Assembly: GCA_028715175.1 (NCBI GenBank)
Contig: JAQUSJ010000001.1
Location: forward strand, 276,550-340,549
DNA: 64,000 nt
From: Candidatus Daviesbacteria bacterium
Lineage (GTDB): Bacteria; Patescibacteriota; Microgenomatia; Daviesbacterales; UBA10151
Direction of reading: 5' to 3'
Shown here: positions 1 through 64,000 of the stretch, piece after piece
Position numbering within the stretch: position 1 is the stretch's first letter
How the letters are laid out: each line of letters opens with the position of its first letter
The notes under the pieces: model-generated
Database searches by the model: none
Seen by the model: the letters and a program-made list of their open reading frames with translations, nothing else
What the model was told of the DNA's origin: nothing
Translations under genes and position numbers: made by a program

Positions 1-1623
1 ATTTCTTTTCAAAACTATTTCAGGATGTATGAGAAACTAGCCGGTATGACAGGTACTGCGGCGACCGAGGCAGAGGAATTTAATAAAATTTATAAACTTG
101 AGGTTGTGGTAATACCCACAAATAATCCAATGATCAGGATTGACCATCCGGATACAATTTATAAGACTCAAAGTGCGAAATATACTGCTGTTGCCGGTTT
201 AGTTGAGGAATTATACAAAAAAGGCCAGCCTGTTTTAGTTGGAACTACCGCCATTGATAGAAACGAATTCCTTTCCGATCTTCTAAAAAGAAAAGGTATA
301 TCGCATGCTCTTTTGAATGCCAAGAATCATGAGAAAGAAGCGGAAATTATTGCTAAAGCGGGAGAGAAGGGTGCGGTGACTGTTGCCACCAATATGGCAG
401 GCAGGGGGGTAGATATCATTTTAGGCAAAGGTGCTGCTGATCTGGGTGGGCTTTATGTGATTGGGACTGAAAGACATGAATCAAGAAGAATTGATAATCA
501 ATTGCGGGGGAGGTCAGGCCGTCAGGGAGACTTGGGTGAGACCAGGTTTTTTGTATCCCTGGAAGATGATTTGATGAGGATTTTTGGCGGAGAGCAAGTT
601 TCCAAGGTGATGAATTTCTTGAAGATGCCGGAAGATGTGCCTGTGGAACACGGATTAATCTCCAAAGCTATAGAGGGAGCTCAAAAAAAGGTGGAAGGTC
701 ACAATTTTGATATCAGAAAACACACTGTTGAATACGATGATGTGATGAATCAACAGCGAAAAATTATTTATGAGATAAGAAAAAAAGTTTTGGAAACAGC
801 TGAAAAAGTACAAAGCTCTTCTGCTTCGCAGAAAAAAGATTCTTCTTTGAAAGAAGAGGTGCTGGAAAAGATAGCGAGAGAAATCGGGAATATCGTAACT
901 ATCAATTGCGAAGAGGGAGTAAAACCTCAAAAAATCGTGGAAGAGTTTGCAACTATTGTACCGGTAGACGAAAACAGTCAAAGGGAAATTGAAAAAAATA
1001 TTGCTGCGTTTTCCAGAACTGAAGAAATTACAAATTTTCTAACGCAATTATCTAGGAATTTTTACGATCAGAGGGAAAAACAGGTTGGAGAAGATTTAGC
1101 CAGACAAATGGAGGTTTTTGTTTATCTAAATACCATAGATATTTTATGGATTGAGCACTTAGATACGATGGATGATTTGCGTTCCGGAATAGGACTTCGG
1201 GGATATGCTCAAAGAGACCCATTGATTGAATACAAAAGAGAAGGTTTTGATTTGTTTGAGAAATTGATGGTGGAAATAGATTACGAAATTGTTCACAGAA
1301 TCTATAAAGTGGCGGTGCAGGGTCAAACTCCGGTGGTTGAACAAAGACCGGTAGTGGTTGAGGAAAGACATCCGGAAATTGAAACAGGGGTTAAAATTGA
1401 AGCTTTGGAAGAAAAAGAACTGGCAGAAAGTAAACCACTGGATGAAATATTGGAGAAAGAAGGGGGAGTTACCAAGGTTACAATTGAAAGGGACGGGGTT
1501 GTATCCGAACAAGTTTATGGGGGTCAAGGGCAATTAACAAAACCTCATGGTAAGCTAGGTAGAAATGATCCATGCTGGTGTGGTTCCGGAAAAAAGTATA
1601 AACGCTGCCATTACCCGAATTAA
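1..1623 (+). CDS. secA: Preprotein translocase SecA, 3' portion (gene starts upstream of window)
   Basis: Frame is open from nt 1 (..YFRMYEKLAGMTGTAATEAEEFNKIY.., SecA motor domain signature). C-terminal Zn-binding tail CWCGSGKKYKRCH just before the stop. Confidence 0.9.
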   Translation: MSFQNYFRMYEKLAGMTGTAATEAEEFNKIYKLEVVVIPTNNPMIRIDHPDTIYKTQSAKYTAVAGLVEELYKKGQPVLVGTTAIDRNEFLSDLLKRKGISHALLNAKNHEKEAEIIAKAGEKGAVTVATNMAGRGVDIILGKGAADLGGLYVIGTERHESRRIDNQLRGRSGRQGDLGETRFFVSLEDDLMRIFGGEQVSKVMNFLKMPEDVPVEHGLISKAIEGAQKKVEGHNFDIRKHTVEYDDVMNQQRKIIYEIRKKVLETAEKVQSSSASQKKDSSLKEEVLEKIAREIGNIVTINCEEGVKPQKIVEEFATIVPVDENSQREIEKNIAAFSRTEEITNFLTQLSRNFYDQREKQVGEDLARQMEVFVYLNTIDILWIEHLDTMDDLRSGIGLRGYAQRDPLIEYKREGFDLFEKLMVEIDYEIVHRIYKVAVQGQTPVVEQRPVVVEERHPEIETGVKIEALEEKELAESKPLDEILEKEGGVTKVTIERDGVVSEQVYGGQGQLTKPHGKLGRNDPCWCGSGKKYKRCHYPN

Positions 1624-1663
1624 AAATTCGGAGTATCGCTTGCGAGATAGTCGCTCTTAAAAA

Positions 1664-3214
1664 ATGTCACTTAAGAATTGGATAAATTCAAATGGTGTAG
1701 TTTTAATTATTATTCTTATCTACTTTTTAATTTCCATAATAAAAATTGAACACCCGGGGGTTAATAATGACCAATTGATGTTTGTAAATACTGCAACTTT
1801 GCATCCTGACAATCAATTTTTATGGAAAAGCTGGCATGGGATACCGACGATGATCTTTCCTTATATTGGGGCTTTGAAGTCCTATTTTTACATGCCGATT
1901 TTTTATGTTTTTGGTGTGAATATCTGGTCTATCAGATTACCGCAAATTATCCTGATTTCCATTACCTGGATAATTCTTTACAAAGCATTGACGCTGGCTT
2001 TTAATAAGAAGTTAGCACTATTGACAATTTTACTTCTTAGTTTGGATCCCAGTATTATTATTTATTCAAAAACTGACCAGGGCCCGACTGTTTTAGAATT
2101 TTTCTTAAAAGTTTTGGCTGTTTATTTGTTATATCTTTTTATATCTACTAAAAAAAGTATTTATTATTTTAGCATCTACCTTATTTTGGCATTAGGAATT
2201 TTTAATAAATTAAATTTCATCTGGTTTGTGAATGCTTTCATGATTAGTTTCATAATTTTTTATTGGCGAATTTTTTATAACGATTTTAAAAAAGTGGATA
2301 AATTATTCCCATTTTTAATTTTCTGTATACCATATTTTTTCCTGATCAAAATATTTACTAAAATTTCCAGGGAAGTAGTATTAAGCTATAAGGATTTTAC
2401 CGATCCGGTTGCTTTATCCAATGTCTTTAATAATCTGTTAATTTTTTATAATAATTTAATAAACATTATCAATGGAAATATCTTTTATAATATAATCTAC
2501 GGGTACAGTCCAACACCTTTAGGCATTTATTTTAGCGGTTTAATTTTACTAATTTTGTTTATTGGCATCTATTATTTAATCGCTAAACATAAAGAACCTT
2601 TGAGACCATTCTATTTCTTTTCATCCCTTGTGTTATTAACTATCCTGCAACTTCTTTTGACAAAAAAGGCTATCTCTGTCTGGCACGCTTTATCTATTTA
2701 TCCTTTCTTTGTCGTAATTTTGGCTTTGGCAATCTTACAATTTAAAAAGAATATTTTTTTGGCTTTGGTTGGAATAATAATTTCTTATCAAATCATCGTG
2801 AATCTAATATATTTTGATACTTATTCCAAACCCACAAAATTAGTGGCTTATACATCAGCAATTTACGATTTGATTGATTTTGCCAAAGTTACAAAAGCAA
2901 ACTTTGTTTGTTTGGATGTTGATATTTGTAATCAACTATTAAGTTTTAATCAGGAAGTGAAAAAATACCAAGAGCCTTTCTTTTTCCTGGATCCGCCCAC
3001 ATACACCTATTCATTTATAAAATTAGCCGGAAATTTTAGCAGACCTGAAGAATTTTTATATGTAGCCCATGGAGATTCAAACTCGCATTTTCCAAATTTG
3101 AAAAAGGAATTCTTTAAATATCTGGATGATAATAAGATAAATTATAAAAAAGTTAAGGAGTTTAAAGATGGTGATATTAATATAGCCTTTGAAATTTACG
3201 AGGTTGGCAAATGA
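1664..3214 (+). CDS. Polytopic membrane protein, probable GT-C fold glycosyltransferase (ArnT/PMT_2-like)
   Basis: 516 aa, >10 hydrophobic helices. 'IRLPQIILISITWIILY' followed by 'LLSLDPSIIIYSKTDQGP' resembles the ArnT RLP / YSR loop arrangement. Stop overlaps the next start (ATGA). Confidence 0.45.
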   Translation: MSLKNWINSNGVVLIIILIYFLISIIKIEHPGVNNDQLMFVNTATLHPDNQFLWKSWHGIPTMIFPYIGALKSYFYMPIFYVFGVNIWSIRLPQIILISITWIILYKALTLAFNKKLALLTILLLSLDPSIIIYSKTDQGPTVLEFFLKVLAVYLLYLFISTKKSIYYFSIYLILALGIFNKLNFIWFVNAFMISFIIFYWRIFYNDFKKVDKLFPFLIFCIPYFFLIKIFTKISREVVLSYKDFTDPVALSNVFNNLLIFYNNLINIINGNIFYNIIYGYSPTPLGIYFSGLILLILFIGIYYLIAKHKEPLRPFYFFSSLVLLTILQLLLTKKAISVWHALSIYPFFVVILALAILQFKKNIFLALVGIIISYQIIVNLIYFDTYSKPTKLVAYTSAIYDLIDFAKVTKANFVCLDVDICNQLLSFNQEVKKYQEPFFFLDPPTYTYSFIKLAGNFSRPEEFLYVAHGDSNSHFPNLKKEFFKYLDDNKINYKKVKEFKDGDINIAFEIYEVGK

Positions 3215-4053
3215 ATCAGGGAATTACCGAATTAACTAAAGAATGGGTGGCTAAAAGATTACCCAAAAGGTCTAAGGATGCCAATAAGGGGACATTTGGC
3301 AAAATTTTAGTTGTTGCTGGATCAGAGAGATACCCTGGAGCAGCGTATCTTTCTTGCGCTGCAGCTTACAGAGTAGGAGCAGGTTTGGTAACTTTAGCAA
3401 CAGAGGAAGAAACGAAGATTATAATCTCCAGGAAATTATCTGAAGTGACTTTTTTATCACGGGATGAAGTGCTCAAAAAAATAGATGAGTATGATGTTTT
3501 GCTGATTGGTCCGGGTTTGGGGCAAAGCGATCAAATAGTAAAACTGGTGGAGCAAATTTTAAGCCGTAACTTGTCGCCGACAGTCGTTGACGGTGACGGG
3601 TTAAATATCCTGTTTAAAATGGAGAAATGGTGGGAAAGGATAGACGGAGCAGTCGTATTGACACCTCATCCTGGCGAGATGTCCAGGTTGACAGGTTTAT
3701 CTATAGAAGAAATTCAAAAAAATAGATTAAATACCGCTCAAAGTTTTGCCAAAAAATGGAATCAAGTGGTAGTTTTGAAAGGAGCAAATACTGTGATTGC
3801 CCCGTCACAAGGCGGGGTTGTGGTTAGTCCGTTTGCAAATCCGGCATTAGCTACTGCCGGAACCGGAGATGTACTCGCAGGAGCGATAGCCGGTTTATTG
3901 GCTCAAAGTTTAAAGCCATTTGATGCCGCTGGTGTCGGGGTGTATGTTCATGGGATGGCGGGGGATAAACTCAGAGAAAAAATAGGTAATACGGGTGCTT
4001 TGGCTAGTGATCTTTTATCACTTTTACCTCAAATTATTAAGGATTTAAGATAA
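3211..4053 (+). CDS. nnrD: ADP-dependent NAD(P)H-hydrate dehydratase (YjeF C-terminal carbohydrate-kinase-like domain only)
   Basis: Motifs VVAGSERYPGAAYLS, LLIGPGLG, VLTPHPGEMSRL, ATAGTGDVLAG typical of YjeF_C/Nnr dehydratase. No N-terminal epimerase domain. Confidence 0.75.
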   Translation: MNQGITELTKEWVAKRLPKRSKDANKGTFGKILVVAGSERYPGAAYLSCAAAYRVGAGLVTLATEEETKIIISRKLSEVTFLSRDEVLKKIDEYDVLLIGPGLGQSDQIVKLVEQILSRNLSPTVVDGDGLNILFKMEKWWERIDGAVVLTPHPGEMSRLTGLSIEEIQKNRLNTAQSFAKKWNQVVVLKGANTVIAPSQGGVVVSPFANPALATAGTGDVLAGAIAGLLAQSLKPFDAAGVGVYVHGMAGDKLREKIGNTGALASDLLSLLPQIIKDLR

Positions 4054-4079
4054 ATAGTTAAATATTTATTATTAACCTA

Positions 4080-4108
4080 TTGACAATTATATTAACCAGT
4101 GATAATTA
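4080..4108 (+). promoter_or_regulatory. Sigma70-like promoter candidate for the GS-family gene
   Basis: TTGACA (4080-4085), 17-nt spacer, GATAAT (4103-4108), 9 nt upstream of the ATG at 4118, in a 64-nt AT-rich intergenic region. Confidence 0.4.
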
Positions 4109-4117
4109 TGTTCCATA

Positions 4118-5557
4118 ATGCAAGATGATAATACCCAATTAAAAAACTTCCTGGAAATTCCTTATGAAGAGCTTGAAGAGATGAATCTTAAGGCTAAGGA
4201 AAAACAACAAGTTGCGGATCCGCAACTGCTGGAGAAAGAATATCGCCTTTATTTACAGAAAGAAAAACGGATTAAAGCAATCACTTTATGTTTCACAGAC
4301 ATTGAAGGCAGATTTCATATGCTGGATTATGATAAAAAATATCTACTGGAATCTGCTTCAAATTTAACTTTTGACGGTTCTTCGATAAGAGGTTTTACTG
4401 CCCAGCGCGAATCAGACTTAAGACTTCGGGTTGACTGGCCAAGTTTAATCTGGCTTCCTTCTGATGTCTTTGGCTGTGGCAAGATCGTGATGTTTGCGGA
4501 TGTATTGGGAAGGGACGGGACTTCTTACATCTCGGATTTCAGGGGTCAATTAAAATTATATACTCAAGAACTGAAGAAAAAAGAGGGTATTAATGCATAT
4601 ACCGCAACGGAAACCGAAGGATTTTTGGTAGAAGGAGTAGGCGCAGAACAAAGTTTTGATGAAGATATCGGCTTTAAATTAATTTCAACAGGCGGTTATT
4701 ATCACTCTCTGCCGCTGGATAAATTGCGAAGATTTATAGATGCATCGGCAGAGGCGCAAAGGGCAATGGGTTTTAAAAATGAGAAAGATCACCCGGAAGT
4801 AGCCCCTTCGCAATTCGAATTGAATTTTGGTTATACCGAGGTTGTTCGAGCCTGTGATCAAATTCAGCTTTATAAATTAGTATGCAGGCAAGTTGCCAAT
4901 AATATGGGGTTAACAGCCACTTTTTTACCAAAACCAATCACTAACATAAATGGTTCCGGTATGCACACTAATTTTTCTCTAGCTAAGAATGGTAAAAATA
5001 TCTTTTATCAAAAAGACGGACAAGACGGATTATCGGAGCTTGCCTGGGATTTTATCTTAAAGATTTTAAACCATGCTCCTGAAATTTCCTTAGTGTTTGG
5101 TTCGTCAGTTAATGCATACAGAAGATTAGACCCGCACTTTGAAGCTCCAAACCAAATTAAAGTTTCACCAATTGATAGAGGGGCGATGATCAGGATCCCG
5201 GCCGGTAATGAAAAAACAGCCAGGATTGAAATTAGGGCTGTGGCGCCGGATGCAAACCCTTACCTTGTTCTTTATACGATTTTAAAAACGGGATTGGAAG
5301 GTAAAAAACTTGCTCAACCAAAACGGAGAAGAAATAGGTTAAGATTCTTGCCTGGAACAATTAATGACGCGATCAGGCTTTTTAGGACAAGTAATTTTAT
5401 AGGGAAAATTTTAGGTGAGGAAAATAAACAAAAATATTTGTTTTTTAAAGATGTAGTGGCAGATAGAAGTCCTAAAGAACTTGGGAAAAAAGTTAAAACA
5501 TCGGAAATTATTTACCACCATGAAGTAACCAATCAGGTATTGTGGAATAATTTTTGA
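4118..5557 (+). CDS. glnA: Glutamine synthetase family protein (type I-like, 479 aa)
   Basis: N-terminal beta-grasp region (ITLCFTDIEGRFHMLDY..FDGSSIRGF). Catalytic-domain motifs NGSGMHTNFSL and MIRIPAGNEKTARIEIRAVAPDANPYL. Confidence 0.65.
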   Translation: MQDDNTQLKNFLEIPYEELEEMNLKAKEKQQVADPQLLEKEYRLYLQKEKRIKAITLCFTDIEGRFHMLDYDKKYLLESASNLTFDGSSIRGFTAQRESDLRLRVDWPSLIWLPSDVFGCGKIVMFADVLGRDGTSYISDFRGQLKLYTQELKKKEGINAYTATETEGFLVEGVGAEQSFDEDIGFKLISTGGYYHSLPLDKLRRFIDASAEAQRAMGFKNEKDHPEVAPSQFELNFGYTEVVRACDQIQLYKLVCRQVANNMGLTATFLPKPITNINGSGMHTNFSLAKNGKNIFYQKDGQDGLSELAWDFILKILNHAPEISLVFGSSVNAYRRLDPHFEAPNQIKVSPIDRGAMIRIPAGNEKTARIEIRAVAPDANPYLVLYTILKTGLEGKKLAQPKRRRNRLRFLPGTINDAIRLFRTSNFIGKILGEENKQKYLFFKDVVADRSPKELGKKVKTSEIIYHHEVTNQVLWNNF

Positions 5558-5589
5558 GTGTAACGAAAAAATAGTCCTACGGTTTATTT

Positions 5590-7227
5590 TTAATCTACAT
5601 ACCCCCACATTGGATCGGTCAAATTAGTATTTGGTGTTTGGCAACTTTTTTGGATAGTTTCTTTTGGTGGAATTTTAGTTGGAGGAATTATTCCAATATG
5701 TCCAAATTTATATTTTACTTCTTTAGATAATTCTTCCGGGATGACAATGTTGTAAACAGGGACATCTATTGAAGGGTGCACAAGATGCAATTTATTTAAA
5801 TAGAAGAAGTACCGGAATCCGACGTTCTCTCCGGGCCTTGTTATATAGGTAATTCCGATACAAGGATAACCTTGGATTTTAACATCCTGCTCTATAAAAT
5901 TTGTTACTGCTTTGCGGTCTAAATACCCTATTTGATAAGGGTTTGAATTTACAAAAAATAAAATATTTTTAACTAAAATAAGTCCAAAAATAAAAACGGT
6001 TAAGCCTAGTCCCGGTTTTCCAGATTTTATTAAAAGAGCAAAAATCAAACTAACGATAGTTAATAATATAACTTCAAGATTTGCGAAATAATATTCAGAA
6101 ATTTGGGTACGGGAAAAAGAAAAGAATAATATAATACTTGCTAACCATATGAAAATTATTAAAACCTCCCTGATTTTTATTTGGCGATATTTAATAAGCA
6201 AAAAAACTGAAGAGAGTATTATAAATAAAAATGGCAGTCTTAAAGTTGAAGGTATCGATTGAGGAGATAAAAACAGGTTCTCGGTATTTTTAGAAATCAT
6301 TTCCAAAACTAACATTAATTTGCGCAAGCCAATTTCCCCTTCTTTTGTAGAGGATAAATTTATGAATAAACCCTGAGTTTGTATGAAGCGGTGTTTTACT
6401 TCAAATAATATAAGCGGTGAGGAGGTGATTAAGAGGGTTGTAAAAAATAGTATTGTTTGTTTTAAATTAGGTAGTTTACGGGCAAAAAATAAGGCAGCAG
6501 GAATTGCTAAAAGTGCAGGAAGCAGAGCTATGTGTATATGCCAAATTAATCCGATTAAAATTCCCAAAATAGGTAAAAGTGAAAAGTTCCCCCGGCTTAT
6601 CATTATTAGCGTATAGAAATACCAGATAGCCCAAAGTTTGGTTGGAAGTGTGGGAACTATCCATCGATCAAACCCTACGGTTGAAAGAAGTACTGCATGT
6701 AAAAAAGCTGCCAATATCCCGACTGTTTTATTAAATAATTTGGTTAAGATAAAATAATAACTTAGTATTGTTAAGACTCCTATTAAAACCCCAAGTCCAA
6801 AAACCCCAATAGGATCCATTTTTGATACTAAGAAAAAGGGGATCAATAAGTAATAAAACAAGCCTCCAATAAAGATACCGGGAACAGAAGTAAGCTGGCC
6901 AATCAAACGAAAATGGTGATTTACTACAATATCTTTAACAATCCAGGAATAAAGATCGCCGTCGTGAGCAAATTCAAACCGTTCGACTATTTTATAAGTT
7001 CTAAAAAATAATCCAATGATCAGGATAAAAATTAAGACGAGCAAGTACGGTTTTTTCTTAAAATATGAAATTACAGAGGACATACTTAATGATAGTAGCA
7101 GTTGCGATTTGAATGTGCAATTGACGCTTTGCGTCATCTCGCTCTTGTATCGGGATCCAAAAAAAATTATTATATGGGTCCCTGCTTTCGTAGGAATGAC
7201 AAAGGAGTAATATGTTAGTAAAAGCAA
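5590..7227 (-). CDS. GT-C glycosyltransferase, ArnT-like subfamily A paralog (true start probably at the Met near 7083)
   Basis: HDGDLYSWIVKDIVVNHHFRLIGQLTSVPGIFIGGLFYY.. and FDRWIVPTLPTKLWAIWYFY are collinear with 9039-10562 and the C-terminal half of 26812-28983. Polytopic membrane protein. Confidence 0.65.
   Translation of the reverse strand: MLLLTYYSFVIPTKAGTHIIIFFGSRYKSEMTQSVNCTFKSQLLLSLSMSSVISYFKKKPYLLVLIFILIIGLFFRTYKIVERFEFAHDGDLYSWIVKDIVVNHHFRLIGQLTSVPGIFIGGLFYYLLIPFFLVSKMDPIGVFGLGVLIGVLTILSYYFILTKLFNKTVGILAAFLHAVLLSTVGFDRWIVPTLPTKLWAIWYFYTLIMISRGNFSLLPILGILIGLIWHIHIALLPALLAIPAALFFARKLPNLKQTILFFTTLLITSSPLILFEVKHRFIQTQGLFINLSSTKEGEIGLRKLMLVLEMISKNTENLFLSPQSIPSTLRLPFLFIILSSVFLLIKYRQIKIREVLIIFIWLASIILFFSFSRTQISEYYFANLEVILLTIVSLIFALLIKSGKPGLGLTVFIFGLILVKNILFFVNSNPYQIGYLDRKAVTNFIEQDVKIQGYPCIGITYITRPGENVGFRYFFYLNKLHLVHPSIDVPVYNIVIPEELSKEVKYKFGHIGIIPPTKIPPKETIQKSCQTPNTNLTDPMWGYVD
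7175..7205 (+). promoter_or_regulatory. Conserved leader hairpin motif, copy 1: stem TCCCTGC / GTAGGAA, loop TTTC, followed by TGACAA and SD AGGAG
   Basis: Near-identical element at 18668-18698 (23/31 identities) with one compensatory C-G to U-A stem pair. Lies 7 nt upstream of the 7212 start. Confidence 0.4.
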
Positions 7228-7964
7228 TTAAAACCCGTAAATTTCTGCCGCCAAAAGACGATTTATGGGAACTGCTTTCAGAAATAAAGTCTTTAAAAGA
7301 AAACTGCGTTGTAGCAGTGACGTCTAAAGTAGTGGCAGTCGGCGAAGGTAGGTGTATTCCATTAAATAAGATAACTAAGGATGAGCTAGCAATACAAGAA
7401 TCCGATAAATATATCCCCAGAGAATTATCTCCCGGAGGACACATCTTACATACAATTAAAGATAATATGCTGATAGCGTCTGCAGGTATAGATGAAAGTA
7501 ATGGTGCCGGTTTCTATATCCTCTGGCCAAAAAATCCAAAACTTTCTGCAAGAAAAATTTGGAATTTTCTAAAAAAGAAATTTAAAGTAAAAAACCTTGG
7601 AGTGATTATAACCGATTCAAGGTTAGTGCCGCTCCGGCGGGGGGTTGTTGGAATAGCTATCGGGTATTTCGGTTTTAAACCTCTAAAAGATTACCGTAAA
7701 ACCAAAGATATTTTCGGAAGAGAATTCGAAATGGAAACCTCAAACCTTCCTGATAGTTTAGCAACTGCGGCGGTACTGGTAATGGGAGAAGGATCTGAAA
7801 TGCAACCGATTGCAATCCTGGAAGACATCCCCGGCTTAAAATTTTTACAAAAAGAATTTAAACCAAAGACTGAATATGATGATTTTGAAATTCCCGAAAA
7901 AGAAGATATGTTTTATCCATTTTTATCTTCAGTTAAATGGCAAAAAGGCGGAGGCGGAAAATAA
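7212..7964 (+). CDS. CofE-like F420-0:gamma-glutamyl ligase family protein
   Basis: 250 aa with ASAGIDESNGAGFYILWP (CofE 'GIDxSN' signature) and glycine-rich VGIAIGYFGF segment. SD AGGAG upstream. Confidence 0.55.
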   Translation: MLVKAIKTRKFLPPKDDLWELLSEIKSLKENCVVAVTSKVVAVGEGRCIPLNKITKDELAIQESDKYIPRELSPGGHILHTIKDNMLIASAGIDESNGAGFYILWPKNPKLSARKIWNFLKKKFKVKNLGVIITDSRLVPLRRGVVGIAIGYFGFKPLKDYRKTKDIFGREFEMETSNLPDSLATAAVLVMGEGSEMQPIAILEDIPGLKFLQKEFKPKTEYDDFEIPEKEDMFYPFLSSVKWQKGGGGK

Positions 7965-8071
7965 ATTTTAGGATACTCTGTTCACATTAAACCCTTCGGC
8001 ATTGCTCAGGGTTATAACATACGGTTGTAGCATTAATGTCAAGTTGTATTACGAGAAACCGTGAGGATATA

Positions 8072-9001
8072 TTACCTGGAGGGTGTAAAGCTGGATTGGA
8101 AGAAGGCGATCGTTTTTTTGAGGCCTTCATCCAAGCCTACTTTTGCACTCCAGCCCAGTTCTTTTTTAATCTTTTCAGATGATGCAACCAGTGAAGGTAC
8201 GTCACCTTTTCTTTTCCCCTTATCATCAATCGGAATTTCGTATCCAACCAGTTCGAAAATTTTCTTGACCACATCAGCGACTTTTACTCCCGTTTCCGTT
8301 CCTACATTATAAATATGTAAGCCCTGTAAAGGCAGGGCAAGGATATGAGCTGCTGCTAAATCATCAATATAAATGAAATCCCTTACTTGTTCTCCTTTCC
8401 AAAAAAGAGGAACAGGTTGTTTCGATAAAATTGCTTTGACAAAATTTGGTATGGCATGGGTTTCCGGCTCATGCAGCTCTCCCGGGCCATAAGGATTAAA
8501 ATAACGCAAAATTGTGACATCAAAATTAAACAAATTATGGTAAAGTTTACAGAAAGCCTCCATGGTTATTTTGGTTATCCCGTAGGGATTTTCCTGTTCT
8601 CCTAATGGGTCATCTTCCGTGATGGGTAACTTTTTCGGAACACCATACACACAAGCGCTTGAAGAAAAAACAATCTTTTTAACACCTGCATTTTTCATAG
8701 CCTCCAATAATTTGATTGTTCCGACGATATTGTTTTGGGCAAATTCTACAGGTTTTTTAACAGATTCACCTACTTCAATGAAAGAGGCCATATGAATGAC
8801 CGCATCATGTCCGGCCAAAATTTCTTCCAGTTGTTTTTGATCTTCTAAACTGACTTGGTGGAAACTTGCTCTTTGATCCAAAGAGTCTTTGTGCCCTTTT
8901 GATAAATTATCGACCACGATTACTTTATGCCCTTGATTGAGTAACAATTCATTGACATGAGATCCGATAAAACCGGCTCCACCTGTAACAACAATTTTCA
9001 T
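8072..9001 (-). CDS. galE: UDP-glucose 4-epimerase / NAD-dependent sugar epimerase
   Basis: MKIVVTGGAGFIGSH Rossmann start, SSSACVYG and YxxxK (YGITKITMEAF) of the SDR epimerase family. 309 aa. Confidence 0.8.
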   Translation of the reverse strand: MKIVVTGGAGFIGSHVNELLLNQGHKVIVVDNLSKGHKDSLDQRASFHQVSLEDQKQLEEILAGHDAVIHMASFIEVGESVKKPVEFAQNNIVGTIKLLEAMKNAGVKKIVFSSSACVYGVPKKLPITEDDPLGEQENPYGITKITMEAFCKLYHNLFNFDVTILRYFNPYGPGELHEPETHAIPNFVKAILSKQPVPLFWKGEQVRDFIYIDDLAAAHILALPLQGLHIYNVGTETGVKVADVVKKIFELVGYEIPIDDKGKRKGDVPSLVASSEKIKKELGWSAKVGLDEGLKKTIAFFQSSFTPSR

Positions 9002-9038
9002 GTAAATATTTTAATATAACTAGTCTTGTTTATCTACT

Positions 9039-10562
9039 GTGGTTTTTGTACAATTTTTCAATCACCAGATGCCAAAAATACCAAAACCCTTTATTTTATT
9101 TCTAATTATTGTCTTGTGTATTTTCATGCGCACATGGAGGTGTGAAGATTTCTACGGATTTGGACATGATCAGGATTTGTTTGCCTGGATAGCTAAAGAT
9201 ATTGTTATAGATAAACATATAAGACTGATTGGTCAGGAAACAAGTATAAGCGGTTTATTCATCGGTCCTATATTTTACTACTTAATTTCGCTGCCGCTTT
9301 TATTTTTTAATATGGACCCCCGGGTTGCTAATGTGGTTACGGTTGCAGTGAGTTTATTTACCGCACTAAGTTTCTATTTTGTGATATCAAAATTTTTTGG
9401 CAAGACAGCGGGTTTTATAACTTCATTTCTATATTCAGTTTCTTTAGGGATGGCTTTATTCGATCGTTGGGTAGTCCCGACTCAACCGACTCTACTTTGG
9501 TCAATCTGGTACCTTTATGTTTTGTTGTCTTTTTTAAAGAACAATTTTAAGGTGCTTCCTGTTTTAGCAATCCTGGTTGGTTTTATTTGGCATATCCATA
9601 TTGCCTTTGCGCCTTTGCTCCTGCTTTTACCATTAACGATATTTTTAAAACGGAAAGCAATTAGAAAAAGTAATTTTCACTTACAGTTTAAGAATATATT
9701 GTTATCGTCAGTTATCTTTTTTCTATTAATATCGCCTTTTTTGGTTTTTGAAGTACGCCATAATTTTCAGCAAATAAGAACTCTAACTCGCGTTGCATCT
9801 GAAGAAAGAGGAGATGTAAAAGGGGCAGCAAGGGTATTAAAAATAGCAAAATCTGCCGCTGTAATTTTTACCGGCGCTTTCTGGTATGACGAGAAACAGC
9901 AAAATTTACCACAAGAGATTTTTGTTATACCCTTGTTAGCTCTGTTTTTCTTTATATTTTTAGCCAGAAAAAAAGTATTTGATAAAGAGCAAGTATCAAT
10001 AATGACAGCATGGATGGGGATTGGATTAATAGGGCAATTTATTTCCAAAAGGCAAATCAGCGAATATTATCTGATTAACTTATTGGTAACTGTCTATCTT
10101 GCTTTTGCTCTTTTTATTGCGTATCTTTATAGTTTTAAAAAATTGCGGTTGCCGATAATTTTGCTTTTACTCTTCTATGCTTCTTTTAATATATTTTCTT
10201 TATTGAAACTACCCAAATTATATGATAATTACGGTGACCGCAAGAAGCTGATTGAATATATTAAAAAGGATGTACTTGCTCATAATTATCCTTGTATTGG
10301 CGTAAATTTTATTGCTGACCCCGGAGCGGGAGTGGGCTTTAGATACCTTTTTTGGCTAAATAAAATTCCTATTATTAAACCGGTTGCCGGTATTCCAGTA
10401 TACAATATCGCTATACCCTGGATTTATGCTTCGCCAAAAGAGCTAAGTTTTAAGCAAGGATATTTTGGAGTAATTATCCCTAAACCAATTGAAGTAAAAA
10501 ATCCAGGTTTATGTAATGACGTAAAAAACCAGTTTTTGCCTTTATCCGGATTTGTAAACTAA
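9039..10562 (+). CDS. GT-C glycosyltransferase, ArnT-like subfamily A paralog
   Basis: GHDQDLFAWIAKDIVIDKHIRLIGQETSISGLFIGPIFYY.. and FDRWVVPTQPTLLWSIWYLY, paralogous to 5590-7227. ~12 TM helices. Confidence 0.65.
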   Translation: MVFVQFFNHQMPKIPKPFILFLIIVLCIFMRTWRCEDFYGFGHDQDLFAWIAKDIVIDKHIRLIGQETSISGLFIGPIFYYLISLPLLFFNMDPRVANVVTVAVSLFTALSFYFVISKFFGKTAGFITSFLYSVSLGMALFDRWVVPTQPTLLWSIWYLYVLLSFLKNNFKVLPVLAILVGFIWHIHIAFAPLLLLLPLTIFLKRKAIRKSNFHLQFKNILLSSVIFFLLISPFLVFEVRHNFQQIRTLTRVASEERGDVKGAARVLKIAKSAAVIFTGAFWYDEKQQNLPQEIFVIPLLALFFFIFLARKKVFDKEQVSIMTAWMGIGLIGQFISKRQISEYYLINLLVTVYLAFALFIAYLYSFKKLRLPIILLLLFYASFNIFSLLKLPKLYDNYGDRKKLIEYIKKDVLAHNYPCIGVNFIADPGAGVGFRYLFWLNKIPIIKPVAGIPVYNIAIPWIYASPKELSFKQGYFGVIIPKPIEVKNPGLCNDVKNQFLPLSGFVN

Positions 10563-10563
10563 T

Positions 10564-12087
10564 ATGAAAAAAATAAAACCTCTCTGTTTGGTAATTACTT
10601 TACTGCTTATTTCCGGTGTCCTATACAGATTAACTTTGACCTATGGCGGGAATTTTCTTTTTAATATGGATAATGCCCGTGATATGGTTGATCTCCGGGA
10701 AATGATGGTTTTAGGTAAACTAAGACTGACAGGGCCCACTTCGGCAATTGAAGGGTTTTTTAATGGGCCTTTCTGGTATTATCTTTTGGCAATCCCTTTT
10801 AGTCTATCCGGCGGCGATCCGTATGCATCAATTCTGATGGAAATTGTCCTTTGGACAATAGGAGGATTTTTCCTTCTAAGGTTGATAAGCAGGTGGGGAA
10901 ATTGGTTAGTTTGGCCGATAGGCGCTTTGTGGATTGCCTCGGATTACATAGTACTCACTAATCTTTATGCATTTAATCCGAATCCGGTAGCATTGCTTGC
11001 TCCTTTATTTATTTATTTACTGGTTGAGTATTTGGATAAGAAAAAGACAATTTATGGAATTTACGTATGGATTCTAGCCGGGTTATTTTTTAATTTTGAG
11101 ATGAATTTTGGGATTTTTATACCGCCTATAATTTTGGCAAGCACAGTATTTACAGGTAATGCAAACTTGCTAAAACAAAAATGGTTTTGGGTAGGAGTTG
11201 CCGTGTTTGTCGCAACCTTACTACCGCAGGTAATTTTCGATTTGAAACATCAATTTATAATGAGTAAAGCACTGCTCCGGCATCTTTCGGAAAACAGTGA
11301 TATCGGTTTTAATATTGTAAAACGTCTTCAGATTATTTCAGAAAGTTTTTACAACACATTCCAGGCAACTCTCATGAATCACCAATTATTCACACGACTT
11401 ATCCTCGTATTTTTTATTCCGGTAATTTACTGGTTTCTAAAAGTAAAAAAGAAAGAAACGGTTGTTTGCGTAAGCTTTCTATTAATTTTTATTCCGTTTT
11501 TAGGTTACTTAATTTTGCCCGTTACAGTTAATCCCTGGCATCTTGGCGGGGAAATGACTGCGGCATTAATACTGGTAGGCTATTTACTAAAAAAACTTCT
11601 TATGGAAAAAAGTTTTGTAAGTAAAATCATTTCTGCTGCCCTTTTAGTTTCAATTATTTGGTTTGCGTTATTGAATATCGTTAGTTTTAACGGCTGGAGA
11701 GGGTCTAATTTTGACCCCTCGTTATATAAAAATGAAATTGCTGTTATAGATTATGTGTACAAAATAGCCAATGGAGTGAATTTTAAAGTTTACACATATC
11801 TTCCTTCAGTTTATGATTATCCGTATCAATATCTCTTTTGGTGGTATGGTCAAAAAAAATACGGATACATTCCCGGAGAATATGTTTATTCTCCCGATAA
11901 ACCGGTTTACATCCCCAGTCAGGAGAAGTTTCAGGGCTCAAAGAAAAATTTTTCCGGACTGGTATTTTTGATCAAAGAACCGGACAGGATTAAAATGAGA
12001 CAGGCTTGGGAAGGAGATTTTAAAGATATGGAATTTGTTTCAAAAGAGATGTTAGGATCAATAGAGATAGAGATTAGAAAAGAGTAG
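10564..12087 (+). CDS. GT-C glycosyltransferase, divergent ArnT-like subfamily A paralog
   Basis: NMDNARDMVDLREMMVLGKLRLTGPTSAIEGFFNGPFWYY collinear with the subfamily A loop. Polytopic. Start is 1 nt after the previous stop. Confidence 0.55.
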   Translation: MKKIKPLCLVITLLLISGVLYRLTLTYGGNFLFNMDNARDMVDLREMMVLGKLRLTGPTSAIEGFFNGPFWYYLLAIPFSLSGGDPYASILMEIVLWTIGGFFLLRLISRWGNWLVWPIGALWIASDYIVLTNLYAFNPNPVALLAPLFIYLLVEYLDKKKTIYGIYVWILAGLFFNFEMNFGIFIPPIILASTVFTGNANLLKQKWFWVGVAVFVATLLPQVIFDLKHQFIMSKALLRHLSENSDIGFNIVKRLQIISESFYNTFQATLMNHQLFTRLILVFFIPVIYWFLKVKKKETVVCVSFLLIFIPFLGYLILPVTVNPWHLGGEMTAALILVGYLLKKLLMEKSFVSKIISAALLVSIIWFALLNIVSFNGWRGSNFDPSLYKNEIAVIDYVYKIANGVNFKVYTYLPSVYDYPYQYLFWWYGQKKYGYIPGEYVYSPDKPVYIPSQEKFQGSKKNFSGLVFLIKEPDRIKMRQAWEGDFKDMEFVSKEMLGSIEIEIRKE

Positions 12088-12097
12088 ATTCAAAATG

Positions 12098-12111
12098 TTC
12101 ACGATCGTGAA
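12098..12111. other. Perfect 14-nt palindrome TTCACGATCGTGAA between convergent genes (possible short bidirectional terminator hairpin or protein-binding site)
   Basis: Seen directly in the sequence; 5-bp stem with a 4-nt loop is possible. No flanking T-tract. Confidence 0.25.
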
Positions 12112-12132
12112 TGAAATGATAACAGGGTTTAG

Positions 12133-12552
12133 TTATTTGATTAATATTCTTCGTTGATCGGCGTTGATGGTTTCAAAATAAATCCAGACAGTATTTTTTG
12201 GTAAAAAACTTTTAGCTTTTTCTGCCCATTCAATTAAGATGATACTGCTGGGGTCTGTTAAAATTTCATCCAGTCCCAATTGTTGTAAGTCTTCGATATT
12301 TTCTAAACGGTATAAATCAATATGGTAGAGAACTTTTGTAGTAGCCGGAATTTTGTGTTGTCGAATTAATACAAAAGTTGGGGAGATGATTTTTTCCGTA
12401 ATCCTAAGTCCTTTTGCAAAACCTTGGACGAAAATTGTTTTACCTGCTCCGAGTTCTCCTATTAAGGTAAAGATATGATTTTTGGTAGTTTTAGCAAATT
12501 TCTCTGCGATCTTTTTAGTTTCATCTTCGCCATGGGATATGTATTTTTGCAT
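12133..12552 (-). CDS. tsaE: tRNA t6A37 threonylcarbamoyladenosine biosynthesis ATPase TsaE (YjeE)
   Basis: 139 aa; Walker A GELGAGKT; SPTFVLI..YHIDLYRL region typical of TsaE. Confidence 0.8.
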   Translation of the reverse strand: MQKYISHGEDETKKIAEKFAKTTKNHIFTLIGELGAGKTIFVQGFAKGLRITEKIISPTFVLIRQHKIPATTKVLYHIDLYRLENIEDLQQLGLDEILTDPSSIILIEWAEKAKSFLPKNTVWIYFETINADQRRILIK

Positions 12553-13780
12553 TTTTCTTAAAGTAAATATAACCTATTGATCCGCATCCGGCAAATATCA
12601 AAGCCAATCCCAGCCAAACAATTGGGTTTATTTGTTTTTGATTTTTGACATTAACCGCTCCTTCCTCTGTGGCAGATTTTGCAGAGATAGTAGCCCCGGC
12701 AACTGATGCAATCTGATAAATTAGTTTATCAGAACTTCTTACCTGGCTTGAGGTAGTTGTTGTAGCTTTAACAGATGGCGTGGGTGAATTCGTTGTTGAG
12801 GGGAGACTATTTGATGTTGAGGTTGACGTGCTATCTTGATCACCATTTTCTGTAGAGGTAATTGTGATAGTTGATTCATTACTCCAAGTAGGGCTAGAGC
12901 CGGAAGATGTGTATCTTCCCACCTTAAAGATATAATCTCCGCTTCCTTTATAGTCAGTGTCTGAAGCATCAGGTTCGACTTCTAAAGTACCTGTCCAATT
13001 GCCGCTATCGTCAGTAGTAATCTTATATTGATTTAAATAATTAGAACTTTCATATTTAATCCAGCTGGAACCGATTTTTGTTAAACCAAAATATCTGGTG
13101 CCATCCACCCTCTTAAAAGCACCAGTCAAATAATAATCAGCATTTTTATTATTAGGTAAAGTTAGATTAACTGAAACATTAAAAGATTGGTCAGAATTTA
13201 TTTGGGAGGGGATATTGGAAATGGTGAATGAGGAAGTGGCTTGGGGAGTGGAGGAAGGTATAGGTGTTGGAGTTGGAGATGGAGTAGAGCTGGAAGTAGA
13301 TGACGGGGAAGAAGAAGGTTGCGCGATCGCTGTGATAGTTATTCCTGATGACGATTGAAAGCTAGTTCCACTTCCACATATTCCATCAGGTTTTTTTAAA
13401 CAGGCTCTTGCATAAATTATTTTTTGTCCCTCAGTAGCGTTACTTTTTATTTTACATTGGATAGAAAAACTAATAGTTGAATCGATTGCCGTAATGGTGG
13501 GCATGTCTGTCCAAGAATCTGTGTCATATAACCAGCTAGTAGTTAGTGGGTTATATGTTTGTCCTTCAAGTAGACTGGAAGATGATGCGCCTATTCTACA
13601 TTTAACAAAATATATCTCTCCTGTTTGTACGTTATTTAAGTTACTATTAGCTGAAAAAGATTGATTAATTGGAATCTCTGATTGATTAATCGTAGGAGCA
13701 TCTATACTTACGGCAGCAAAAACAGGTTTAACTCCAAAAAAGAGGAAAAGAAAAGTAAGAACTAGCGGTTTATTTCTCAC
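12521..13780 (-). CDS. Secreted Ser/Thr/Pro-rich cell-surface protein with C-terminal membrane anchor
   Basis: Signal peptide MRNKPLVLTFLFLFFGVKPVFAA. Linkers PSSSPSSTSSSTPSPTPTPIPSSTPQATSS and TSTSTSNSLPSTTNSPTPS. C-terminal hydrophobic helix plus basic tail (..LGLALIFAGCGSIGYIYFKKNAKIHIPWRR). Confidence 0.5.
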   Translation of the reverse strand: MRNKPLVLTFLFLFFGVKPVFAAVSIDAPTINQSEIPINQSFSANSNLNNVQTGEIYFVKCRIGASSSSLLEGQTYNPLTTSWLYDTDSWTDMPTITAIDSTISFSIQCKIKSNATEGQKIIYARACLKKPDGICGSGTSFQSSSGITITAIAQPSSSPSSTSSSTPSPTPTPIPSSTPQATSSFTISNIPSQINSDQSFNVSVNLTLPNNKNADYYLTGAFKRVDGTRYFGLTKIGSSWIKYESSNYLNQYKITTDDSGNWTGTLEVEPDASDTDYKGSGDYIFKVGRYTSSGSSPTWSNESTITITSTENGDQDSTSTSTSNSLPSTTNSPTPSVKATTTTSSQVRSSDKLIYQIASVAGATISAKSATEEGAVNVKNQKQINPIVWLGLALIFAGCGSIGYIYFKKNAKIHIPWRR

Positions 13781-13804
13781 TATCTAAATACTAATTCTAA
13801 ATTA

Positions 13805-13850
13805 ACAATAAAACAAATAATAAAACATAATAAAACAAAAAATAAAACGA
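13805..13850. repeat. Four phased copies of (A)ATAAAAC at ~10-12 nt spacing upstream of the S/T-rich protein gene (A-tract curvature / UP-element-like)
   Basis: Copies at 13807-13814, 13819-13826, 13829-13836 and 13841-13848, in a 160-nt AT-rich intergenic region. Confidence 0.4.
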
Positions 13851-13941
13851 ATATTCCATAATTTCACCTAATTATCCATTTCTTAGCCATTGCCAAATTT
13901 TGGATAAAGATAGATTTAACGTTCTGCTTATTACTACTGAT

Positions 13942-15135
13942 TTAAGGGATATGCCAGTACAAAGTAACTATATCACTGTTATCATGGTCTAAAACAATGC
14001 CTTTTCCAATTGTTCCTGTTAAATAACAAGCACTGGAATCCGAGAATTCATAAGCCACTCCATCCGCAGCCGCCCTGATTGGGGTACCGGCATATTCAGC
14101 CATATCTAAACCTTTATGCTCTCCCAGGAAATATATCTCTCCAAACTTGGTGCTAATTTGTCCTGCTTGACAAGACGAACCGCATTCGCTGCCATTGTAG
14201 CTGGCTAAAGGTTTCTCGAATTGTCCGGAATCAAGATATGGTTTAGGATCAACTTTATTTTCTTTGCCGATGACGGTTTTATTTTCCACTTTTGCATTGG
14301 TCATTACTTCAAAATGCAAATGAGGCCCGGTTGAACATCCTGTGTTGCCGACATAGGCGATAACTTCGCCCTTTTTTCTGGGCCCTAAAAAGACACCTGT
14401 TCCACCTAAAGCTCGTCTGATTGATTCGGTATCTGCTTTAAGTTGAGCAATTAAAGCTTGGTATCTTACTTCGTCATTTTTTGTAACCTTAAGCAGTTCA
14501 TCCTTGTCTTTTTTTTGCTTTGCTAATTGGACTTTGTAATTTTCCAAATCCTTGTTTAACTTTTCGGCCTCGGCTTGTCTTGTTTGCTTATCTTGTTTTT
14601 GGTCGTTGTAAGCAAGTTTAGTAGCTTGCAACTCATATAATTTTTGTTTGTCATAGGCTTGTGCAGTTTGGATGTATTTTAATCTTTCAATAAGATCTGC
14701 AAACCCATGGGATGAAAAAAGAAGGTCTATTGTAGATATGGTGTTGCTGTATTTATATGTTTGGATAATACGCCGGAGCAAAACTTCCGATAATGTATCC
14801 AGTGTGATGCCAATTCTTTCGATTCTTGTTGAAAGGTCTGTAATTTCCCGCTTTAATTTTTCGATTTTAAGATTAGTTTCTTCGATCTTTAGTTCTGTAA
14901 CTTTGGTTTGGCCGTCAATAAGGGCAAGCTGAGATTTTAAAGTTTTTTCTTTAGTTCTGGTATCGGCAAGTTGAGCTTCTAATTTGGCTATTTCTGCTTG
15001 TTTGTCTTGAAGTTGCTGTGTCAGTTCATTCGAAGATTGGGCATGGATAGGGGTTAGGGTATAGGGGTTAGGGTATAGAAAAAGAAAGGCTAGGAAACTA
15101 AATGCTAAAAAAGATAGTAGTAGCTTTTTCATCAA
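13942..15135 (-). CDS. M23 family metallopeptidase with N-terminal coiled coil (EnvC-like murein hydrolase activator)
   Basis: Signal/TM peptide; long heptad-rich region (LTQQLQDKQAEIAKLEAQLADTRTKEK..); C-terminal LytM/M23 motifs GPHLHFEV and HxH-type HKGLDMAE. Confidence 0.8.
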   Translation of the reverse strand: MMKKLLLSFLAFSFLAFLFLYPNPYTLTPIHAQSSNELTQQLQDKQAEIAKLEAQLADTRTKEKTLKSQLALIDGQTKVTELKIEETNLKIEKLKREITDLSTRIERIGITLDTLSEVLLRRIIQTYKYSNTISTIDLLFSSHGFADLIERLKYIQTAQAYDKQKLYELQATKLAYNDQKQDKQTRQAEAEKLNKDLENYKVQLAKQKKDKDELLKVTKNDEVRYQALIAQLKADTESIRRALGGTGVFLGPRKKGEVIAYVGNTGCSTGPHLHFEVMTNAKVENKTVIGKENKVDPKPYLDSGQFEKPLASYNGSECGSSCQAGQISTKFGEIYFLGEHKGLDMAEYAGTPIRAAADGVAYEFSDSSACYLTGTIGKGIVLDHDNSDIVTLYWHIP

Positions 15136-15141
15136 GGCTCA

Positions 15142-16014
15142 TTAGATTTTTAAGTATCGTCTGACAGCTGCAAATGATCCGATTGCTCCCACAACGCATG
15201 CTGCTATCAAACTTCCTCCGAGTAATGCCAACATAAATAATGGGTTAACAGGTAAAAGCTTAACTTCTCCCAGATATCCTTGCAAGAAAGGCGTAAAATA
15301 CCAAAGAAGAGTGTAACTTATAATCCAAGCTAAAATTGTTCCGGTGACGCCATAAAGCATCCCTTCAAAAATAAATGGTGTTCTAATGAAACCCGGAGAC
15401 GCTCCCACAAGACGCATAATCTCTATCTCTGTTCTTTTAATTCTTATCTTAAAACCAATAATCATAACAATAACCAAAGTTGCAAAAATCATCAAAAATC
15501 CAACAGTTGCCCCTCCGACATATCTAATGATTCGAGTAATTGAAGTTAAGGTTGCTACAACATCTTCCGGCACTATTACCTCGGATACAACAGGTTCCCT
15601 TTTTAAAATATCAGCAATTGGAGCTAGATCCTCAGGATCTTTTGTAGAAATCTCTAAACTGGCAGGTAAGATATTGGCAGTCACTAGTTCCAGGAGAGTC
15701 GGATCATTTTTATTTTTCTCGCGATAAATTTGCAAGGCCATATCTTTGGAAACAAATTTTGTATTTGTGACACGGGTTTCTTGTTTGAGGGCACTTTCTA
15801 TTGCCGTCACATCTTGATCGGTTGTTCCCTCTTTGAAGAAAGCGATTACTTGAGGTTTGCTTTCGAAATAACGCAGGGCAGCTTGTGAACCTGCTGCCAA
15901 AATTATAAATGTTTGAAGCGCCAGAAACGTTAAAAGCATCACCATAGATGCGGCAATGGCCTGAAACGGTGTACGTCTTATATTCCTTTTTGTAAATTCA
16001 ATTGCTTTGCTCAT
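15142..16014 (-). CDS. ftsX: Cell division permease FtsX
   Basis: 290 aa with the classic FtsX topology: TM helix, periplasmic domain, then three C-terminal TM helices. Translationally coupled to ftsE by a 4-nt overlap. Confidence 0.8.
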   Translation of the reverse strand: MSKAIEFTKRNIRRTPFQAIAASMVMLLTFLALQTFIILAAGSQAALRYFESKPQVIAFFKEGTTDQDVTAIESALKQETRVTNTKFVSKDMALQIYREKNKNDPTLLELVTANILPASLEISTKDPEDLAPIADILKREPVVSEVIVPEDVVATLTSITRIIRYVGGATVGFLMIFATLVIVMIIGFKIRIKRTEIEIMRLVGASPGFIRTPFIFEGMLYGVTGTILAWIISYTLLWYFTPFLQGYLGEVKLLPVNPLFMLALLGGSLIAACVVGAIGSFAAVRRYLKI

Positions 16015-16685
16015 TCGTATCTTCCTTCCTTGCTATCTTTAACGATCTTGCCCTGTTTGATGACAACGACCCTTCTTTTTAAGGTGTTAACAATTTCCTG
16101 GTTATGGGTGGCCATCAAAATTGTGGTACCCCAGGAATTTATCTCATTTAAAAGTTGAATTACCCCCCATGCGGTTTTGTGGTCTAAATCTCCGGTTGGT
16201 TCATCTGCCAAGACTATGTCCGGTTTTCCGACTATGGCTCGTGCAATAGCAGTTCTTTGCGCCTCACCGCCTGAAAGTTGTTTGGGGAAAAGATTTCTTT
16301 TATCCCAGATCTCGACTAATTTTAATGTATGTTCTACTGCTTTCTGTATTTCTTCATCAGATTTGCCCTGTACTTCCAAAGTCAAAGCTACCTGTTCGAA
16401 AACAGTCCTATCGTCTAGTAATTTGAAATCCTGGAAAACTACTCCGACTTTTCTTCTAAATTGCGGGACATTGCTATCTTTAATTTTAGCAATATCAATG
16501 TTTCCCACCATTATTTTGCCACTTGTGGGTAAAATCTCCCGTGTGAGAATTTTTAGTAATGTAGATTTGCCGGCACCTGAGGGCCCTACTATAAATACAA
16601 ACTCACCTTGTTTGATGTCTAAAGAGACATTATCTAAGGCAAGAGCGGGACCAAATTTCTTTGAAACATTTTCGAATAAGATCAT
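16011..16685 (-). CDS. ftsE: Cell division ABC ATPase FtsE
   Basis: Walker A GPSGAGKST, ABC signature LSGGEAQR, Walker B ILLADEPTG, H-loop MATHN. Confidence 0.9.
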   Translation of the reverse strand: MILFENVSKKFGPALALDNVSLDIKQGEFVFIVGPSGAGKSTLLKILTREILPTSGKIMVGNIDIAKIKDSNVPQFRRKVGVVFQDFKLLDDRTVFEQVALTLEVQGKSDEEIQKAVEHTLKLVEIWDKRNLFPKQLSGGEAQRTAIARAIVGKPDIVLADEPTGDLDHKTAWGVIQLLNEINSWGTTILMATHNQEIVNTLKRRVVVIKQGKIVKDSKEGRYE

Positions 16686-16762
16686 AGCTATCAGTAGTCA
16701 GACGTCAGTCGTCAGACAATTGCAATTTAAGTCTGAAAGCTGAAAGCTTAAGGCTGTGACGA

Positions 16763-17206
16763 CTACTTTATTTCTTCAACCTTACCGACATCCATTAACC
16801 AGCCTTCTTTAAGAGCCTTTTGGGTTTCACCGAAGACTTTCACTTTTTTGCCTTCATATTGGGAAAGATCAACAACAGATGAGGTAAGAGCTACAGGGAC
16901 CGCACTTTCTCTTATGAGCATGTGCGTTCCTTCTGTATATTCTCCTTTTGTGGGGAGAGGTTTGACTTTAATTATTCCTTCGGCGAAATCTTTAAAAGTT
17001 CTCGTATCTTGTTGGGCAGATTTTGGAGTTCCTACCGAAAGAGCAGATGGTTTTAAACTGCCGCCGCTTTTAGTTGACATAATATAACCGGTGAGAGTGC
17101 CAAGTATTAGTGCGGTGATAACTACACCTAAGATAAGACGGGTGGGATTTTCTGTGTCGGAGATTGGTTTGGCGATATGTTCTTGAAATTTTGTTTTAAG
17201 ATCCAT
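16763..17206 (-). CDS. Small membrane-anchored hypothetical protein (N-terminal TM, extracytoplasmic C-domain)
   Basis: 147 aa with a single hydrophobic helix RLILGVVITALILGTLTGYIM and no recognisable motifs. Sits upstream of ftsE in the same orientation. Confidence 0.4.
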   Translation of the reverse strand: MDLKTKFQEHIAKPISDTENPTRLILGVVITALILGTLTGYIMSTKSGGSLKPSALSVGTPKSAQQDTRTFKDFAEGIIKVKPLPTKGEYTEGTHMLIRESAVPVALTSSVVDLSQYEGKKVKVFGETQKALKEGWLMDVGKVEEIK

Positions 17207-17254
17207 ATAGTCTATCTTAACTATAAATTGACTATTTGTCTACCCCGAATTTAT

Positions 17255-18328
17255 TTACAATGGAAGCATTTTTAATTCAGCTTCTATAAACTCCCCCAGA
17301 TCGCCATTTAAAACAGCGTCTGTATTAGAGGTTTCAACATTTGTTCTTAAGTCTTTAACCATATGGTAAGGGTGCAGGACATAAGAGCGGATTTGGGTTC
17401 CCCAGGAGCCTTGGGTTTTGTCTCCCTTAAGCTCCTGTTGTTGTTCCTTACCCTCAGCTTCCTGCTCTGCCCACAATTTTGCCATCAGGAGTTTCATAGC
17501 ATTTTCACGGTTTTGCAGTTGGGAACGTTCTGTCTGGGCGGTGACTGTAATGCCTGTCGGGATATGTTTTACCCTGACAGCGGTTGAGACTTTATTGACA
17601 TTTTGTCCGCCTGCACCGCCACTGCGGAAGGCTTCAAATTCGATATCAGAGTCATTAATTTCAACTTCTTCCGGTTTAATTACCGGCAATACTTCTACCA
17701 GAGCAAAAGAAGTCTGACGCAACTTATCTGCATTAAAAGGGGATTGTCTGACTAACCTATGCGTTCCAGCCTCTCCTTTTAAATAACCAAAAGAGTATGA
17801 TTCGTGGATAATCATGGAAACAGTTTTGATACCTGCTTCCTCACCTGGATTTTCATCCGTCACTTCATATTTCCAGCTCATTCTGTCAAAATAGCGCTGA
17901 TACATTCGGGCCAGCATAGAAGCCCAATCCATTGCTTCAACCCCGCCGGCACCGGAGTGAACAGACAAAATTGCTTCTGATTCATCATGCGGGCCTGATA
18001 AAAACAATTCCAGCTCAAGCTTGTCCAGTTCATCTGTAATTTCTTTGATTTCTTTTATTAAATCTTCCTGCATGGAAGGCTCTTCGGATATTTCCAAAGC
18101 ATTGTCGATTCTGGATTCAAGGTCTTCTAGCGTAGCAAGTGTTTTCTGTTTGTCTGACAGCTGACGACTGATAGCTGAAGACTGTTGCGGATTATTCCAG
18201 AATCCCTCTTTTATGGTTTGGGCTTCCAGTTCCCGAATTTCCACGCTCAATTTATCCCGGTCAATAGATCGGGAAACTTTCTCAAATCTGCTTTTGAGTT
18301 CTTCCAACCTAGTTTTAATTTCATCCAT
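17255..18328 (-). CDS. prfB: Peptide chain release factor 2, contiguous ORF with no programmed +1 frameshift
   Basis: GGQ motif [12 protein letters not shown]; SPF tripeptide (RQSPFNA), which is RF2-specific. 357 aa uninterrupted from the Met. Confidence 0.85.
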
Positions 18329-18358
18329 GGGGAAATTATAGCAGTTTCATGCTAGAAT

Positions 18359-18667
18359 TTGTTTATGACTCTTCACATTGATACCAAAGACCAAAAGAAA
18401 ATTAGGGTTTCGTTGAAAAAAGAGGGGAAAGTTATCAAGAGTTTGAGTGAGAAAAATGAATACGGTTCCCAAGTTCTTTTGCCCCTTATTATTAAATTAC
18501 TACGAGCTACAAACTACGAACTAAAAACTCTTCAAGGAATTGAGGTGGAAACTGGGCCAGGGTCTTTTACAGGATTGCGGGTAGGAGTTTCTGTGGCTAA
18601 TGCCCTAGGTTTTGCTTTAGGGATTCCTGTTAATGGAAAGAGGTTAGAAACAGAGTTAGTTTATTGA
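18359..18667 (+). CDS. tsaB: Truncated TsaB (YeaZ)-like t6A biosynthesis protein, N-terminal domain only (102 aa)
   Basis: ETGPGSFTGLRVGVSVANALGFALGIPV matches the TsaB/Kae1 family 'GPGSFTGLRIG' motif. Ends at TGA 18665-18667, far short of a ~230-aa TsaB. Confidence 0.6.
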   Translation: MFMTLHIDTKDQKKIRVSLKKEGKVIKSLSEKNEYGSQVLLPLIIKLLRATNYELKTLQGIEVETGPGSFTGLRVGVSVANALGFALGIPVNGKRLETELVY

Positions 18668-18698
18668 TTGGATTCCCGCTTTCGCGGGAATGACAATC
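18668..18698 (+). promoter_or_regulatory. Conserved leader hairpin motif, copy 2: stem TTCCCGC / GCGGGAA (7 bp, 5 GC pairs), loop TTTC, followed by TGACAA
   Basis: Paralogous to 7175-7205. Lies directly after the tsaB stop and upstream of the likely true start (ATG 18717) of the CAP-domain gene. Confidence 0.4.
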
Positions 18699-19589
18699 CC
18701 GTGCTATACTTTTAATATGGCTTGGCAAAATTGGTTCATTCCTCACAAAGACACTCACAAAAAAGCTCATCTTCTAAGTTGGGAAGGTTTAAGTATATAC
18801 ATACTGTTTTTTATTCTTTTACAGGTAGGTTTTTCAATTATAAATTACACAAAACCGGGAATTTTGGGGATTACTTCAGGTGTTGACCAGAAAAAACTTA
18901 TTGAATTGACTAATGTTGAAAGGCAAAAAGCAGGATTTTCGCCGGTTTTAGAAAATGATGCGCTTAATAAGGCAGCAGCACTTAAGGCCCAAAATATGTT
19001 TCAGGAAAATTATTGGGCTCATTTTTCCCCTTCAGGAAAAACTCCCTGGGATTTTATGTTGGGAACCGGATATAAATTCACTTTTGCCGGAGAAAATTTG
19101 GCGAAAAATTTTTATCAATCTGATGATGTAGTGAAAGCCTGGATGGCTTCACCAACACATAGAGATAATCTATTGAATCCGAAATATAAAGATATTGGTA
19201 TTGCTGTTGTAGACGGAGTACTTAATGGGCAAAAAACTACATTAGTAGTTCAAGAGTTTGGTACCACCCAAGACTTGGTGACAAATCCTTCGGTTTCCGT
19301 CCAAGGTAAACAATTTGCCGTATCTAAACAGGATTTTAATAAACCGCAGCTTCTAGTTTCTATTCCTGAGACTAAACAGAACATCAAAGTATTGGTAGAT
19401 CCTTATTCGGTATCCAGAGTGGCAGGCTTCACAATGGTAATTTCGATCTCGATACTATTAATGCTTGATGTTTGGATTCTTAAGAAAAGAGGAGTTTTCA
19501 GGGTTTCTTCTCATCACATTGCCCACATGGCGCTACTTTCTTTGGCAGCCGGTAGTTTGATTATGACAAGTCCAGGAGCCGTCTTATGA
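18690..19589 (+). CDS. CAP/SCP/PR-1 domain protein flanked by N- and C-terminal TM helices (more likely start 18717, MAWQNW)
   Basis: CAP motifs YWAHFSPSGKTPWDFM, GENLAKNF, AWMASPTHRDNLLNPKYKDIGIAVV. The ORF-track start at 18690 lies inside the leader hairpin. Confidence 0.7.
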   Translation: MTIPCYTFNMAWQNWFIPHKDTHKKAHLLSWEGLSIYILFFILLQVGFSIINYTKPGILGITSGVDQKKLIELTNVERQKAGFSPVLENDALNKAAALKAQNMFQENYWAHFSPSGKTPWDFMLGTGYKFTFAGENLAKNFYQSDDVVKAWMASPTHRDNLLNPKYKDIGIAVVDGVLNGQKTTLVVQEFGTTQDLVTNPSVSVQGKQFAVSKQDFNKPQLLVSIPETKQNIKVLVDPYSVSRVAGFTMVISISILLMLDVWILKKRGVFRVSSHHIAHMALLSLAAGSLIMTSPGAVL

Positions 19590-19737
19590 TACTAAAAATT
19601 TTGGGGATAGGCATACTAATATACCTTATCTGGGCAATATTACACCATAAGCGTGACAAGAGTTTGACTTTGCCCATTTTCTTAGAGTATCTTTTAACTG
19701 CGATCTTGAGTTTGATATTATTTGCAGGAGTGACTTA

Positions 19738-20823
19738 TTGATGAAAGCAATTATACCAACAGGTGGCCGTGGTACCAGAATGCGGCCATTAACTTTTTCT
19801 ACTAATAAGCATTTTATTCCGATTGCAAACAAACCGTTAATTTTTTACCCGATAGAAAAAATTGCAGATACAGGTATTAAAGACATTGCGATTACTTATA
19901 ATTTGGGCGGGTTAGATGAAGTGCAGACGATATTGGGAGATGGCAGCAAATGGGGTTTAAAATTCACATATATTTTGCAGGAGAAACCTTTAGGCCTTGC
20001 CAATATCGTAGAAGTTTGTGAGGATTTTCTTGCAGGCAGTCCTTTTTTATTTCATCTGGGAGACAATATTTTTGTAGACGGTATAAGACAAGCATTTGAT
20101 TATTTTGTAAAGAAAAAACCCAATGGGCTTGTTACGATGCTCCACCATCCTGAAAACAGAAGGATGGGAGTGCCTTTCTTTGATAAACAAAATAAATTAT
20201 TAAAATATGTAGAAAAGCCGGAAAATCCTCCACACGATTTCGCAATTCCTGGTTTGTATTTTGCAGATTCAAATTTCTTTAAATGTTTCAAGGGGCAAGA
20301 CAGGATTAAACCATCAGCTAGAGGGGAATTTGAAATTCCGTCTGCATTTCAATGGATGATTGATCATGGGTTTAATGTGGAGGTTATTGAATACAGCGGC
20401 AAATGGTTGGATCCTGGTAAATTTGATGATTGGCTGGATGCAAATGAATATCTTCTGAATCGCGATCTACAGGTAAACACAGAAAGTAAGATTGATCCGA
20501 CTTCCAGAATCGAAGGAAAGGTTTCAATAGGCGAGCATGCCGAGATACGAAGGTCTAAACTTAACGGTCCTGTCATAATAGGAGATAATGTTATAATAGA
20601 AAACTCGGAAATTGGCCCCTTTGCCTCGATAGGAAACGATTGCGAAATTTTAAATAGCAAAATAAAAAGGAGTGTTTTGATGGATGGAGTGAGAGTGAGC
20701 GGAGTCGCAAATCACCCGATTGAAGATAGTTTAATAGGGACAGATAGCGAAATTGCCGGAGCAGATGGTAGAAGTGCAAAAACCAGCCTTTTTGTTGGGG
20801 AAAAGTGTAAAATACAAATATGA
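19738..20823 (+). CDS. rfbA: Glucose-1-phosphate thymidylyltransferase-like sugar nucleotidyltransferase with C-terminal left-handed beta-helix extension
   Basis: N-terminal MKAIIPTGGRGTRMRPLT (RmlA G-x-G-T-R). C-terminal ~100 aa of hexapeptide repeats (IGEHAEI, IGDNVII, IGPFASIG, IGTDSEIAG). Stop overlaps the rfbB start. Confidence 0.8.
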   Translation: MMKAIIPTGGRGTRMRPLTFSTNKHFIPIANKPLIFYPIEKIADTGIKDIAITYNLGGLDEVQTILGDGSKWGLKFTYILQEKPLGLANIVEVCEDFLAGSPFLFHLGDNIFVDGIRQAFDYFVKKKPNGLVTMLHHPENRRMGVPFFDKQNKLLKYVEKPENPPHDFAIPGLYFADSNFFKCFKGQDRIKPSARGEFEIPSAFQWMIDHGFNVEVIEYSGKWLDPGKFDDWLDANEYLLNRDLQVNTESKIDPTSRIEGKVSIGEHAEIRRSKLNGPVIIGDNVIIENSEIGPFASIGNDCEILNSKIKRSVLMDGVRVSGVANHPIEDSLIGTDSEIAGADGRSAKTSLFVGEKCKIQI

Positions 20824-21830
20824 TTCTTCTGGTTACTGGAGGAGCCGGTTTTATCGGTTCAAACTTCATTCATTATTGGTTAAAGAATCATGCAGATGAT
20901 CGGATTGTTAATCTGGATACTTTAACTTATGCAGGCCATTTAGAAAGCCTCAAAGATATATCAGATAATCCTAATTATCAATTTATAAAAGGAGATATTA
21001 CAAACCCCGAAGATGTAAAAAGGGCAATGGATGGAGTGGATATTATTGTTCACTTTGCCGCGGAATCTCATGTTGATAGATCCATAGTTGATCCGCTTAC
21101 TTTTGTTCGAACTAATGTATTGGGAACAGCGCTGCTTTTAAATACGGCATTAGATTTGGGAGTTAAAAGATTTCATCATGTCTCAACAGATGAGGTTTAT
21201 GGAGAGCTTGGACCAGATGACCCTCCTTTTACAGAAGAGACCCTTTATGCTCCGCGTACCCCTTATGCTGCATCAAAAGCAGGTTCTGATCATTTGGTCA
21301 GAGCTTATTTTGAAACCTATGGTTTGCCTATTACAATTTCAAATTGTGCAAATAACTACGGCTTCTTTCATGATCCGGAAAAGTTAATTCCCAGATTTAT
21401 AACTAATTTACTAGAAGGAAAAAAGGTGCCTTTGATGGGAAAAGGGGAAAATATCAGGGAATGGCTGCATGTAGAGGATCATGCTTCGGCAATAGATTTT
21501 GTTTTACAAAAAGGAGAAATTGGGGAAACATATTTAATTGAAGGTGAGGAAAAAACTAATATGGAAATAACAAAAATGCTGCTTGAGATTTTAGGTTTGG
21601 ATGAATCAATGATTGAATTTGTGGGTCATCGGTTAGGACATGATTTCCGTTACGCTATAAATGGTGAAAAACTCCGGAGCTTAGGCTGGGAAAGAAAGCA
21701 TTCTCTTGCAGAAGATCTGTCTAAAGTAGTCTTATGGTATAAGACTAATGAATGGTGGTGGAAACCTCTAAAAGAGGGGAGGCCAAACATTGATCGCAAT
21801 GCACAAAAATCTTATAAGCAAAGCTTGTAA
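20820..21830 (+). CDS. rfbB: dTDP-glucose 4,6-dehydratase
   Basis: MILLVTGGAGFIGSNF, HFAAESHVDRS and YAASKAGSDHLV (YxxxK), as in RmlB. 336 aa. Confidence 0.9.
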   Translation: MILLVTGGAGFIGSNFIHYWLKNHADDRIVNLDTLTYAGHLESLKDISDNPNYQFIKGDITNPEDVKRAMDGVDIIVHFAAESHVDRSIVDPLTFVRTNVLGTALLLNTALDLGVKRFHHVSTDEVYGELGPDDPPFTEETLYAPRTPYAASKAGSDHLVRAYFETYGLPITISNCANNYGFFHDPEKLIPRFITNLLEGKKVPLMGKGENIREWLHVEDHASAIDFVLQKGEIGETYLIEGEEKTNMEITKMLLEILGLDESMIEFVGHRLGHDFRYAINGEKLRSLGWERKHSLAEDLSKVVLWYKTNEWWWKPLKEGRPNIDRNAQKSYKQSL

Positions 21831-21864
21831 ATTTTGTTTGCAAGCTGCGCTTACAAACTTGTTT

Positions 21865-22416
21865 ATGGACCATAAACTTATTAAAGCAACATCAATCCCA
21901 GGACTGTTAGTATTGGAAAGACCAATACTTACGGACGAACGGGGATTTTTTAGAGAAATTTTCCATATTGATGAAATAGAAGAAACTTTGAATATTGAGT
22001 TTAAAGGCTTACAAATGAATCATGCTCATTCTAAACCTTCGGTAATGCGGGGAATTCATGCAGAAAATTGGAATAAGATAATTTATCCGGTTAATGGACA
22101 AGTTTTCGTGGCGATTGTTGATATTAGAGCAGATTCCTCAACTTTTGGTAAGATGGAAACATTTACAATCAACGATCAAAACAGGATTGCCTTATTTGTT
22201 TCCAAAGGTTTGGCTAATTCTTATTGTATTACCGGCAGTACACCAGTGGACTACATCTACCTAGTTGATGCTTATTACGATGGTTCAGATACCAGGGCAA
22301 TTGCCTGGGATGATCCTGATTTAAATATAAATTGGCCGATTAAAAATCCTATTATCTCCGAGAGGGATAAAAATAATCCGACACTGCGGGATCTATTTCC
22401 CGAAAAATTCAAATGA
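21865..22416 (+). CDS. rfbC: dTDP-4-dehydrorhamnose 3,5-epimerase (start chosen at MDHKLIKATS; the ORF track extends to 21790)
   Basis: IPGLLVLERPILTDERGFFREIF and RGIHAENWNKIIYPVNG, as in the RmlC cupin. 183 aa from this start. Confidence 0.8.
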   Translation: MDHKLIKATSIPGLLVLERPILTDERGFFREIFHIDEIEETLNIEFKGLQMNHAHSKPSVMRGIHAENWNKIIYPVNGQVFVAIVDIRADSSTFGKMETFTINDQNRIALFVSKGLANSYCITGSTPVDYIYLVDAYYDGSDTRAIAWDDPDLNINWPIKNPIISERDKNNPTLRDLFPEKFK

Positions 22417-23321
22417 TGAATTCAAAAGTATTAATCTTTGGGGGAAACGGTTTGGTAGGATCAAAATTTATCCAGATACATTCTCGGGCTTTTGAAATAA
22501 AAGCCCCTCTTGTTTCAGAGATAGATATATTAAATAAAGATCAACTTTTAAAATTTGCTCAAGATTTTGCGCCGGATACAATCATTAATTTTGCAGCATA
22601 TACTCAAGTTGAAAGCGCCGAAGCCCAAAAAGGAGATAAAGGCGGAATTTGTTATCAAATAAATGCGGTCGGAGCAAAAAATGTGGCGGATGTATGCAAG
22701 GAAATGGGAAAGAAATTGATACATATTTCAACGGAATATGTATTTGACGGAACAAAAGCGGAGAGTCCTTATACAGAAGAAGATAAGCCAAATCCAATCA
22801 ATTGGTATGGGCAGACCAAGTATGCAGGGGAGCAATTTGTTTTCGAAAGCGGTTGCGCTGCAACCATAGCTAGAATTTGTATGCCGTTTAGTCCTTTTTA
22901 TGAACTCAAAACAGATGTTGCCAGATTTTTCCTCAAGGAGTTGCAGAATGGCAGGAGAGTAAAAGCGATTGAAAATCAGCGAGTCACGCCGACTTATGTG
23001 AACTATATTGTTAATGCTTTGAAGGTGTTAGTTGAATCGCAGACAGAAGGACTTTATCATATTAGTAGTACGGATAGTGTAACTCCACAAGAGTTTGCCA
23101 AAACCATTGCCGAAATTTTTCAATTAAACTATTTTCTGATTTCTCCGATCAGTCTTGATGAATATAACAAAAGTAAGACTGTTAAACTCCTGCAGTATTC
23201 CTGGTTAAATCCCGCAAAATTCGAGGAGCAGTTCGGAGAAGGAGTGTTGCATACTGTTGAAGAAGGATTAACGCTTTTCAAAAAAGAGATTGACGAGAAA
23301 GGGGAAAATCGGCTATATTAA
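22413..23321 (+). CDS. rfbD: dTDP-4-dehydrorhamnose reductase
   Basis: VLIFGGNGLVGSKF Rossmann start; YGQTKYAGEQ (YxxxK); ~300 aa, typical of RmlD. Start overlaps the rfbC stop (ATGA). Confidence 0.8.
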   Translation: MMNSKVLIFGGNGLVGSKFIQIHSRAFEIKAPLVSEIDILNKDQLLKFAQDFAPDTIINFAAYTQVESAEAQKGDKGGICYQINAVGAKNVADVCKEMGKKLIHISTEYVFDGTKAESPYTEEDKPNPINWYGQTKYAGEQFVFESGCAATIARICMPFSPFYELKTDVARFFLKELQNGRRVKAIENQRVTPTYVNYIVNALKVLVESQTEGLYHISSTDSVTPQEFAKTIAEIFQLNYFLISPISLDEYNKSKTVKLLQYSWLNPAKFEEQFGEGVLHTVEEGLTLFKKEIDEKGENRLY

Positions 23322-23370
23322 GCATAGTTAATATTTGGTTAATATTTCTAAATAAGACAGAAACAAAAAT

Positions 23371-24387
23371 ATGGCAGATAAAAAAAGAGCTTTTATAACA
23401 GGAATTTCGGGACAAGACGGTTCATACTTAAGCGAGTTCTTATTAGATAAGGGTTATGAGGTAGCAGGTTTAGTCCGCAGGAATGCGGTTTTGGACTTGG
23501 GTAATATTAATGAATTAAAAGATGAAGTAAAAATCTATTATGGAGATTTGCATTCACCCGAATCTATTGCGCTAGCTCTGTATGATTTTAAACCAAATGA
23601 AATATATAATTTGGCTTCTCTTTCTTCTCCGCTTGGATCATTTAGCGATAAACTGGGAGCGATTATGGTTACAGGAGTAGGTGCTCTTAATGTTTTTGAA
23701 AGAGCTAAACAGGTTGTTCCTGATGCTAAAATTTATCAAGCATCAACGTCTGAGATGTTTGGTGCACCAAAGCAGGTTCCTCAGGATGAAAATACCCCTT
23801 TTAATCCTGCTAATCCCTATGCAGCAGCCAAAGAATTTGCACATAGGATGGCTGTGATTGCAAGGAATGATAAAAAAGAACCCCAATTTATTTCCTGCGG
23901 AATCCTTTTCAATCATGAAAGCCCCAGACGCGGTTTAAACTTTGTGACAAGAAAAATCACTGTTGCCGTAGCCTGTATCAAGAACGGCAAGAGGGAAGGA
24001 ATACCTTTAAATGAGATAGGCGAACCGATTATAAAAAATGGAAAAGTAAAATTGGGAGATTTGGATGCCAAGAGAGATTGGGGTTATGCTCCTGATTATG
24101 TGGAGTTAATGTGGATGATGTTGCAACAAGATCAGGCAGATGACTTTGTAGCTGCAACAGGAGAAACGCATACGGTTGGAGAGTTTGCCGAAGAAGCTTT
24201 TGCCGTTGTCGGTTTAAATTGGAAAGACTATGTTGAAATTGATCCGCATTTTATACCTCCGCTGCAAACCGGGCCGTTGTGCGGGAATGCTGCAAAAGCC
24301 AAAGAAGTTTTAGGGTGGGAACCAAAGACAAAATTTAAGGATCTGGTCAAAATTATGGTTCATGCAGACCTTGCTAAATTCTCCTAG
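23371..24387 (+). CDS. gmd: GDP-mannose 4,6-dehydratase
   Basis: AFITGISGQDGSYLSEFLLDKGYEVAGLVRR, ASTSEMFG and YAAAKEFAH, as in Gmd. 338 aa. Confidence 0.85.
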   Translation: MADKKRAFITGISGQDGSYLSEFLLDKGYEVAGLVRRNAVLDLGNINELKDEVKIYYGDLHSPESIALALYDFKPNEIYNLASLSSPLGSFSDKLGAIMVTGVGALNVFERAKQVVPDAKIYQASTSEMFGAPKQVPQDENTPFNPANPYAAAKEFAHRMAVIARNDKKEPQFISCGILFNHESPRRGLNFVTRKITVAVACIKNGKREGIPLNEIGEPIIKNGKVKLGDLDAKRDWGYAPDYVELMWMMLQQDQADDFVAATGETHTVGEFAEEAFAVVGLNWKDYVEIDPHFIPPLQTGPLCGNAAKAKEVLGWEPKTKFKDLVKIMVHADLAKFS

Positions 24388-25594
24388 TTTCCGCTACAAT
24401 CGATCCATGTTAAAAATAGTTTCCGTTGTTCTCCCTACTTATAACGAAAAAGCAAATATCGAAAAAACGGTTGAGAAGGTTTTTGAACAAGAAAAAAATC
24501 TTCCTGGCTTTGAGATAAATGTTGTAATTGCAGACGATATCAGGTCTTCTGATGGAACAGAACAGATTGCAAAAGAATTAACGAAGAAGAACAAAAGAGT
24601 GCATTTTATAAAGGTAGAACCGGGTTTGGGTGTCGGATTAATAAAAGGTCATCAATATGCTTTGGATAATTTGCACCCCAGTATTCTGGCTCAACTTGAT
24701 GCAGACGGACAGGTTGAACCTGACGTACTGGTAAGGCTTGTCGGTGCGATAGAAGATGGTTATTCGCTGGCAATCGGCTCCAGATTTGTCAGCGGAGGGA
24801 AAAATAAGCTCTCTTTCATAAGAAGACTTTTTACTTATGGGGCATCAGCCTTTTTCCGAATAATGGTAGGCCCATGTGATATTAAAGAAGTTACGAATTC
24901 TGCAAGAGCATTGACCCCTGCTTTGTTTAAGAAGATTAATTTAGAAAAATTGCCATGGAGAGAGCAAACCTTTATTGTTCAACCGGCTTTCTTGCATGAG
25001 GCAATTTTGGCTGGCGCCACATATAAAGAAGTACCCTTAGTTTTTAAAAATCGTTTGGAAGGATATTCTAAGAATAAAGTTTTTAACTATACATATGATG
25101 TTATTACTTATTGTATTGATGCAAGTTTAAATAAGCTGGGAATTCATGTTAGATTTTTCTATATAACTCGCCGGATCAAGACACTGGTAAAGTTTAGTTT
25201 AGTCGGGTTTGTCGGAACAATGGTAGATTTCTTATTCTATAAAATATTTATTAATTTTTTCTTATTAACCCCGGCAATGTCTAAAGGTTTTTCTGCCGAA
25301 ATTGCTATTGTGAATAATTTTATACTTAATAATTATTGGACATTCCGCTATCGGAAAACAAAAACAAACATTTGGCAAAAATTTGGTATTTTTAACTTGG
25401 TGAGTTTTGGTGGACTCTTGATTGGAGTGTTGATTGTTAAATTTTTACATATGACTTATGGTGACGGATTTGTTTATCCTTTCGGTCGTCACGTTGCTTA
25501 CAATAATTTTTATTTTTTTGCTACCATTCCACCAGTCATGCTTTGGAATTTTTTAATTAACCATCTCGTGACTTGGCGTAACCAGGAGGACTAG
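24362..25594 (+). CDS. GT2 polyprenyl-phosphate sugar synthase (Dpm1/GtrB-like) with C-terminal GtrA-like 4-TM membrane domain
   Basis: VVLPTYNEKANIEKTV..VVIADD...D-x-D (GT2 DxD). C-terminal FSLVGFVGTMVDFLFYKIF...NNFILNNYWTFR matches the GtrA family. Confidence 0.75.
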   Translation: MQTLLNSPSFRYNRSMLKIVSVVLPTYNEKANIEKTVEKVFEQEKNLPGFEINVVIADDIRSSDGTEQIAKELTKKNKRVHFIKVEPGLGVGLIKGHQYALDNLHPSILAQLDADGQVEPDVLVRLVGAIEDGYSLAIGSRFVSGGKNKLSFIRRLFTYGASAFFRIMVGPCDIKEVTNSARALTPALFKKINLEKLPWREQTFIVQPAFLHEAILAGATYKEVPLVFKNRLEGYSKNKVFNYTYDVITYCIDASLNKLGIHVRFFYITRRIKTLVKFSLVGFVGTMVDFLFYKIFINFFLLTPAMSKGFSAEIAIVNNFILNNYWTFRYRKTKTNIWQKFGIFNLVSFGGLLIGVLIVKFLHMTYGDGFVYPFGRHVAYNNFYFFATIPPVMLWNFLINHLVTWRNQED

Positions 25595-26760
25595 TTAAAC
25601 AATTCTAGGTTGGGGATGGGAGCGGTGTTTTGAAGTATAAAATTTTGGGCATAGAGATAAATTGCTAGTAGTATTATAGGTAGGATTATTTTAAACTCAC
25701 GGCTTGTTAAAATTTTTTCAAATGCAATTAACACAAACGGCACAATAGGCAGCAAGTATCTGCTGATATCCCTGTGGGATACAAAGGTACTGGCCGTAAG
25801 ATAAGTTAAAACAAAAAAAGCTAAAGGATAAAGTTTTTGTTTTAATAACATTAGCCCTCCTAAAAATCCTAATGTAAATATATAGACAATGTCTTCTAAC
25901 CACATACTTCCTACCCAAAACTCATTTTTATTAAAAACTTTGAAAGGAGGAAAGCTAAGGTGAATATTATCTCCGCTGTGAAAGTAAGCAAAAAAATCAT
26001 GGTAGGCAGTGGAGTATAAATAGAAAACACCAAGAAGCGTTAGCGGGATGAGGAGCAGAGGAGAGTAGGAGATGATGCTGGAGATTGTGCGACGAAGGAG
26101 ATTGCTCCCTTTTTGGGTAATAATTTTCCAGGTAAGATAAAAAATTAAAGCTAAAAACAGCAATATCCCGGGCGGTCTGGTTAATTGCGCCAACATCCCA
26201 AAAATTCCTGCTGATAAAATAAATAGAGGGCGCGGAGACAGCTCAAACCGTAGAAAAAAATAAAGTGCAGTAGTGACAAAGAAAATAAAAACCGGTTCTG
26301 CCGACCCGACGCTATGAACAATTAACCACCGGGCGGGCAAAATCAAAAAAATAAAAGATAAAAAAAGCGGATGATCGGTTAATTTAAAATCATTTACTAA
26401 TAAGTAAAAAATTATCACAGAAAAACAAGTAAAAATTAGGGAAACAAAAATCATTGATTTTAAAAAGCCTAATAGTGGTGAAAATAATAAAATAAGTAAA
26501 GCATAGCCGGGGAAATGGGCAGCGTAATAGTTGGCGGAAAGCGTTTGGGGCAAGTTTGCGATAATTGTGGGGTTGTAAAACGATTTAGCGATAATTACGT
26601 ACTCTAAACCGTCGAAGTTTCGGTAAATAGTAGAAAATCCTTCTTTAAAGCTTAGTCCCCAAAAGTTTGGCAGTGCTAAAATGTGAGGCAACCAAACAAA
26701 TATGGTAACGATAATTGTAAGGAACGTGAGGATAATGCAATCTTTGACGGATTTTGACAT
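25591..26760 (-). CDS. Polytopic integral membrane protein, possible GT-C-like transferase (DUF2029/PIG-V-like topology)
   Basis: 389 aa, ~11 TM helices. YYAAHFPGYALLILLF loop resembles PIG-V/DUF2029-type mannosyltransferases. Stop overlaps the preceding + strand gene end. Confidence 0.4.
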   Translation of the reverse strand: MSKSVKDCIILTFLTIIVTIFVWLPHILALPNFWGLSFKEGFSTIYRNFDGLEYVIIAKSFYNPTIIANLPQTLSANYYAAHFPGYALLILLFSPLLGFLKSMIFVSLIFTCFSVIIFYLLVNDFKLTDHPLFLSFIFLILPARWLIVHSVGSAEPVFIFFVTTALYFFLRFELSPRPLFILSAGIFGMLAQLTRPPGILLFLALIFYLTWKIITQKGSNLLRRTISSIISYSPLLLIPLTLLGVFYLYSTAYHDFFAYFHSGDNIHLSFPPFKVFNKNEFWVGSMWLEDIVYIFTLGFLGGLMLLKQKLYPLAFFVLTYLTASTFVSHRDISRYLLPIVPFVLIAFEKILTSREFKIILPIILLAIYLYAQNFILQNTAPIPNLELFN

Positions 26761-26811
26761 ACTTACTTAAATCATAGCAGAAGTTTAAGAGATTATGCTA
26801 CACTTTAATTC

Positions 26812-28983
26812 ATGAATATAGCCGGACTATCAGTCTTTTTTCCTTGCATTAACGAAGAAGGAAGTATTGAACATATTGTGCGTAAAGCAGAACAGGTCCT
26901 GAAAAAATTAAACCTCAAACACGAAATTATTGTTGTTGACGATGGTTCAACCGACCGGACCGGCCAAATTGCAGATAAAATGGCCCGGGAAAATTCTAAT
27001 ATAAGGGTTATCCATCATCTTAAAAATTTAGGTTATGGAGAAGCCTTAAAATCCGGTTTCTACAGCGCAAAATATGACATTATTGTTTATACCGACGGAG
27101 ACGGTCAGTTTGATTTTTCGGAAGTGGAAAAGTTTTTGGAAAAAATCCGGTACAATGACGCGATTTTCGGGTATAGAATAAAGCGGAAAGACCCGTTTTT
27201 TAGAATACTTTTTAAAAAAGGTTGGAAGCTGTCGCTTTTAACTTTCTTTGGTTTGACTCTAAAAGACGTGGACTGCGGTTTTAAAATGGTTCGAAAAGAA
27301 GTTTTAGAAAAAATACCTCATTTACAATCTTCAAGAGGGGCGATGATAAATGCGGAGCTTGCCATTTTGGTTCAAAAATACGGTTTCAGAATTGCGGAGG
27401 TTGGGGTAAACCATTATCCCAGAATTTCAGGTAAGCCTACAGGAGCAAATTTGAATGTAATTTTCAAGTCCTATATTGATTTATTGCAACTTTGGTGGAA
27501 GTTTAAAGACGCTAAAAGCTTGTTTTTGCTGTTCATCGGGATTTTGATACTTGCGTCTTTTCTGCGTTTTTACAAGCTCGGAGAATATATGACTTTTTTA
27601 GGAGACGAGGGCAGGGATGCCATAGTTATTAAAAATATGCTTATTAATCATCACTTTCCATTGATTGGTCCGCCTACCTCCGTGGGTAATATTTATTTAG
27701 GTCCGCTTTATTATTATATGATGGCTCTCCCTATGCTGATTTTTTCTCTTAGTCCGGTGTCAGCTGCCGGAATGAATGCTTTTTTTGGTGTAATGAGTGT
27801 AATCTTTATTTATTATCTTGGTAAAAGCTGGTTTAACCGGCAGGCGGCTCTCCTGGCAGCCTATTTATATGCCATTTCTCCCGTAACAATTATCTACTCC
27901 AGGTCTTCATGGAACCCTAATCCGGCCCCGTTTTTTGCCCTAAGTTCAATATTTAGTTTGTATAAGCTATTTAAGACAGGTAACTTTTTGTGGCTTATTT
28001 TAACCGGTCTCTCGGTTGGAGCGGCTTTGCAGATGCATTATCTTGCTGTGATTTTAATACCTGTTGTGGTCGTCCTCTGGTTTTATGAAATTTTCAGAAG
28101 GCGTTACAAAAAGTTAAAAATCGAAAAATTGTTTGGTGGAAGTTTATTAGGGATAGCTTCGTTTTTATTTATCATGTCACCCCTTGTTTGGTTCGATCTC
28201 CGGCATAATTTTTTAAACTATAGAGCTATAACAGAACTTTTTAGTTCCGGCAATGCAATTAAGGCCGATCTTGTTGCAAATATTTTAAAGATACCCTCTC
28301 TTTATTCGTACAATTTAATTGGAAGATATATCGGAGGAGAGAATTCTTATCTAACGGTAATTGTATCTTTATTGGTTATTGTCGCACTGGTATATAGATT
28401 TTCGTACTGGCCTAAACTTGCTTTAGCCGTATGGTTGATAGTGGGTCTTCTCGGGCTTACCTTTTATCAACAGAGTATTTATGATCATTATTTGGGGTTT
28501 TTAAATCCTGTTCCGTTTTTGCTTTTAGGGTCCCTAGCTTCAATCCGTATTCCTAAACGGAAGGTGGTAAGATGGTTTATGGTTTCTGTCCTGGTGGTGT
28601 TGACGGTATTTCTAACAATAGTCAACTTTCAAAAAAATCCTCTGCGCAATCCGCCAAATAATCAACTGAAAAGAACTCAAGAAATAGCAAAGTTTATTAT
28701 CAGTCAGGCAAATGGTAAAGATTTTAATTTTGCCTTAATTGCTGAAAGAAATTATGATTCGGCATACCAATTTTATCTTGATATATATGGTCATAAGCCA
28801 AAACAAGTGCCTTTTGATATAACAGAAGAACTATTTGTTGTCTGCGAAGATTCTACATGTGACCCAACTCACAGTGCAAAGTATGAAATTGCCGCCTTTG
28901 GCTGGTCAAAAATTGAATGGATGCAAAATCTTTACGGGGTAAAGATATATAAATTAGTACACAACCCGTCAGGGAAACCATGA
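26812..28983 (+). CDS. Fusion protein: N-terminal GT2 Dpm1-like polyprenyl-phosphate glycosyltransferase + C-terminal ArnT-like GT-C (subfamily A) membrane transferase
   Basis: aa 1-230: LSVFFPCINEEGSIEHIV..VVDDGSTDRT..YTDGDGQFD (GT2). aa ~240-723: LGDEGRDAIVIKNMLINHHFPLIGPPTSVGNIYLGPLYYY.. collinear with 5590-7227 and 9039-10562. 723 aa. Confidence 0.7.
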   Translation: MNIAGLSVFFPCINEEGSIEHIVRKAEQVLKKLNLKHEIIVVDDGSTDRTGQIADKMARENSNIRVIHHLKNLGYGEALKSGFYSAKYDIIVYTDGDGQFDFSEVEKFLEKIRYNDAIFGYRIKRKDPFFRILFKKGWKLSLLTFFGLTLKDVDCGFKMVRKEVLEKIPHLQSSRGAMINAELAILVQKYGFRIAEVGVNHYPRISGKPTGANLNVIFKSYIDLLQLWWKFKDAKSLFLLFIGILILASFLRFYKLGEYMTFLGDEGRDAIVIKNMLINHHFPLIGPPTSVGNIYLGPLYYYMMALPMLIFSLSPVSAAGMNAFFGVMSVIFIYYLGKSWFNRQAALLAAYLYAISPVTIIYSRSSWNPNPAPFFALSSIFSLYKLFKTGNFLWLILTGLSVGAALQMHYLAVILIPVVVVLWFYEIFRRRYKKLKIEKLFGGSLLGIASFLFIMSPLVWFDLRHNFLNYRAITELFSSGNAIKADLVANILKIPSLYSYNLIGRYIGGENSYLTVIVSLLVIVALVYRFSYWPKLALAVWLIVGLLGLTFYQQSIYDHYLGFLNPVPFLLLGSLASIRIPKRKVVRWFMVSVLVVLTVFLTIVNFQKNPLRNPPNNQLKRTQEIAKFIISQANGKDFNFALIAERNYDSAYQFYLDIYGHKPKQVPFDITEELFVVCEDSTCDPTHSAKYEIAAFGWSKIEWMQNLYGVKIYKLVHNPSGKP

Positions 28984-29720
28984 AAAAACTATCAGTTGTT
29001 ATCCCTTCCTATAATGAAGCAGTTAATTTAAAAAAAGGAGTCTTGAGTGATGTAGAAAGTTCTCTACAAGAGTTAAAAGTTGATTATGAGGTGATTATAG
29101 TAGATGACGGTTCCTCGGACGATTCGGTAGATCTGATTAAAAAATATATTTCTCAAAATGAAGATTTTAAGCTGATTCAAAACCCTCATGGAGGAAAAGC
29201 AAATGCTGTGATGACAGGGATGCTGGAAGCTAAAAGTGAAATAGTGCTTTTTACGGATATGGATCAGGCGACTCCCATCAGTCAAGTTGAAAAATTTCTC
29301 CCTAAATTTGAGAGAGGTTTTGATATTGTGATTGGATCCCGTCGCGGAAGAAAGGGAGCGCCTTTAATCCGAAAATTATCGGCATGGGGATTTTCCGTAC
29401 TACGCGGAATAATCTTGGGTCTGCCTTTTAAAGATACGCAGTGCGGTTTTAAGGCTTTTAATAAAGGGTCGGTTTTAAAAATTATTCCCAAAATTAAAAA
29501 CGAATGGGGAGTGGTGCATTTTAAAGGCGGAGCAGTAAATGCGGGATTTGATGTTGAGGTTTTGTATTTGGCCAAAAAATACGGATTTAAGATAGCGGAA
29601 GTTGAGGTGGAATGGAAATATGTAGATACAGAAAGGGTACAGATTATAAAAGATGCTATGGCAGCCGTATATGATATGTTTCGAATCAGATGGAATGATT
29701 TAGCAGGGAAGTACCAGTAG
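28980..29720 (+). CDS. GT2 Dpm1-like glycosyltransferase (soluble, 246 aa)
   Basis: LSVVIPSYNEAVNL..IIVDDGSSDDS..FTDMDQATP and QCGFKAF (GT2_DPM-like motifs). Confidence 0.75.
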   Translation: MKKLSVVIPSYNEAVNLKKGVLSDVESSLQELKVDYEVIIVDDGSSDDSVDLIKKYISQNEDFKLIQNPHGGKANAVMTGMLEAKSEIVLFTDMDQATPISQVEKFLPKFERGFDIVIGSRRGRKGAPLIRKLSAWGFSVLRGIILGLPFKDTQCGFKAFNKGSVLKIIPKIKNEWGVVHFKGGAVNAGFDVEVLYLAKKYGFKIAEVEVEWKYVDTERVQIIKDAMAAVYDMFRIRWNDLAGKYQ

Positions 29721-29748
29721 ACAATTTAAACGGGTAAGTTGGTATAAT
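29718..29748 (+). promoter_or_regulatory. Promoter candidate with extended -10 (TGgTATAAT) immediately upstream of the ArnT-like gene
   Basis: TAGACA 29718-29723, 19-nt spacer, TG 29740-29741, TATAAT 29743-29748. The GTG start at 29755 is only 7 nt downstream (possible leaderless or very short leader). Confidence 0.35.
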
Positions 29749-29754
29749 GTTAAG

Positions 29755-31278
29755 GTGGATTTTTTAGTTAAACGTCGCAGAGGAATTTTAATCCTCATTG
29801 CCTTAATTGCTGTGTATTTTATTCTTAGACTGCCGAATTTGACTTTGCAGCCTATCTTTGCAGATGAGGCGATTTATATCAGATGGGCGCAAGTGATGAG
29901 AGCTGAATCAACCCTGCGTTTTCTGCCTTTATCCGATGGGAAAACCCCGCTTTTTATGTGGGCTATGATTCCTCTTTTCAAATTTATCCACGATCCGCTT
30001 CTGGCAGGAAGAGTTCTTTCTGTGATCTCCGGTTTTTTTACTTTGCTTGGGGTATTTTTCCTATCCAGGAAAATCTATAATACACGGACCGCATTTTGGG
30101 CAAGTTTATTGTATGTGATTACTCCTTATACTGTATTTTTTGACCGGATGGCTCTGGTTGATTCAATGCTGGCTGCTTTTACTGTCTGGTCGGTTTATTT
30201 TGCCGTCTGGCTGGTAAGTAGTTTGAGATTAGATATTGCCATGATCTTAGGTTATTTGTTGGGAGGTGGTATCTTAACAAAAACACCGGGTATGTTTAAT
30301 CTGCTTGTATTGCCTATAACAATAATAGGATTTATTAGAAGAAAGGGAGGAAAAAATGCGCTGATTAAGTTAATAGCCTTATGGGGTGTTGCGATCGGAA
30401 TTGCGCTGGCTATGTATAACATGTTGCGACTCGGGCCAAATTTTCAAATGTTATCTTCAAGGAATATGGATTATATTTTTTCTCCAATGGAGTTAATCGG
30501 CAGACCCTTGGACCCGTTCATCCCCCATTTCAATGATATCGCCGATTGGTTCCCCAAACTTCTAACCTGGCCAATTTTATTTTGTGTTGTGATGGGAATG
30601 ATTTACATAATATACATGATATGGCAACAAATGTTCCGCGGGCCGTCTTTGTTGGGAGGGATAATTTTGCTTTGGGCGCTCATTCCGTTGCTTTTGAATA
30701 TGGCATTTTTGCGAACTTTTACTGCCCGTTATCTTTTTCCTTCGATTCCATTATTTTTGGTGATAGCCGGATTTGGAGCAACAAAAATACTACCGAGGCT
30801 TGCATATATAAGACGCTTCCCTATTCTTCTGATGTTGATAGTTCTTTTGCCTCTTCCATTATATTTTGATTTTTTCTTATTAACTTCGCCCGGGAAGGTG
30901 CCGCTTCCCAAGGAGGAGAGAAAGGGGTATTTTGAAGATTGGACTTCCGGGTATGGATTTTCCGATATCGCAAAGTTTCTTTTGGAGAAAAGTAGAGATA
31001 AAAAGGTTGTTCTTGGAACAGCCGGTTCTTTCGGAACATTGCCTGACGGGATTCAAATTTATCTTGATAAATCAAAAATATCAATAGTAACCAGCAGCGC
31101 TACTATTTCGGCGCAGGTCAGAAATGCCGCAAAAGATAACCTTACCTACTTTATTGGAAACAAACGGGATTTGGAAGGCAGCGCCAGCGATATTGTGCTG
31201 ATAAAAGAATACCCAAAATTGAAGCCATTAGATAATTCCTTGCAAGATGCTACAGTTTTATATCAAGTGCTGCCTTAA
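29755..31278 (+). CDS. ArnT-like GT-C glycosyltransferase (GT83-type motif)
   Basis: First extracytoplasmic loop PIFADEAIYIRWAQVMRAE matches the ArnT 'DExRYxExxxxM' motif. RVLSVISGFFTLLGVFFL and ITPYTVFFDRM follow the second ArnT motif. 507 aa, polytopic. Confidence 0.7.
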   Translation: MDFLVKRRRGILILIALIAVYFILRLPNLTLQPIFADEAIYIRWAQVMRAESTLRFLPLSDGKTPLFMWAMIPLFKFIHDPLLAGRVLSVISGFFTLLGVFFLSRKIYNTRTAFWASLLYVITPYTVFFDRMALVDSMLAAFTVWSVYFAVWLVSSLRLDIAMILGYLLGGGILTKTPGMFNLLVLPITIIGFIRRKGGKNALIKLIALWGVAIGIALAMYNMLRLGPNFQMLSSRNMDYIFSPMELIGRPLDPFIPHFNDIADWFPKLLTWPILFCVVMGMIYIIYMIWQQMFRGPSLLGGIILLWALIPLLLNMAFLRTFTARYLFPSIPLFLVIAGFGATKILPRLAYIRRFPILLMLIVLLPLPLYFDFFLLTSPGKVPLPKEERKGYFEDWTSGYGFSDIAKFLLEKSRDKKVVLGTAGSFGTLPDGIQIYLDKSKISIVTSSATISAQVRNAAKDNLTYFIGNKRDLEGSASDIVLIKEYPKLKPLDNSLQDATVLYQVLP

Positions 31279-31290
31279 TCTTTAAAATTT

Positions 31291-32952
31291 ATGAAAAAAG
31301 CCTTAGTGATTTTTTTCTTTTTAAGTTTTATAACCCTTCCGACTATTTTGCCCTTTTTGTCACTCAAATTTTTTTATACCCAGGATTATATTTTTATAGC
31401 CAGACTGCAACAGATGAGTTCAGCGCTATTTTCCGGCCAATTTCCTGTCAGATGGGTGCCGGATTTAAGATACGGCGAACCTCTTTTTAATTTTTATGCG
31501 CCCCTGCCCTATTACTTGGGGGCAATAATTAAACTGACAGGATTAAATTTTATCTGGGTTGCAAAAATATTATTTATATCCAGCAGTATTTTATCGGCTG
31601 TGACAATGTATATCTTATGTCGCAAACTCTTTAATCGCAAAGCTGCAATCTTAGCGGTTTTTCTTTATACTTATGCTCCTTACAGGGCAGTTGATATTTA
31701 TGTCCGGGGAGCATTATCAGAAGCTTGGGCTTTTGTATTTTTCCCGCTGATTTTTTATGCCTCTCTGCTTTTATCTGAAAAATCGAGCATAAAGAGGATT
31801 TTACTTCTTGTTTTTTCTTTAGCAGGATTATTTTTAACTCATAATGTTGCAACTTTAATGTTTTTACCGTCCCTTTTTTTGTGGTGGATATATCTTGTAT
31901 TAACAAAAAGAAACTGGAAATTAATTTTCCCTAATTTAACCGCTTTAGGTTTAAGTTTAGGCTTAGCCGCATTTTTCCTGCTTCCGGCTTTATTAGAACG
32001 GCAATTTATTCAAACAAAATATTTGATAGTCGGTTATTTTGATTTTCGTGCTCATTTTGTGGCTTTCTCTCAATTTTTTTCAACATTTTGGGGATACGGA
32101 TCCTCGCTTTGGGGACGAGATGATGGTTTATCATTCCAGATAGGACTTATTCACTGGGCCGTTCTTGCATTGGCTTTATTTTTAGGACTCTTCCTTATAA
32201 GGAATAAGCACAATTTCGTTGCCAATAAAAAGTTTTTAATATTTTTGTTATTTCTGGGAGTTAATTTTTTACTCTCTTTATTTTTGCAACATAACAAATC
32301 TGCATTCATCTGGGAAGCAATTCCTGCTATGGCTTTTATTCAATTCCCCTGGAGATTTTTAGCAATCTCAATTTTCTTCGTTGCAATAATTGGCGCAGCA
32401 TTAACAAGTTATTTTCAGGATAAGTTTAAACTGGTATATTTTATTTTGATCATTGCCGTAGTTGTTGCAAACTTTGGATATTTTAGGCCTAAGGAATATG
32501 TTGATGATAGTTTCTTTGATAAATTTTTAAATATAGAGACTATGCGGAAAGGGGTAGATTTGACAAAGGACTATCTACCGATTTGGGTTGCTACTACTGA
32601 TGGTGAAAGGTTCAATACTCCACAAGCAGAAAAGGGTGAAATTACAGTTTCTTCCTTTAAACAAAGTTCAATAAGATTTAATTTTGATGCTAAAGTTTCC
32701 TCAAACGCTTTGATTGACATACCTATTACATATTTCCCCGGTTGGCAAGTTCAAGCAAATAACCAGTTAATCTCTCAAAGCTCTCCTTCGAAAATGGGGC
32801 TTATCAGGTTCGAACTTCCAAAAGGGAGCTATGCAATTAATATTGAGTTCAAAGATACTCCCATAAGAACTATAGGAAATATTATTTCATTTGTTTCGGC
32901 AGTAGCGATTTCGATGTTGTTTCTTTTTAGAAAGAAATATTTAAATGTATAA
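31291..32952 (+). CDS. YfhO-like GT-C family membrane glycosyltransferase
   Basis: FPVRWVPDLRYGEPLFNFYAPLPYY loop; ~13 TM helices; C-terminal extracytoplasmic domain (PITYFPGWQVQANNQ). Paralog of 32945-34654 and 55325-57007. Confidence 0.55.
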   Translation: MKKALVIFFFLSFITLPTILPFLSLKFFYTQDYIFIARLQQMSSALFSGQFPVRWVPDLRYGEPLFNFYAPLPYYLGAIIKLTGLNFIWVAKILFISSSILSAVTMYILCRKLFNRKAAILAVFLYTYAPYRAVDIYVRGALSEAWAFVFFPLIFYASLLLSEKSSIKRILLLVFSLAGLFLTHNVATLMFLPSLFLWWIYLVLTKRNWKLIFPNLTALGLSLGLAAFFLLPALLERQFIQTKYLIVGYFDFRAHFVAFSQFFSTFWGYGSSLWGRDDGLSFQIGLIHWAVLALALFLGLFLIRNKHNFVANKKFLIFLLFLGVNFLLSLFLQHNKSAFIWEAIPAMAFIQFPWRFLAISIFFVAIIGAALTSYFQDKFKLVYFILIIAVVVANFGYFRPKEYVDDSFFDKFLNIETMRKGVDLTKDYLPIWVATTDGERFNTPQAEKGEITVSSFKQSSIRFNFDAKVSSNALIDIPITYFPGWQVQANNQLISQSSPSKMGLIRFELPKGSYAINIEFKDTPIRTIGNIISFVSAVAISMLFLFRKKYLNV

Positions 32953-34654
32953 AATTATTGGTTCACATAAAGAATTTATCATTGGATTGCTGCTGACTTT
33001 GTCTTTGCTCTGGCCGCTTTTCACGGCTCCTTACTTTACCCATCATGATGACGTACAAGTGATTAGAATTTATGAGATGGATAAATGCATTAAAGATCAT
33101 CAAATACCATGCCGGTGGGTGCCGGATTTGGGCGGTTTATACGGCTATCCGATTTTTAACTATTATGCACCCCTGCCTTATTACTTTGGTGAATTGGTTT
33201 ATTTGTTCACTAACAATCTGTTAATTTCGGCAAAGGCAATGTTTATTATCAGTTTTCTGGGATCTTATGTTTTTATGTATCTTTTAGCATCAAAGCTGTG
33301 GGGTAAAAAAGGAGGTTCTCTAGCTGCTGTTTTTTTTGAGTTTGCACCTTACCATGCGCTTGATTTTTACGTCAGGGGAGCGATGGGTGAGTTATGGGGA
33401 TTAATGCTTTTTCCTGCTATCTTTTGGGCTTTGATAAGATTGGAAGAGAAAATAAATATTCTCCGTCTTTTACTGTTGGCAATATCCATTGCTGCGCTCG
33501 TAGTCTCACACAATCTTTCAGCCTTAATCTTTTTGCCACTGGTCTTAATTTGGGCGGCTATAATATTTTTTAGAAGAAAAAATGCCAAATTTTTATGGTT
33601 CTCCTTAGGAGGAATAATTCTTGCTGTGGCTTTATCTTCATTTTATTTATTTCCGGCCTTGTTTGAAAAGAATTTTGTTCATCTTGGAACTACAATTGGA
33701 GGATATTTTTCATATACGGAACATTTTAAGGGATTTAGAAAATTATTCTTGGATAGGTCTTGGGGGTATGATTCATCAATCAGGGAAGTTCCGGGAGGAG
33801 AGAAAGATGGACTTTCTTATCAGATAGGATGGGTACATCTTGCGGGATGGATTTTATCATTGGTTGCGGCAAAGATATTATGGAAAAAGAATAAAAATTT
33901 GAGCATTATAATCGGATTTTCTTCATTTGTGATTTTACTTTCAATTTTTATGATCAATCCAAGATCGGAATTTGTCTGGAAGCTGATTGATCCGTTAAAA
34001 TACCTGCAATTTCCCTGGCGATTTTTGCTGCTTGTGGTATTTTTTATATCATTTGTTTCAGGTAGTATTTTCCTGGCTGATTTCAAGCGCAAAAATGTTT
34101 TGTGGGCATTTTTAATTATTGCGGTTGTTGTTTTTAATTTTTCCTATTTTAGGCCGGCAAAATTTATTAAAACAAATGACGAAAAACGCTTAAGCGGTAA
34201 AGATTGGGATACACAGATAAAGCGTTCAATTTTTGATTATTTGCCTATTTATGCAAAAGAACCGCCGGCAGAACTTGCTACTTCAAGGTACCAAATTTTA
34301 ACGGGCGACAGTCGGATTTTTGATTTTCAAGAGGGGACAAATTGGATTACTTTTAAAACGCAAACGCAGACACACACAATTATCCGCTTATCGCAGTATT
34401 ATTTTCCCGATTGGAAGGTATTTGTAGATCAAAAAGAAGTAAAAGTTGAATATAAAAACAACAGTTTAGGTTTAATGACTATTATCTTGGGTAAAGGCTC
34501 TCATGAAATTACAGCAAGGCTTTATGACACTCAGATTAGATGTCTTTCAAATTTTATCACTTTAATAGGGTTTGCAGTTAGTGCAATATTATTCTTAATT
34601 TCTTTCCAAAGAGTCCGTCGATGGATGTCATATTACAGGAAAAGAATGAATTAA
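32945..34654 (+). CDS. YfhO-like GT-C family membrane glycosyltransferase (paralog)
   Basis: IPCRWVPDLGGLYGYPIFNYYAPLPYYFGE and C-terminal YYFPDWKVFVDQKEV, collinear with 31291-32952. 8-nt start/stop overlap. Confidence 0.55.
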   Translation: MYKIIGSHKEFIIGLLLTLSLLWPLFTAPYFTHHDDVQVIRIYEMDKCIKDHQIPCRWVPDLGGLYGYPIFNYYAPLPYYFGELVYLFTNNLLISAKAMFIISFLGSYVFMYLLASKLWGKKGGSLAAVFFEFAPYHALDFYVRGAMGELWGLMLFPAIFWALIRLEEKINILRLLLLAISIAALVVSHNLSALIFLPLVLIWAAIIFFRRKNAKFLWFSLGGIILAVALSSFYLFPALFEKNFVHLGTTIGGYFSYTEHFKGFRKLFLDRSWGYDSSIREVPGGEKDGLSYQIGWVHLAGWILSLVAAKILWKKNKNLSIIIGFSSFVILLSIFMINPRSEFVWKLIDPLKYLQFPWRFLLLVVFFISFVSGSIFLADFKRKNVLWAFLIIAVVVFNFSYFRPAKFIKTNDEKRLSGKDWDTQIKRSIFDYLPIYAKEPPAELATSRYQILTGDSRIFDFQEGTNWITFKTQTQTHTIIRLSQYYFPDWKVFVDQKEVKVEYKNNSLGLMTIILGKGSHEITARLYDTQIRCLSNFITLIGFAVSAILFLISFQRVRRWMSYYRKRMN

Positions 34655-36135
34655 AGACTATGGATGAAAGCGTTGAACAGATTGATCCGACTAAAGAGCT
34701 GACTACGGAAATTATTAAAACGCGAGCTGTTAAAGGCGCCGCAATTTTGACTGGAAGAATGGTTCTAATGCAGGGAATATCCTTTTTTTCAATGGCTCTT
34801 TTGACAGCCTTTCTTTCCCCGGCAGAATTCGGGGTTTATTTTGTCGTGTCGGCAGTTAAGAATTTCCTGGCTTATTTTGGCGATATTGGTTTTGCTCCGG
34901 CTTTAATCCAGAAACAAGAGAAGCCAACCGATCTTGAATTAAAAACTATATTTACTGCCCAACAGCTGCTTATTTTAATATTATTGGGAATAGGTTTTCT
35001 GCTTACTTTTTTAATACAAAATATTTATAATTTAAATCAGGCAGCAATTTATTTATTTTGGGCACTTCTTTTTTCTTTGTTTTTTTCATCGTTAAAAACG
35101 ATTCCTACTGTTTTACTGGAGAGAAAGTTAGAATTTAATAAATGGGTAATTCCGCAAATCATTGAAAATATAATTTTTAATTTAACAGCCGTAACTTTGG
35201 CCTGGAAAGGATTCGGAGTCACAAGCTATACTGTTGCCGTACTTTTATCCGGTTTCATAGGTCTTTTCGTTACATATATAGTTCAGCCCTGGCTTCCCGG
35301 AATTGCATTTTCGGTTAAATCTTTTAAGTCAATATTAAAGTTTGGCATCCCCTATCAAGCAAATACACTTCTTGCGATGGTGAAAGATGACGGTATGACG
35401 CTTTTTTTAGGAGGGGTATTAGGTCCTTCCGGTGTCGGATTTTTGGGGTGGGCTCAGAAATGGGCTTATGCGCCACTCCGGTTTTTTATGGATCAGGTAA
35501 TCAAGGTGACTTTTCCGGCTTTTTCAAGATTGCAGGATAACAGAAAAGACTTGTCAGACTTAGTTTCGAAGTCTATTTTTTTCATCTGTATTTTGGTTTT
35601 TCCATCTCTCGTGATGCTGGTTCTGGTGACACCCAGTTTAGTGCAGGTAATACCAAAGTATATTAAATGGAGTCCTGCCGTTTTTGCGCTTTCGGTTTTA
35701 ACAATAAATTCCGGTTTGGCAGCAATAACCACTCCATTGACGAATACTCTGAATGCTATCGGCAAAATAACTCTGACTTTTAAGTTGATGATTATGTGGA
35801 CTATATTAACTTGGATTTTTGTTCCAGCGCTTGCTGTGCTTTATGGGGTTAATGGCGCAGCCGTAGGGTTTGCTATTGTCGGATTAAGCTCTGTTATAGC
35901 TTTATATCTGGTTTCAAAACATGTTGATATAAACTATTTGCAAAGTGTTGGAAAACCGGTTCTCGCGTCAATTTTCATGGGAATTTGCGTATTTATTATC
36001 AGTAGTCTTTTTTCCGTGTCTTGGCAGCAGATAATAGGTATGGTTGTTGCAGGTTTGATTTCCTATTCTTTGACTATTTTTATGCTTGAACCAAAGCTGC
36101 CGCTTTTAATTAAAAATCAATTCAGAAGAAAATAA
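34621..36135 (+). CDS. Wzx-like oligosaccharide flippase (MOP/polysaccharide biosynthesis protein family)
   Basis: 504 aa, ~14 TM helices. N-terminal KGAAILTGRMVLMQGISFFSMALLTAFLSPAEFGVYFVV pattern of Wzx/PST flippases. Confidence 0.65.
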   Translation: MDVILQEKNELKTMDESVEQIDPTKELTTEIIKTRAVKGAAILTGRMVLMQGISFFSMALLTAFLSPAEFGVYFVVSAVKNFLAYFGDIGFAPALIQKQEKPTDLELKTIFTAQQLLILILLGIGFLLTFLIQNIYNLNQAAIYLFWALLFSLFFSSLKTIPTVLLERKLEFNKWVIPQIIENIIFNLTAVTLAWKGFGVTSYTVAVLLSGFIGLFVTYIVQPWLPGIAFSVKSFKSILKFGIPYQANTLLAMVKDDGMTLFLGGVLGPSGVGFLGWAQKWAYAPLRFFMDQVIKVTFPAFSRLQDNRKDLSDLVSKSIFFICILVFPSLVMLVLVTPSLVQVIPKYIKWSPAVFALSVLTINSGLAAITTPLTNTLNAIGKITLTFKLMIMWTILTWIFVPALAVLYGVNGAAVGFAIVGLSSVIALYLVSKHVDINYLQSVGKPVLASIFMGICVFIISSLFSVSWQQIIGMVVAGLISYSLTIFMLEPKLPLLIKNQFRRK

Positions 36136-39100
36136 TGAAAAAAATTATTTTTTTATTGCTATCTTTTTTTTCCATAATTTTTTCCGCACAAACTGTTGCA
36201 GCAAGTAATTCATTCATTTCAATCGTAAATCCTGTTAGAGGAAACGACTTTTGGGATTTAAAGGATCAAAGCGTAGAAACCGCAGTTTTGGGTCAAATTG
36301 AGATATTAAACAAATCTAATTTACCAGCGACCTGGCTGCTGCGATTTGATGTGCTTAATAATGAAAATATTATTAATCAGTTAAAAGATAGGACGCTTGA
36401 TGAAAAAGGATTATTCCTGGAAGTGACTCAAGCCTGGACAGCTCAAGCAAAGATTCAATATCGTAAGTTAGATATTTGGCATGCAGCCGGCAGCGCTTTT
36501 TTGACCGGTTACGAAAGGGAACAAAGAGGAAAACTGATCGATGTTGCTTTTGAAAAATTTAAAAATATCTTTGGTCAATATCCTGTCTCAGTTGGCGCAT
36601 GGTGGATTGATGCTTATTCGCTGGATTATATGCAAAAAAAATACGACATCACCTCAGCGTTAATTGTGGCCGATCAATACTCAACAGATAATTATCAAAT
36701 TTGGGGTCAATATTTTGGGACTCCTTATTATCCAGGCAAGAATAACGCGCTTCATCCTGCCGGTAACTTAGAAAACAAACTTGATGTTGTAATGATGCAG
36801 TGGGCCACAAGAGATCCGGTGAATGGTTATGGAAACGGGGTAACGGAAAGTACTTTTTCCGTACAGGCCAATGATTATATTGATTATCACGATTTAGACA
36901 CGAAGTATTTTTCTTCCTTAATTGACATATACACAAAACAAAAATTTAACCAGTTTGCTCACATGGTAGTTGGTTTAGAAAATTCTTATTCCTGGAGAAA
37001 ATATGCAGATGAATATAAAAAACAAATTGAAGTATTGATTGAAAAAAGAGATTCCAATCAGCTTTCGGTTATCACGATGAAAGATTTTGCCGGTTGGTAT
37101 AAAAAAACTTTCCCAAAACTTTCTCCTGAACAATTAATTGTTGCAGATGACCCGCTGGGGAGTTTTAGAAAAGCTGTTTGGTTTATGAACCCGTATTACA
37201 GAGCGGGATGGTTTTTAAATTCTGATGGAAGCGTTTTTAGAGAGATTAGACAATATGTTGATGGAGAAGAGGAATTATGCTTTAGGACTAGATGTGACAA
37301 TGTTAACTTTGCAACTTCTGCTACCAGAGTTTTGGACGACGTCAGCTTTAGCAGCAAATGGGTGATAGATGAAGGGAAAATTAGTAATTCTAAAGTAGAA
37401 AGAAAAGGGGATGATTTTTTAATCAGTTATAAAAATGAAGCGGGAAATGTAAGACATATAGAATTTTTGCCCCGTGATATAAGTTTAGACGGAAATATTT
37501 TTTCTATTGATGCGGCCATATTAAATGCAATCAAAACAGGGAGTACAGTAACTAAGAATGCCGCAGCGGGGGGACAAACGCTTGATTGGTCCCTTTTTTC
37601 CGTCATATTAAAGCTTGCGGAATTTTTACTATTTTTATTGCTTGTCACTTTTATTCCGGGATTTGTTTTAAGTCGTAACTTTTTGAAAAAGGATTCCCTT
37701 TTTCTGCGGTTATTTATATCCGGATCAGTCGGGTTTGTCGTGCTTACTTTGCTTTTCTATATAACTAGTTTGTTGAAAATTAGGCCATTGGTTTTTGCTT
37801 ATATTTTAATAAGCCTGATTTTGTATGTCCGCTTTAAACCTCCTTTTGTCATCCTGAGAGAAACGAAGGATCTAATCATTAGATTTTTCCCCAGTCAAAG
37901 GCGGCCTCAGAATGACAGGGTTGGGTGGTTTAATTTAATATTGATTGCAATTATTTTGGCCGGAACCATATTCCAAGCAATGCCTACTTTTAAAAGCGGT
38001 TTAAATTTTTCCTATGGTATCGGACTTTGGGGACCTAATACTCATGATGGTGTTTGGCATATAGCTTTAATAAATCAGTTGGTAAAGTCTGTTCCGCCTG
38101 AAAACCCTGTCTATTCCGGTGTTACCTTAAAGAATTATCACTTCTTTTATGATCTTTTAGTGGCTGTTACAAATTACTTATCCGGACTACCTGTTTCCGA
38201 TTTAGTCTTTAGATTTTATCCGGTAATTTTCTCTTTGATGTTGGGATTGGGTTCTTATTATCTTATCATGAAACTTTTTAAAAATAGAATGGAGGAGATG
38301 CAGGTAAAAGTTGCCGCAGTATTCAGCTTATATTTTATTTATTTTGCCGGCAGTTTTGGATGGATTGTGGAATTTTTGCGGGAGGGTCACTTTGGTGGGG
38401 AATCGGCTTTTTGGGCCAATCAGGCAGTTTCTTTTAATTTGAATCCGCCGTTTGCGGTTTCTTTGGTTATTCTTATTTCCCTGTTTCATATCTTGTTTTC
38501 AAATACCAAAGGAATAGTGCCGAATGCCGTTGCGATCATTATGGTTGGTACTCTTGCCAGTTTTAAATCATACACCGGAATTTTAGTATTAGGAGCTTTG
38601 TGTTTTGTAGCAGCGGTAAGGATTTTAAGAAATAAAGATTTTACTTGTTTTTGGACTGTGCTTTTTTCCATTTTGGTCACTGCCTTATTATTTTTGTCTA
38701 ATTTTCAGGCGAGTTCCGCGCTGATTATTTTTGTGCCGTTTTGGTTTATTCATTCAATGGTTGATTCTCCGGATCGGGTTGGTTGGGTTAGGTTATCTTT
38801 AGCCAGGACAACCTCTCAAGCGCTGGAACAGTGGCCGAAATTTATTATAGCGGAAACATTAAGCCTCCTGCTTTTTATATTTGGGAATTTAGGATTGCGG
38901 TTTTTAAGTTTAGGGTATCTGCTGAAGATAAAAGAAATTTTTAAAAATGACACTTTACTATTTATTTCTACAACGGCAATTTTGTCAAGCGTAATACCCA
39001 TTCTTTTTATACAGTCAGGTAATCCTTGGAATACAATTCAATTTTTCTACCCCTTTTTGTATATCAGCGCGCTTTTTAGCGGACCGGTTATTGCTTTTTT

Positions 39101-39623
39101 GGTTTTTAGACTGAATAAAATACTGGTTTTTAGTTTTGTATGCCTGGTTCTTATTATTGCGCCGATTAACTCACTTGTTACAGCCGGCGGGTATTTGAGT
39201 AAAACACCACATGCTTTTATTTCTTCAAAAGAACTTGCGGGTTTGCAATTTTTAGCTAGTGAGCCTAAGGGAACAGTGTTAACTTATCCTTATGACGGGA
39301 AATTAAAAACTAAAGTTGCGGAACCTTGGCCGATCCTCGTTTATGATAGTACGGCTTATGTTTCAGCTTTTTCTAAAAAAGCGGGCTATTTGGAAGATGA
39401 ACCGCAGAATCAAATCTTGCTGACAGATTATAAAAAGAGACTGGTTGCTTCAAAGGATTTTTTCTTGAAACCTGTTTCCGAAGGATCAAAATTTCTGCGC
39501 GATAATAATATAAAATATATTTACATACCAAAAATATACGACATAAGACTTGATGAGGGCGCCCAAGAGGTAAAAAATATTTTCGAAAATGAAGAAATAA
39601 TTATTTATCAAGTAAATCAATGA
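36135..39623 (+). CDS. Giant bipartite protein: signal peptide + ~490-aa secreted domain of unknown function fused to a ~650-aa GT-C-like polytopic membrane domain with C-terminal extracytoplasmic domain
   Basis: MKKIIFLLLSFFSIIFSAQTVAA signal. No TM helix until ~aa 500, then >14 helices. Loop GLWGPNTHDGVWHIALINQL. Stop overlaps the next start (ATGA). Confidence 0.5.
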   Translation: MKKIIFLLLSFFSIIFSAQTVAASNSFISIVNPVRGNDFWDLKDQSVETAVLGQIEILNKSNLPATWLLRFDVLNNENIINQLKDRTLDEKGLFLEVTQAWTAQAKIQYRKLDIWHAAGSAFLTGYEREQRGKLIDVAFEKFKNIFGQYPVSVGAWWIDAYSLDYMQKKYDITSALIVADQYSTDNYQIWGQYFGTPYYPGKNNALHPAGNLENKLDVVMMQWATRDPVNGYGNGVTESTFSVQANDYIDYHDLDTKYFSSLIDIYTKQKFNQFAHMVVGLENSYSWRKYADEYKKQIEVLIEKRDSNQLSVITMKDFAGWYKKTFPKLSPEQLIVADDPLGSFRKAVWFMNPYYRAGWFLNSDGSVFREIRQYVDGEEELCFRTRCDNVNFATSATRVLDDVSFSSKWVIDEGKISNSKVERKGDDFLISYKNEAGNVRHIEFLPRDISLDGNIFSIDAAILNAIKTGSTVTKNAAAGGQTLDWSLFSVILKLAEFLLFLLLVTFIPGFVLSRNFLKKDSLFLRLFISGSVGFVVLTLLFYITSLLKIRPLVFAYILISLILYVRFKPPFVILRETKDLIIRFFPSQRRPQNDRVGWFNLILIAIILAGTIFQAMPTFKSGLNFSYGIGLWGPNTHDGVWHIALINQLVKSVPPENPVYSGVTLKNYHFFYDLLVAVTNYLSGLPVSDLVFRFYPVIFSLMLGLGSYYLIMKLFKNRMEEMQVKVAAVFSLYFIYFAGSFGWIVEFLREGHFGGESAFWANQAVSFNLNPPFAVSLVILISLFHILFSNTKGIVPNAVAIIMVGTLASFKSYTGILVLGALCFVAAVRILRNKDFTCFWTVLFSILVTALLFLSNFQASSALIIFVPFWFIHSMVDSPDRVGWVRLSLARTTSQALEQWPKFIIAETLSLLLFIFGNLGLRFLSLGYLLKIKEIFKNDTLLFISTTAILSSVIPILFIQSGNPWNTIQFFYPFLYISALFSGPVIAFLVFRLNKILVFSFVCLVLIIAPINSLVTAGGYLSKTPHAFISSKELAGLQFLASEPKGTVLTYPYDGKLKTKVAEPWPILVYDSTAYVSAFSKKAGYLEDEPQNQILLTDYKKRLVASKDFFLKPVSEGSKFLRDNNIKYIYIPKIYDIRLDEGAQEVKNIFENEEIIIYQVNQ

Positions 39624-41248
39624 AACCTAAATTAATATTGTTTTGTCTTGTAATAGTTGGATTACTCTTAAGAGTAATATTCATTAACAATAGCCCGCCC
39701 TCATTATATGGAGACGAGTTAACCATAACTCTGGATGCTTATTCCTTATTAAAAACAGGTCAAGATCAGTTAGGAAACTTACTGCCGCTAACCTTTTCTA
39801 TGGGGGCCGGCCGGCCAGCCGGTTATGTGTATGGGTCAATACCGTTTGTGGCTATCTTTGGTTCGTCTGCGTTAGGTATAAGAGCTCTTTCGATTTTGTC
39901 AGGCATAGGGATAATTATTCTTTTATATTATATAGGTAGGAAACTATTTTCTGGGAAGGTTGGGATAGCAGCTGCTTTTATTGGATCTGTTTCTCCATGG
40001 GATATATCTTTAAGCAGAGGCGGTTTTGAGGCTCATTTTGCATTGTTTCTTGTACTACTGGGAACTTATCTTTTTATTCAAGCAAAGAATACACCCGTAT
40101 TTTATATAATTTCTGCATTGAGTTTTGGGTTAACACTGCATACTTATCCAACATATAAAGTAAGTCTACTGCTATTTTTACCATTACTTCTGTGGTATCA
40201 AGGTGACCTAAAAAGGGTTTTAAACAATTATAGAAAATATTTTTTAACTGGAGTTTGTATATTTATATTCTTCAGTGGTTTATCTTTAATCCAAACTTTT
40301 ACAGGAGGTTCGGAAGCAAGATTTTTAGGTATAAATATATTTGCACAGGATAAATTAAAAGATACAATCGTGCAAAAGATAAACTTCGAAAGACAAATAA
40401 CACAGTTACCTCAGTCTATCTCTAAATATTTTCATAACAAACCTATTGAGTATGCAAAAGTATTCAGTGAAAATTATCTGCAGAATTTTTCAATTGATTT
40501 TCTAATTCTACACGGTGATCGAAACCCAAGACACAATATGGCAACAATGGGGGAGATATATTTTATAGAATTAGTATTAATTTTTATTGGGTTTATTGCT
40601 TCCTGGTACAAAGAAAAAAGGACAAAAATATTTTTGTTTTCCTGGTTATTTCTAGCTCCGATTCCTGCAGCAATTATTGATACTCCGCATGCGCTAAGAA
40701 GTGCTTTTATGTTCCCTCCTCTTGTACTTTTTTCCGCGGTAGGGCTTATAACAGTTTTTAATCACAAAAATAAGTTATTTTCAGTTTTAATTCTAATGAT
40801 TTTTATTTTTCAATTCATATTCTTTGTCCAAAAACTATATTTCCTGGCTCCAAAAGAATACAGCAACTTTTGGTCATATTCTGCAAAACTTGCCTCACAA
40901 ATTGCTAAAAATAATAAAGACAAATTTACTTATGTGATTTTATCTGACAGGATCGATAATATAGAGTTTGCTTATCCGGTTTATGCAAAAATTGATCCCA
41001 ATATAATAATTTCTCAAAATCAAAATAAAACTTTACTCAATGGCAGCAAATTTAAAAAATTTGACAACATTTATATTGGATATATTCCTGAAAGCCGGGT
41101 AGAGAAATTTATTGATTCACTGGAGAGGTCTATGTTGTATATTAGTTCGGCAGGCGATAAGGAATTTCTTAGTAACCCGGAATTAATTGATGGCCTGGAC
41201 GGTCAGAAGGCGCTAGTTTTAGAAAAAAGAGCTTTAAGTAATGAATAA
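39620..41248 (+). CDS. GT-C glycosyltransferase, PMT/ArnT-like subfamily B paralog
   Basis: LYGDELTITLDAYSLLKTGQDQLGNLLPLTF loop after TM1; IRALSILSG..SPWDISLSRGGFEA; mid-protein FLILHGDRNPRHNMATMGEIYF motif. Confidence 0.65.
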   Translation: MKPKLILFCLVIVGLLLRVIFINNSPPSLYGDELTITLDAYSLLKTGQDQLGNLLPLTFSMGAGRPAGYVYGSIPFVAIFGSSALGIRALSILSGIGIIILLYYIGRKLFSGKVGIAAAFIGSVSPWDISLSRGGFEAHFALFLVLLGTYLFIQAKNTPVFYIISALSFGLTLHTYPTYKVSLLLFLPLLLWYQGDLKRVLNNYRKYFLTGVCIFIFFSGLSLIQTFTGGSEARFLGINIFAQDKLKDTIVQKINFERQITQLPQSISKYFHNKPIEYAKVFSENYLQNFSIDFLILHGDRNPRHNMATMGEIYFIELVLIFIGFIASWYKEKRTKIFLFSWLFLAPIPAAIIDTPHALRSAFMFPPLVLFSAVGLITVFNHKNKLFSVLILMIFIFQFIFFVQKLYFLAPKEYSNFWSYSAKLASQIAKNNKDKFTYVILSDRIDNIEFAYPVYAKIDPNIIISQNQNKTLLNGSKFKKFDNIYIGYIPESRVEKFIDSLERSMLYISSAGDKEFLSNPELIDGLDGQKALVLEKRALSNE

Positions 41249-42173
41249 AATAAAATATTTACTGCTTATTTTAATCTCAGTTACTGCTTTATCTTTTAGA
41301 TTTTATATTAATTATTTCATACCCGTCAACCAACAGATTAATTTATTATTTATACTTTTAGGTCTGTTTAATTTAATATTATTATTTTGTATAATTCAAA
41401 GGCTAGCCAATTATAAAATTGGGTTGTTGGCAGCTCTACTATACGCAATATCCCCTTGGACAGCATACCTTGAATTGGTATCCAGTCCATATATCTTTTT
41501 ACTTTCTTCTATATTATTTCTATATCTGGGAATTCAAATATTTAATGTCAGCAAAGGAATTTTCTTGCTATTGATCATTGCGATCGGAGGTTTTTTTCTA
41601 TACAGATATAATCAAATCACTGTTTTTTCCAATATAGGTTTAATCAATGATGTAAATAGTTTTAGAGGTGAAACGAATCAAACTTTTCTCTCTCCTTTAG
41701 GAAAGATTATCGAAAACCGTTATATATATTTAAGCGAGCATTTAACATCTAATATCCTTAAACAATTTACTCCGGCAACTTATTTTACAAATCAGGTTCG
41801 ATTACTGGGGTTTTCTAATTCTTCGCCAATATATTTAGGCTTTATAACTCCTTTCTTATTTGGTGTTTTGATATCGGTAAGATTAATACCAAGGAAGAGA
41901 ATTTCAGAAATAATAGCCGGAGCTTTATTTATATTGCCTTCAATACTATCTAAAGACTCGCCTGATTTATCCCGCTTAATCTTAATTTCTCCAATAATTT
42001 TTTTTGTAATAAGTATAGGTTTATATGAATTTATTCTAAATTACAGGAAAAAAGTATTCCTTTTTTTGCTGTTTCTTACGGTGTTTATGGTGGTATTGCA
42101 GTTTCTGATAACTATCTCCGATATAGCGGTTAGAGAACCTGTAAGATTACAGATGTTTTTGGATCAAAAATAA
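41241..42173 (+). CDS. N-terminally truncated GT-C-like membrane protein (lacks the DE catalytic loop)
   Basis: 310 aa. Goes from TM1 directly into LAALLYAISPWTAYLE (the second-motif region of subfamily B). ATYFTNQVRLLGFSNSSPIYLGFITPFLFG resembles the mid-protein module. Confidence 0.45.
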   Translation: MNKIKYLLLILISVTALSFRFYINYFIPVNQQINLLFILLGLFNLILLFCIIQRLANYKIGLLAALLYAISPWTAYLELVSSPYIFLLSSILFLYLGIQIFNVSKGIFLLLIIAIGGFFLYRYNQITVFSNIGLINDVNSFRGETNQTFLSPLGKIIENRYIYLSEHLTSNILKQFTPATYFTNQVRLLGFSNSSPIYLGFITPFLFGVLISVRLIPRKRISEIIAGALFILPSILSKDSPDLSRLILISPIIFFVISIGLYEFILNYRKKVFLFLLFLTVFMVVLQFLITISDIAVREPVRLQMFLDQK

Positions 42174-42174
42174 T

Positions 42175-43833
42175 ATGAAAAGATTTAATCAGAGAAGAGG
42201 TAAACATATTTTTGTTTTCCTGCTATCTCTTACAATAGTAGGAGGTTTTCTAAGGTTTTATCAGATTACTAAGAATCCAATCAGTCTTTCTATTGACGAA
42301 GTGGCATTCGCGTATAATGCTTTTTCTATTTTGAAAACTGGCCGCGATGAATATGGTAAATTTCTTCCTTTATCTTTTAAATCAACCGGAGATTATAAGA
42401 ATCCGGTTCCTATATACACGATGGTTCCGTCAATTGCCATATTTGGGCTAAACGAATTTAGTATTAGGCTGCCTACAGCGCTGATTGCTACTTTAAGCAT
42501 CCCTGTTTTTTTTCTTTTATTTCTGGAGATTACAGGATCTCAAGTAATATCACTTTCCGCTGTCTTGCTTTTGACAATTTCCCCCTGGCATATTTATTAT
42601 TCACGGTATGTTTCTGATCATTTAATAGCGGCAACACTAGTGGTTTTGGGGGTATTATCTTTTTTAAGAATGCTAAAAACAGGCAGATGGTTTTGGAGTA
42701 TCGGTTCTGCGATTTTCCTTATTTTATCAATGTATACTTATTATGCCGAACGGTTATTTATTCCTCTTTTTTTCTTAGCGCTATTTATACTAAAAAAACG
42801 GGATTTAGTTGAAAGATTAAAACAAGTAAAATTATTTATAGCAGTTTGCGCAGTTTTGCTCTTTCCGCTTATTTTTTCCACTTTTTTTGGACCTGATAGG
42901 ATAAGAGCGCAAATGACATGGATTGGTAATGATGTTGAGTTTGTAAGGAATGTAGCAGTAAAACCTTTGAAAAATATCCCTTTTTTGACTTCAGATAATT
43001 TATTACTTGTTTTTTTTGGAGCGAGAAAATATTTGAATTATTTTGATCCTGGATTCCTTTTCTATAGCGGTTTAAATATGACTAAAAGCGGTAGCTACGG
43101 ACTAGGCGTTTTGTATTTATTTGAAACCCCCTTTTTTATTTTAGGAATTATTACATTGATCAGGAAAAAGATAAAAAACAAAGGCTTAATTATTGCATGG
43201 ATTTTGGTAGGTTTGATACCTGCGTCATTGACAAATAACGAACAGCATCCCGGACGCACCTTTATTATTCTTCCTATGATCATACTGATTTCTGCAATAG
43301 GAGTAGTTGAGCTTTTCAGGTTAATAAGAACTTATTTAAATCAGTATTTAAGGAATATAATTTTTGTAGCTTTTTCAATCATTATTATATGGAATTTAAT
43401 CCAAGCATTTTTAATCTATAGCGTGCATTTCCCCCGTCAAAAAGGAGAAAATTTTATGGAAGGCACTAAGGAAACGGTCGAATTTGCGCTGGTAAATAAG
43501 AATAAGTACAAAGAGATAGTTTTTGATCCGTACAGGGGGATAGAGGCTCCGTACATAGTTAGCATCCCGCATATGTATATTCTATTTTACTCGCAATATA
43601 ACCCCGCAATTTATCAGCAGGAAGAAAAAATACGGCCGGACGGATCATACGGATTTGATAAGTTCACCATCAGGAGAATTGACTGGAGGACAGATAGGTT
43701 AAAAACAGATACTTTATTTATTGGTAGTCCTTGGAGTTTGCCTGAAAAAGATATTAAAAACCAGGAAATTTTAAAGAGGGTCTATCTTTCCGGCGGACAA
43801 TTAGCTTTTTTGATTGTTTCTCCAGTGCAGTAA
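42175..43833 (+). CDS. GT-C glycosyltransferase, PMT/ArnT-like subfamily B paralog
   Basis: SIDEVAFAYNAFSILKTGRDEYGKFLPLSFKSTGDYKNPVPIY; IRLPTALIATL; TISPWHIYYSRYVSDH. 552 aa. Confidence 0.7.
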   Translation: MKRFNQRRGKHIFVFLLSLTIVGGFLRFYQITKNPISLSIDEVAFAYNAFSILKTGRDEYGKFLPLSFKSTGDYKNPVPIYTMVPSIAIFGLNEFSIRLPTALIATLSIPVFFLLFLEITGSQVISLSAVLLLTISPWHIYYSRYVSDHLIAATLVVLGVLSFLRMLKTGRWFWSIGSAIFLILSMYTYYAERLFIPLFFLALFILKKRDLVERLKQVKLFIAVCAVLLFPLIFSTFFGPDRIRAQMTWIGNDVEFVRNVAVKPLKNIPFLTSDNLLLVFFGARKYLNYFDPGFLFYSGLNMTKSGSYGLGVLYLFETPFFILGIITLIRKKIKNKGLIIAWILVGLIPASLTNNEQHPGRTFIILPMIILISAIGVVELFRLIRTYLNQYLRNIIFVAFSIIIIWNLIQAFLIYSVHFPRQKGENFMEGTKETVEFALVNKNKYKEIVFDPYRGIEAPYIVSIPHMYILFYSQYNPAIYQQEEKIRPDGSYGFDKFTIRRIDWRTDRLKTDTLFIGSPWSLPEKDIKNQEILKRVYLSGGQLAFLIVSPVQ

Positions 43834-43874
43834 ACTAATTTTACTTAAACCCGGTAAGCTGGTAAGATTTAAAT

Positions 43875-44783
43875 ATGAAACAGAAGATTTCAGTAATCAT
43901 TAATATTCTAAACGAAGAAAAAAATATCGGGAAAGTGATGAATTCTTTGGATTGGGCAGATGAAATAGTTATTGTAGACGATGGATCACAAGATAAGACA
44001 TATAAAATTCTGACTCGGTTAAAGATTGAAAACACAAAACTGAAGCTCTTTAAACATAAAAGTGTCGGATTTGTAGAACCAGCTAGGAATTTTGCAATAT
44101 CTAAGGCTACAAATGAATGGATATTAATTTTAGATGCAGATGAGCGGATCCCTCAGAGTTTAGCAGAAAAATTAGAAAAAATTGCTTCTAAAATGGAGCA
44201 AATAGATTATGTAAGGTTACCCAGAAAGAATATCATTTTTGGTCACGCTATGCGTCAGTCTCAGTGGTGGCCGGATTATAATATAAGATTTTTCAAAAAA
44301 GGAAAAGTTGAATGGGGTAATAGAATTCATAGACCTCCTCAGGCTCTTGGGCAAGGTTTAGATCTTCCGGCAGACGAGAAATATGCTATTGTTCATCACA
44401 ACTACGAAACTATCGCACAATTTTTACAAAGGATGAACAGATATACGGACATACAGGCAGAAGAATTAAAAAAAGAAGGATATAAATTTGACTGGAAAGA
44501 TCTTTTCGAAAAACCTCTCAACGAATTCTTATCAAGATTTTTTGCAAGAGAGGGTTACAAAGACGGCTTACATGGTTTAGCATTGAGCTTGCTACAAGCC
44601 TTCTCTTTTGTAGTTATGTATCTGAAATTATGGGAAATGGATAAGTTTAGAGAGCAAGATATCAACCTATCGGAGTTAAATAGTCTAAAAAATCAATCAG
44701 CAGAGGCTTTTAATTATTGGATTAACAGATCAAAGTATCCGGGTAATTTCTTTGAACGAGTATTCAAAAAGATTAAGAGTTAA
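43875..44783 (+). CDS. GT2 glycosyltransferase (WaaE/KdtX-like)
   Basis: ISVIINILNEEKNIGKVMNSLDWADEIVIVDDGSQDKT..LILDADE; C-terminal QFLQRMNRYTDIQAEE typical of this GT2 subgroup. Confidence 0.75.
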   Translation: MKQKISVIINILNEEKNIGKVMNSLDWADEIVIVDDGSQDKTYKILTRLKIENTKLKLFKHKSVGFVEPARNFAISKATNEWILILDADERIPQSLAEKLEKIASKMEQIDYVRLPRKNIIFGHAMRQSQWWPDYNIRFFKKGKVEWGNRIHRPPQALGQGLDLPADEKYAIVHHNYETIAQFLQRMNRYTDIQAEELKKEGYKFDWKDLFEKPLNEFLSRFFAREGYKDGLHGLALSLLQAFSFVVMYLKLWEMDKFREQDINLSELNSLKNQSAEAFNYWINRSKYPGNFFERVFKKIKS

Positions 44784-44785
44784 GT

Positions 44786-45589
44786 ATGTTAAGTGTAGCT
44801 ATAATTACAAAAAATGAAGAAAGCAGAATTAAAGCCTGTTTGGAATCTGTCAAATGGGCTGATGAGATTGTTGTTGTGGATAGCGGATCGAAGGACAATA
44901 CCTTAAAGATAGCAAGGGAATACACAGAAAAAATTTTCGAAGTGAATTTGCAAGATTTTTCTTCTCTTCGTAATCTAGCAACAGAAAAAGCTTCAGGGAA
45001 TTGGGTACTCTTTGTAGACTCAGACGAGCGGGTGCTTGAACCTTTGAAAAAAGAAATTGAGACTGTGATAGCTCTCTCGGATTATTCCGCCTATGCGATA
45101 TCCCGTAAAAACATCATTTTTGGCCAAGAGGTTAAGTATGGTCCTTTTTGGCCCGATTGGGTAATAAGGCTTTTTAAAAAGGATAGTTTTGAAGGGTGGA
45201 TTGGTCAAGTTCACGAAACGCTTAAGTTTAAAGGCGATTTAGGTTACAGTAAAAATTCGCTTTTGCATTTAACACATCGCAATACCGATCAAATTATTTT
45301 GAAAAGTTTGGAATGGTCAAAAATTGATGCCAAATTAAGATTTGCTTCGAAACATCCAAAGATGTCCGGGTGGAGATTTTTAAGAATCTTTGTTGCTGAA
45401 ATTTTTAACCAGGGAATTTTGCGAAAAGGTTTTTTCAACGGAACAATAGGAGTAATGGATTCCATCCTACAAGTTTTTAGTTTGTATATCACTTATGTTA
45501 GGTTATGGCAATTGCAGCAACCGGAAGATTTAAATAAAGTTTATGACAATTTAGACAAAAAGTTGATAGAAAATCAATTTCGTTATTGA
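44786..45589 (+). CDS. GT2 glycosyltransferase (WaaE/KdtX-like), tandem paralog
   Basis: LSVAIITKNEESRIKACLESVKWADEIVVVDSGSKDNT..LFVDSDE. Confidence 0.75.
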   Translation: MLSVAIITKNEESRIKACLESVKWADEIVVVDSGSKDNTLKIAREYTEKIFEVNLQDFSSLRNLATEKASGNWVLFVDSDERVLEPLKKEIETVIALSDYSAYAISRKNIIFGQEVKYGPFWPDWVIRLFKKDSFEGWIGQVHETLKFKGDLGYSKNSLLHLTHRNTDQIILKSLEWSKIDAKLRFASKHPKMSGWRFLRIFVAEIFNQGILRKGFFNGTIGVMDSILQVFSLYITYVRLWQLQQPEDLNKVYDNLDKKLIENQFRY

Positions 45590-46663
45590 ATGAAAATTGC
45601 GATTTATTCTCCATATTTAAATACTTTTGGCGGGGGAGAGAAATACATGATGACTATTGCGGAAATCTTCTCTTCCGAAAATACTGTGGATGTGCTTTTG
45701 GATCGCCATCTGGCGGATTCGGGAGGAGATTATTTAAAGAACGAATTGTCAAGAAGATTTAATCTTAATTTAAAATTTACAAATTTTATTTTTGCTCCTG
45801 TTGGTAAAAATTCTTCTTTTGCATACAGAATCTTTTTTTTAAAAAATTATGATGTGCTTTTCTATTTAACCGATGGAAGTATTTTTTTTCCAACCGCTAA
45901 GAAAAACATTTTACATATTCAGTCTCCTCTTATTGGGCAACCTGCAAAAAGCGTTTGGGGTAAGTTGAAGCTTAAGGGTTGGGATTTGATTATATATAAT
46001 TCAAAATTTACGGAAGAACATTCAGAGAAAAATTGGCCGTTAATCTCTCAAGTCATCTATCCGCCGGTTGATGTTGAGAAGATAAAACCTCTTAAAAAGA
46101 GAAAATACATATTGTCAGTCGGTCGCTTTTTTGGATATCTAAAAGATAAAAAACACGAGATTTTGATCAAAACTTTTAGAGAGCTTTTTGAAACCGGAAA
46201 GATTAATGGGTGGAGTTTGCAGTTGGTCGGATCGGCCGGAGAAGGAGATATGGATTATTTGGAGCAGTTGCAAATCTTGGCAGATGGATTACCTGTAAAA
46301 TTTTATCCAAATCTGGATTACGATAAATTAATCAAGCTTTACGGACAGTCAAGTATTTATTGGCATGCAGCCGGATTTGGGGAAACTGATCCTGCGAAAA
46401 TGGAGCATTTCGGAATTTCTGCAGTTGAGGCAATGGCAGCTGGATGTGTACCTGTGGTAATAAATAAAGGCGGATTAAAAGAGACAGTGGCTTATGGCAA
46501 AGACGGATTTCTGTGGGATGATTTAATGCAGCTTAAAGAATTAACAATAAATTTAGTAAACGATGCTCATTTAATACAAAAAATGTCAGAGCAAGCTATA
46601 AAATCGGCCAAAGGATTCGATAAGAATAACTTTGTGCAAAAGATACTTCGATTAACTGCTTAA
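45590..46663 (+). CDS. GT4 (glycosyl transferase group 1) retaining glycosyltransferase
   Basis: C-terminal EHFGISAVEAMAAGCVPVVINKGGLKETV (E-x7-E motif). 357 aa. Start is 1 nt after the previous stop. Confidence 0.75.
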   Translation: MKIAIYSPYLNTFGGGEKYMMTIAEIFSSENTVDVLLDRHLADSGGDYLKNELSRRFNLNLKFTNFIFAPVGKNSSFAYRIFFLKNYDVLFYLTDGSIFFPTAKKNILHIQSPLIGQPAKSVWGKLKLKGWDLIIYNSKFTEEHSEKNWPLISQVIYPPVDVEKIKPLKKRKYILSVGRFFGYLKDKKHEILIKTFRELFETGKINGWSLQLVGSAGEGDMDYLEQLQILADGLPVKFYPNLDYDKLIKLYGQSSIYWHAAGFGETDPAKMEHFGISAVEAMAAGCVPVVINKGGLKETVAYGKDGFLWDDLMQLKELTINLVNDAHLIQKMSEQAIKSAKGFDKNNFVQKILRLTA

Positions 46664-46667
46664 GCCT

Positions 46668-47384
46668 ATGGGAAAACTCAATATACGAAGTATTCTTGCT
46701 CAAAATAAAGCTTTATTAGTTGTTATACTGATAGTCTTCACAACTCCCTGGACCTGGAAAATTTTAAATGACAATCTTCTCTTGTGTTTATCACTAATCA
46801 TAATTACTGTTATTTTTGTTAAACTATTGTTGAATAATAAGCGGAATACCAGATTAATCTTATTGTTTTGTTCTATCTTTGTGGTAGTTTCTGCAGTGAA
46901 TGTGCAACTGGGTTTCGATCGGAATCTCCGTAAACTTAATGTTAATGAAGAGGTCCAGTTGAACGAGAGGCACAATTATTTCGCCAAAGAATTAAGAGAA
47001 TTCTTTTTGAATAAGTACTCATTAAATTATTATAAAAATTACAATCTTTCTTTCTATAAATTTCAACGGAATTTTTTTTCTGCGTTAGATCCTAATTTAT
47101 ATTTTTTTGCCGGCCATCCAAGAGAAAGAGCCGGAATAAATGAATTTGAAAAATTTCAATCATTGTATCTGATATTCTTTATTATTGGTATAGTCTATAG
47201 TTTGCAACTGCAATCATTACTGGCGATCGCGTATTTACTGGTTGCTGCTTTGATTAATGGATTCATCGCGCCAACATATCGACTTGGACCGATTTTGTTT
47301 TTCCCTTTTGTAACTGCACTAACAGCACTAGGTATCATGTATTCTGTAGCTCTTTTGAAGTCTTTGATTAGGAAAATACACTAA
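46668..47384 (+). CDS. Mini membrane protein homologous to the internal 'NPR-loop + TM' module of the subfamily B GT-C enzymes
   Basis: 238 aa: N-terminal 2 TM, then LDPNLYFFAGHPRERAGINEF (compare large-protein FLFISGDQNPRNSVKTQGEFY), then 3 TM. Paralog at 49019/49112-49690. Confidence 0.5.
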   Translation: MGKLNIRSILAQNKALLVVILIVFTTPWTWKILNDNLLLCLSLIIITVIFVKLLLNNKRNTRLILLFCSIFVVVSAVNVQLGFDRNLRKLNVNEEVQLNERHNYFAKELREFFLNKYSLNYYKNYNLSFYKFQRNFFSALDPNLYFFAGHPRERAGINEFEKFQSLYLIFFIIGIVYSLQLQSLLAIAYLLVAALINGFIAPTYRLGPILFFPFVTALTALGIMYSVALLKSLIRKIH

Positions 47385-47385
47385 A

Positions 47386-49020
47386 ATGAGAACGATAAAA
47401 ATAATACTCTTTTTTTCGGTTTTGGCGATTAGTATATTTTTACGTTTTTATCATTTAGATCAATTACCTCCAGGATTAAATGCTGACGAAGCCTCATTAG
47501 GCTATGATGCTTATTCGCTGCTTTTAACCGGTAAAGATCAATACGGAAAAGCTTTTCCGATATTCCTTCGTTCTTTTGGAGCATATCAGTCGCCGCTGTA
47601 TGCATATTTGACTACTGCCCCCATTTTTCTATTTGGCTTATCTATTTTTGCGGTTCGTTTGCTTTCCGCGCTAGCAGGAATTTTAACCGTGTTGATGACA
47701 TTTATAATTATCTATAACAGTAAAGAAAACAATAAATTTTGGCAGGCGCTACTTGCAAGTTTTATAGTTTCTTTTATGCCATGGTCAATCTTTTTTAGCA
47801 GAACAGCGGTTGAGGCGAATTTGGCCCTTTTTTTGGTGGCGGGCGCTGCATATTTTCTGATTAGATCTTTGCGACAACCGGTTTTTTTTATTTACGCCAG
47901 CATTCTTTTGGCGGTTTCAACATATGCTTATCAAGCGCAAAGACTTAGTTCCATTTTATTTCTTTTGGGTTTTACAATAGTTTTCGCAAAGCAATTTCTA
48001 AGCAGGAAGAAAATAGTACTCGTGGGATTAGCTCTAATGTTTATTATTCAAATTCCCCAACTAACTTTGATAAATTCTCAAGCCGGTACCAGAAGATTAG
48101 ATCAGGTTAATTATTTTAGCAAAAATTATTTTGATCAAAATGGAGGAAACTTAAAATCTGTTCTTTTTGGTCAGCAAATCTATATTTTCAATCAATTCTC
48201 AAGCCATTATCTTGCATACTTTTCTCCAAAGAATCTATTTTTTGATCCTGATCCTCAAGAGGGAAGATCTATCCCTGATTTATCTGTCTTTTATGGCTGG
48301 ATGTTTATACCACTGTTATTTGGTTTTAAAGTATTTTGGGAAAAACGTAAAGATCCTACAATTAAAATTTTGCTGCTGTTTATAGCTGTAAGTGTAATTC
48401 CAGCTGCTTTAACAAGGGAACCATTTTATACTTTAAGAGTTTTGCCTTTATTTTGGGTACTATCCATTATTATTTCTTTTGGAGGATTTGAAATTTTATG
48501 CAATCTCCGGTTTAATATTCTTAAAGTTATTTTATTGTTTATTATTTCAACTTTCACTTTTGTAACTCTTTATAACAATTATTTCATATTATTAAAATAT
48601 GAAAGAAGTTCTGAATACGGGTTTCCATATATTGAACTTGCCAAAAAAACCGAAGAGTTAAGTTCTAAAAAATTTGTTGTTGACTTAGAAAGACAGAGCC
48701 AATCTTATATTTGGTTTGCTTTCTTTAAAAAATATGATCCGTATAAATTACAAGATCAGGGAAAAGATGTTTTAAAAAATTATTATAATGCTGCAGACTT
48801 TAATGGTAACAAAGTTATTGGTAATGTGGAAATAAAAGATGATATTTGGAAACAGGAAGAAAATTCTTGCATAAGTGATATTATAGTAGGAGATCTTTTA
48901 GCTGTTTCAGAAGCCGATATTAAAGAGCATGAGTTGCACCGGGAATTTGAGATTCCGGATTTGTCTGGTAAGGTTAAGTTAAAAGCTTATTCAACAAGGG
49001 CGAAAGGAAAATGTTATTAA
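47386..49020 (+). CDS. GT-C glycosyltransferase, PMT/ArnT-like subfamily B paralog
   Basis: LNADEASLGYDAYSLLLTGKDQYGKAFPIFLRSFGAYQSPLYAY; VRLLSALAGIL; YFSPKNLFFDPDPQEGRSIPDLSVFYGW. 544 aa. Confidence 0.7.
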   Translation: MRTIKIILFFSVLAISIFLRFYHLDQLPPGLNADEASLGYDAYSLLLTGKDQYGKAFPIFLRSFGAYQSPLYAYLTTAPIFLFGLSIFAVRLLSALAGILTVLMTFIIIYNSKENNKFWQALLASFIVSFMPWSIFFSRTAVEANLALFLVAGAAYFLIRSLRQPVFFIYASILLAVSTYAYQAQRLSSILFLLGFTIVFAKQFLSRKKIVLVGLALMFIIQIPQLTLINSQAGTRRLDQVNYFSKNYFDQNGGNLKSVLFGQQIYIFNQFSSHYLAYFSPKNLFFDPDPQEGRSIPDLSVFYGWMFIPLLFGFKVFWEKRKDPTIKILLLFIAVSVIPAALTREPFYTLRVLPLFWVLSIIISFGGFEILCNLRFNILKVILLFIISTFTFVTLYNNYFILLKYERSSEYGFPYIELAKKTEELSSKKFVVDLERQSQSYIWFAFFKKYDPYKLQDQGKDVLKNYYNAADFNGNKVIGNVEIKDDIWKQEENSCISDIIVGDLLAVSEADIKEHELHREFEIPDLSGKVKLKAYSTRAKGKCY

Positions 49021-49111
49021 TATAAATAGATTCATACTTATCCATATTTTAGTAATATTATTTAATCCCTGGTGGTGGATAATTATTCAGAAAAATCTTT
49101 GGATTGGTTTA

Positions 49112-49690
49112 TTGGTTTTTGTTCTAAGTCTTGTAGTATTTATATATTTTTGGCAAATTAAATCCAGAAAACTATTGTTATCATTGCTGGTATTGACTGC
49201 GGTTTTATCTTTTATTGCTGTAAAGGGAGCCTTCGACGAAAATCTCTTTCGAAGCTCAGCTTTAGATATACAACAGTATAACAAAAGACATGAATTTTAT
49301 GCCAAGGATCTAGGTAAAATATACACAAATAAATTCTCTTTAACTTACTTTAAAGAATATAATTTTCCTCTTATAAAATTACAACGTAATCTTTTTGCCA
49401 ATTTAGATCCTAATCTATATTTTTTTGCCAGTCATCCGAGAGAGCGGGCGGGCGTTGAAGAGTTTAATAAATACTCACCAATCTTTTTACCATTTTTCTT
49501 AATTGGAGTCTTCTACTCTATATATATTTTATTGCCAAATTTTCTGATTTATGCAATATCTGTTTTGTTATTAAGTTCAATCATCTCTTCTAAATACAAC
49601 CTTGGACCTATACTATTTTTCCCGCTTATTAATTACTTAATTACAGTTGGACTTATTTTATCTTTTAAAAATATTAAGAAGATGATATGA
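49112..49690 (+). CDS. Second mini membrane protein (paralog of 46668-47384); called with a TTG start, but homology continues in frame upstream to 49019 with no canonical start codon
   Basis: LDPNLYFFASHPRERAGVEEF motif. Upstream in-frame translation ..ILVILFNPWWWIIIQKNL.. aligns with VVILIVFTTPWTWKILNDNL of the first copy, but no ATG/GTG/TTG lies between 49019 and 49112. Confidence 0.45.
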   Translation: MVFVLSLVVFIYFWQIKSRKLLLSLLVLTAVLSFIAVKGAFDENLFRSSALDIQQYNKRHEFYAKDLGKIYTNKFSLTYFKEYNFPLIKLQRNLFANLDPNLYFFASHPRERAGVEEFNKYSPIFLPFFLIGVFYSIYILLPNFLIYAISVLLLSSIISSKYNLGPILFFPLINYLITVGLILSFKNIKKMI

Positions 49691-51354
49691 AATATAATCT
49701 AAAGTTAATTGTGATTTTTATTGTAATCATTGTTTTTAGTGCAATTTTAAGATTTTACCAAATAGGTAGTATTCCTCCGGGTTTAACCATAGATGAATCT
49801 TCACAAGGGTATAATGCTTTCTCACTTCTTAATACCGGAAAAGATCGTTACGGTCAGCCTTTTCCTATACTTTTTCGTTTATTTGATTCAATCCAAGTAC
49901 CCTTATACACGTATTTAACCATCGCGCCTATCTACTTTTTCGGAAATTCTATATTTTCAATCCGTTTCATCTCTGCTTTGTCAGGAGTTATTTTAATAGG
50001 TATAACATTCTTGCTATTCATTAATTTTGAAAAGAATAGAAAAAATAATAGCCTAGCTATTATTTCAGCATTAATGGTTGCGATATCACCATGGGCAGTA
50101 TTTTATTCGAGGATTTGTACAGAGGCAAGCTTAGGGGTAACTCTATTTATCTTAAGTATAATGTTTTTTTATTTTTCTTTGAGGCATCGACGTTTATTTC
50201 CTATAGCAACATTTATCTTAGGTTTATCTACTCATGCTTATTACAGTGAGCGGATAATTAGTATTTTGTTCCTAATTGGTTTTATATGGTTGTTTAGAAA
50301 GACGATATTTTTGCAAAGGAGGATATTTATTTTAGGGATAGTTCTTTTTATAATTACTCAGATACCGCATCTTTGGGTTGCAAATTCCGGAGCATTTACT
50401 AGAAGAATTATTCAGGTAAATTACTTTAGTGAACAATTCTTCCAAGAAAACAGTGGCAATCTTCGCAATATACCTCTTGGCAGATTATTATTTATAGTTA
50501 GAGAATTTGTAAGTCAGTATTTGGCCTATTTTTCTCCAAAGAATTTATTTTTCGATCCTGATCCTCAACAAGGTGTACGCTCAATGCCAGATCTTTCTGT
50601 ATTTTACAGTTGGGTGATTATCCCATTTCTCTTTGGATTACGATCATTGATTCTAAATAGATCACTGTCTTTTGTTAAGATATTGATTTTATTGCTTGTG
50701 ATAGGGCCTTTCGCAGCTAGTTTAACCAGAGACCCATTTGCTACTATTCGCGTGCTTGGTTTTCTTTGGGGTATTACTATAACTATTGCTTTTGGTCTGA
50801 ATTATTTATTGGGTATATTTTCTTCTTTTAAGCTTAAACTTTTAACTTTTACTGTAGTTGTTTTATTGTCGTTAATTCAGTTATACCTTGCTTACTTTGT
50901 TCTTCTAAAGTATGAGCGTTCTCATAATTATGGCTATTCATATGTAGAATTACTAAAACAAATTGAACTTATGAGAGATAAACACTTTGTCGTTGATTCT
51001 TCCAGGGAACCAGCAGCAGGAATTATGTTTGCCTTTTTCAAAAAATATGATCCTAATAAATTACAGAAGGATTTAGGACCACTAGTGGTTGGTAGGTATT
51101 ACAGTAGCTTTGATCCTAATGAAATATACATTGTTGATAATATTGAAGCAAGGCCAATTTTCTGGAAAGAAGATGCTTGCAAAAAACAGATTTTAGTAGG
51201 GGATCTATTGGCAATCTCTGATAATCAAGTCAAAGAACATAAGTTAAGTTTTCTTTTTGATATTAAAGATACAGCAGGTGATGTAGTTTTGAAAGCTTAT
51301 GAAACAGATCCTGATATAAAATGTAATTTAAATACAAAAATACTTGTTGAATGA
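49687..51354 (+). CDS. GT-C glycosyltransferase, PMT/ArnT-like subfamily B paralog (closest to 47386-49020)
   Basis: LTIDESSQGYNAFSLLNTGKDRYGQPFPILF; YFSPKNLFFDPDPQQGVRSMPDLSVFYSW; C-terminal domain collinear with 47386-49020. Confidence 0.7.
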   Translation: MKYNLKLIVIFIVIIVFSAILRFYQIGSIPPGLTIDESSQGYNAFSLLNTGKDRYGQPFPILFRLFDSIQVPLYTYLTIAPIYFFGNSIFSIRFISALSGVILIGITFLLFINFEKNRKNNSLAIISALMVAISPWAVFYSRICTEASLGVTLFILSIMFFYFSLRHRRLFPIATFILGLSTHAYYSERIISILFLIGFIWLFRKTIFLQRRIFILGIVLFIITQIPHLWVANSGAFTRRIIQVNYFSEQFFQENSGNLRNIPLGRLLFIVREFVSQYLAYFSPKNLFFDPDPQQGVRSMPDLSVFYSWVIIPFLFGLRSLILNRSLSFVKILILLLVIGPFAASLTRDPFATIRVLGFLWGITITIAFGLNYLLGIFSSFKLKLLTFTVVVLLSLIQLYLAYFVLLKYERSHNYGYSYVELLKQIELMRDKHFVVDSSREPAAGIMFAFFKKYDPNKLQKDLGPLVVGRYYSSFDPNEIYIVDNIEARPIFWKEDACKKQILVGDLLAISDNQVKEHKLSFLFDIKDTAGDVVLKAYETDPDIKCNLNTKILVE

Positions 51355-52964
51355 ATAAAAATCATTTTATACTTTTGTTATTAATTATCTTTGCCGCATT
51401 TTTTATAAGAGTTACCAACTTAACTTTTCCTGCTTTTACTTCAGATGAAGCGAGAGTAGCATTCAGAGGATATACTCTTGCAACGACAGCCAAGGACGAG
51501 CTCGGTAGGGTTATGCCGATACTTTTCAACTCCTCAGGAGATTATCAGCTTCCAGCTGTTTCATATATTACAGCTTTGGGAACGCTGGTGTTTGGCAAAA
51601 CAGATTTAGGAGCAAGAATGCCGTTTATATTAATATCAATTCTGATTGTGGTATTAATCTATAAGATTTCCGATATTTTTTTCTTGAAAAAAGAATTCCG
51701 ACTGCTAGCAGCGTTAGTTGCTGCTTTTACACCTTCCTTAATTTTCTTTTCTAAGATTCCAAACGAAACAATAGTGTTCACTTTTAGTTTAATTCTGCTT
51801 TTTTATTTGTTGACTAAAGAAAAGATAAATTTTTTAAGCGTGGTTTTTACAGTAATATTTTCTATCGCTGTTTCAAAAATTGCCTGGTGGATACTCATTC
51901 CCTTTACTGTGCTTACTTTGACATTTTTTCAGCCAAATTTGCGAAAGAGGACAAAAATAAGCGTTATTCTTATTGTTTTGTTTCTAACAACAGTAGCTGT
52001 AGTTTTGTTTTTACGTGTACCGCAAGCTACCAGGAGTTTTTTGGAGAATGATTTTTTGCTTCTTCAAGAGAATAGCATCACGGTTGCTATGAATAGATCC
52101 AGAGGACAAGGACTAGAGTCGCATTGGCCTAATTTTGTTGAAAAAATATTATTTAATAAATTACAGTTTATTGCCGTAGGGGTTTTGAATTGGCTATCCC
52201 ATTTAGATCTTGCTGTTTTTTTTGGTCAATTTGATGAAGAAGGGAAAATGGGTTTTAGTAGCATGGGAGCGTTCCCTAAAATTGCGATCTTTCCTTTTAT
52301 TGTCGGGATTATTGCCTTAATACGAAAAAGTGATGTAAAGTTAAGAGCGTTACTTTTTTATCCTTTAGTCTTGACCTTCCCTCTTGTTTTTGTATATCCC
52401 CGTAACCGCCAGGATATTGCTGTTATTGTTCTCCCTTTTTTGATTTTTATCATAGCTTTGGGGTTAATAAAATTAAACCGTTTACTTAAAATTGCCGTTC
52501 TCTCGTTAATGATCTTTGAAGTTATTATTAATATGTTTTTTGTTTCTCCTCAAATAAAGCAGACTAATTATTCCCGTCCGGCTTGGGTGAAGCAAATAGT
52601 AGAGGATGGTTATAATCTTTCGGTAAATAGTAAAGTTGCTTTATCTGACGATTTTACTTCTGATATAGCTCCGTTTTTGGAATGGTACACACCGCTTGTC
52701 GCTAAAGATGATTTTAAAAACATCCAATTTCCCTACAAATTTCATCAAAGTCAGGTATCTGGTATTAAAATCATTGGGAACGATGATACCTTTTATTTTT
52801 GCGGTTTGGATAAATCAACTCATATTTTTGCAAGCAAGAGGGATCTTGAAGAGATACAAAAATGGTTAAATGTTACTGCTGAAAAGACAGTTGTAAAAAC
52901 ATACAAAGATGATTTGGGTAATAATATAGTTTATCTTCTTCGATCAACCATATGCGTAAAATAA
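51351..52964 (+). CDS. GT-C glycosyltransferase, divergent subfamily B paralog
   Basis: FTSDEARVAFRGYTLATTAKDELGRVMPILFNSSGDYQLPAVSY; polytopic. 4-nt start/stop overlaps on both sides. Confidence 0.6.
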   Translation: MNKNHFILLLLIIFAAFFIRVTNLTFPAFTSDEARVAFRGYTLATTAKDELGRVMPILFNSSGDYQLPAVSYITALGTLVFGKTDLGARMPFILISILIVVLIYKISDIFFLKKEFRLLAALVAAFTPSLIFFSKIPNETIVFTFSLILLFYLLTKEKINFLSVVFTVIFSIAVSKIAWWILIPFTVLTLTFFQPNLRKRTKISVILIVLFLTTVAVVLFLRVPQATRSFLENDFLLLQENSITVAMNRSRGQGLESHWPNFVEKILFNKLQFIAVGVLNWLSHLDLAVFFGQFDEEGKMGFSSMGAFPKIAIFPFIVGIIALIRKSDVKLRALLFYPLVLTFPLVFVYPRNRQDIAVIVLPFLIFIIALGLIKLNRLLKIAVLSLMIFEVIINMFFVSPQIKQTNYSRPAWVKQIVEDGYNLSVNSKVALSDDFTSDIAPFLEWYTPLVAKDDFKNIQFPYKFHQSQVSGIKIIGNDDTFYFCGLDKSTHIFASKRDLEEIQKWLNVTAEKTVVKTYKDDLGNNIVYLLRSTICVK

Positions 52965-54607
52965 TCTCAAAACAATCTTTATTACTACTCTCCATAATTC
53001 TGATTGGAGGCGTGTTTAGATTTTATAGACTGACAGATTTTCCGGTGCAGCTAAACCACGACGAGATTAGTCAATTGTATGATGCTATCTCTATAGCAGA
53101 AACAGGTAAAGATGTATATGGCAATTTTATGCCGACTATATTCCCTTCGGTAAATGATTTTAAGTCGCCGTTTTACACATATATAACAAGTCTTTTTTAT
53201 TTGTTTTTAGGGAATAAGGAAGTGATTATCAAATTACCGGGTGTAATTTTCGGATGGTTGACTATAATAGCTGTTTATTTTTTTGTCTTGAAGTTATTTA
53301 AAAATTGGAGGATTGCCATATGCGCATCGTTTTTTACTGCTATTTCTCCTTTTGAAATATTTTTTTCTCGAAAAAGCTTTGAAAATGTTGCCGGGATCTT
53401 TTTTATGCTTTTTGGTTTTGCAAGTTTATTAGCTTATATCGATAAGAAATCTAATACCAGGATGCTTTACATAGGGTTTTTGTTTCTGGCAATTGCAACT
53501 TATACTTATTTTTCTCATGCAATTTTAATACCGTTTCTCCTTTTTTCCTTCGTACTGATATACAGAGAACATTTTTTAAATAATGTCAAACGAGTATTGT
53601 TACCTGTACTGGTATTGGGGGTTTTGCTAGTTCCCTTGGTGTTGATAATTATTACTAATCCGGGTGCCCGGTATAGGTCTAAAACTGTTTTTATAACCCA
53701 GGATGTTAATTTGGAGAGAAATATAGAGTATTCAAAGTCGGAAAATTATTTAACTTCATTTCTACTAAAGAATAAAGCGATATTAGACTTTAGTTTTAAC
53801 AGGTATTTGGAGCAATTTAATGTAGATTTTATTTTTGCAAATGGTTTAGATTTTACTGGCGAGAGATTATTAAACCAAGGACTATTATTACTAATTCAAT
53901 TACCTCTCTTCGTTTTAGGGCTAATTTATTTAATCAGGCTGAATGGTTTTAAACAGGCTAAAATGTTTATTTTAGCCTGGATTTTATTAGGGATGCTACC
54001 AAGCGGTTTGACTTTTGAATCGCATAGTCCGCATAGAAGTATTATGGTTTTTACAATGTTGAATATTATTTGCGCGGTAGGATTTTATTGGTTTATTCAA
54101 ATAACTAAGAAATCCAAACGGTTTTTTTATCCCCTGATTTGTTTATTTGCATTAGCTTTAATTTTTAATTTTATGTATTTTATACATATGTATTTTGTTA
54201 ATTTTCCTTTTGAAAGATCCCAGCATATACAATATCCTTTTAAACAGGTTGCCTTGTATGCCTGGAGTCAGTATCAAAATTTTGACAGCATTATTTTTGA
54301 TCCGCAGTTTGGCGATTTTGAGCCGAAAATAGGAGCAGGAGCGTATTACTATTTTGCCTACTATGGCCAGATGCCGCCTGATAAATTTCAGAAAGAATAC
54401 CGGTTAGGGGATAAGCCAAGAGAGGTGCTCTTTGATAAGTTTTCCATAAGAGAAGTTTATTGGCTGACTGATAAGGATTTAAAAAATACATTAGTTATTG
54501 CAAGTCCTTGGAGTGTTCGCGAAAAAGACATAGAAGATAAAAATAAGATAATAAAAAGATTCTTTTTTTATAATGGCAAGCTAGCTTTCTATGCAATAAA
54601 ATTATAA
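52952..54607 (+). CDS. GT-C glycosyltransferase, PMT/ArnT-like subfamily B paralog
   Basis: LNHDEISQLYDAISIAETGKDVYGNFMPTIF; IKLPGVIFGWL; ISPFEIFFSRKSFEN; FIFANGLDFTGERLLNQG. Confidence 0.7.
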   Translation: MRKIISKQSLLLLSIILIGGVFRFYRLTDFPVQLNHDEISQLYDAISIAETGKDVYGNFMPTIFPSVNDFKSPFYTYITSLFYLFLGNKEVIIKLPGVIFGWLTIIAVYFFVLKLFKNWRIAICASFFTAISPFEIFFSRKSFENVAGIFFMLFGFASLLAYIDKKSNTRMLYIGFLFLAIATYTYFSHAILIPFLLFSFVLIYREHFLNNVKRVLLPVLVLGVLLVPLVLIIITNPGARYRSKTVFITQDVNLERNIEYSKSENYLTSFLLKNKAILDFSFNRYLEQFNVDFIFANGLDFTGERLLNQGLLLLIQLPLFVLGLIYLIRLNGFKQAKMFILAWILLGMLPSGLTFESHSPHRSIMVFTMLNIICAVGFYWFIQITKKSKRFFYPLICLFALALIFNFMYFIHMYFVNFPFERSQHIQYPFKQVALYAWSQYQNFDSIIFDPQFGDFEPKIGAGAYYYFAYYGQMPPDKFQKEYRLGDKPREVLFDKFSIREVYWLTDKDLKNTLVIASPWSVREKDIEDKNKIIKRFFFYNGKLAFYAIKL

Positions 54608-54617
54608 ACTGTGAAAT

Positions 54618-55388
54618 ATGGGAACAGGTAAAGTTGCAAAGGTTGTAATAGTAATGCCTGCATATAATGCGGCAAAGACAATTAAGAGTACTTATGAAGA
54701 GATCCCTCAAGAATTCAGGAAGAATATTATCCTGGTGGACGATAGAAGCCATGATAACACTGTTGAAATTGCGCGAAATCTAGGCATTAGGGTGTTTTCC
54801 CATACACATAATTTAGGATACGGAGGCAATCAAAAAACTTGTTATTATGAGGCTTTAAAAGATGATCCAAGCGTTGTTGTGATGCTGCATCCTGATTATC
54901 AGTATGATGCTAAATTAATTGGAGAATTAATTAGGCCGATTCAAGATGGCCGTTATGATTTTATGTTTGGTTCAAGGATTCAGAGCCGGCAATCGGCTCT
55001 GTCAGGAGGTATGCCTAAAATCAAATATTCTATAAACAGAATAGTTTGCATCTTGGAAAATATTTTACTTGATGTTAATTTTACCGAGCATTTTTCCGGT
55101 TTTCGGGCATATTCTGTTAAACTTCTTAAAACAGTTCCTTTTCAAAAATTTTCTAATGATTTTGTTTTCGATCAACAGATGACAATTTCAGCTTTAAGCT
55201 ACGGGTTTAAGATCGGAGAGATACCTATCCCTACAAGATATCACGAAAAGGCTTCCTCCATACAATTTCTTAAAGGCGCTAAGTTTATTTTGGATACATT
55301 TTGGTGGATAATGATTTATAGGTTTCACAAATTAGGTTTAATAAAAAGTGCAATTGTTAATATAAAACCGACTATAGATAAAAGCTGA
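54618..55388 (+). CDS. GT2 glycosyltransferase (Dpm1/GtrB-like)
   Basis: VVIVMPAYNAAKTIKSTYEEIPQEF..ILVDDRSHDNT..HPDYQYD. 3' end overlaps the convergent gene by 64 nt. Confidence 0.7.
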   Translation: MGTGKVAKVVIVMPAYNAAKTIKSTYEEIPQEFRKNIILVDDRSHDNTVEIARNLGIRVFSHTHNLGYGGNQKTCYYEALKDDPSVVVMLHPDYQYDAKLIGELIRPIQDGRYDFMFGSRIQSRQSALSGGMPKIKYSINRIVCILENILLDVNFTEHFSGFRAYSVKLLKTVPFQKFSNDFVFDQQMTISALSYGFKIGEIPIPTRYHEKASSIQFLKGAKFILDTFWWIMIYRFHKLGLIKSAIVNIKPTIDKS

Positions 55389-57007
55389 GAGACTTTTATT
55401 AATTGAGTTTCTTGGTATCTTACTGCTACAGTATGGTTTCCTTGAGGCGCTATAAAACTAATCCTTCCTTCTTTATCAGTGCTAAATTTTATTACTTTAT
55501 TATCTAAATAAAGAGTTTGACCAGGAAAGTAGAATTGACCGGTTGATGCGGTCCCTTCTTTAATAACATTGATGTTGAATAATAATTGATTGGTTGATTT
55601 CTTGACACCGGAAGCAGACAAATTTTCTCCGACTATTTCATTCCAGGGTTTATTTAATAATTTGGCTTCAGCCTGTATTGGTAAGTACTCATTAAAAGCA
55701 TTGGTTGTTGCCTCGGTTTCTATATTCAGGTAGCTAGAAATGGGAAAATTAGTGTACTGATTGACGTTCAGATGATTTCTATTAGTATATATTGCTATGA
55801 AGATAAAAGCGAAGAAAACAAGATTTCTCCACCGTTTTCCAATATTTTGTAAAACAATTCCCGTACTAATGGATGCAATAAATGTTGCTGGAAGGAGTAA
55901 CCTAAACGGAAAATCTACAATTACAAATTTAGTTATTATGCTCCAAATAGATTTTGACCAGTCCAGCATTAAAAAGATGCTGATGGTAAAAGCAATAACT
56001 AAACTTGTACTTAAACTTTGGTAGTTTTTAGAGATTTTTTTGAAGAAAATCAATAAAACTAGAAAAATCATAGAAATCCATTGGGCTAATCCCAGCTGGA
56101 AAGAATTCTCTCCATTTTTGGCATTATTTACTATCGGGCCATAACCCCATTTTGAATAGATCAACTGATTAAAATTAATGAAGTTCCTTTTGTAGAGTTC
56201 GGAAAAACCGGTTTCTTGGTGTACTTTGGTGAATTGGTTATAGTAAAGGGCCGGTATCAAATAAAAAGAAGAGACTAAAATTCCAAGCACTAAACCAAGA
56301 CTTATATTTTTCAAGAAATTAATCCTTCTTTGGACATTGGTAAGTTCCCACAAAAGAAAAATTAGAATGAGGGGAGACAAAAATATAAGATGCATTATAT
56401 GTGAAAGAATTATCCCTGAAAGGCCAATGGCTAATATAGGTATACCGAATTTTGATTCCTCTTTTATCAAATGTATGCCCAAAAACGAAAGAGGTAGAAA
56501 AGCAAAGACAAAAGCAATCCCCATCGATCCGCCAACAAATATAATAAAAAAATGATAAGGTAACCACAGATATAGTATTCCCGAAATAAGCCCTGAGAAC
56601 CTGTTCCTTAGTAGATTTTTTACAAAGAAATACATTGTGATACCGGAAGCTATGTAAGATAAAAAGAATAAAATTTTTATTGTGTTGGGGATATCAAATC
56701 CTAACTTGAGTAATAAAACACCAATAATCCAAGGAAGATGGTAGGAAAAGAAAAACAACGGATATCCAAAATTATTTGCAAGCTGTGAAATCCAATAAGG
56801 GGGGAATTGCCCGTCATTTACTCCTTGGGAATAGTAGTACAGTCTGACTACTTGATGCCAAATATCATGGGCTGTAAAAAGACCGGGATGAATAAGGGCT
56901 TTAGCGCCTAAAATGGCAAGTATTATTAGGAGGATTAAATATAGCCAATGTTCTGACAGCAGTTTTCTCATTTGTGACTTACATATGATAATAGCTTTTA
57001 TGGGCAT
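55325..57007 (-). CDS. YfhO-like GT-C family membrane glycosyltransferase (only minus-strand gene in the 26.8-64 kb block)
   Basis: HPGLFTAHDIWHQVVRLYYYSQGVNDGQFPPYWISQLANNFGYPLFFF; C-terminal FYFPGQTLYLDNKVIKF collinear with 31291-32952 and 32945-34654. Confidence 0.55.
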   Translation of the reverse strand: MPIKAIIICKSQMRKLLSEHWLYLILLIILAILGAKALIHPGLFTAHDIWHQVVRLYYYSQGVNDGQFPPYWISQLANNFGYPLFFFSYHLPWIIGVLLLKLGFDIPNTIKILFFLSYIASGITMYFFVKNLLRNRFSGLISGILYLWLPYHFFIIFVGGSMGIAFVFAFLPLSFLGIHLIKEESKFGIPILAIGLSGIILSHIMHLIFLSPLILIFLLWELTNVQRRINFLKNISLGLVLGILVSSFYLIPALYYNQFTKVHQETGFSELYKRNFINFNQLIYSKWGYGPIVNNAKNGENSFQLGLAQWISMIFLVLLIFFKKISKNYQSLSTSLVIAFTISIFLMLDWSKSIWSIITKFVIVDFPFRLLLPATFIASISTGIVLQNIGKRWRNLVFFAFIFIAIYTNRNHLNVNQYTNFPISSYLNIETEATTNAFNEYLPIQAEAKLLNKPWNEIVGENLSASGVKKSTNQLLFNINVIKEGTASTGQFYFPGQTLYLDNKVIKFSTDKEGRISFIAPQGNHTVAVRYQETQLIKVSQLLSIVGFILTIALFIKPNL

Positions 57008-57024
57008 AAATTGCTAACATTAAT

Positions 57025-58689
57025 TTGGTAGTATCAATGAGATATAAAATATATACAGCACTCTTTCTAATTGTAACTTTATCATTTTTTTTACGATTCT
57101 GTAAGGTTACGGAAGATCCTCCAGCTTTGAATTGGGATGAAGTTTCTATAGGATATAATGCTTATTCTATTTTGAAAACAGGAAAGGATGAGTGGAACCA
57201 GCCGTTCCCAATACATTTTAAAGCCTACGGTGAATATAAACTACCGGTACAAATTTATGCGAGTATCCCGGGAATATATATTTTTGGACTTAATGAGTTG
57301 GGAGTAAGGATTACCCCGGTAGTGTATGGGACGTTAACCGTATTGTGTATGTTTTTTTTAGGCAGAGTGCTTTTTGAAAACGAATTGGCTGGTTTAGCTT
57401 CGGCATTTTTACTTGGGATCTCTCCTTGGCATATTCATTTAACAAGAGCATCTTTTGAATCGTCGTTGGCGACATTTTTTGTCACTGCCGGAATTTGGTT
57501 TTTAGTGAAAGGATTTAAAGATCAGAAATGGTTTATCATTTCTGTGATACCATTTGCTTTGTCAGTCTTTACTTACAATTCCGCCAGAATTTTTACCCCA
57601 CTATTTTTAATTGCCATACTATTTCTCTATAGAAAAAGCTTAATTAAATTTAGAAAAGTAGCGATTATTTCTGTGGTATTTTTTACTATTCTTTTGTTGC
57701 CGCTTATTCCGTATTTATTTAGCGGTGAGCGGAGCGCCCGCTACAAGTTGGTTAGTATTACAGATGATCCGGGACTTATTCCGCGGATTAATGAAAATCG
57801 GGGCAATTCGAAATTACCCCAACCCTTGCCGAGATTTGTTCATAATAAAGTTACATATATTGCATTTTATTTCACCAGGAATTATCTTTCTCACTTCACT
57901 CCGCAATTCTTATTTATATCCGGCGCTCCCCATAAACAACACCATGTTCAGAATATGGGAGAACTTTACTATTTCCAAGCCCCGTTTCTCTTTTTGGGCC
58001 TTTATGCTCTTTTCCGTTTAAAAAATCCCTTTAAGGGATTTCTATTCGCTTGGATACTACTGGCATTTATTCCTGTGGCAACAACAGGAGATAGTATTCC
58101 GCATGCTTTGAGGACATTAATTGCAGCCCCTTTTTATCAGCTAGTTTCCGGGTTAGGTTTTGTTTTTAGTTTAAGATGGTTTAAAAAGTTTTCTAAAGTT
58201 TGGAAAATTATCTCCATTGCAGTATTCGTAACAGTAATAATAACTGGTTTGGGTTATTACCTGTATCAATATTACAAGGTTTATCCTGTTGCGTATTCCA
58301 GAGATTGGCAGTATGGATATGAACAGGTAGTAGATTATATTGGCAAGCATAAGGATGAATACGATGAAATTATTTTTACCAGGCATTATGGGGAACCGCA
58401 TATGTTTACCCTGTTTTATCTTAAGTTTGATCCGGTAAAATACCAAAATGATCCAAATTTAGTTAGATTTGAAACATATGATTGGGTAAGGGTTTTAAAG
58501 TTTAGTAATTTTTACTTTCCGGATTTAGGAGATAAAGGGACGCAGTTTACAGATATCGTAAAAGCAAATCCCGGGAAGAAACTGTTATTTATTGGCAGGG
58601 GAGAAGATTTTCCTAAAGAAATTCCCAGGCTTTTATCTGTTAAATTCTTAAATGGTGAAAATGATTTTGATATTGTGGAAGTAAGATGA
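57025..58689 (+). CDS. GT-C glycosyltransferase, PMT/ArnT-like subfamily B paralog (start more likely at MRYKIY, 57037)
   Basis: LNWDEVSIGYNAYSILKTGKDEWNQPFPIHFKAYGEYKLPVQIY; VRITPVVYG; ISPWHIHLTRASFES; HFTPQFLFISGAPHKQHHVQNMGELYYF. Confidence 0.7.
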   Translation: MVVSMRYKIYTALFLIVTLSFFLRFCKVTEDPPALNWDEVSIGYNAYSILKTGKDEWNQPFPIHFKAYGEYKLPVQIYASIPGIYIFGLNELGVRITPVVYGTLTVLCMFFLGRVLFENELAGLASAFLLGISPWHIHLTRASFESSLATFFVTAGIWFLVKGFKDQKWFIISVIPFALSVFTYNSARIFTPLFLIAILFLYRKSLIKFRKVAIISVVFFTILLLPLIPYLFSGERSARYKLVSITDDPGLIPRINENRGNSKLPQPLPRFVHNKVTYIAFYFTRNYLSHFTPQFLFISGAPHKQHHVQNMGELYYFQAPFLFLGLYALFRLKNPFKGFLFAWILLAFIPVATTGDSIPHALRTLIAAPFYQLVSGLGFVFSLRWFKKFSKVWKIISIAVFVTVIITGLGYYLYQYYKVYPVAYSRDWQYGYEQVVDYIGKHKDEYDEIIFTRHYGEPHMFTLFYLKFDPVKYQNDPNLVRFETYDWVRVLKFSNFYFPDLGDKGTQFTDIVKANPGKKLLFIGRGEDFPKEIPRLLSVKFLNGENDFDIVEVR

Positions 58690-60212
58690 AATTTTCAAGC
58701 ATTAATTTATTCCTGGCTTTAATTGTGTTTCTCTTTCTATTTACCAGATTCTTTAAACTTTCTGAAATTCCTCCCTCTGTTTATTGGGATGAAGCTTCAA
58801 TTGGTTATAACGCTTATTCAATAGCCGAAACCGGTAAAGACGAATGGGGTGAATTTCTTCCCATTCATTTTAGAGCTTTTGGAGAATTTAAGTTACCTGT
58901 TTATATTTATGTTACCGCAGCAAGCGTTAAAGTTTTTGGATTAAATGAGTTTTCGGTAAGGTTGCCGGCAGTATTATTTTCTTTGGGGACAGTTTTTTTA
59001 ATCTTTTTTCTGGCAAGGAAATTGTCGGATAATGCAACAGTAGGTTTATTAAGTAGCTTTTTTATGACTGTTTCGCCCTGGTTTTTTATTTTCTCAAGAA
59101 CAGGCTATGAAGCGACGGCAGGGTTGATGTTTTATGTATTGGCAATATATTTATTTCTACAAAATAATAGAAACCTCTGGTACATCTTTTTTTCTATCTT
59201 GAGTTTTATCTTATGTGCGTATAGTTATAATAGTTTTAGGATAGTGGTTCCTCTTACAATTTTGATATTAGTTGCGCACAGTTTAAGGAACCCTATTGAT
59301 ACTTTTAAAAAAGGTATTTTACCCTTAGCGCTTTCCGTAATTTTCTTAGCTCTAAGCGCAGTCCCGATTTACAGATTGTATGTATATGATGCGGGTGTTT
59401 CCCGTCTTCAAGCAGTTAGCACAACAAGTTCAACTTTTATCCAAAATTATCTCTCACATTTTAATCCAAACTTTTTATTTTTGCGGGGAGATAAAAATTT
59501 AAGAAGTCAACAAACAGGTTTCGGGCAACTTTATTTTCCTGATTTGCTGCTTTTAACATTGGGAGTTTGGTATATAACTGTCAGTAAGTCAAAATACAAA
59601 ATTTTACTCTTTGCATTGTTGCTGTTAGGATTTATCCCGGCTGCCATTACAAAAGAGGCTCCGCACGCCTTGCGAACCATTTCTGTGGTTCCATTTCTTT
59701 CCATCATCTCTGCGCTTGGAGTAGTTCAATTTTGGCAATGGGTTAAAAATAGAAAACTTTTCAATTTGATAGTTGTAATAATTTTCCTTATCTTTTTTAG
59801 TAACTATTTCTTTAGTTTTTTAAATACCTATCCCGTGGAGTCGTCAAAAGACTGGCAATACGGTTATAAAAAGATATTTACAGATTATAAAAATAATTTT
59901 GATAAATATGATCAGGTGATAATTTCCGATGAATATGCTCAGCCGTATATTTTTGCTCTGTTTTATCTAAAAATTGATTCCAACAAATTTAGGCAGAGTG
60001 TAGTTAGAAATAACGTTGACCAATGGGGATTCTCTACTGTATCAAGTTTTGATAAATTTGAGTTTGGCAAGATAGATAAATTATTAAACAAAGACTCAAA
60101 AAATACTTTAATCTTTGCTTCCGCTAAAGAGCTGCTTCCTGATTTGAACCCCTCAGAGATTATTAATTTTCTGGATGGAGAAATTGCTTTCCGGATGTAT
60201 AAGTTAAAATAA
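58686..60212 (+). CDS. GT-C glycosyltransferase, PMT/ArnT-like subfamily B paralog
   Basis: VYWDEASIGYNAYSIAETGKDEWGEFLPIHFRAFGEFKLPVYIY; VRLPAVLFSLG; VSPWFFIFSRTGYEA; HFNPNFLFLRGDKNLRSQQTGFGQLYFP. Confidence 0.7.
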   Translation: MKFSSINLFLALIVFLFLFTRFFKLSEIPPSVYWDEASIGYNAYSIAETGKDEWGEFLPIHFRAFGEFKLPVYIYVTAASVKVFGLNEFSVRLPAVLFSLGTVFLIFFLARKLSDNATVGLLSSFFMTVSPWFFIFSRTGYEATAGLMFYVLAIYLFLQNNRNLWYIFFSILSFILCAYSYNSFRIVVPLTILILVAHSLRNPIDTFKKGILPLALSVIFLALSAVPIYRLYVYDAGVSRLQAVSTTSSTFIQNYLSHFNPNFLFLRGDKNLRSQQTGFGQLYFPDLLLLTLGVWYITVSKSKYKILLFALLLLGFIPAAITKEAPHALRTISVVPFLSIISALGVVQFWQWVKNRKLFNLIVVIIFLIFFSNYFFSFLNTYPVESSKDWQYGYKKIFTDYKNNFDKYDQVIISDEYAQPYIFALFYLKIDSNKFRQSVVRNNVDQWGFSTVSSFDKFEFGKIDKLLNKDSKNTLIFASAKELLPDLNPSEIINFLDGEIAFRMYKLK

Positions 60213-60215
60213 AAA

Positions 60216-61847
60216 ATGAAGAAAGAAATTAAGATATTATTGTTTTTAATTATTTTATTGGCCACTTTTTTGAGAGTTTATAGGCTGGATCAAGTTCCAC
60301 CATCTTTAAACTGGGATGAAGTAGATGCAGGTTATAATGCATACACTATCGCTAATTGGGGTAGGGATGAATGGGGAAAATTTCTCCCTTTGGTTTTTAC
60401 TTCATTTAGAGACGATAAGCGCCCTATTCATATTTATCTAACAGCACCGGTAGTTAAGTTATTCGGGTTATCTGATTTTACAACCAGACTGCCTGGAGCG
60501 ACCGTAGGCGTTTTAAGCGTAATAGTAATTTTTTACCTTGCGCTAATTTTATTTAAAAGTGATCTTATTGCTTTGCTATCAGCATTATTTTTGGCAATTT
60601 CCCCTTATCATTTACAATTTTCAAGAGGCTTATGGGAGATAAACTTTGCTCTTTTTTTCTTTATGCTGGGGTTGTTACTGTTTTATCTGGCGCTGCAAAA
60701 AAAAGGTTGGTTTATTAGTCTGTCATTTTTTAGTTTCGGATTAAGTATTTTATCTTATCATTCATCAATAATTGTTGTACCTCCCGTAGTTTTCGTGCTT
60801 GTAGTACTTTATATTAAAAAATTACTTAAACTCTCTTTTAATTTCTATTTGGGTTTAAGCTTAATGATTATTCTTGCAATTTTTATAATTTATGACCCAA
60901 GGATTTTGGGGATGGCACGTGTGCAACAAACCCAATTTGGCAAAGATATAATTGAGAAAACTCAGATTTTCCAAAGGACTAAAAATCATATGCTTGGTTT
61001 AGGAGAGATTACTCTTAATCAATATTTTTCGCATTTTACCCCCCAATATCTTTTTATCTCCGGTGATCAAAATCCAAGAAATTCTGTTAAAACACAAGGA
61101 GAATTTTATAAAATTGATGCATTATTTATTTTTGTAGGATTGGTTTGTTTATTATTATTAAGATCAAAAATTTCTGCGGTTGTATTTACATGGTTGTTGC
61201 TTTCTCCTATACCATCCAGTCTGGTTAGTCATGCTCCTAATGCAACCAGGGCGTTATTCATGATGGGCAGTTTAAATCTTATTGCGGCATTTGGTGCAGG
61301 GAATATAATCAACCGGTTTAAAGGTAGCTCTAAAGTTGCTATTTTAGTAGCAATATTAATTTTACTTGGTATTCAATTTTATTCTTATTCTGATTATTAT
61401 TATAATTCTTATCCAAAAAAAGATGCCATTGAATGGCAGTACGGCATGAAACAATCAGCAGAGTTTGTAAAATCTCATCCGGAATACACTCAGGTGTATG
61501 TTACAGACATCCGTTCACAACCGTATATATTTTATCTTTTTTACTTAAAAACTCCTTTACCTGAATATTTAAATGCCGTAGTCTATAATAGATTAGAAGA
61601 AAGTAAAAGTTATAATACAGTTTCGTATTTTGAGAACTTTTATCTTACAGAAGAAGGTCAACGAAAAAGGATTAATTTTTACTTTGGAGGATGGGACAGC
61701 GTGGAAAGCGTCCCGGATAGAAATGTGTTATATGTGCTGAGTCCCAGCCAATATGATGGATTAAGACGTCGTTCATCGTTTGATGTTAAGAAGATAATTT
61801 ACTATCCTGATGGAGGAGTCGCATTTTATCTGGTAAGTGGTATATGA
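60216..61847 (+). CDS. GT-C glycosyltransferase, PMT/ArnT-like subfamily B paralog
   Basis: LNWDEVDAGYNAYTIANWGRDEWGKFLPLVF; TRLPGATVGVL; ISPYHLQFSRGLWE; HFTPQYLFISGDQNPRNSVKTQGEFYKI. Confidence 0.7.
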   Translation: MKKEIKILLFLIILLATFLRVYRLDQVPPSLNWDEVDAGYNAYTIANWGRDEWGKFLPLVFTSFRDDKRPIHIYLTAPVVKLFGLSDFTTRLPGATVGVLSVIVIFYLALILFKSDLIALLSALFLAISPYHLQFSRGLWEINFALFFFMLGLLLFYLALQKKGWFISLSFFSFGLSILSYHSSIIVVPPVVFVLVVLYIKKLLKLSFNFYLGLSLMIILAIFIIYDPRILGMARVQQTQFGKDIIEKTQIFQRTKNHMLGLGEITLNQYFSHFTPQYLFISGDQNPRNSVKTQGEFYKIDALFIFVGLVCLLLLRSKISAVVFTWLLLSPIPSSLVSHAPNATRALFMMGSLNLIAAFGAGNIINRFKGSSKVAILVAILILLGIQFYSYSDYYYNSYPKKDAIEWQYGMKQSAEFVKSHPEYTQVYVTDIRSQPYIFYLFYLKTPLPEYLNAVVYNRLEESKSYNTVSYFENFYLTEEGQRKRINFYFGGWDSVESVPDRNVLYVLSPSQYDGLRRRSSFDVKKIIYYPDGGVAFYLVSGI

Positions 61848-62614
61848 CAAAAGTTTCAGTAGTCCTAGCTGTTTTTAACGAAGAAAGCAATTTGAAAACT
61901 TGCCTAAACTCTGTAAAGGATTTAGCTTGGGAGATAGTTGTTGTTGATGGTGGATCTAAAGATAAAACTTTAGATATTGCCAAAGAATTTGATGCAAAAA
62001 TTATTCGTACAAACAATCCCCCCATTTTTCACATAAATAAAAATAAAGCAATCGATGCATCTTCTGGAGACTGGATTTTACAGCTTGATGCTGATGAAAT
62101 AGTGACTAAAGGGCTGGTGGAAGAAATTATAAAAGTAACAGCCCTAAAATCCAACGTTAATGGATATTGGATTCCCAGAAAGAATTTTTTCTTGGGTAGA
62201 TTTTTAACCAAAGGAGGTCAGTATCCTGATTATACCTTGAGGCTTTACAGGCGGGGATTTGGCAGGCTTCCGGCAATCGATGTACACGAACAGGCGGTTG
62301 TGGAAGGTAAAGTAGGTTTTTTAAAAAACGACCTTTTACACCTAAGAGACAAAAGCTTTTCGATATATCTTGAGAGGTTTAACAGATATACGGATTTATT
62401 CTCATCTCAACTGAAAGAAGCCGGTATCAAAAAAGGCATTTTTACTTTTATAGATTTTCTGTTGTTTAAACCTTTATTTTGGTTTATTAAAACTTACTTT
62501 AGACATAGGGGTTATGTGGATGGTTTTCCCGGCTTTGTTTTTGCGTTATTTTCTTCGCTGCGGTTTCCTGTAGCTTTTTTAAAATTTTGGATTCACTATG
62601 AAAATCGCGATTAA
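61844..62614 (+). CDS. GT2 glycosyltransferase (WaaE/KdtX-like)
   Basis: VSVVLAVFNEESNLKTCLNSVKDLAWEIVVVDGGSKDKT..LQLDADE; ERFNRYTDLFSSQ, as in 43875-44783. Confidence 0.75.
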   Translation: MTKVSVVLAVFNEESNLKTCLNSVKDLAWEIVVVDGGSKDKTLDIAKEFDAKIIRTNNPPIFHINKNKAIDASSGDWILQLDADEIVTKGLVEEIIKVTALKSNVNGYWIPRKNFFLGRFLTKGGQYPDYTLRLYRRGFGRLPAIDVHEQAVVEGKVGFLKNDLLHLRDKSFSIYLERFNRYTDLFSSQLKEAGIKKGIFTFIDFLLFKPLFWFIKTYFRHRGYVDGFPGFVFALFSSLRFPVAFLKFWIHYENRD

Positions 62615-63674
62615 TTATTTACCGGTAAAAAATGCTCATAAAGTAAGAGGTATAGGATATTATACTAACCTTCTGCTTGAGTTTTTAAAACAAGACACTT
62701 CGATCCAGATCCAAGAATTTATTAACTTGTCAGAAGTTAAAGATGCGAATCTTGTCCATTATCCATGGTTTGATCTTTTTTTTCACACTCTGCCTATCAA
62801 AAGACGACTACCTACTGTTGTGACTATCCATGATGTGATGCCGCTTGTTTTTCCTGAACATTATCCGGTAGGCCTAAGAGGTAAAATTAATTTTATCCTG
62901 CAAGAGATAGCATTAAAAAGTTGCAACTATATTATTACGGATTCCAAGGTATCCAAAATAGATATTATGAAACATCTAAAGATTGAAGATGAAAAGATTA
63001 CAGTAATTCCTCTGGCCTCAGATCCGACATTTGAAATTTTAAGCAATGATACGAAACTACTGCATATAAAACGGCAATACCGCTTGCCTGATCAATTTTT
63101 ACTCTATGTGGGAGATGCCAACTGGGTTAAAAACTTACCCTTTTTGATAGAAGGCTTCCGGCAATTGATCAAATCCCCCGGTTTTAAAGACATCAAGTTA
63201 GTTTTGGTTGGTGGAGTATTCTTAAAAGATGTAGAAAATATTAATCATCCCGAACTTCAAAGTTTAAAATCCGTGAATCAATTAATCAAACAATATAAGC
63301 TTGAAGCAAATATCATTCGACCGGGACAACTTAAGGACGACGATTTGGTATCTTTCTACAATCTGGCAACGATGTATGTCCAGCCCTCTGTCTATGAAGG
63401 CTTCGGATTGCCTGTCTTGGAAGCTTTCGCTTGCGGCACTCCGGTTATTTCATCAAATAGAGGGAGTTTACCGGAGGTCGGCGGGCAAGCAGCAGTTTAT
63501 TTTGATCCTGACGATCTTAAACAATTTGTTTCTATCATGACGGAATTGCTAGAAAATAAATCTTTATTGGATAAGTTATCCAGGTTGGGATTGCAACAAG
63601 CTGCTAAATTTTCCTGGAAAAAAGTAGCAGAGCAAACAAAATCGGTTTATTTGAAAGCGCTGAAAAATGATTAA
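62598..63674 (+). CDS. GT4 (glycosyl transferase group 1) glycosyltransferase
   Basis: EGFGLPVLEAFACGTPVISSNRGSLPEVGG (E-x7-E). 358 aa. Confidence 0.75.
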   Translation: MKIAINYLPVKNAHKVRGIGYYTNLLLEFLKQDTSIQIQEFINLSEVKDANLVHYPWFDLFFHTLPIKRRLPTVVTIHDVMPLVFPEHYPVGLRGKINFILQEIALKSCNYIITDSKVSKIDIMKHLKIEDEKITVIPLASDPTFEILSNDTKLLHIKRQYRLPDQFLLYVGDANWVKNLPFLIEGFRQLIKSPGFKDIKLVLVGGVFLKDVENINHPELQSLKSVNQLIKQYKLEANIIRPGQLKDDDLVSFYNLATMYVQPSVYEGFGLPVLEAFACGTPVISSNRGSLPEVGGQAAVYFDPDDLKQFVSIMTELLENKSLLDKLSRLGLQQAAKFSWKKVAEQTKSVYLKALKND

Positions 63675-64000
63675 CCGATTAAACTTCAAATCATCAATTT
63701 TTAAGATTCTAATGTTGTTTTTAGCATGGCGATTTATTTTGGCGATTATTTCTTTTCTTGCTATAAATTTTCTCCCTTTGGGATATAAAGATCGTTTCCT
63801 TGGAGGCGGTCCTACAAATTATCAATTATCACCGGAATTTTTTTCCTGGGCAAATTTCGATGGCGAGCACTACCTGTCTATTGCTATATTTGGCTACAAG
63901 CATTTAGAACAGGCTTTTTTCCCAATTTATCCTTTTTTAATATCAATTTTCGCACGACCTGACCCCTACAATTTACTTGTATCTCTGATTAATTCCACGC
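63667..64000 (+). CDS. PIG-V/GT76-like (DUF2029-type) mannosyltransferase, 5' portion (runs off window end)
   Basis: ATG at 63667 overlapping the previous stop. WANFDGEHYLSIAIFGYKHLEQAFFPIYPF matches the 'WDxEhYlxIAxxGY' motif of PIG-V-like GT-C enzymes. Confidence 0.5.
   Translation, partial: MINRLNFKSSIFKILMLFLAWRFILAIISFLAINFLPLGYKDRFLGGGPTNYQLSPEFFSWANFDGEHYLSIAIFGYKHLEQAFFPIYPFLISIFARPDPYNLLVSLINST

Follow-up and report, generated by a model that had tools for sequence, protein, structure and literature searches.

The stretch of DNA analysed here (64 kb of Candidatus Daviesbacteria, with 49 open reading frames, or ORFs; hereafter the window) carries on its forward strand, at 36135..39623, a complete gene with an ATG start whose translation runs to 1162 amino acids, exactly the ORF claimed by an earlier note that was made from the sequence. 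The product matches at 100% a "hypothetical protein PHE48_01770" from a Candidatus Daviesbacteria MAG. Upstream on the same strand, at 34621..36135, is a gene for a Wzx-type (MOP/Polysacc_synt_3) flippase (Pfam PF13440, E 1e-49). The flippase stop overlaps the start of the long gene in the sequence TAATG, and at the other end the junction ATGA marks an overlap between the long gene and a PMT_2 GT-C gene. Judged by sequence, the long gene is translationally coupled to the flippase. The arrangement recurs: of 61 loci, 59 have a flippase upstream in the same orientation, and in 58 it abuts the gene.

The rest of the locus encodes the dTDP-rhamnose pathway, cytoplasmic GT2 and GT4 enzymes, and 18 further GT-C genes, making 19 in total. 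With Wzx next door, a donor linked through pyrophosphate is suggested, but polyprenyl-phosphate-sugar synthases of the GT2-GtrA type, also encoded in the locus, point away from settling on that class of donor. A search of the window's 49 ORFs for an initiating phosphoglycosyl transferase or a Wzy gave no Bac_transf, MraY-type or Wzy_C match. Either protein may lie beyond the 64-kb window, and a polytopic ORF of 389 amino acids on the minus strand (25591-26760), free of any family match, could be a Wzy.

With a protein of this size, one must ask whether an error of assembly or gene calling has merged two genes into one. There are a few loci (L046, L048 and L056) in which the halves appear as separate neighbouring ORFs, but these lie on short or fragmented contigs and the pieces look like the products of frameshifts. 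Elsewhere a single full-length ORF, encoding 1110-1200 amino acids, is found in 61 other, independent species-level genomes, and in the window the frame from 36135 to 39623 is uninterrupted, with zero internal stops. Furthermore, the two halves are joined by three membrane helices, an odd number, which is exactly the topology that a fusion needs. The unbroken frame and the orthologues are reason enough to reject the artefact, an explanation left with next to no probability, and they dispose of the two-gene outcome that the earlier note had named as fatal to its reading. The protein is nonetheless literally chimeric, as that note had it, because each half is also known to sequence searches as a stand-alone protein: besides fusions, the searches find many proteins with only aa 1-450 of the query (the N-module) or only aa 600-1160 (the C-module), and the GT-C module is known alone in proteins of about 560 amino acids that match aa 600-1160.

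The chain opens with a segment resembling a signal peptide (aa 1-23, 36135..36203; hydrophobic segment 3-24). The N-terminus, MKKIIFLLLSFFSIIFSAQTVAA followed by S, has KK in its n-region, then a hydrophobic core and the site V-A-A, all that the cleavable-looking signal of the earlier note would lead one to expect, and cleavage probably falls between V-A-A and S. From aa 25 to about 485 hydropathy finds no hydrophobic segment, and this region contains more W (3.0 vs 1.3%), more Y (5.2 vs 3.3%) and more D (8.0 vs 5.8%) than the soluble proteins of the same window; hydropathy and composition both agree with the earlier description of some 490 residues without transmembrane (TM) helices and rich in these three amino acids. 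Then come the three linker helices (aa 487-584, 37593..37886; H8-34, H43-67 and H73-105 of the model), also seen by hydropathy, after which, according to the model and the positive-inside count, the chain is again on the cytoplasmic side, ahead of an 11-TM core of GT-C fold (aa 591-1018, 37905..39188). The AF2 model gives 14 membrane helices, 3 in the linker and 11 in the core, and the earlier figure of more than 14 was about right, if slightly high. Last is a soluble, family-specific domain of about 140 residues (aa 1022-1162, 39198..39620), which helix parity and the positive-inside rule place outside, where the earlier note had put it: K+R amount to 9/32 in the inside loops and 9/152 in the outside loops. 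By this predicted topology the N-module and the C-terminal domain are both extracytoplasmic and all the conserved GT-C loops face the outer side. The invariant cysteine pair of the N-module (Cys382/Cys387) is counted as further evidence for it.

That the membrane half is a GT-C-like transferase, as had been supposed, is borne out by its model (pLDDT 82.9, pTM 0.87). All significant PDB matches found by Foldseek (E<=1e-3) are GT-C enzymes, namely STT3, PglB, AftA and ArnT, with probability 1.0 and E from 6e-7 to 1e-3, at modest TM-scores of 0.39-0.50; weaker matches include EmbA/B and AftB. The stand-alone homologues cover the same core, and hhalign links it to the window's PMT_2 paralogues at 87% and E 3.9e-6, a weak and remote profile link. 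The HMMs of PMT_2, PMT and ArnT match neither the query nor its parts at E<=10, and none of 30 stand-alone relatives at E<=0.1. No Pfam or NCBIfam model matches the query's GT-C core or 29 of the 30 relatives, and NCBIfam scans of 30 C-module relatives returned chance matches only. As far as these scans reach, the GT-C module family is uncatalogued, having no model in Pfam or NCBIfam.

One conserved part of this module is the first external loop (aa 622-686, predicted outside), in which alignments pick out the motif W632-G-P-N-T-H637-D638-G-V-W641-H642 (38028..38060). D638 never varies, either among 52 close homologues or among 30 divergent ones, and in the divergent set H642, K811, D880 and R922 are invariant as well. 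D638 is the candidate for a catalytic base or metal ligand. Greedy hhalign, used to seek the register of H637-D638 with the DE motif of PMT_2, gave an alignment that is unreliable in that segment. The WWDYG motif (regex W[WY]D[YFW]G) is absent from the query, and this, with a C-terminal domain of only about 140 residues, is why a canonical oligosaccharyltransferase (STT3/PglB/AglB) was rejected.

The N-module is modelled with comparable confidence (pLDDT 81.4, pTM 0.86) as a barrel and a beta-sandwich, and so is neither disordered nor, given its hydropathy, embedded in the membrane, the two outcomes that the earlier note had said would refute it. The barrel, seven-stranded, beta/alpha and DUF3863-like (aa 25-330, 36207..37124), is supported by the AF2 model, Foldseek, profile and conservation; the sandwich (aa 333-457, 37131..37505), delimited by DSSP of the model, is covered by a second stretch of alignment to 3lm3 and carries an invariant pair, Cys382/Cys387. 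The top Foldseek match is 3lm3 (E 3.5e-14, TM 0.55/0.59), over about 408 columns that take in both barrel and sandwich. It is also the sole sequence-profile match in the PDB to the profile of the N-module family (E 6.9e-8); phmmer and a profile of the close family gave chance matches only in the PDB (an LMW phosphatase and PIWI, E>0.2). Matches 2-13 are CE4-like deacetylases (E 9e-9 to 1e-5), among them HP0310 at E 9e-9 and ArnD (8t0j) at E 1e-6, with TM-scores to the target of 0.52-0.67. GH57 and GH38 follow at E ~1e-4 and TM 0.2-0.3. The earlier note had proposed a glycan-processing hydrolase or deacetylase, or else a recognition module, and the fold supports this at the level at which it was put. 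The barrel is structurally nearer to the CE4-like deacetylases than to GH57 and GH38, and therefore a hydrolase chemistry other than that of a glycosidase is possible.

Sequence models see little of this. Scanned against Pfam and NCBIfam at E<=10, neither the full-length protein nor any of three sub-ranges of it gave a match. PF12979 (DUF3863) is matched weakly by 21 of 38 stand-alone N-module relatives (best E 3.6e-5), and NCBIfam yields only chance matches on the 38. The precomputed PF12979 matches on homologues are faint, and at E<=1 the model matched neither the query nor the seven close homologues so flagged.

Across 111 aligned N-modules, at 30-50% identity, R35, E96, R131, D180, Q181, D185, R226, D247 and E282 are invariant; the earlier note had suggested looking for conserved catalytic Asp/Glu pairs in homologues. 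D159 is kept in 110 of the 111, and D227 is also listed as conserved. In the model and the alignment these residues sit 1-3 positions after strands b1-b7, in the motifs NPVR, RFD, LEV, WWID, ADQ, WATRD and LEN, and the invariant carboxylates and arginines line the mouth of the barrel. No histidine is universally conserved among the 111.

Then there is the evidence of the paralogues. In stand-alone N-module paralogues this N-module and the C-terminal domain are both present, and the GT-C core is missing. That the C-terminal domain might be generic to the GT-C paralogues of the locus was considered and rejected, since none of the window's 15 PMT_2 genes has it.

I propose, with a probability of roughly 0.6, that the gene encodes a bifunctional extracytoplasmic enzyme of cell-envelope polysaccharide assembly in Daviesbacteria (CPR/Patescibacteria). 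The adjacent Wzx would flip a sugar or oligosaccharide linked to polyprenyl-(pyro)phosphate, and the GT-C module would take it up and transfer it to an acceptor in the envelope, either a protein or a wall polysaccharide that is being extended. In this step D638, invariant in external loop 1, would be the catalytic base or a ligand of a metal. The N-module, tethered to it, would be of a hydrolase type and would process the same glycan, whether by trimming, by transglycosylation or by de-acylation. Its active site would consist of E96, D159, D180, D185, D227, D247 and E282, together with R35, R131 and R226, at the mouth of the barrel, and would not be the His-His-Asp metal site of CE4. The N-module would work jointly with the C-terminal domain, the part also kept in the core-less paralogue.

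An alternative view of the transfer step, possible but held with much less conviction, is that the membrane module is a Wzy-like polymerase or a ligase/oligosaccharyltransferase, moving Und-PP repeat units en bloc instead of using monosaccharide donors, while the N-module cleaves or measures the chain. Such a module would be one version of the bifunctional enzyme and would not contradict it. A flippase that abuts the gene in all but three of the 61 loci would suit it well, as would the top structural matches, which are the oligosaccharyltransferases STT3 and PglB, and the conserved core of the locus offers no recognisable Wzy or WaaL. Synthases and hydrolases, besides, are often paired in exopolysaccharide systems. 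But the TM-scores to AftA and ArnT equal those to the oligosaccharyltransferases, WWDYG is missing and the C-terminal domain is short, no initiating phosphoglycosyl transferase occurs in the window, and the genome's Wzy could be the 389-residue ORF on the minus strand. A little more doubtful is a wider reading, in which the N-module and the C-terminal domain form an undescribed extracytoplasmic glycan-processing enzyme, related to DUF3863 as a sister family but having a carboxylate/arginine active site of its own, that exists in two forms: one anchored by two TM helices, the other with a GT-C core inserted between the enzyme's two halves. The second form would couple polymerase-or-ligase transfer to hydrolytic or transglycosylating processing, and so replace the missing Wzy or ligase in reduced CPR genomes.

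As to the N-module, it may do no chemistry at all but be a pseudo-enzyme or carbohydrate-binding scaffold that recognises or places the acceptor glycan for the GT-C module, in the manner of the CBM-like soluble domains of EmbA/B/C and AftD. It matches no curated enzyme family, 3lm3, the relative nearest to it, is uncharacterised and has other residues in place of D159 and D180, pseudo-enzymes are known in the CE4 superfamily (BA3943 is among the fold matches), and the domain is rich in W and Y, as binding sites are. Against this, about ten charged residues are invariant in 111 sequences, all at the C-terminal ends of the seven barrel strands, the canonical catalytic face; conservation so strong and so placed fits an active site better than a binding surface, and I consider the scaffold unlikely. 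Less probable again is a classical metal-dependent CE4/NodB de-N- or de-O-acetylase, which would make the protein an ArnD+ArnT-like pair in one chain, de-acylating the sugar, lipid-linked or polymeric, and then transferring it. The run of CE4-like structures behind 3lm3, ArnD and HP0310 included, speaks for it, and since ArnD and ArnT belong to the same pathway a fusion is plausible. Yet no histidine is universal: of 50 stand-alone members, 10 have Ala in place of H116, and H252 is often missing. The CE4 motifs TFDD, H(S/T)xxH, RxPY and LxH are not found at the strand ends of the N-module, which have motifs of their own, and Polysacc_deac_1 (PF01522) matches neither the query nor any of the 38 N-module relatives. 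ArnD, moreover, works on the cytoplasmic face whereas the N-module is secreted. The alignments make a canonical CE4 metal site unlikely; the canonical CE4 deacetylase was rejected for want of a universal His, and a classical deacetylase is the least likely of the options offered by the earlier note, because the Asp-His-His site of CE4 is not conserved.

The CPR/Patescibacteria are uncultured, tiny, episymbiotic bacteria, and to my knowledge almost nothing is known of their surface chemistry, though it must mediate attachment to the host. Here a Daviesbacteria locus contains 19 genes of GT-C type, and the part of it that is conserved centres on a flippase and, coupled to this, the fusion of a hydrolase fold with a GT-C module. 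If the proposed bifunctional enzyme is real, a new GT-C family is thereby defined, and DUF3863-like domains are for the first time placed in a functional context, the processing of envelope glycan beside a transferase of lipid-linked sugars. It would also be a natural "Rosetta-stone" link between two activities usually encoded apart, and it offers residues that can be assayed (D638, E96, D180 and E282) and a soluble domain of 460 residues that can be expressed. The fusion is no new principle: there are well-known GT-C enzymes that carry accessory domains outside the membrane, and pairs of synthase and hydrolase are equally familiar. A literature search on DUF3863/3LM3/BDI_3119, Daviesbacteria glycosyltransferases, Patescibacteria GT-C enzymes and GT-C-deacetylase fusions found nothing relevant.

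How does the protein compare with known systems? The closest structural relative of its N-module, 3lm3, is BDI_3119 of Parabacteroides distasonis, a "putative glycoside hydrolase/deacetylase" of DUF3863 (PF12979). I know of no function for DUF3863, 3lm3 included, and it therefore supplies no mechanism. The query falls below the detection of PF12979, yet it is homologous to 3lm3 in fold and profile. The two share a P-[YF]-Y-P-S motif, Q181 and D185, but true DUF3863 proteins have Ser at the position of D180 and lack W156-W157-x-D159, both of which the N-module possesses, a comparison that covers the b4-b6 stretch and the junction of barrel and sandwich. (A search with a 75-aa segment of 3lm3 returned fragments only, and the one DUF3863 locus examined holds a fragmented gene.) Because 3lm3 has neither a known function nor D180 and W-W-x-D159, the active site is not transferable by homology. 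DUF3863 proteins are, moreover, soluble, of about 430-450 amino acids, without membrane tether or GT-C fusion.

The divergent CE4/NodB group of about 300 residues (HP0310 PgdA, ArnD, PuuE allantoinase, 1z7a, 3rxz) belongs to the same superfamily of seven-stranded barrels, but it has the Asp-His-His triad and catalytic His, for which the N-module has no conserved equivalent, and the beta-sandwich is extra to the N-module. GH57 and GH38 are of that superfamily too, and in them, as here, a beta-rich domain follows the barrel. GH57 has a conserved Glu, the nucleophile and the acid/base at strands b3, b4 and b7, and E96, D159 and E282 of the N-module come after the same strands, a possible equivalence judged by strand position. 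The identities of the residues are swapped, with Asp at b4 and Glu at b7, and the Pfam models of GH57 and GH38 do not match the query.

With the GT-C enzymes (STT3/PglB of GT66, AftA of GT85, ArnT of GT83 and the GT39-like PMT/PMT_2) the query has in common a polytopic core, with a helix count inside the 8-16 of the superfamily, conserved loops outside, an acidic residue that never varies in external loop 1 and a soluble external C-terminal domain. It differs in having H-D in loop 1 where known GT-C enzymes have D-E or DxD, and in its three extra N-terminal TM helices and the enzyme-like domain of 460 residues before them. For a deacylase and a GT-C enzyme in one pathway, ArnD and ArnT are the precedent. 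For soluble domains outside the membrane that are attached to a GT-C core it is EmbA/B/C and AftD, in which those domains handle the glycan acceptor; there, however, the accessory domains are C-terminal beta-sandwiches resembling CBMs, whereas here the domain is N-terminal, a barrel of the hydrolase/deacetylase fold with a catalytic-looking pocket.

The protein encoded at window positions 36135-39623 (+) is a real chimera, whose fused form predominates and is conserved. An exhaustive phmmer search with this protein against 1.84 billion cluster representatives finds 1902 relatives (E<=1e-3), 668 of them at E<=1e-30, in three architectures: complete fusions of about 1000-1170 aa, proteins of 500-700 aa that match only its residues 1 to about 450, and proteins of about 560 aa that match only residues from about 600 to 1160. 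The two parts are here called the N-module (aa 25-457) and the membrane module (aa 487-1162), of which the stretch from about aa 600 to 1160 is the C-module. A scan of species-representative genomes gave 236 loci, of which the best 80 were fetched and all their ORFs scanned with an HMM built for each module; 61 of the 80 carry the complete fusion as a single ORF of 1110-1200 aa. It is the existence of each part as a separate protein, together with these 61 single-ORF fusions, that makes the case for a true chimera. The window holds one copy of each module, both within the one ORF.

Almost all of the fetched loci are from MAGs of Daviesbacteria, Microgenomates or Patescibacteria. Loci 60-70% identical to this gene, with unchanged synteny, recur in dozens of 'binchicken' TPA MAGs (e.g. 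L003, L006, L007, L011, L012) whose titles, 'uncultured Gammaproteobacteria bacterium', seem to be placeholders or taxonomically wrong. An entry from a Candidatus Daviesbacteria MAG, named 'hypothetical protein', is 100% identical to the protein, and full-length homologues share 55-81% identity with it. Among the relatives, P0123 (1639 aa) is a full fusion with about 490 additional N-terminal residues, and P0257 (1067 aa) has its N-module at residues 471-809. In about 35 of the 61 loci a second, stand-alone C-module gene (about 660-690 aa) that keeps the three extra N-terminal helices lies directly downstream of the fusion (L003 13363-15348; L008 13363-15390; L011 13405-15381; L021 13435-15465); in the window's own genome that position is taken by a PMT_2 gene instead.

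The ORF list and the translation agree exactly with the 1162-aa frame claimed in the earlier note, which starts with ATG. The stop of the upstream gene overlaps this start (TAATG) and the start of the downstream gene overlaps its stop (ATGA), so that the gene lies inside a translationally coupled operon, and read-through of two genes as the origin of the ORF is ruled out. In the N-terminus, MKKIIFLLLSFFSIIFSAQTVAA with S following the presumed cleavage point, a basic n-region precedes a hydrophobic core and a V-A-A site. On a Kyte-Doolittle scan no hydrophobic segment appears from residue 25 to about 485, and a dense run of them fills residues 485-1022. That the soluble part is rich in W, Y and D, as the same note had it, holds against 16 soluble proteins from the same window (W 3.0 vs 1.3%, Y 5.2 vs 3.3%, D 8.0 vs 5.8%).

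At E<=10 the N-module has no match in Pfam or NCBIfam. An AF2 model built from a 52-sequence alignment (pLDDT 81.4, pTM 0.86) consists of seven beta-alpha units, with barrel strands at aa 26-34, 66-70, 90-94, 152-155, 174-178, 219-223 and 275-279, and then a beta-sandwich at aa 333-457, which contains the C382-C387 pair. Its top Foldseek match in the PDB is 3lm3 (BDI_3119; E 3.5e-14, TM 0.55/0.59), annotated as "putative glycoside hydrolase/deacetylase". Divergent CE4-like proteins rank second (HP0310 at 9e-9, 3rxz, ArnD at 1e-6, PuuE, 1z7a), followed by classical CE4 enzymes, GH57 and GH38, the latter two at about 1e-4. A profile of 38 diverse N-modules also finds 3lm3 in the PDB, as its sole match (E 6.9e-8), and 21 of the 38 stand-alone relatives touch DUF3863 (best E 3.6e-5), the Pfam family built on 3lm3. 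These fold and profile matches place the N-module in the 7-stranded glycoside-hydrolase/deacetylase barrel superfamily, as a divergent sister of DUF3863. On an unrelated 440-kb contig (L081 3001-3983) a bona fide DUF3863 gene is split into pieces of 132 and 197 aa; the DUF3864 tag that the second also carries indicates that a single protein has DUF3863 as its barrel and DUF3864 as the domain after it, as in 3lm3.

What might this barrel do? Nine polar residues are invariant in 111 N-modules (61 fused and 50 stand-alone): R35, E96, R131, D180, Q181, D185, R226, D247 and E282. Of the 111, 110 have D159 and 109 have D227, and the aromatic residues Y126, W156, Y187, W190, W223 and W349 are conserved as well. 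In the model all the conserved polar residues sit 1-3 residues past a barrel strand, and the strand-end side of beta/alpha barrels is their catalytic face. The alternative is that the N-module only binds and does not catalyze; my own reading of the conserved residues and the model is that it is probably a catalytic domain of hydrolase type. A canonical CE4 enzyme is unlikely: CE4 has as its hallmark an Asp-His-His metal triad together with a catalytic His (motifs TFDD, H(S/T)xxH and LxH), and this hallmark is absent since no histidine is universal among the 111 N-modules (H116 is replaced by Ala in 10 of the 50 stand-alone ones and H252 is frequently missing). A glycosidase/transglycosylase or a metal-independent deacylase therefore seems more likely than a classical CE4 enzyme. 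True DUF3863 sequences have Ser in place of D180 and lack W-W-x-D159, and so the active site is specific to the N-module's own family.

The membrane module (AF2 pLDDT 82.9, pTM 0.87) resembles only GT-C glycosyltransferases in the PDB at E<=1e-3: STT3 from several OST complexes (6e-7 to 5e-6), PglB (1e-5), AftA (4e-4) and ArnT (1e-3), with Pmt4, PIG-M, AftB and EmbA/B below. Transporters match only at E>0.2 and probability <0.1. Neither Pfam nor NCBIfam has a model for it, either with the query or with 29 of 30 stand-alone relatives, the remaining one matching GT87 at 0.0017. Compared profile to profile, the module matches the window's ten PMT_2 paralogues with 87% probability (E 3.9e-6) across TM2-TM7 of the core (aa 648-855). 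The module is thus a remote GT-C relative, yet a separate family.

Three linker helices (aa 487-584), an odd number of crossings, join the outside N-module to the core of 11 TM helices (aa 591-1018), whose first helix runs in-to-out. K and R make up 9 of 32 residues in predicted inside loops vs 9 of 152 in outside loops. Helix parity places outside both the C-terminal domain (aa 1022-1162) and four loops with invariant residues: 622-686 (W632, G633, D638, H642, Y668, H669), 746-770 (E756, W760, N770), 857-899 (D880, R881) and 958-970 (Q960, W965, N966, Q969). GT-C enzymes use a catalytic carboxylate in loop 1, for which D638 is the natural candidate. Its alignment with the PMT_2 "DE" motif gave no fixed register, and the protein does not contain the OST-type WWDYG motif.

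A second protein bears on how the parts fit together. It is an N-module-only paralogue of about 675 aa (L069 9932-11959; L071 9995-12025; L072 9992-12016; L075 9965-12022; L076 1741-3765; L077 4691-6787; L080 4009-6090), whose gene often shares a contig with the fusion gene at a distance of about 23 kb. A signal peptide and the N-module are followed in it by two TM helices and then a soluble domain of about 130 aa. The latter is homologous to the C-terminal domain of the fusion, a domain whose profile matches no other ORF of the window, the 15 PMT_2 genes included. The paralogue thus equals the fusion without the 11-TM GT-C core, which implies an outside position and a shared function for the N-module and C-terminal domain. 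A C-x-x-C motif is conserved in the paralogue and absent from the fusion. The core was either inserted into such a protein or deleted from the fusion.

Most of the window is taken up by an envelope-glycan locus. A complete dTDP-L-rhamnose pathway (RmlA, RmlB, RmlC, RmlD; 19738-23321, +), followed by a further 4,6-dehydratase-like sugar dehydratase gene (23371-24387), lies directly upstream of a glycosyltransferase array and suggests a rhamnose-containing wall polysaccharide. The array is extraordinary, with 19 GT-C-type genes in 64 kb (1664-61847): the fusion, 15 of PMT_2 type (e.g. 29755-31278, 39620-41248, 42175-43833, 47386-54607, 57025-61847) and 3 PTPS_related (31291-34654 and, on the minus strand, 55325-57007). 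They are mostly co-directional and overlapping, with mutual identities of 16-20%. The ORFs at 41241-42173 (+, 310 aa) and 46668-47384 (+, 238 aa) match only part of the PMT_2 profile and have the appearance of truncated GT-C paralogues or of gene remnants. Besides a GT2-GtrA enzyme, several short GT2s and two GT4s, there is a 723-aa protein (26812-28983, +) in which a GT2 domain (aa 7-168), likely a polyprenyl-phosphate-sugar synthase, precedes a PMT_2 GT-C domain (aa 298-451); this one chain would both make the lipid-linked donor and use it, and its gene lies upstream of the fusion in 20 of the 61 loci. Three minus-strand proteins match no family: a polytopic membrane protein of 389 aa (25591-26760; about 10 hydrophobic segments, no Pfam match, a homologue in only 6 of the 61 loci), a possible Wzy-like polymerase encoded within the glycan locus but on the opposite strand; a polytopic one of 545 aa (5590-7227), possibly another divergent GT-C; and one of 419 aa with terminal hydrophobic segments (12521-13780). 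Adjoining the locus is an FtsE-FtsX-PcsB-like cell-division hydrolase module (13942-16685, minus strand) of ABC ATPase, FtsX permease and M23 peptidase with a PcsB coiled coil.

Immediately upstream of the fusion gene is a Wzx-type flippase (PF13440, E 1e-49), and this linkage is kept: it is upstream on the same strand in 59 of the 61 loci (among the best 80 of 236), abutting in 58. Two PTPS_related genes lie near the fusion in 52, a PMT_2 gene (507 aa) upstream in 45 and two GT2 genes downstream in 39. The conserved block comprises the fusion gene, the flippase and three GT-C genes upstream. MOP/Wzx flippases move pyrophosphate-linked glycans, which, with the OST-like top fold matches, makes en-bloc transfer or a polymerase/ligase role plausible. 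In the 64-kb window an initiating phosphoglycosyl transferase was not found, nor was any Wzy or WaaL that could be recognised. A monophosphate-monosaccharide donor is possible too, because GT2-GtrA genes are present.

I propose that the GT-C module, via D638, would transfer a Wzx-flipped lipid-linked glycan to an acceptor in the envelope, and that the tethered N-module and C-terminal domain would hydrolyse, transglycosylate or de-acylate the same polymer. What the analysis itself shows is the domain composition, topology, fold classes, conserved residues, conservation of the fusion and flippase linkage. In its general form I give the proposal a probability of about 0.6, and any specific chemistry a much lower one.

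The searchable literature has nothing describing the protein, and public databases carry the sequence as a hypothetical protein. Both folds are of known kinds. New are the way they are combined, a GT-C family that no curated model covers, a sister family of DUF3863 whose active-site signature is its own, and the paralogue that lacks the core. The exopolysaccharide synthase-hydrolase pairs, ArnD/ArnT, and Emb/AftD with their acceptor-binding outside domains are precedents in logic, not in homology.

Follow-up and report, generated by a model that had tools for sequence, protein, structure and literature searches.

The window analysed here, 64 kb of a contig of ~0.74 Mb (744 kb) from Candidatus Daviesbacteria, a tiny-genome groundwater bacterium, encodes 19-21 genes of GT-C type, namely nine copies in an array (n1 to n9, labelled in the order of their starts along the window) and 10-12 others; the nine counted in an earlier note on this DNA understate the set. 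GT-C membrane glycosyltransferases make up 30.6 kb, i.e. 48% of the window and ~4% of the contig, and they are accompanied by two families of truncated derivatives, four candidate GT2 lipid-phosphate-sugar synthases and flippase modules (Table 1). Genes upstream of the array were assigned with Pfam and NCBIfam, plus hhalign for some of them; for the 1162-aa protein (36135) and the 389-aa protein (25591) the GT-C assignment is not firm, hhalign giving 46% and 17%. The nine array ORFs (508-555 aa) are all intact, full length and on the plus strand, and the packing is operon-like, with overlaps or gaps of at most 13 nt between most genes; the start of n1 overlaps the stop of the 1162-aa gene and, the cluster extends past the end of the window, where genes follow for a 387-aa protein, a flippase of Wzx type and a GT2. 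Scans for sigma-70 promoters and for terminators were both uninformative, promoter-like sites being fewer than in shuffled sequences and terminator-like sites falling inside genes.

Table 1. Glycosylation-related genes of the 64-kb window, in order of position
Gene	Positions	Strand	Assignment
	1664-3214		GT-C-type
	5590-7227	-	GT-C-type (hhalign 94.8%)
	9039-10562		GT-C-type
	10564-12087		GT-C-type
	12521-13780	-	membrane-anchored secreted protein; long linkers rich in Ser/Thr/Pro
rmlABCD, gmd	19738-24387
	24362-25594		GT2+GtrA fusion (GtrA_DPMS_TM domain, 66 bits)
	25591-26760	-	GT-C-type, weak, 389 aa (hhalign 17%)
	26812-28983		GT2+GT-C fusion
	28980-29720		GT2
	29755-31278		GT-C-type
	31291-32952		GT-C-type (hhalign 87%)
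	32945-34654		GT-C-type
	34621-36135		Wzx-like (Polysacc_synt_3, 170 bits)
	36135-39623		GT-C-type, weak, 1162 aa (hhalign 46%)
n1	39620-41248	+	GT-C (PMT_2-type), 542 aa; PMT_2 38.4 bits; DE motif present
x41241	41241-42173	+	truncated GT-C paralog, 310 aa; PMT_2 27.7 bits
n2	42175-43833	+	GT-C (PMT_2/PMT), 552 aa
	43875-44783	+	GT2, upstream frame (Pfam Glycos_transf_2 / Glycos_transf_1 matches across 43875-46663)
	44786-45589	+	GT2, upstream conserved frame (Pfam)
	45590-46663	+	GT4/GT1, upstream conserved frame (Pfam)
s46668	46668-47384	+	238-aa small membrane protein, paired with n3
n3	47386-49020	+	GT-C (PMT_2), 544 aa; 46% identity to n4
s49112	49112-49690	+	another small partner protein (192 aa), running into the n4 start
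n4	49687-51354	+	GT-C (PMT_2), 555 aa; 77% ortholog in L011
n5	51351-52964	+	GT-C, 537 aa; PMT_2 28.1 bits
n6	52952-54607	+	GT-C (PMT_2), 551 aa; orthologs 48-65%
GT2_54618	54618-55388	+	candidate polyprenyl-phosphate-sugar synthase, 256 aa; Glycos_transf_2 75.7 bits
K55325	55325-57007	-	GT-C-clan membrane protein, PTPS_related type, opposite strand within array
n7	57025-58689	+	GT-C, 554 aa; PMT_2 and PMT matches; best conserved in array
n8	58686-60212	+	GT-C, 508 aa; variable-allele slot
n9	60216-61847	+	GT-C, 543 aa; slot with two deep allele classes; structure modelled
	61844-62614	+	GT2, downstream frame (Pfam)
	62598-63674	+	GT4, downstream frame (Pfam)

That the nine are true paralogs is seen in their alignment from end to end (pairwise BLASTP 58-471 bits), and they form a single subfamily apart from the other GT-C genes of the window. 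All of them exceed the gathering score (26.1) of Pfam PMT_2 (PF13231), with 26.8-50 bits and E values from 7e-6 to 5e-13, whereas PMT (PF02366, threshold 22.7) is passed by n2, n7, n8 and n9 (27.6-32.2 bits) and failed by n1, n3, n4, n5 and n6. The motifs from which the relationship had been proposed are positionally homologous, invariant columns including, in n1 numbering, D32, E33, D49, P56, Y71, G81 and P126. In the first motif the D-E pair, a second D and a P are invariant and the remainder is consensus; the second is equally real, its P being invariant and either R or K occurring in every copy, yet its spacing is S-P-W-x4-S-R and not x3 as first given; the third, FLF-x-GD-x-NPR, occupies a homologous column but is strict in n1, n8 and n9 only, being degenerate in the other six. 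The GT-C fold is borne out by the PMT_2 matches and by the multi-spanning GT-C architecture of the predicted structure (AF2 model of n9), whose helices, together with the positive-inside rule, point to 11 TM helices and an outer C-terminus.

Two motifs of the GT-C clan have been described (PMC7801869): two acidic residues (DD/DE) in outer loop 1 and, in the loop that precedes TM10, a conserved Arg to which the lipid donor's phosphate binds. The conserved acidic and Arg residues of the nine appear to match them. In n9 numbering, D34, E35, D51, P58, Y74 and G84 are kept in all nine copies, as are R/K91, R/K137 and E/D141 if conservative swaps are allowed; D34-E35, which comes shortly after TM1 in outer loop 1, is found in 95-97% of an alignment of 156 orthologs and paralogs, across which the catalytic-type residues are each at 91-98%. 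R345, before TM10, is present in eight of the nine and in 92% of the 156 sequences, and would correspond to the published Arg by its position in the predicted topology rather than by superposition.

One may ask, then, whether most copies are decaying or non-catalytic duplicates (pseudoenzymes or scaffolds), only one or two being active. A case in point would be n5, the most divergent of the nine (19-24% identity to the other copies, orthologs only 41-52%), which has Ile in the column of R345 and lacks several near-invariant residues; n6 is broken into two ORFs in one related locus (L018), and x41241 lacks TM1, loop 1 (hence the DE motif) and the C-terminal domain, matching GT-C residues 89-383 (hhalign 99.2%). 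Such a reading is very improbable, for none of the nine is shortened or has lost the DE pair, D51, R/K137 or E/D141, their orthologs are kept in many species with dN well under dS, and x41241 and the small s-proteins are themselves conserved across species. In L016 and L017 a homolog of x41241 separates n1 from n2, and in L019 and L022 one adjoins n2 (31-37% identity). Likewise s46668, similar to the loop-4/TM8-10 module of GT-C proteins, and its relative s49112 (138-142 bits) belong to a pairing of s-protein with n3/n4 that is kept in L001, L003, L005, L011, L015, L018, L021 and L022; the loop of the s-proteins carries DPNLYFF..HPRER.

The comparisons between species concern loci found with a single-protein query (n7) in metagenome bins, some of them unreliably named. 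Positional orthologs from ~20 other Daviesbacteria species are ~40-82% identical to the window copies, and the paralogs 19-46% identical to one another; orthologs being far closer than paralogs, and ortholog clades spanning species, the duplication of the nine is, on sequence comparison, ancient, not a recent tandem radiation. Copies n1 (41-65% identity in L012-L014, L016, L017 and L023), n2, n5, n6 and n9 each form a monophyletic clade of orthologs from different species, while n7 and n8, with positional orthologs in ~20 species, resolve into no clean clades; n2 has n6 as nearest paralog (BLASTP 212-253 bits). A later duplication is suggested only for n3/n4 with the small genes that partner them. 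Purifying selection acts on the copies: dN/dS between orthologs is ~0.1 where dS is unsaturated, although dS is mostly saturated (>1, or not computable), and between paralogs, at 19-46% amino-acid identity, the ratio is meaningless.

The C-terminal domains are indeed the least conserved region among paralogs, as had been noticed, mean identity being 20% there, 24-26% in the TM core and 39% in TM1 plus loop 1. By hhalign, their profiles are clearly homologous in n2, n6, n7, n8 and n9 (97-99.8%, except a weak n6-n9 pair, 34%), weaker in n3/n4 (86-92%), marginal in n1 (50-71%) and undetectable in n5 (at most 3%); they have no Pfam match, nor a PDB counterpart in whole-protein searches. The expectation of a conserved core with fast-evolving C-terminal domains fails among orthologs, however: dN/dS is ~0.1 in both the TM part and the C-terminal domain where computable, and in n6 (65 vs 51% identity), n7 (72 vs 68%) and n9 (64 vs 54%) the latter equals or exceeds the TM part in conservation. 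Kept within each ortholog line and differing between paralogs, these domains are specialised, not fast-evolving; their divergence among paralogs fits duplication followed by specialisation.

Between species, a conserved gene frame stands on either side of a cassette of 1-8 genes whose GT-C content changes. The upstream frame genes (43875-46663) have orthologs of 51-72% identity in 14-17 species, every time upstream of the variable cassette, and the downstream GT2 and GT4 follow n9 in all 20 compared loci, save the GT4 in L009. Other parts are stable as well: GT2_54618 has orthologs of 69-78% identity; K55325 (PF10131 at E 4e-5, under the gathering score; 166-174 bits to the genes at 31291 and 32945) keeps its position and orientation in L011, L015 and L019; and n7 shares 58-78% identity with the window copy across the 20 compared loci and 82% in L024, the copies of L022 and L023 sharing 89%. 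The n8 and n9 slots, on the other hand, hold deeply divergent allele classes, and the positional orthologs of n8 (39-66%) diverge in a manner uncorrelated with their flanks (r 0.42-0.51); part of the discordance in these two slots may stem from episodic shifts in rate instead of allele exchange. With the GT-C content of the cassette varying and these allele classes diverging, the surface glycan probably differs from lineage to lineage.

A reservoir for surface-glycan variation had also been envisaged, and between lineages there is indeed variation. Many similar tandem genes, and a gene content that differs among relatives, might equally be expected if copies were toggled or recombined within one strain, in a phase or antigenic switching of surface glycans. 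In the window, nonetheless, there are no homopolymers of at least 9 A/T or 7 G/C, no simple-sequence repeats above 4 units, no invertible segments and no near-identical cassettes, so in-cell switching finds no support; the best DNA similarity between paralogs, 81-84% over 44-70 nt, is too little for gene conversion. Every copy is intact within an operon-like array, with catalytic-type residues kept, and most have stable orthologs across species. Switching inside the cell is thus already largely refuted and hardly credible.

[quoted passage not shown] In this manner the nine and the 10-12 other GT-C-type genes may build or decorate an envelope glycopolymer. The steps are drawn by homology, and what is seen directly is the retention of the Asp-Glu and Arg residues. 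The four GT2s bear a general similarity to ArnC, PgfS, AglJ and PpgS, all matches to named polyprenyl-phosphate synthases lying far under the equivalog cut-offs; GT2_54618 resembles the PpgS, AglJ and dolichyl-phosphate hexose transferase models over nearly their full length, likewise with scores below cut-offs. The fusion at 26812 joins both predicted activities in one protein. As for the flippase, a GtrA_DPMS_TM domain is fused to the GT2 at 24362, a Wzx-like gene lies at 34621 and a second one past the window.

Along the main idea of the earlier note would be protein O-glycosylation, each paralog serving different secreted proteins: PMT/GT39-like enzymes, or TfpW-like pilin glycosylases, would modify Ser/Thr of S-layer proteins, pilins or Ser/Thr-rich surface proteins. 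It is a tenable but rather unlikely alternative. Four of the nine pass the PMT threshold, the PMT-typical DE motif is invariant, the GT2s resemble PgfS of streptococcal protein glycosylation (below its cut-off), and a Ser/Thr/Pro-rich secreted, membrane-anchored protein is encoded at 12521-13780(-). Yet the DE motif is common to ArnT-type enzymes and does not discriminate the two, ArnT and not a PMT is the only significant PDB sequence match, and the context is of polysaccharide type (rml genes, Wzx, many GT2/GT4). Pfam scans of the full proteins found no MIR domain, which rules out the eukaryotic PMT type only, since bacterial PMTs are not known to carry it either. Along the same line, the Gram-positive PMT_2-type GT-Cs of known acceptor act on teichoic acids (PMC8035078).

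A bolder proposal, speculative and unlikely as it stands, sees in the array a cassette-variable surface 'glycan code' locus of GT-C enzymes, where allele or cassette swaps between Daviesbacteria, here presumed episymbionts, set host or phage specificity, some GT-Cs forming heteromers with split modules (the 511-cluster s-protein family and x41241). Such a locus would differ from O-antigen and capsule loci, whose glycosyltransferases are cytoplasmic, and such split modules would be previously undescribed.

CPR bacteria (Patescibacteria) have minimal genomes, and their envelopes are almost unstudied experimentally. A gene row that differs mid-array by species suggests that a complex, variable sugar coat matters to Daviesbacteria; with 48% of the window devoted to GT-Cs, and content and alleles changing between fixed flanks, extramembrane glycan assembly seems to be a large and diversifying investment, with a plausible link to attachment, to the range of hosts or to escape from phages. 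Targets for further work are n7 as a conserved core enzyme, n8 and n9 as variable slots and, besides, the small membrane proteins that accompany one GT-C subtype, which form a large family lacking annotation.

A literature search on GT-Cs and glycosylation in CPR, Daviesbacteria included, returned nothing relevant in the library covered, an absence that is no proof of novelty. ArnT (GT83, undecaprenyl-phosphate-L-Ara4N:lipid A transferase, PDB 5EZM/5F15) shares ~13-15% identity with the array copies and has 13 TM helices and a C-terminal periplasmic domain, as opposed to 11 predicted helices and a C-terminal domain not matched by fold search; the NCBIfam ArnT model gave no match, and the neighbouring genes scanned comprise rml, gmd, GT2, GT4 and Wzx but none like arnA/B/D. 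CPR bacteria are not known to make LPS, therefore lipid A is an unlikely acceptor. From the GT39 PMTs (yeast Pmt1/2/4, actinobacterial Pmt) the copies differ in the missing MIR domain and in the five that fail the PMT model, and solved PMT structures gave no significant sequence match. The mycobacterial GT-C battery (EmbA-C, AftA-D, PimE, Mpt), which assembles arabinogalactan and LAM outside the membrane, consists of different GT-C families, dispersed in a ~6x larger genome, and not of tandem paralogs of one subfamily. Nearer are the Gram-positive multi-component transmembrane glycosylation systems, where PMT_2-type GT-Cs acting on teichoic acids are listed, e.g. Listeria GtlA/GtcA/GtlB and GttA/GttB, and Lactococcus CsdAB/CD/EF with CflA (PMC8035078). 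Shared with these three-component systems are a GT-A/GT2 lipid-phosphate-sugar synthase, a GtrA/Wzx-type flippase and a multi-spanning GT-C with an outer-loop acidic motif, and several known GT-Cs also carry Pfam PMT_2. They comprise, however, 1-3 GT-A/GT-C pairs per organism, whereas the putative Daviesbacteria system has nine GT-Cs of one subfamily and ~10 others in 64 kb, truncated GT-C derivatives as conserved companions, and a cassette-like variation of gene content between species.

The nine ORFs that the earlier note had read as paralogous GT-C genes (n1 to n9, in order of start; see Table) are all present at these positions on the forward strand, code for 508-555 aa, and are indeed paralogs: PMT_2 (Pfam) is matched above the gathering score by all nine, PMT (Pfam) also by n2, n7, n8 and n9, and all-against-all BLASTP of every GT-C-like protein of the window recovers them as one subfamily (58-471 bits) with the sub-clusters n3/n4 (46% identity), n2/n6 and n7/n8/n9/n1, and with n5 as outlier. 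They align end to end, D32, E33, D49, P56, Y71, G81 and P126 (n1 numbering) being invariant. Of the three motifs claimed as common to them, the first two occupy the same alignment positions throughout, but FLF-x-GD-x-NPR is strict in n1, n8 and n9 only. Array genes overlap or lie a few bases apart, a packing as tight as in an operon; G+C across the window is 30-41%. The n9 protein matches, at 100% identity, an NCBI entry of Candidatus Daviesbacteria (Microgenomates, CPR) annotated 'glycosyltransferase family 39 protein' and encoded on a 743,708-bp contig; the enzymes are nothing unusual within their known superfamily and already carry the label GT39 in public annotation.

An AlphaFold2 model of n9, made from a 32-sequence alignment, reached a pLDDT of 91.4 and a pTM of 0.90; since GT-C enzymes (AglB, STT3, ArnT, PglB, Pmt4, ALG9/12, Emb) account for all of its top 36 Foldseek matches in the PDB, structure prediction bears out the GT-C fold. 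By sequence, ArnT alone among solved structures is significantly related (E 5e-8, TM2-TM7). Model helices read together with charged loops suggest an inside N-terminus, 11 TM helices and an outside C-terminal domain. The array proteins carry the motifs of the GT-C/PMT clan (PMC7801869), which call for an acidic pair in outer loop 1 and a single acidic position in loop 2, together with a basic residue ahead of TM2 and an Arg ahead of TM10: D34/E35, D51, R/K137 and E/D141 in nine of nine, R345 in eight.

Coordinates of the array genes, their companions and the wider battery (single numbers: coordinate under which a gene is listed)
Feature	Coordinates	Strand
PMT_2-type GT-C paralogs n1 to n9	39620, 42175, 47386, 49687, 51351, 52952, 57025, 58686, 60216	+
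Small membrane proteins, each ahead of an n3/n4-type GT-C	46668-47384, 49112-49690	
Truncated GT-C paralog	41241-42173	
Further GT-C-type genes	1664, 9039, 10564, 29755, 31291, 32945	+
Further GT-C-type genes	5590, 55325	-
GT2 (ArnC/AglJ-like) + PMT_2 GT-C fusion	26812-28983	
Weaker GT-C candidate	25591	-
Weaker GT-C candidate (1162-aa protein)	36135-39623	
GT2 + GtrA/DPMS membrane domain fusion, candidate lipid-phosphate-sugar synthase	24362-25594	
Other candidate lipid-phosphate-sugar synthases (GT2)	26812 (GT2 half of the fusion above), 28980, 54618	
Wzx-like gene	34621	
rmlABCD + gmd	19738-24387	
Predicted secreted protein	12521-13780	-
PTPS-type gene	55325-57007 (the 55325 gene above)	-

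The duplications are old. In ortholog-centred loci taken from about 30 other genomes, each paralog is 52-82% identical (n3: 46%) to the positional ortholog in its closest relative, whereas paralogs share just 19-46% with one another. A 156-sequence neighbour-joining tree shows the groups n1, n2, n5, n6 and n9 each as monophyletic across species, n3 and n4 falling in one clade, and DNA similarity among paralogs is negligible (best 81-84% over 44-70 nt). The sequences therefore indicate that the 'radiation' predates the split of these Daviesbacteria species; repeated duplication stands, a young one does not. Plausibly, n3/n4, copied together with their small partner genes, are the sole younger duplication.

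The C-terminal domains are strongly diverged between paralogs, as had been claimed, with the lowest identity of any part (20%; TM1 and loop 1, 39%), but they are not fast-evolving: among orthologs they are at least as conserved as the membrane part in n6, n7 and n9, and less so in n1 only. Nor does dN/dS contrast a conserved core with a fast C-domain; it is ~0.1 among orthologs where computable, dS being mostly saturated. Such a pattern of substitution marks a specialisation that is old and held by purifying selection. The C-domains lack any Pfam family match; profile comparison shows descent from one ancestral domain, a kinship still obvious among n2, n6, n7, n8 and n9 (97-99.8%; the n6-n9 pair weak, 34%), while n3/n4 match weakly, n1 marginally and n5 not detectably.

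The idea of a reservoir for variation finds no support within one cell, for the array region lacks long homopolymers, near-identical cassettes, convincing inverted repeats and simple-sequence repeats of more than 4 units. Variation is found between lineages. Across Daviesbacteria loci the order [n1 - truncated paralog - n2] - GT2 - GT2 - GT4 - {cassette} - n7 - n8 - n9 - GT2 - GT4 is kept. In 14 other species the cassette measures 0.8-7.8 kb and contains between one and seven detected ORFs, drawn in about 11 combinations from small protein plus n3/n4, n5, n6, the GT2 gene at 54618-55388, the PTPS-type gene on the reverse strand and a tenth type of paralog, which occurs in other species' cassettes and is absent from the window; the window's own cassette is the largest seen (10.4 kb, eight genes). 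Dense arrays are not confined to Daviesbacteria, since arrays of the same family occur in other Patescibacteria, for instance 11 GT-C-type ORFs in a 21.6-kb locus of a more distant genome, Patescibacteria group bacterium SMAG_U6361.

Over 21 genomes, pairwise identities of n7 and of the downstream GT2 and GT4 co-vary (r 0.88-0.94), but n8 and n9 depart from this pattern (r 0.35-0.51). n9 falls into two deep classes (46-56% identity between them) not mirrored by n7: against loci L005/L006, the window shows 78%/78% in n7 and 78%/54% in n9. Between L022 and L023, loci of two Microgenomates genomes, n7 is 89% identical and the adjacent n8 and n9 are 42% and 55%, nucleotide similarity being lost over n8 and upstream of the gene preceding n7. 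Cassette and alleles together look to us like variable slots set in a conserved frame, resembling surface-polysaccharide loci; either allele exchange or episodic acceleration may account for the discordance. In the same pair (contrast at about 8.4-14.8 kb in each) upstream gene content is unrelated and two extra genes are inserted downstream of n9 in L022. In the cassette upstream of n7 in locus L018, the n6 ortholog is split into two ORFs (226 + 284 aa), either a pseudogene or an assembly frameshift. Many contigs with clear Daviesbacteria-type synteny (L006, L008-L010, L013-L016, L019, L021, others) are titled 'uncultured Gammaproteobacteria bacterium' and one 'Candidatus Sulfotelmatobacter', probably placeholder or wrong taxon labels of deposited bins.

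The array has companions. The pairing of a small membrane protein with an n3/n4-type GT-C recurs in eight other loci, the small gene always standing first; the small-protein profile aligns to residues 260-383 of the GT-C family, which take in the last part of loop 4 and TM8-TM10 (hhalign 97%, E 3e-11), with an invariant DPNLYFF..HPRER loop that is divergent in n3/n4. Its family comprises 511 clusters at 50% identity, nearly all stand-alone and unannotated, one relative (P0170) being fused to a GT2 domain; possible roles of these proteins are as a subunit of a split GT-C or as the membrane partner of a GT2 enzyme. Four other species keep the truncated paralog (310 aa, without TM1, the catalytic DE loop and the C-domain) beside n2; for this reason it is probably not a recent pseudogene but a non-catalytic companion. 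Upstream, the stop of the 1162-aa gene overlaps the n1 start, and relatives adjoin n1 orthologs in L012, L014 and L023; the protein, in which some 480 N-terminal aa form an outer domain and many TM helices are present, has no Pfam or NCBIfam match and a weak profile match only (46%) to GT-C loop 1-TM5. The PTPS-type gene is the array's sole reverse-strand gene; 17 nt separate its listed start from the TTG listed as the start of n7, so that translation of one or both probably begins at an internal Met codon.

The 19 firm GT-C genes sum to 30.6 kb, 48% of the window, and the cluster runs on beyond the window end. The two fusions would physically join the steps of donor synthesis, flipping and transfer. 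Glycosylation of an envelope polymer has a live rival in O-glycosylation of proteins, of the kind performed by PMTs or pilin glycosylases; a candidate O-glycosylation acceptor is a predicted secreted protein of 419 aa that has long linkers rich in Ser/Thr/Pro, a C-terminal membrane anchor and no Pfam match. [quoted passage not shown] The parts list of the window matches these systems, and it is therefore proposed that the window encodes an expanded one, building or decorating a putative envelope glycopolymer from a putative lipid-linked donor. What the analysis shows is family membership, fold, retention of the residues, gene context and selection; donor, topology and acceptor are inferred. 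In the literature searched, no paper on this array was found; beyond the systems described, it would add how densely the battery is packed in a 0.74-Mb contig, the frame-plus-cassette variation and the split-module companions.

Follow-up and report, generated by a model that had tools for sequence, protein, structure and literature searches.

The stretch of Candidatus Daviesbacteria DNA analysed here (the window, 64,000 bp in all) carries, between positions 46,668 and 51,354, two genes encoding small membrane proteins (minis), each followed by a gene encoding a large glycosyltransferase of the GT-C type, and the second of the small genes has no canonical start codon at the expected position. 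This arrangement raises the question of whether the second small gene is still translated, from which codon, and what small proteins of this kind do beside GT-C enzymes. In every domain of life, GT-C enzymes take part in making cell envelopes and glycoproteins, and, to our knowledge, the long central loop and the variable membrane module are their least understood parts. Candidate phyla radiation genomes, as seen in the window, bear about twenty paralogous GT-C genes for surface glycosylation, and a literature search combining Microgenomates, glycosyltransferase, and PMT returned no paper. The best explanation for the region, to which we assign a probability of roughly 0.6 as a whole, is that a two-gene module conserved in Microgenomates (candidate phyla radiation), with its genes translationally coupled, occurs here twice in tandem, that the mini is a partner of the GT-C enzyme, and that the second mini is translated at a low level by near-cognate reinitiation. 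The features on which the argument rests are as follows.

46668..47384, + strand: mini1, 238 aa, ATG start, six predicted transmembrane (TM) helices, member of a stand-alone family that appears to be GT-C-derived
47088..47126, + strand: mini1 loop motif D141-N-L-Y-F-F-A-G-H-P-R-E153 (DPNLYFFAGHPRE), from the family alignment
47386..49020, + strand: GT-C enzyme A, 544 aa, PMT_2, Asp34-Glu35 motif, putative partner of mini1; TAA stop at 49018-49020
49016..49018, + strand: ATT in the mini2 frame, overlapping the upstream TAA; alternative near-cognate start, identical in strain L005
49022..49024, + strand: ATA at the place of the ancestral mini2 ATG, one base past the upstream stop
49022..49690, + strand: mini2 full-length frame, 222 codons, TGA stop at 49688-49690, six predicted TM helices
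49112..49114, + strand: TTG, first canonical start in the mini2 frame (ORF 49112..49690, 192 aa)
49175..49177, + strand: TTG of the NCBI annotation (171 aa, PHE48_01815)
49406..49444, + strand: mini2 loop motif D129-P-N-L-Y-F-F-A-S-H-P-R-E141, invariant or nearly invariant columns of a 90-sequence alignment
49687..51354, + strand: GT-C enzyme B, 555 aa, PMT_2, ArnT-like predicted fold, putative partner of mini2

A reading of the sequence alone had proposed a duplicated cassette of mini and GT-C genes, and all four open reading frames were recovered where it had placed them. The paralogy of the minis was borne out by an alignment of mini1, a hypothetical protein in the NCBI annotation of this Candidatus Daviesbacteria MAG (PHE48_01805), with the translated frame 48983..49687 (38% identity over 222 aa, E 1e-48); this alignment begins at codon 49025, 29 codons 5' of TTG 49112. 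The GT-C genes that follow the minis are, as had also been claimed, closely related (46% identity, E 1e-163), sharing the stretch YFSPKNLFFDPDPQ..PDLSVFY, and the ATG of enzyme B overlaps the mini2 stop codon (ATGA). Upstream of the minis, the operon contains two GT2 genes (43875, 44786) and a GT4 gene. The gene order GT2-GT2-GT4-mini1-GTC-mini2-GTC-GTC-GTC-GT2 was common to L001, L002, L003, and L005, and a single cassette was found in L004, L010, L011, and L013. On our reading, the module was duplicated as a block before the sampled Daviesbacteria lineages split.

The mini2 frame is open from 48983 and contains no ATG, GTG, or TTG before 49112. That it extends upstream to the preceding stop (TAA 49018-49020) with no canonical start had been reported from the letters, and the ORF scan agrees. 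In the orthologs P0051, P0056, and P0063, the initial methionine of the sequence MNRF is aligned with ATA 49022; the window reads ATA-AAT-AGA-TTC from this position, where L002, L003, and L004 carry ATG AAT AGA TT. On this DNA alignment, the ATA is therefore the mutated ancestral ATG, in line with the proposed loss of the start. The ATA thus coincides with the start of the orthologs, and it is also kept in an independent genome, the combination by which a near-cognate start may be recognised: strain L005 (Logan SRR22315508, from another sample, approximately 95% nucleotide identity) shows the identical junction TAATATAAATAGATT with the same ATA. The absence of the mini2 ATG as a sequencing or assembly error of the MAG, which the sequence-only reading had named as one result that would overturn it, requires only one G-to-A difference at 49022-49024; it is highly improbable, as L005 was independently assembled, is about 5% divergent, and has exactly the same junction. 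In the window lineage, mini2 has lost both of the ATGs used by its orthologs: the second turned into the ATA at 49022, and a 7-nt indel reshaped the end of the preceding gene. To find more strains that carry the ATA, P0039, P0001, and P0333 were looked up by exact match, with no record returned, and two DNA pattern scans of JGI metagenomes gave no match.

Since the loss of its ATG, mini2 has been under purifying selection. Between the window and L005, its dN/dS was 0.18, and that of nine neighbouring genes ranged from 0.08 to 0.26; the changes comprised 18 synonymous and 13 nonsynonymous substitutions (dS of about 0.14), with no indel and no stop. The gene might nevertheless be a young pseudogene, untranslated since the ATG disappeared and with too little time for decay, as neither the ancestral start nor its surroundings offer an ATG, GTG, or TTG, and mini1, being a paralog, might compensate. 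We consider this very unlikely, given that the ATA is older than the split of the two strains, that dN/dS is indistinguishable from that of the neighbours with the frame intact in both strains, that mini2 matches at every one of the 53 columns that do not vary among 21 orthologs, and that the ATGA overlap with the downstream GT-C gene is preserved. Neither a broken frame nor a dN/dS near 1, the marks of a pseudogene, was found for mini2.

Because mini2 is kept under purifying selection, we propose that its translation persists, with low-level initiation at ATA 49022 or ATT 49016 as the most likely route. Directly after terminating on the upstream GT-C gene, ribosomes would reinitiate at one of these codons and produce full-length mini2. 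Reinitiation is suggested here, and not de novo initiation, because the ATA lies one nucleotide past the stop and the genome is without evident Shine-Dalgarno signals; none was evident upstream of the genes in the window. The near-cognate codons are favoured over TTG 49112 because the latter is 91 nt downstream of the upstream stop, and translational coupling is gone by a spacing of about 20 nt (PMC10666635). In E. coli, AUA, AUU, AUC, and CUG initiate at 0.1-3% of the level of AUG, and TTG at 10-100% (bioRxiv 10.1101/063800). A peptide encoded within 49022-49111, for example FILIHILVILFNPWWWIIIQK, would be specific to the long form. Genes with near-cognate starts are already established, with AUU starts in E. 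coli infC and pcnB, and AUA among the rarest annotated starts. The ATA of mini2 resembles such cases in having a third-position mismatch to AUG at the ancestral start of a gene kept by selection. It differs from them in that it stands one nucleotide past an upstream stop with no evident Shine-Dalgarno sequence, and in that the start is deduced from sequence.

A second possibility for the initiation site is that mini2 is made only as a truncated protein, from TTG 49112 (192 aa) or TTG 49175 (171 aa), with the 30 upstream codons being an orphan leader that has not decayed. TTG 49112 is the first canonical start and, judged by the E. coli values, a far better initiator than ATA; the predicted topology would still allow a protein beginning at TM2 to be inserted, with its N-terminus outside, and L005 has gained another in-frame TTG at the equivalent of 49061. 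We regard this possibility as doubtful, as a start at TTG 49112 would remove TM1 with the NPWWW motif along with the first residues of TM2, and a start at TTG 49175 would remove both TM1 and TM2, while the TM1 motif N-P-W-x-W hardly varies among the 90 family members aligned and has been retained by both ATA strains. Moreover, the 30 codons before TTG 49112 show constraint, with 3 nonsynonymous changes against a neutral expectation of 9.2 (P = 0.019 by Poisson and 0.035 by Fisher, from five substitutions in all). The distance of 91 nt from the upstream stop is beyond coupling range (PMC10666635), and neither a Shine-Dalgarno nor a promoter-like site above chance was found at TTG 49112; in the 49020-49112 gap, the search for an internal promoter or terminator likewise gave nothing above chance. 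No other family member among those checked was truly N-terminally truncated. The short members P0035 (181 aa, 15 contigs) and P0026 (177 aa), considered as cases of parallel start loss, were discarded, since the gene callers had missed a GTG at the second codon. Two frameshift routes were also rejected: a programmed frameshift from the out-of-frame ATG 49011 (ATG TTA TTA ATA TAA) has no slippery site, and neither does a +1 shift from the GT-C frame at TAT-TAA, which would in addition yield a fusion that is expected to place the mini N-terminus on the wrong side of the membrane. The locus is a clean natural example of a gene without a canonical start at its ancestral site that is still selected, useful for testing how far reinitiation tolerates near-cognate codons.

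The minis form an unannotated, stand-alone protein family. A total of 523 clusters (50% identity) were identified at E <= 1e-3 and 140 at E <= 1e-30, nearly all of them of 200-260 aa and spanning the whole profile. Against orthologs of 220-235 aa, mini2 showed 70-79% identity over 96-99% of its length. The residues invariant in the family (mini1 numbering) are D141, N143, L144, Y145, F146, P151, R152, and E153. The AlphaFold model of mini2 had a pLDDT of 92.4 and a pTM of 0.86, with TM1-TM3 modelled as part of the fold (pLDDT 95-99). No family in Pfam or NCBIfam matched the minis, and a search of the mini model against the PDB gave no significant fold match. The sequence-only reading had left open whether the minis are accessory subunits or decaying fragments; the latter option is contradicted by the clusters, of which nearly all are full length, the invariant motif residues, and the dN/dS of mini2.

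Regarding the origin of the family, the minis had been taken to correspond to an internal module of the large GT-C proteins, and this holds for one half of the protein. Using hhalign, the mini family matched the nine GT-C paralogs of the window with a probability of 97.6% (E 4.5e-12), with mini columns 129-235 placed on GT-C columns 271-381, and matched GT-C enzymes bearing the HPRER motif with a probability of 98.4% (E 9.4e-15, 33% identity). These profile comparisons establish homology between the C-terminal approximately 105 residues, which comprise the HPRER loop and three TM helices, and the middle of PMT_2/ArnT-like GT-C enzymes. The N-terminal half alone gave nothing significant against GT-C profiles (probability <=2.3%), and its assignment to GT-C helices 6-8 was dropped, leaving only collinear spacing: over the whole mini, the helices and loop appear to follow the same spacing as predicted helices 6-11 in the partner. 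The motif FLFISGDQNPRNSVKTQGEFY, quoted in support of the module, is located in another GT-C gene, 60216..61847. The mini loop, which is assigned to the periplasm, reads NLDPNLYFFxSHPRER, and the loop of the partner clade, FSPKNLFFDPDPQ..R, is the most diverged from it; against this clade, the mini profile reached only 71% (E 3.7e-5). Because other GT-C clades are far closer (E 9.4e-15 vs 3.7e-5) and the partners are full-length, the profiles indicate that the mini is not split off from its partner.

The minis retain little else of a GT-C enzyme. They gave no match to PMT_2 or PMT at E <= 0.1 and lack, in both the sequence and the pLDDT 92 model, the catalytic Asp-Glu loop EL1 and the C-terminal soluble domain; the full GT-C proteins of the window carry L-x-x-D-E after TM1, and the only near-invariant Asp of the minis, D72, is situated at the start of the central loop. 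Of the properties that define the GT-C class, the minis share membrane-domain homology in part, over the C-terminal approximately 105 residues, but neither the N-terminal acidic-loop module nor the 11-13 or so TM helices with, as in ArnT, PglB, and their relatives, a C-terminal periplasmic domain. Lacking the catalytic Asp-Glu helices and the C-terminal soluble domain, the mini itself is very probably not a transferase. The relationship to the PMT_2 (GT39-GT83) GT-C enzymes (ArnT, PDB 5EZM/5F15; Pfam PF13231) accordingly covers the mini loop and last three TM helices, and the minis differ from them in having six TM helices and not about twelve, with no EL1 Asp-Glu loop, PMT_2 match, or C-terminal soluble domain. 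The GT-C genes next to the minis, by comparison, encode complete family members whose predicted fold is ArnT-like. Their PMT_2 scores were 26.8 bits for 47386..49020 and 38.8 bits (E 1.4e-9) for 49687..51354, with a cut-off of 26.1; the Asp-Glu motifs are D34-E35 and D36-E37, respectively. The AlphaFold model of enzyme B (pLDDT 84.4, pTM 0.86) had ArnT as its best Foldseek matches (5F15 and 5EZM, probability 1.0, TM 0.53-0.56). Both genes thus encode GT-C enzymes of the PMT_2/ArnT type.

The strongest clue to the function of the minis is their gene neighbourhood. In 33 of the 33 informative loci, the mini gene was followed by a GT-C gene of 526-573 aa, the partner clade being called when the best match among the nine window paralogs was 47386 or 49687, while the upstream neighbour varied. 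The junctions were mostly overlaps of -4, -1, or -11 nt. Short gene overlaps mark the subunits of heteromeric complexes (PMC10666635), and the conserved adjacency, mostly with stop/start overlaps, is the pattern described for such gene pairs. An accessory subunit fits this strict pairing with one GT-C clade, and the mini would serve the neighbouring GT-C as a partner without catalytic activity, on the side of the enzyme where the lipid-linked donor or the central loop lies; both the physical partnership and the role of the mini loop are suggested by gene order and sequence. One locus (L024) encodes a single mini-GT-C fusion in which the last TM helix of the mini and the first of the GT-C are both missing, so that the topology works out neatly. 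Its value as Rosetta-stone proof was downgraded, as the identical GT-C is separate elsewhere (P0294, 565 aa), and no other fusion of about 750 aa was present among the best 120 matches.

A stronger version of the partnership, in which the minis are obligate subunits providing a canonical HPRER central loop, the one for donor phosphate or gating, in trans to a GT-C clade with a degenerated loop of its own (a split, heteromeric bacterial GT-C), with mini2 produced from AUA purely by termination-reinitiation, seems improbable to us. Were it true, the level of mini2 would be tied to the translation of the preceding GT-C gene. It is also conceivable, though rather unlikely, that the mini works in the same pathway as a membrane protein in its own right, perhaps binding or translocating polyprenyl-phosphate-linked sugars in the role that GtrA or ArnE/ArnF have beside GT2 and GT-C enzymes. 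The GT2 and GT4 genes upstream in the operon are consistent with this, as is P0153 (L050), in which a mini is joined to a GT2 domain with a topology that fits a cytoplasmic N-terminus, although this fusion is one 2.9 kb contig. The charged His-Pro-Arg-Glu-Arg loop, kept at the position of the GT-C central loop, also agrees with such a role; in general, the cationic residues of that loop in GT-C enzymes stabilise the (pyro)phosphate leaving group (PMC10154233). However, the constant partner is the downstream GT-C and not the upstream GT2 or GT4, and the minis showed no similarity to known flippase families in Pfam, NCBIfam, or the structure search.

Three-component systems of lipid-linked glycosylation, namely GtrA-GtrB-GtrV and ArnC-ArnE/F-ArnT, share the operon logic, with a GT2 in the cytoplasm, a GT-C facing the periplasm, and a small multi-TM protein beside them, but the mini has no relationship to either GtrA or the EmrE-like ArnE/F. 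For the proposed partnership with the GT-C, a parallel in logic is Pbn1/PIG-X, a non-catalytic partner subunit of the GT-C enzyme Gpi14/PIG-M (GPI mannosyltransferase I; PMC12653191) and a small membrane protein dedicated to one GT-C. There is no kinship of sequence or fold: Pbn1/PIG-X is not known to be GT-C-derived, while the mini is itself a paralog resembling a GT-C fragment, and the association of the mini is suggested by gene pairing. A large, unannotated family made up of little more than the central GT-C part, and coupled in every case to one GT-C clade, would amount to a dissection of the fold by nature, and the mini is a candidate new accessory subunit in bacteria of the candidate phyla radiation. 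On present evidence, both the mini family and the ATA start are incremental rather than surprising.

Finally, mini2 differs between the two ATA strains within TM1. There, a TTT codon has become TTG in L005, which provides a new canonical start, and the Logan gene caller used this TTG (P0152); the change could reflect a lineage shift toward a shorter mini2. The locus also serves as an annotation warning, with mini2 annotated as 171 aa by NCBI and as 209 aa by Logan in the sister strain, against a likely length of 222 aa.

The window belongs to a Candidatus Daviesbacteria MAG (Microgenomates, candidate phyla radiation), has a G+C content of 30-39%, and consists largely of a glycosylation gene cluster. 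Its 64 kb hold about 20 paralogous PMT_2 or PTPS_related GT-C genes, a very large expansion given the small genome, and they are interleaved with other glycosylation genes:

Window 1664, 9039, 10564, 29755, 31291, 32945, 39620, 42175, 47386, 49687, 51351, 52952, 55325 (- strand), 57025, 58686, 60216: examples of the GT-C paralogs
Window 43875, 44786, 54618, 61844: interleaved GT2 genes
Window 45590, 62598: interleaved GT4 genes
Window 26812..28983: GT2-PMT_2 fusion
Window 34621..36135: Wzx-like flippase

The genes are tightly packed and usually start with ATG, and many neighbours overlap or are separated by 1-4 nt. Shine-Dalgarno-like motifs were almost absent in the 30 nt preceding the start codons of 38 plus-strand window genes, which, together with the tight junctions, suggests heavy reliance on coupling or on Shine-Dalgarno-independent initiation. 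A plus-strand ORF of 1162 aa in the middle of the cluster (36135..39623) matched no Pfam family at E <= 0.001.

The sequence-only reading had proposed a duplicated cassette, each copy composed of a small membrane protein gene (mini) and a GT-C gene, and this interpretation was supported, every part of the observation holding up. All four ORFs were confirmed: mini1 (46668..47384), identical to the NCBI protein PHE48_01805, followed by the GT-C gene 47386..49020, and mini2, ending at 49690, followed by the GT-C gene 49687..51354. Mini1 aligned with the frame 48983..49687 across 222 residues (38% identity, E 1e-48) from codon 49025 onward, which lies 29 codons upstream of TTG 49112. The two downstream genes, said to be closely related, share 46% identity (E 1e-163); both exceed the Pfam PMT_2 cut-off, and their products are typical PMT_2/ArnT-kind enzymes. 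The claim that mini2 has no canonical start also held, as its frame is open from 48983 and contains no ATG, GTG or TTG before 49112, while the TAA stop of the upstream GT-C gene occupies 49018-49020.

A search with the extended mini2 translation returned 162 relatives, the closest showing 70-79% identity, lengths of 220-235 aa and 96-99% coverage of the query. In the protein alignment, the relatives P0051, P0056 and P0063 open with M-N-R-F where the window has I-N-R-F, and the DNA at 49022 reads ATA AAT AGA TT in the window versus ATG AAT AGA TT in three orthologous loci (L002, L003, L004), so the proposed loss of the start was borne out: ATA 49022 aligns with the ATG of the orthologs. In many orthologs another in-frame ATG lies several codons farther upstream (MRG.., MKT..), and a 7-nt indel in the window relative to L002 and L003 removed this ATG and re-created the stop of the upstream GT-C gene. 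The window lineage has thus lost both usable ATGs, the second through a G-to-A change. The sister strain L005 (Logan contig from a different run, SRR22315508; 92-98% identity per gene, unchanged gene order) has exactly the same junction, TAATATAAATAGATT, and a sequencing or assembly error was therefore rejected as the cause of the missing ATG. At window 49011..49025, a four-codon ORF spanning the GT-C stop begins with an out-of-frame ATG (ATG TTA TTA ATA TAA).

The window and L005 diverged entirely in the ATA state. Over this interval mini2 accumulated 18 synonymous and 13 nonsynonymous differences (dN/dS 0.18; 0.08-0.26 in nine neighbouring genes), with no indels or stops, and it retains all 53 of the 53 columns invariant among 21 orthologs as well as its ATGA overlap with the next gene. 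Together these features make a pseudogene unlikely, and the earlier suggestion of decaying fragments was rejected, the mini family also being large and mostly full length. The 30-codon stretch ahead of TTG 49112 has 2 synonymous differences and 3 nonsynonymous ones, against 9.2 nonsynonymous expected under neutrality (Poisson P = 0.019; Fisher one-sided 0.035). All three replacements hit sites where orthologs differ as well, and the N-P-W-W-W motif is preserved, providing weak but consistent evidence that this region is still translated.

Two near-cognate codons lie at the junction:

49016-49018, + strand: ATT, sharing one base with the TAA of the upstream gene
49022-49024, + strand: ATA, one base beyond that TAA

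Initiation from such codons in E. coli reaches 0.1-3% of the AUG level (bioRxiv 10.1101/063800), and termination-reinitiation coupling requires overlaps or very short spacers, being almost abolished at about 20 nt (PMC10666635). TTG 49112 sits 91 nt from the upstream stop, with no Shine-Dalgarno motif and no promoter-like site above chance ahead of it. A start there would delete TM1, and a start at TTG 49175, the one annotated by NCBI, would delete TM1 and TM2, both of which lie within the core of the AlphaFold fold (pLDDT 95-99). Considering the coupling distance, the featureless TTG and the position of these helices, we favour low-level production of mini2 by reinitiation at ATA or ATT after the upstream stop. 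That mini2 is instead made as an N-terminally truncated protein from a downstream TTG is less probable: TTG 49112 lies beyond the coupling range, TM1 would go missing, and nonsynonymous changes upstream of it are below the neutral expectation. L005 has also gained a TTG where the window has 49061, which lends this reading some weight. An ATA start would be a well-documented case of something rare but already known.

Gene callers repeatedly truncate this family. NCBI annotates mini2 (PHE48_01815) as 171 aa, Logan annotates the sister-strain copy (L005 6001) as 209 aa, and two relatives, P0035 and P0026, were called from an internal ATG though GTG is the second codon of the open frame (L006 5001, L009 5001).

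The minis matched no Pfam or NCBIfam family. An exhaustive profile search recovered 523 representatives (50% identity level) at E <= 1e-3, of which 140 reached E <= 1e-30, nearly all of 200-260 aa and spanning the whole profile, and genome matches were confined to Daviesbacteria, Woesebacteria, Blackburnbacteria, Collierbacteria and unclassified Patescibacteria. Records titled 'uncultured Gammaproteobacteria bacterium' (L012, L016, L023, L025, L028-L030, L033 and others; TPA_asm 'binchicken' or co-assembly MAGs) carry mini and cassette GT-C loci typical of Microgenomates, and their organism names look wrong or like placeholders. Invariant residues are concentrated in N-L-D-P-N-L-Y-F-F-x-S-H-P-R-E-R. 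The AlphaFold model (pLDDT 92.4, pTM 0.86) comprises three TM helices, a helical loop of about 80 residues closing with the HPRER motif, and three further TM helices; the Lys/Arg residues flanking the helices would place both termini in the cytoplasm and the loop outside. As far as the searched libraries show, this is an undescribed family, a stand-alone central GT-C module dedicated to one clade.

The proposed correspondence between the minis and an internal GT-C segment held for the loop motif and the final three helices, the remainder of the mini showing no significant similarity. The family profile matched that of nine window GT-C paralogs with 97.6% probability (E 4.5e-12), mini columns 129-235 corresponding to GT-C columns 271-381. 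GT-C enzymes have been described as a conserved plus a variable module (PMC10154233). The model of the 49687 partner (pLDDT 84.4) shows about 12 TM helices, helix 8 being followed by a 79-residue loop, and an alpha/beta domain at the C-terminus, with ArnT 5F15 and 5EZM as best structural matches; across its helices 6-11 the spacing of helices and loop is collinear with that of the mini. All full paralogs have a first external loop bearing the Asp-Glu motif; the mini lacks it, which makes it very unlikely that the mini is a transferase. Three short but full GT-C enzymes of 410-440 aa from Woesebacteria-like genomes carry the mini-type motif NLDFGNYFFAGHPRERGG (NLDFGNYFFxGHPRER) in the central loop:

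L037 3533..4765: short GT-C enzyme, PMT_2 match (E 9e-9)
L041 1057..2379: short GT-C enzyme
L043 2530..3822: short GT-C enzyme

They matched the mini profile at 98.4% (E 9.4e-15, 33% identity) and are the closest full-length relatives of the family and probably its source. The partner clade alone reached only 71% (E 3.7e-5), so the mini is GT-C-derived, though not from its present partner.

We surveyed 36 mini genes in 31 loci; 33 of these genes had enough downstream sequence. In all 33 the next gene encodes a GT-C of 526-573 aa whose best match among the nine window paralogs is 47386 or 49687, so that the stand-alone module, sought in relatives, precedes a cassette-type enzyme in each of these cases. 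The junction is usually an overlap of -4, -1 or -11 nt, while the upstream neighbour varies. In close relatives, mini1-type genes accompany 47386-type enzymes and mini2-type genes 49687-type enzymes, indicating that the pair was duplicated as a block. Since subunits of heteromeric complexes are enriched in short gene overlaps (PMC10666635) and the partner clade has a degenerate loop, we propose that the mini acts as a non-catalytic partner subunit of the adjacent GT-C. Two fusions, each a single case, point the same way:

L024 3971..6217 (Candidatus Daviesbacteria GW2011_GWA2_42_7, LCEJ01000003.1): in-frame mini-GT-C fusion, 748 aa
L050 1018..2478 (Logan SRR22388067): GT2-mini fusion P0153, 486 aa, GT2 domain E 5e-25

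In the L024 fusion the mini, extending through TM5, runs into a cassette-type GT-C that begins with LRFYDLGG; since the last mini TM and the first GT-C TM are each absent, the topology is unchanged. In ENA assemblies its GT-C also occurs as a stand-alone 565 aa protein (P0294), and the fusion may therefore be a strain-specific deletion or an assembly artefact. P0153, found on one 2.9 kb contig, has a complete mini domain at residues 264-483, and the gene after it overlaps. An independent role for the mini in handling a lipid-linked donor is less probable than the proposed partnership.

A reduced GT-C paralog of another type (window 41241..42173, + strand, 310 aa) has a PMT_2 match (E 3.7e-6) at residues 29-129 and carries the motif FTPATYF in its loop, and is without the Asp-Glu external loop after the first helix and the C-terminal soluble domain. 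Its counterpart is kept at the same place in L002 (235..1170) and L004 (2222..3154), and it may represent, within this cluster, a second type of non-catalytic GT-C derivative.
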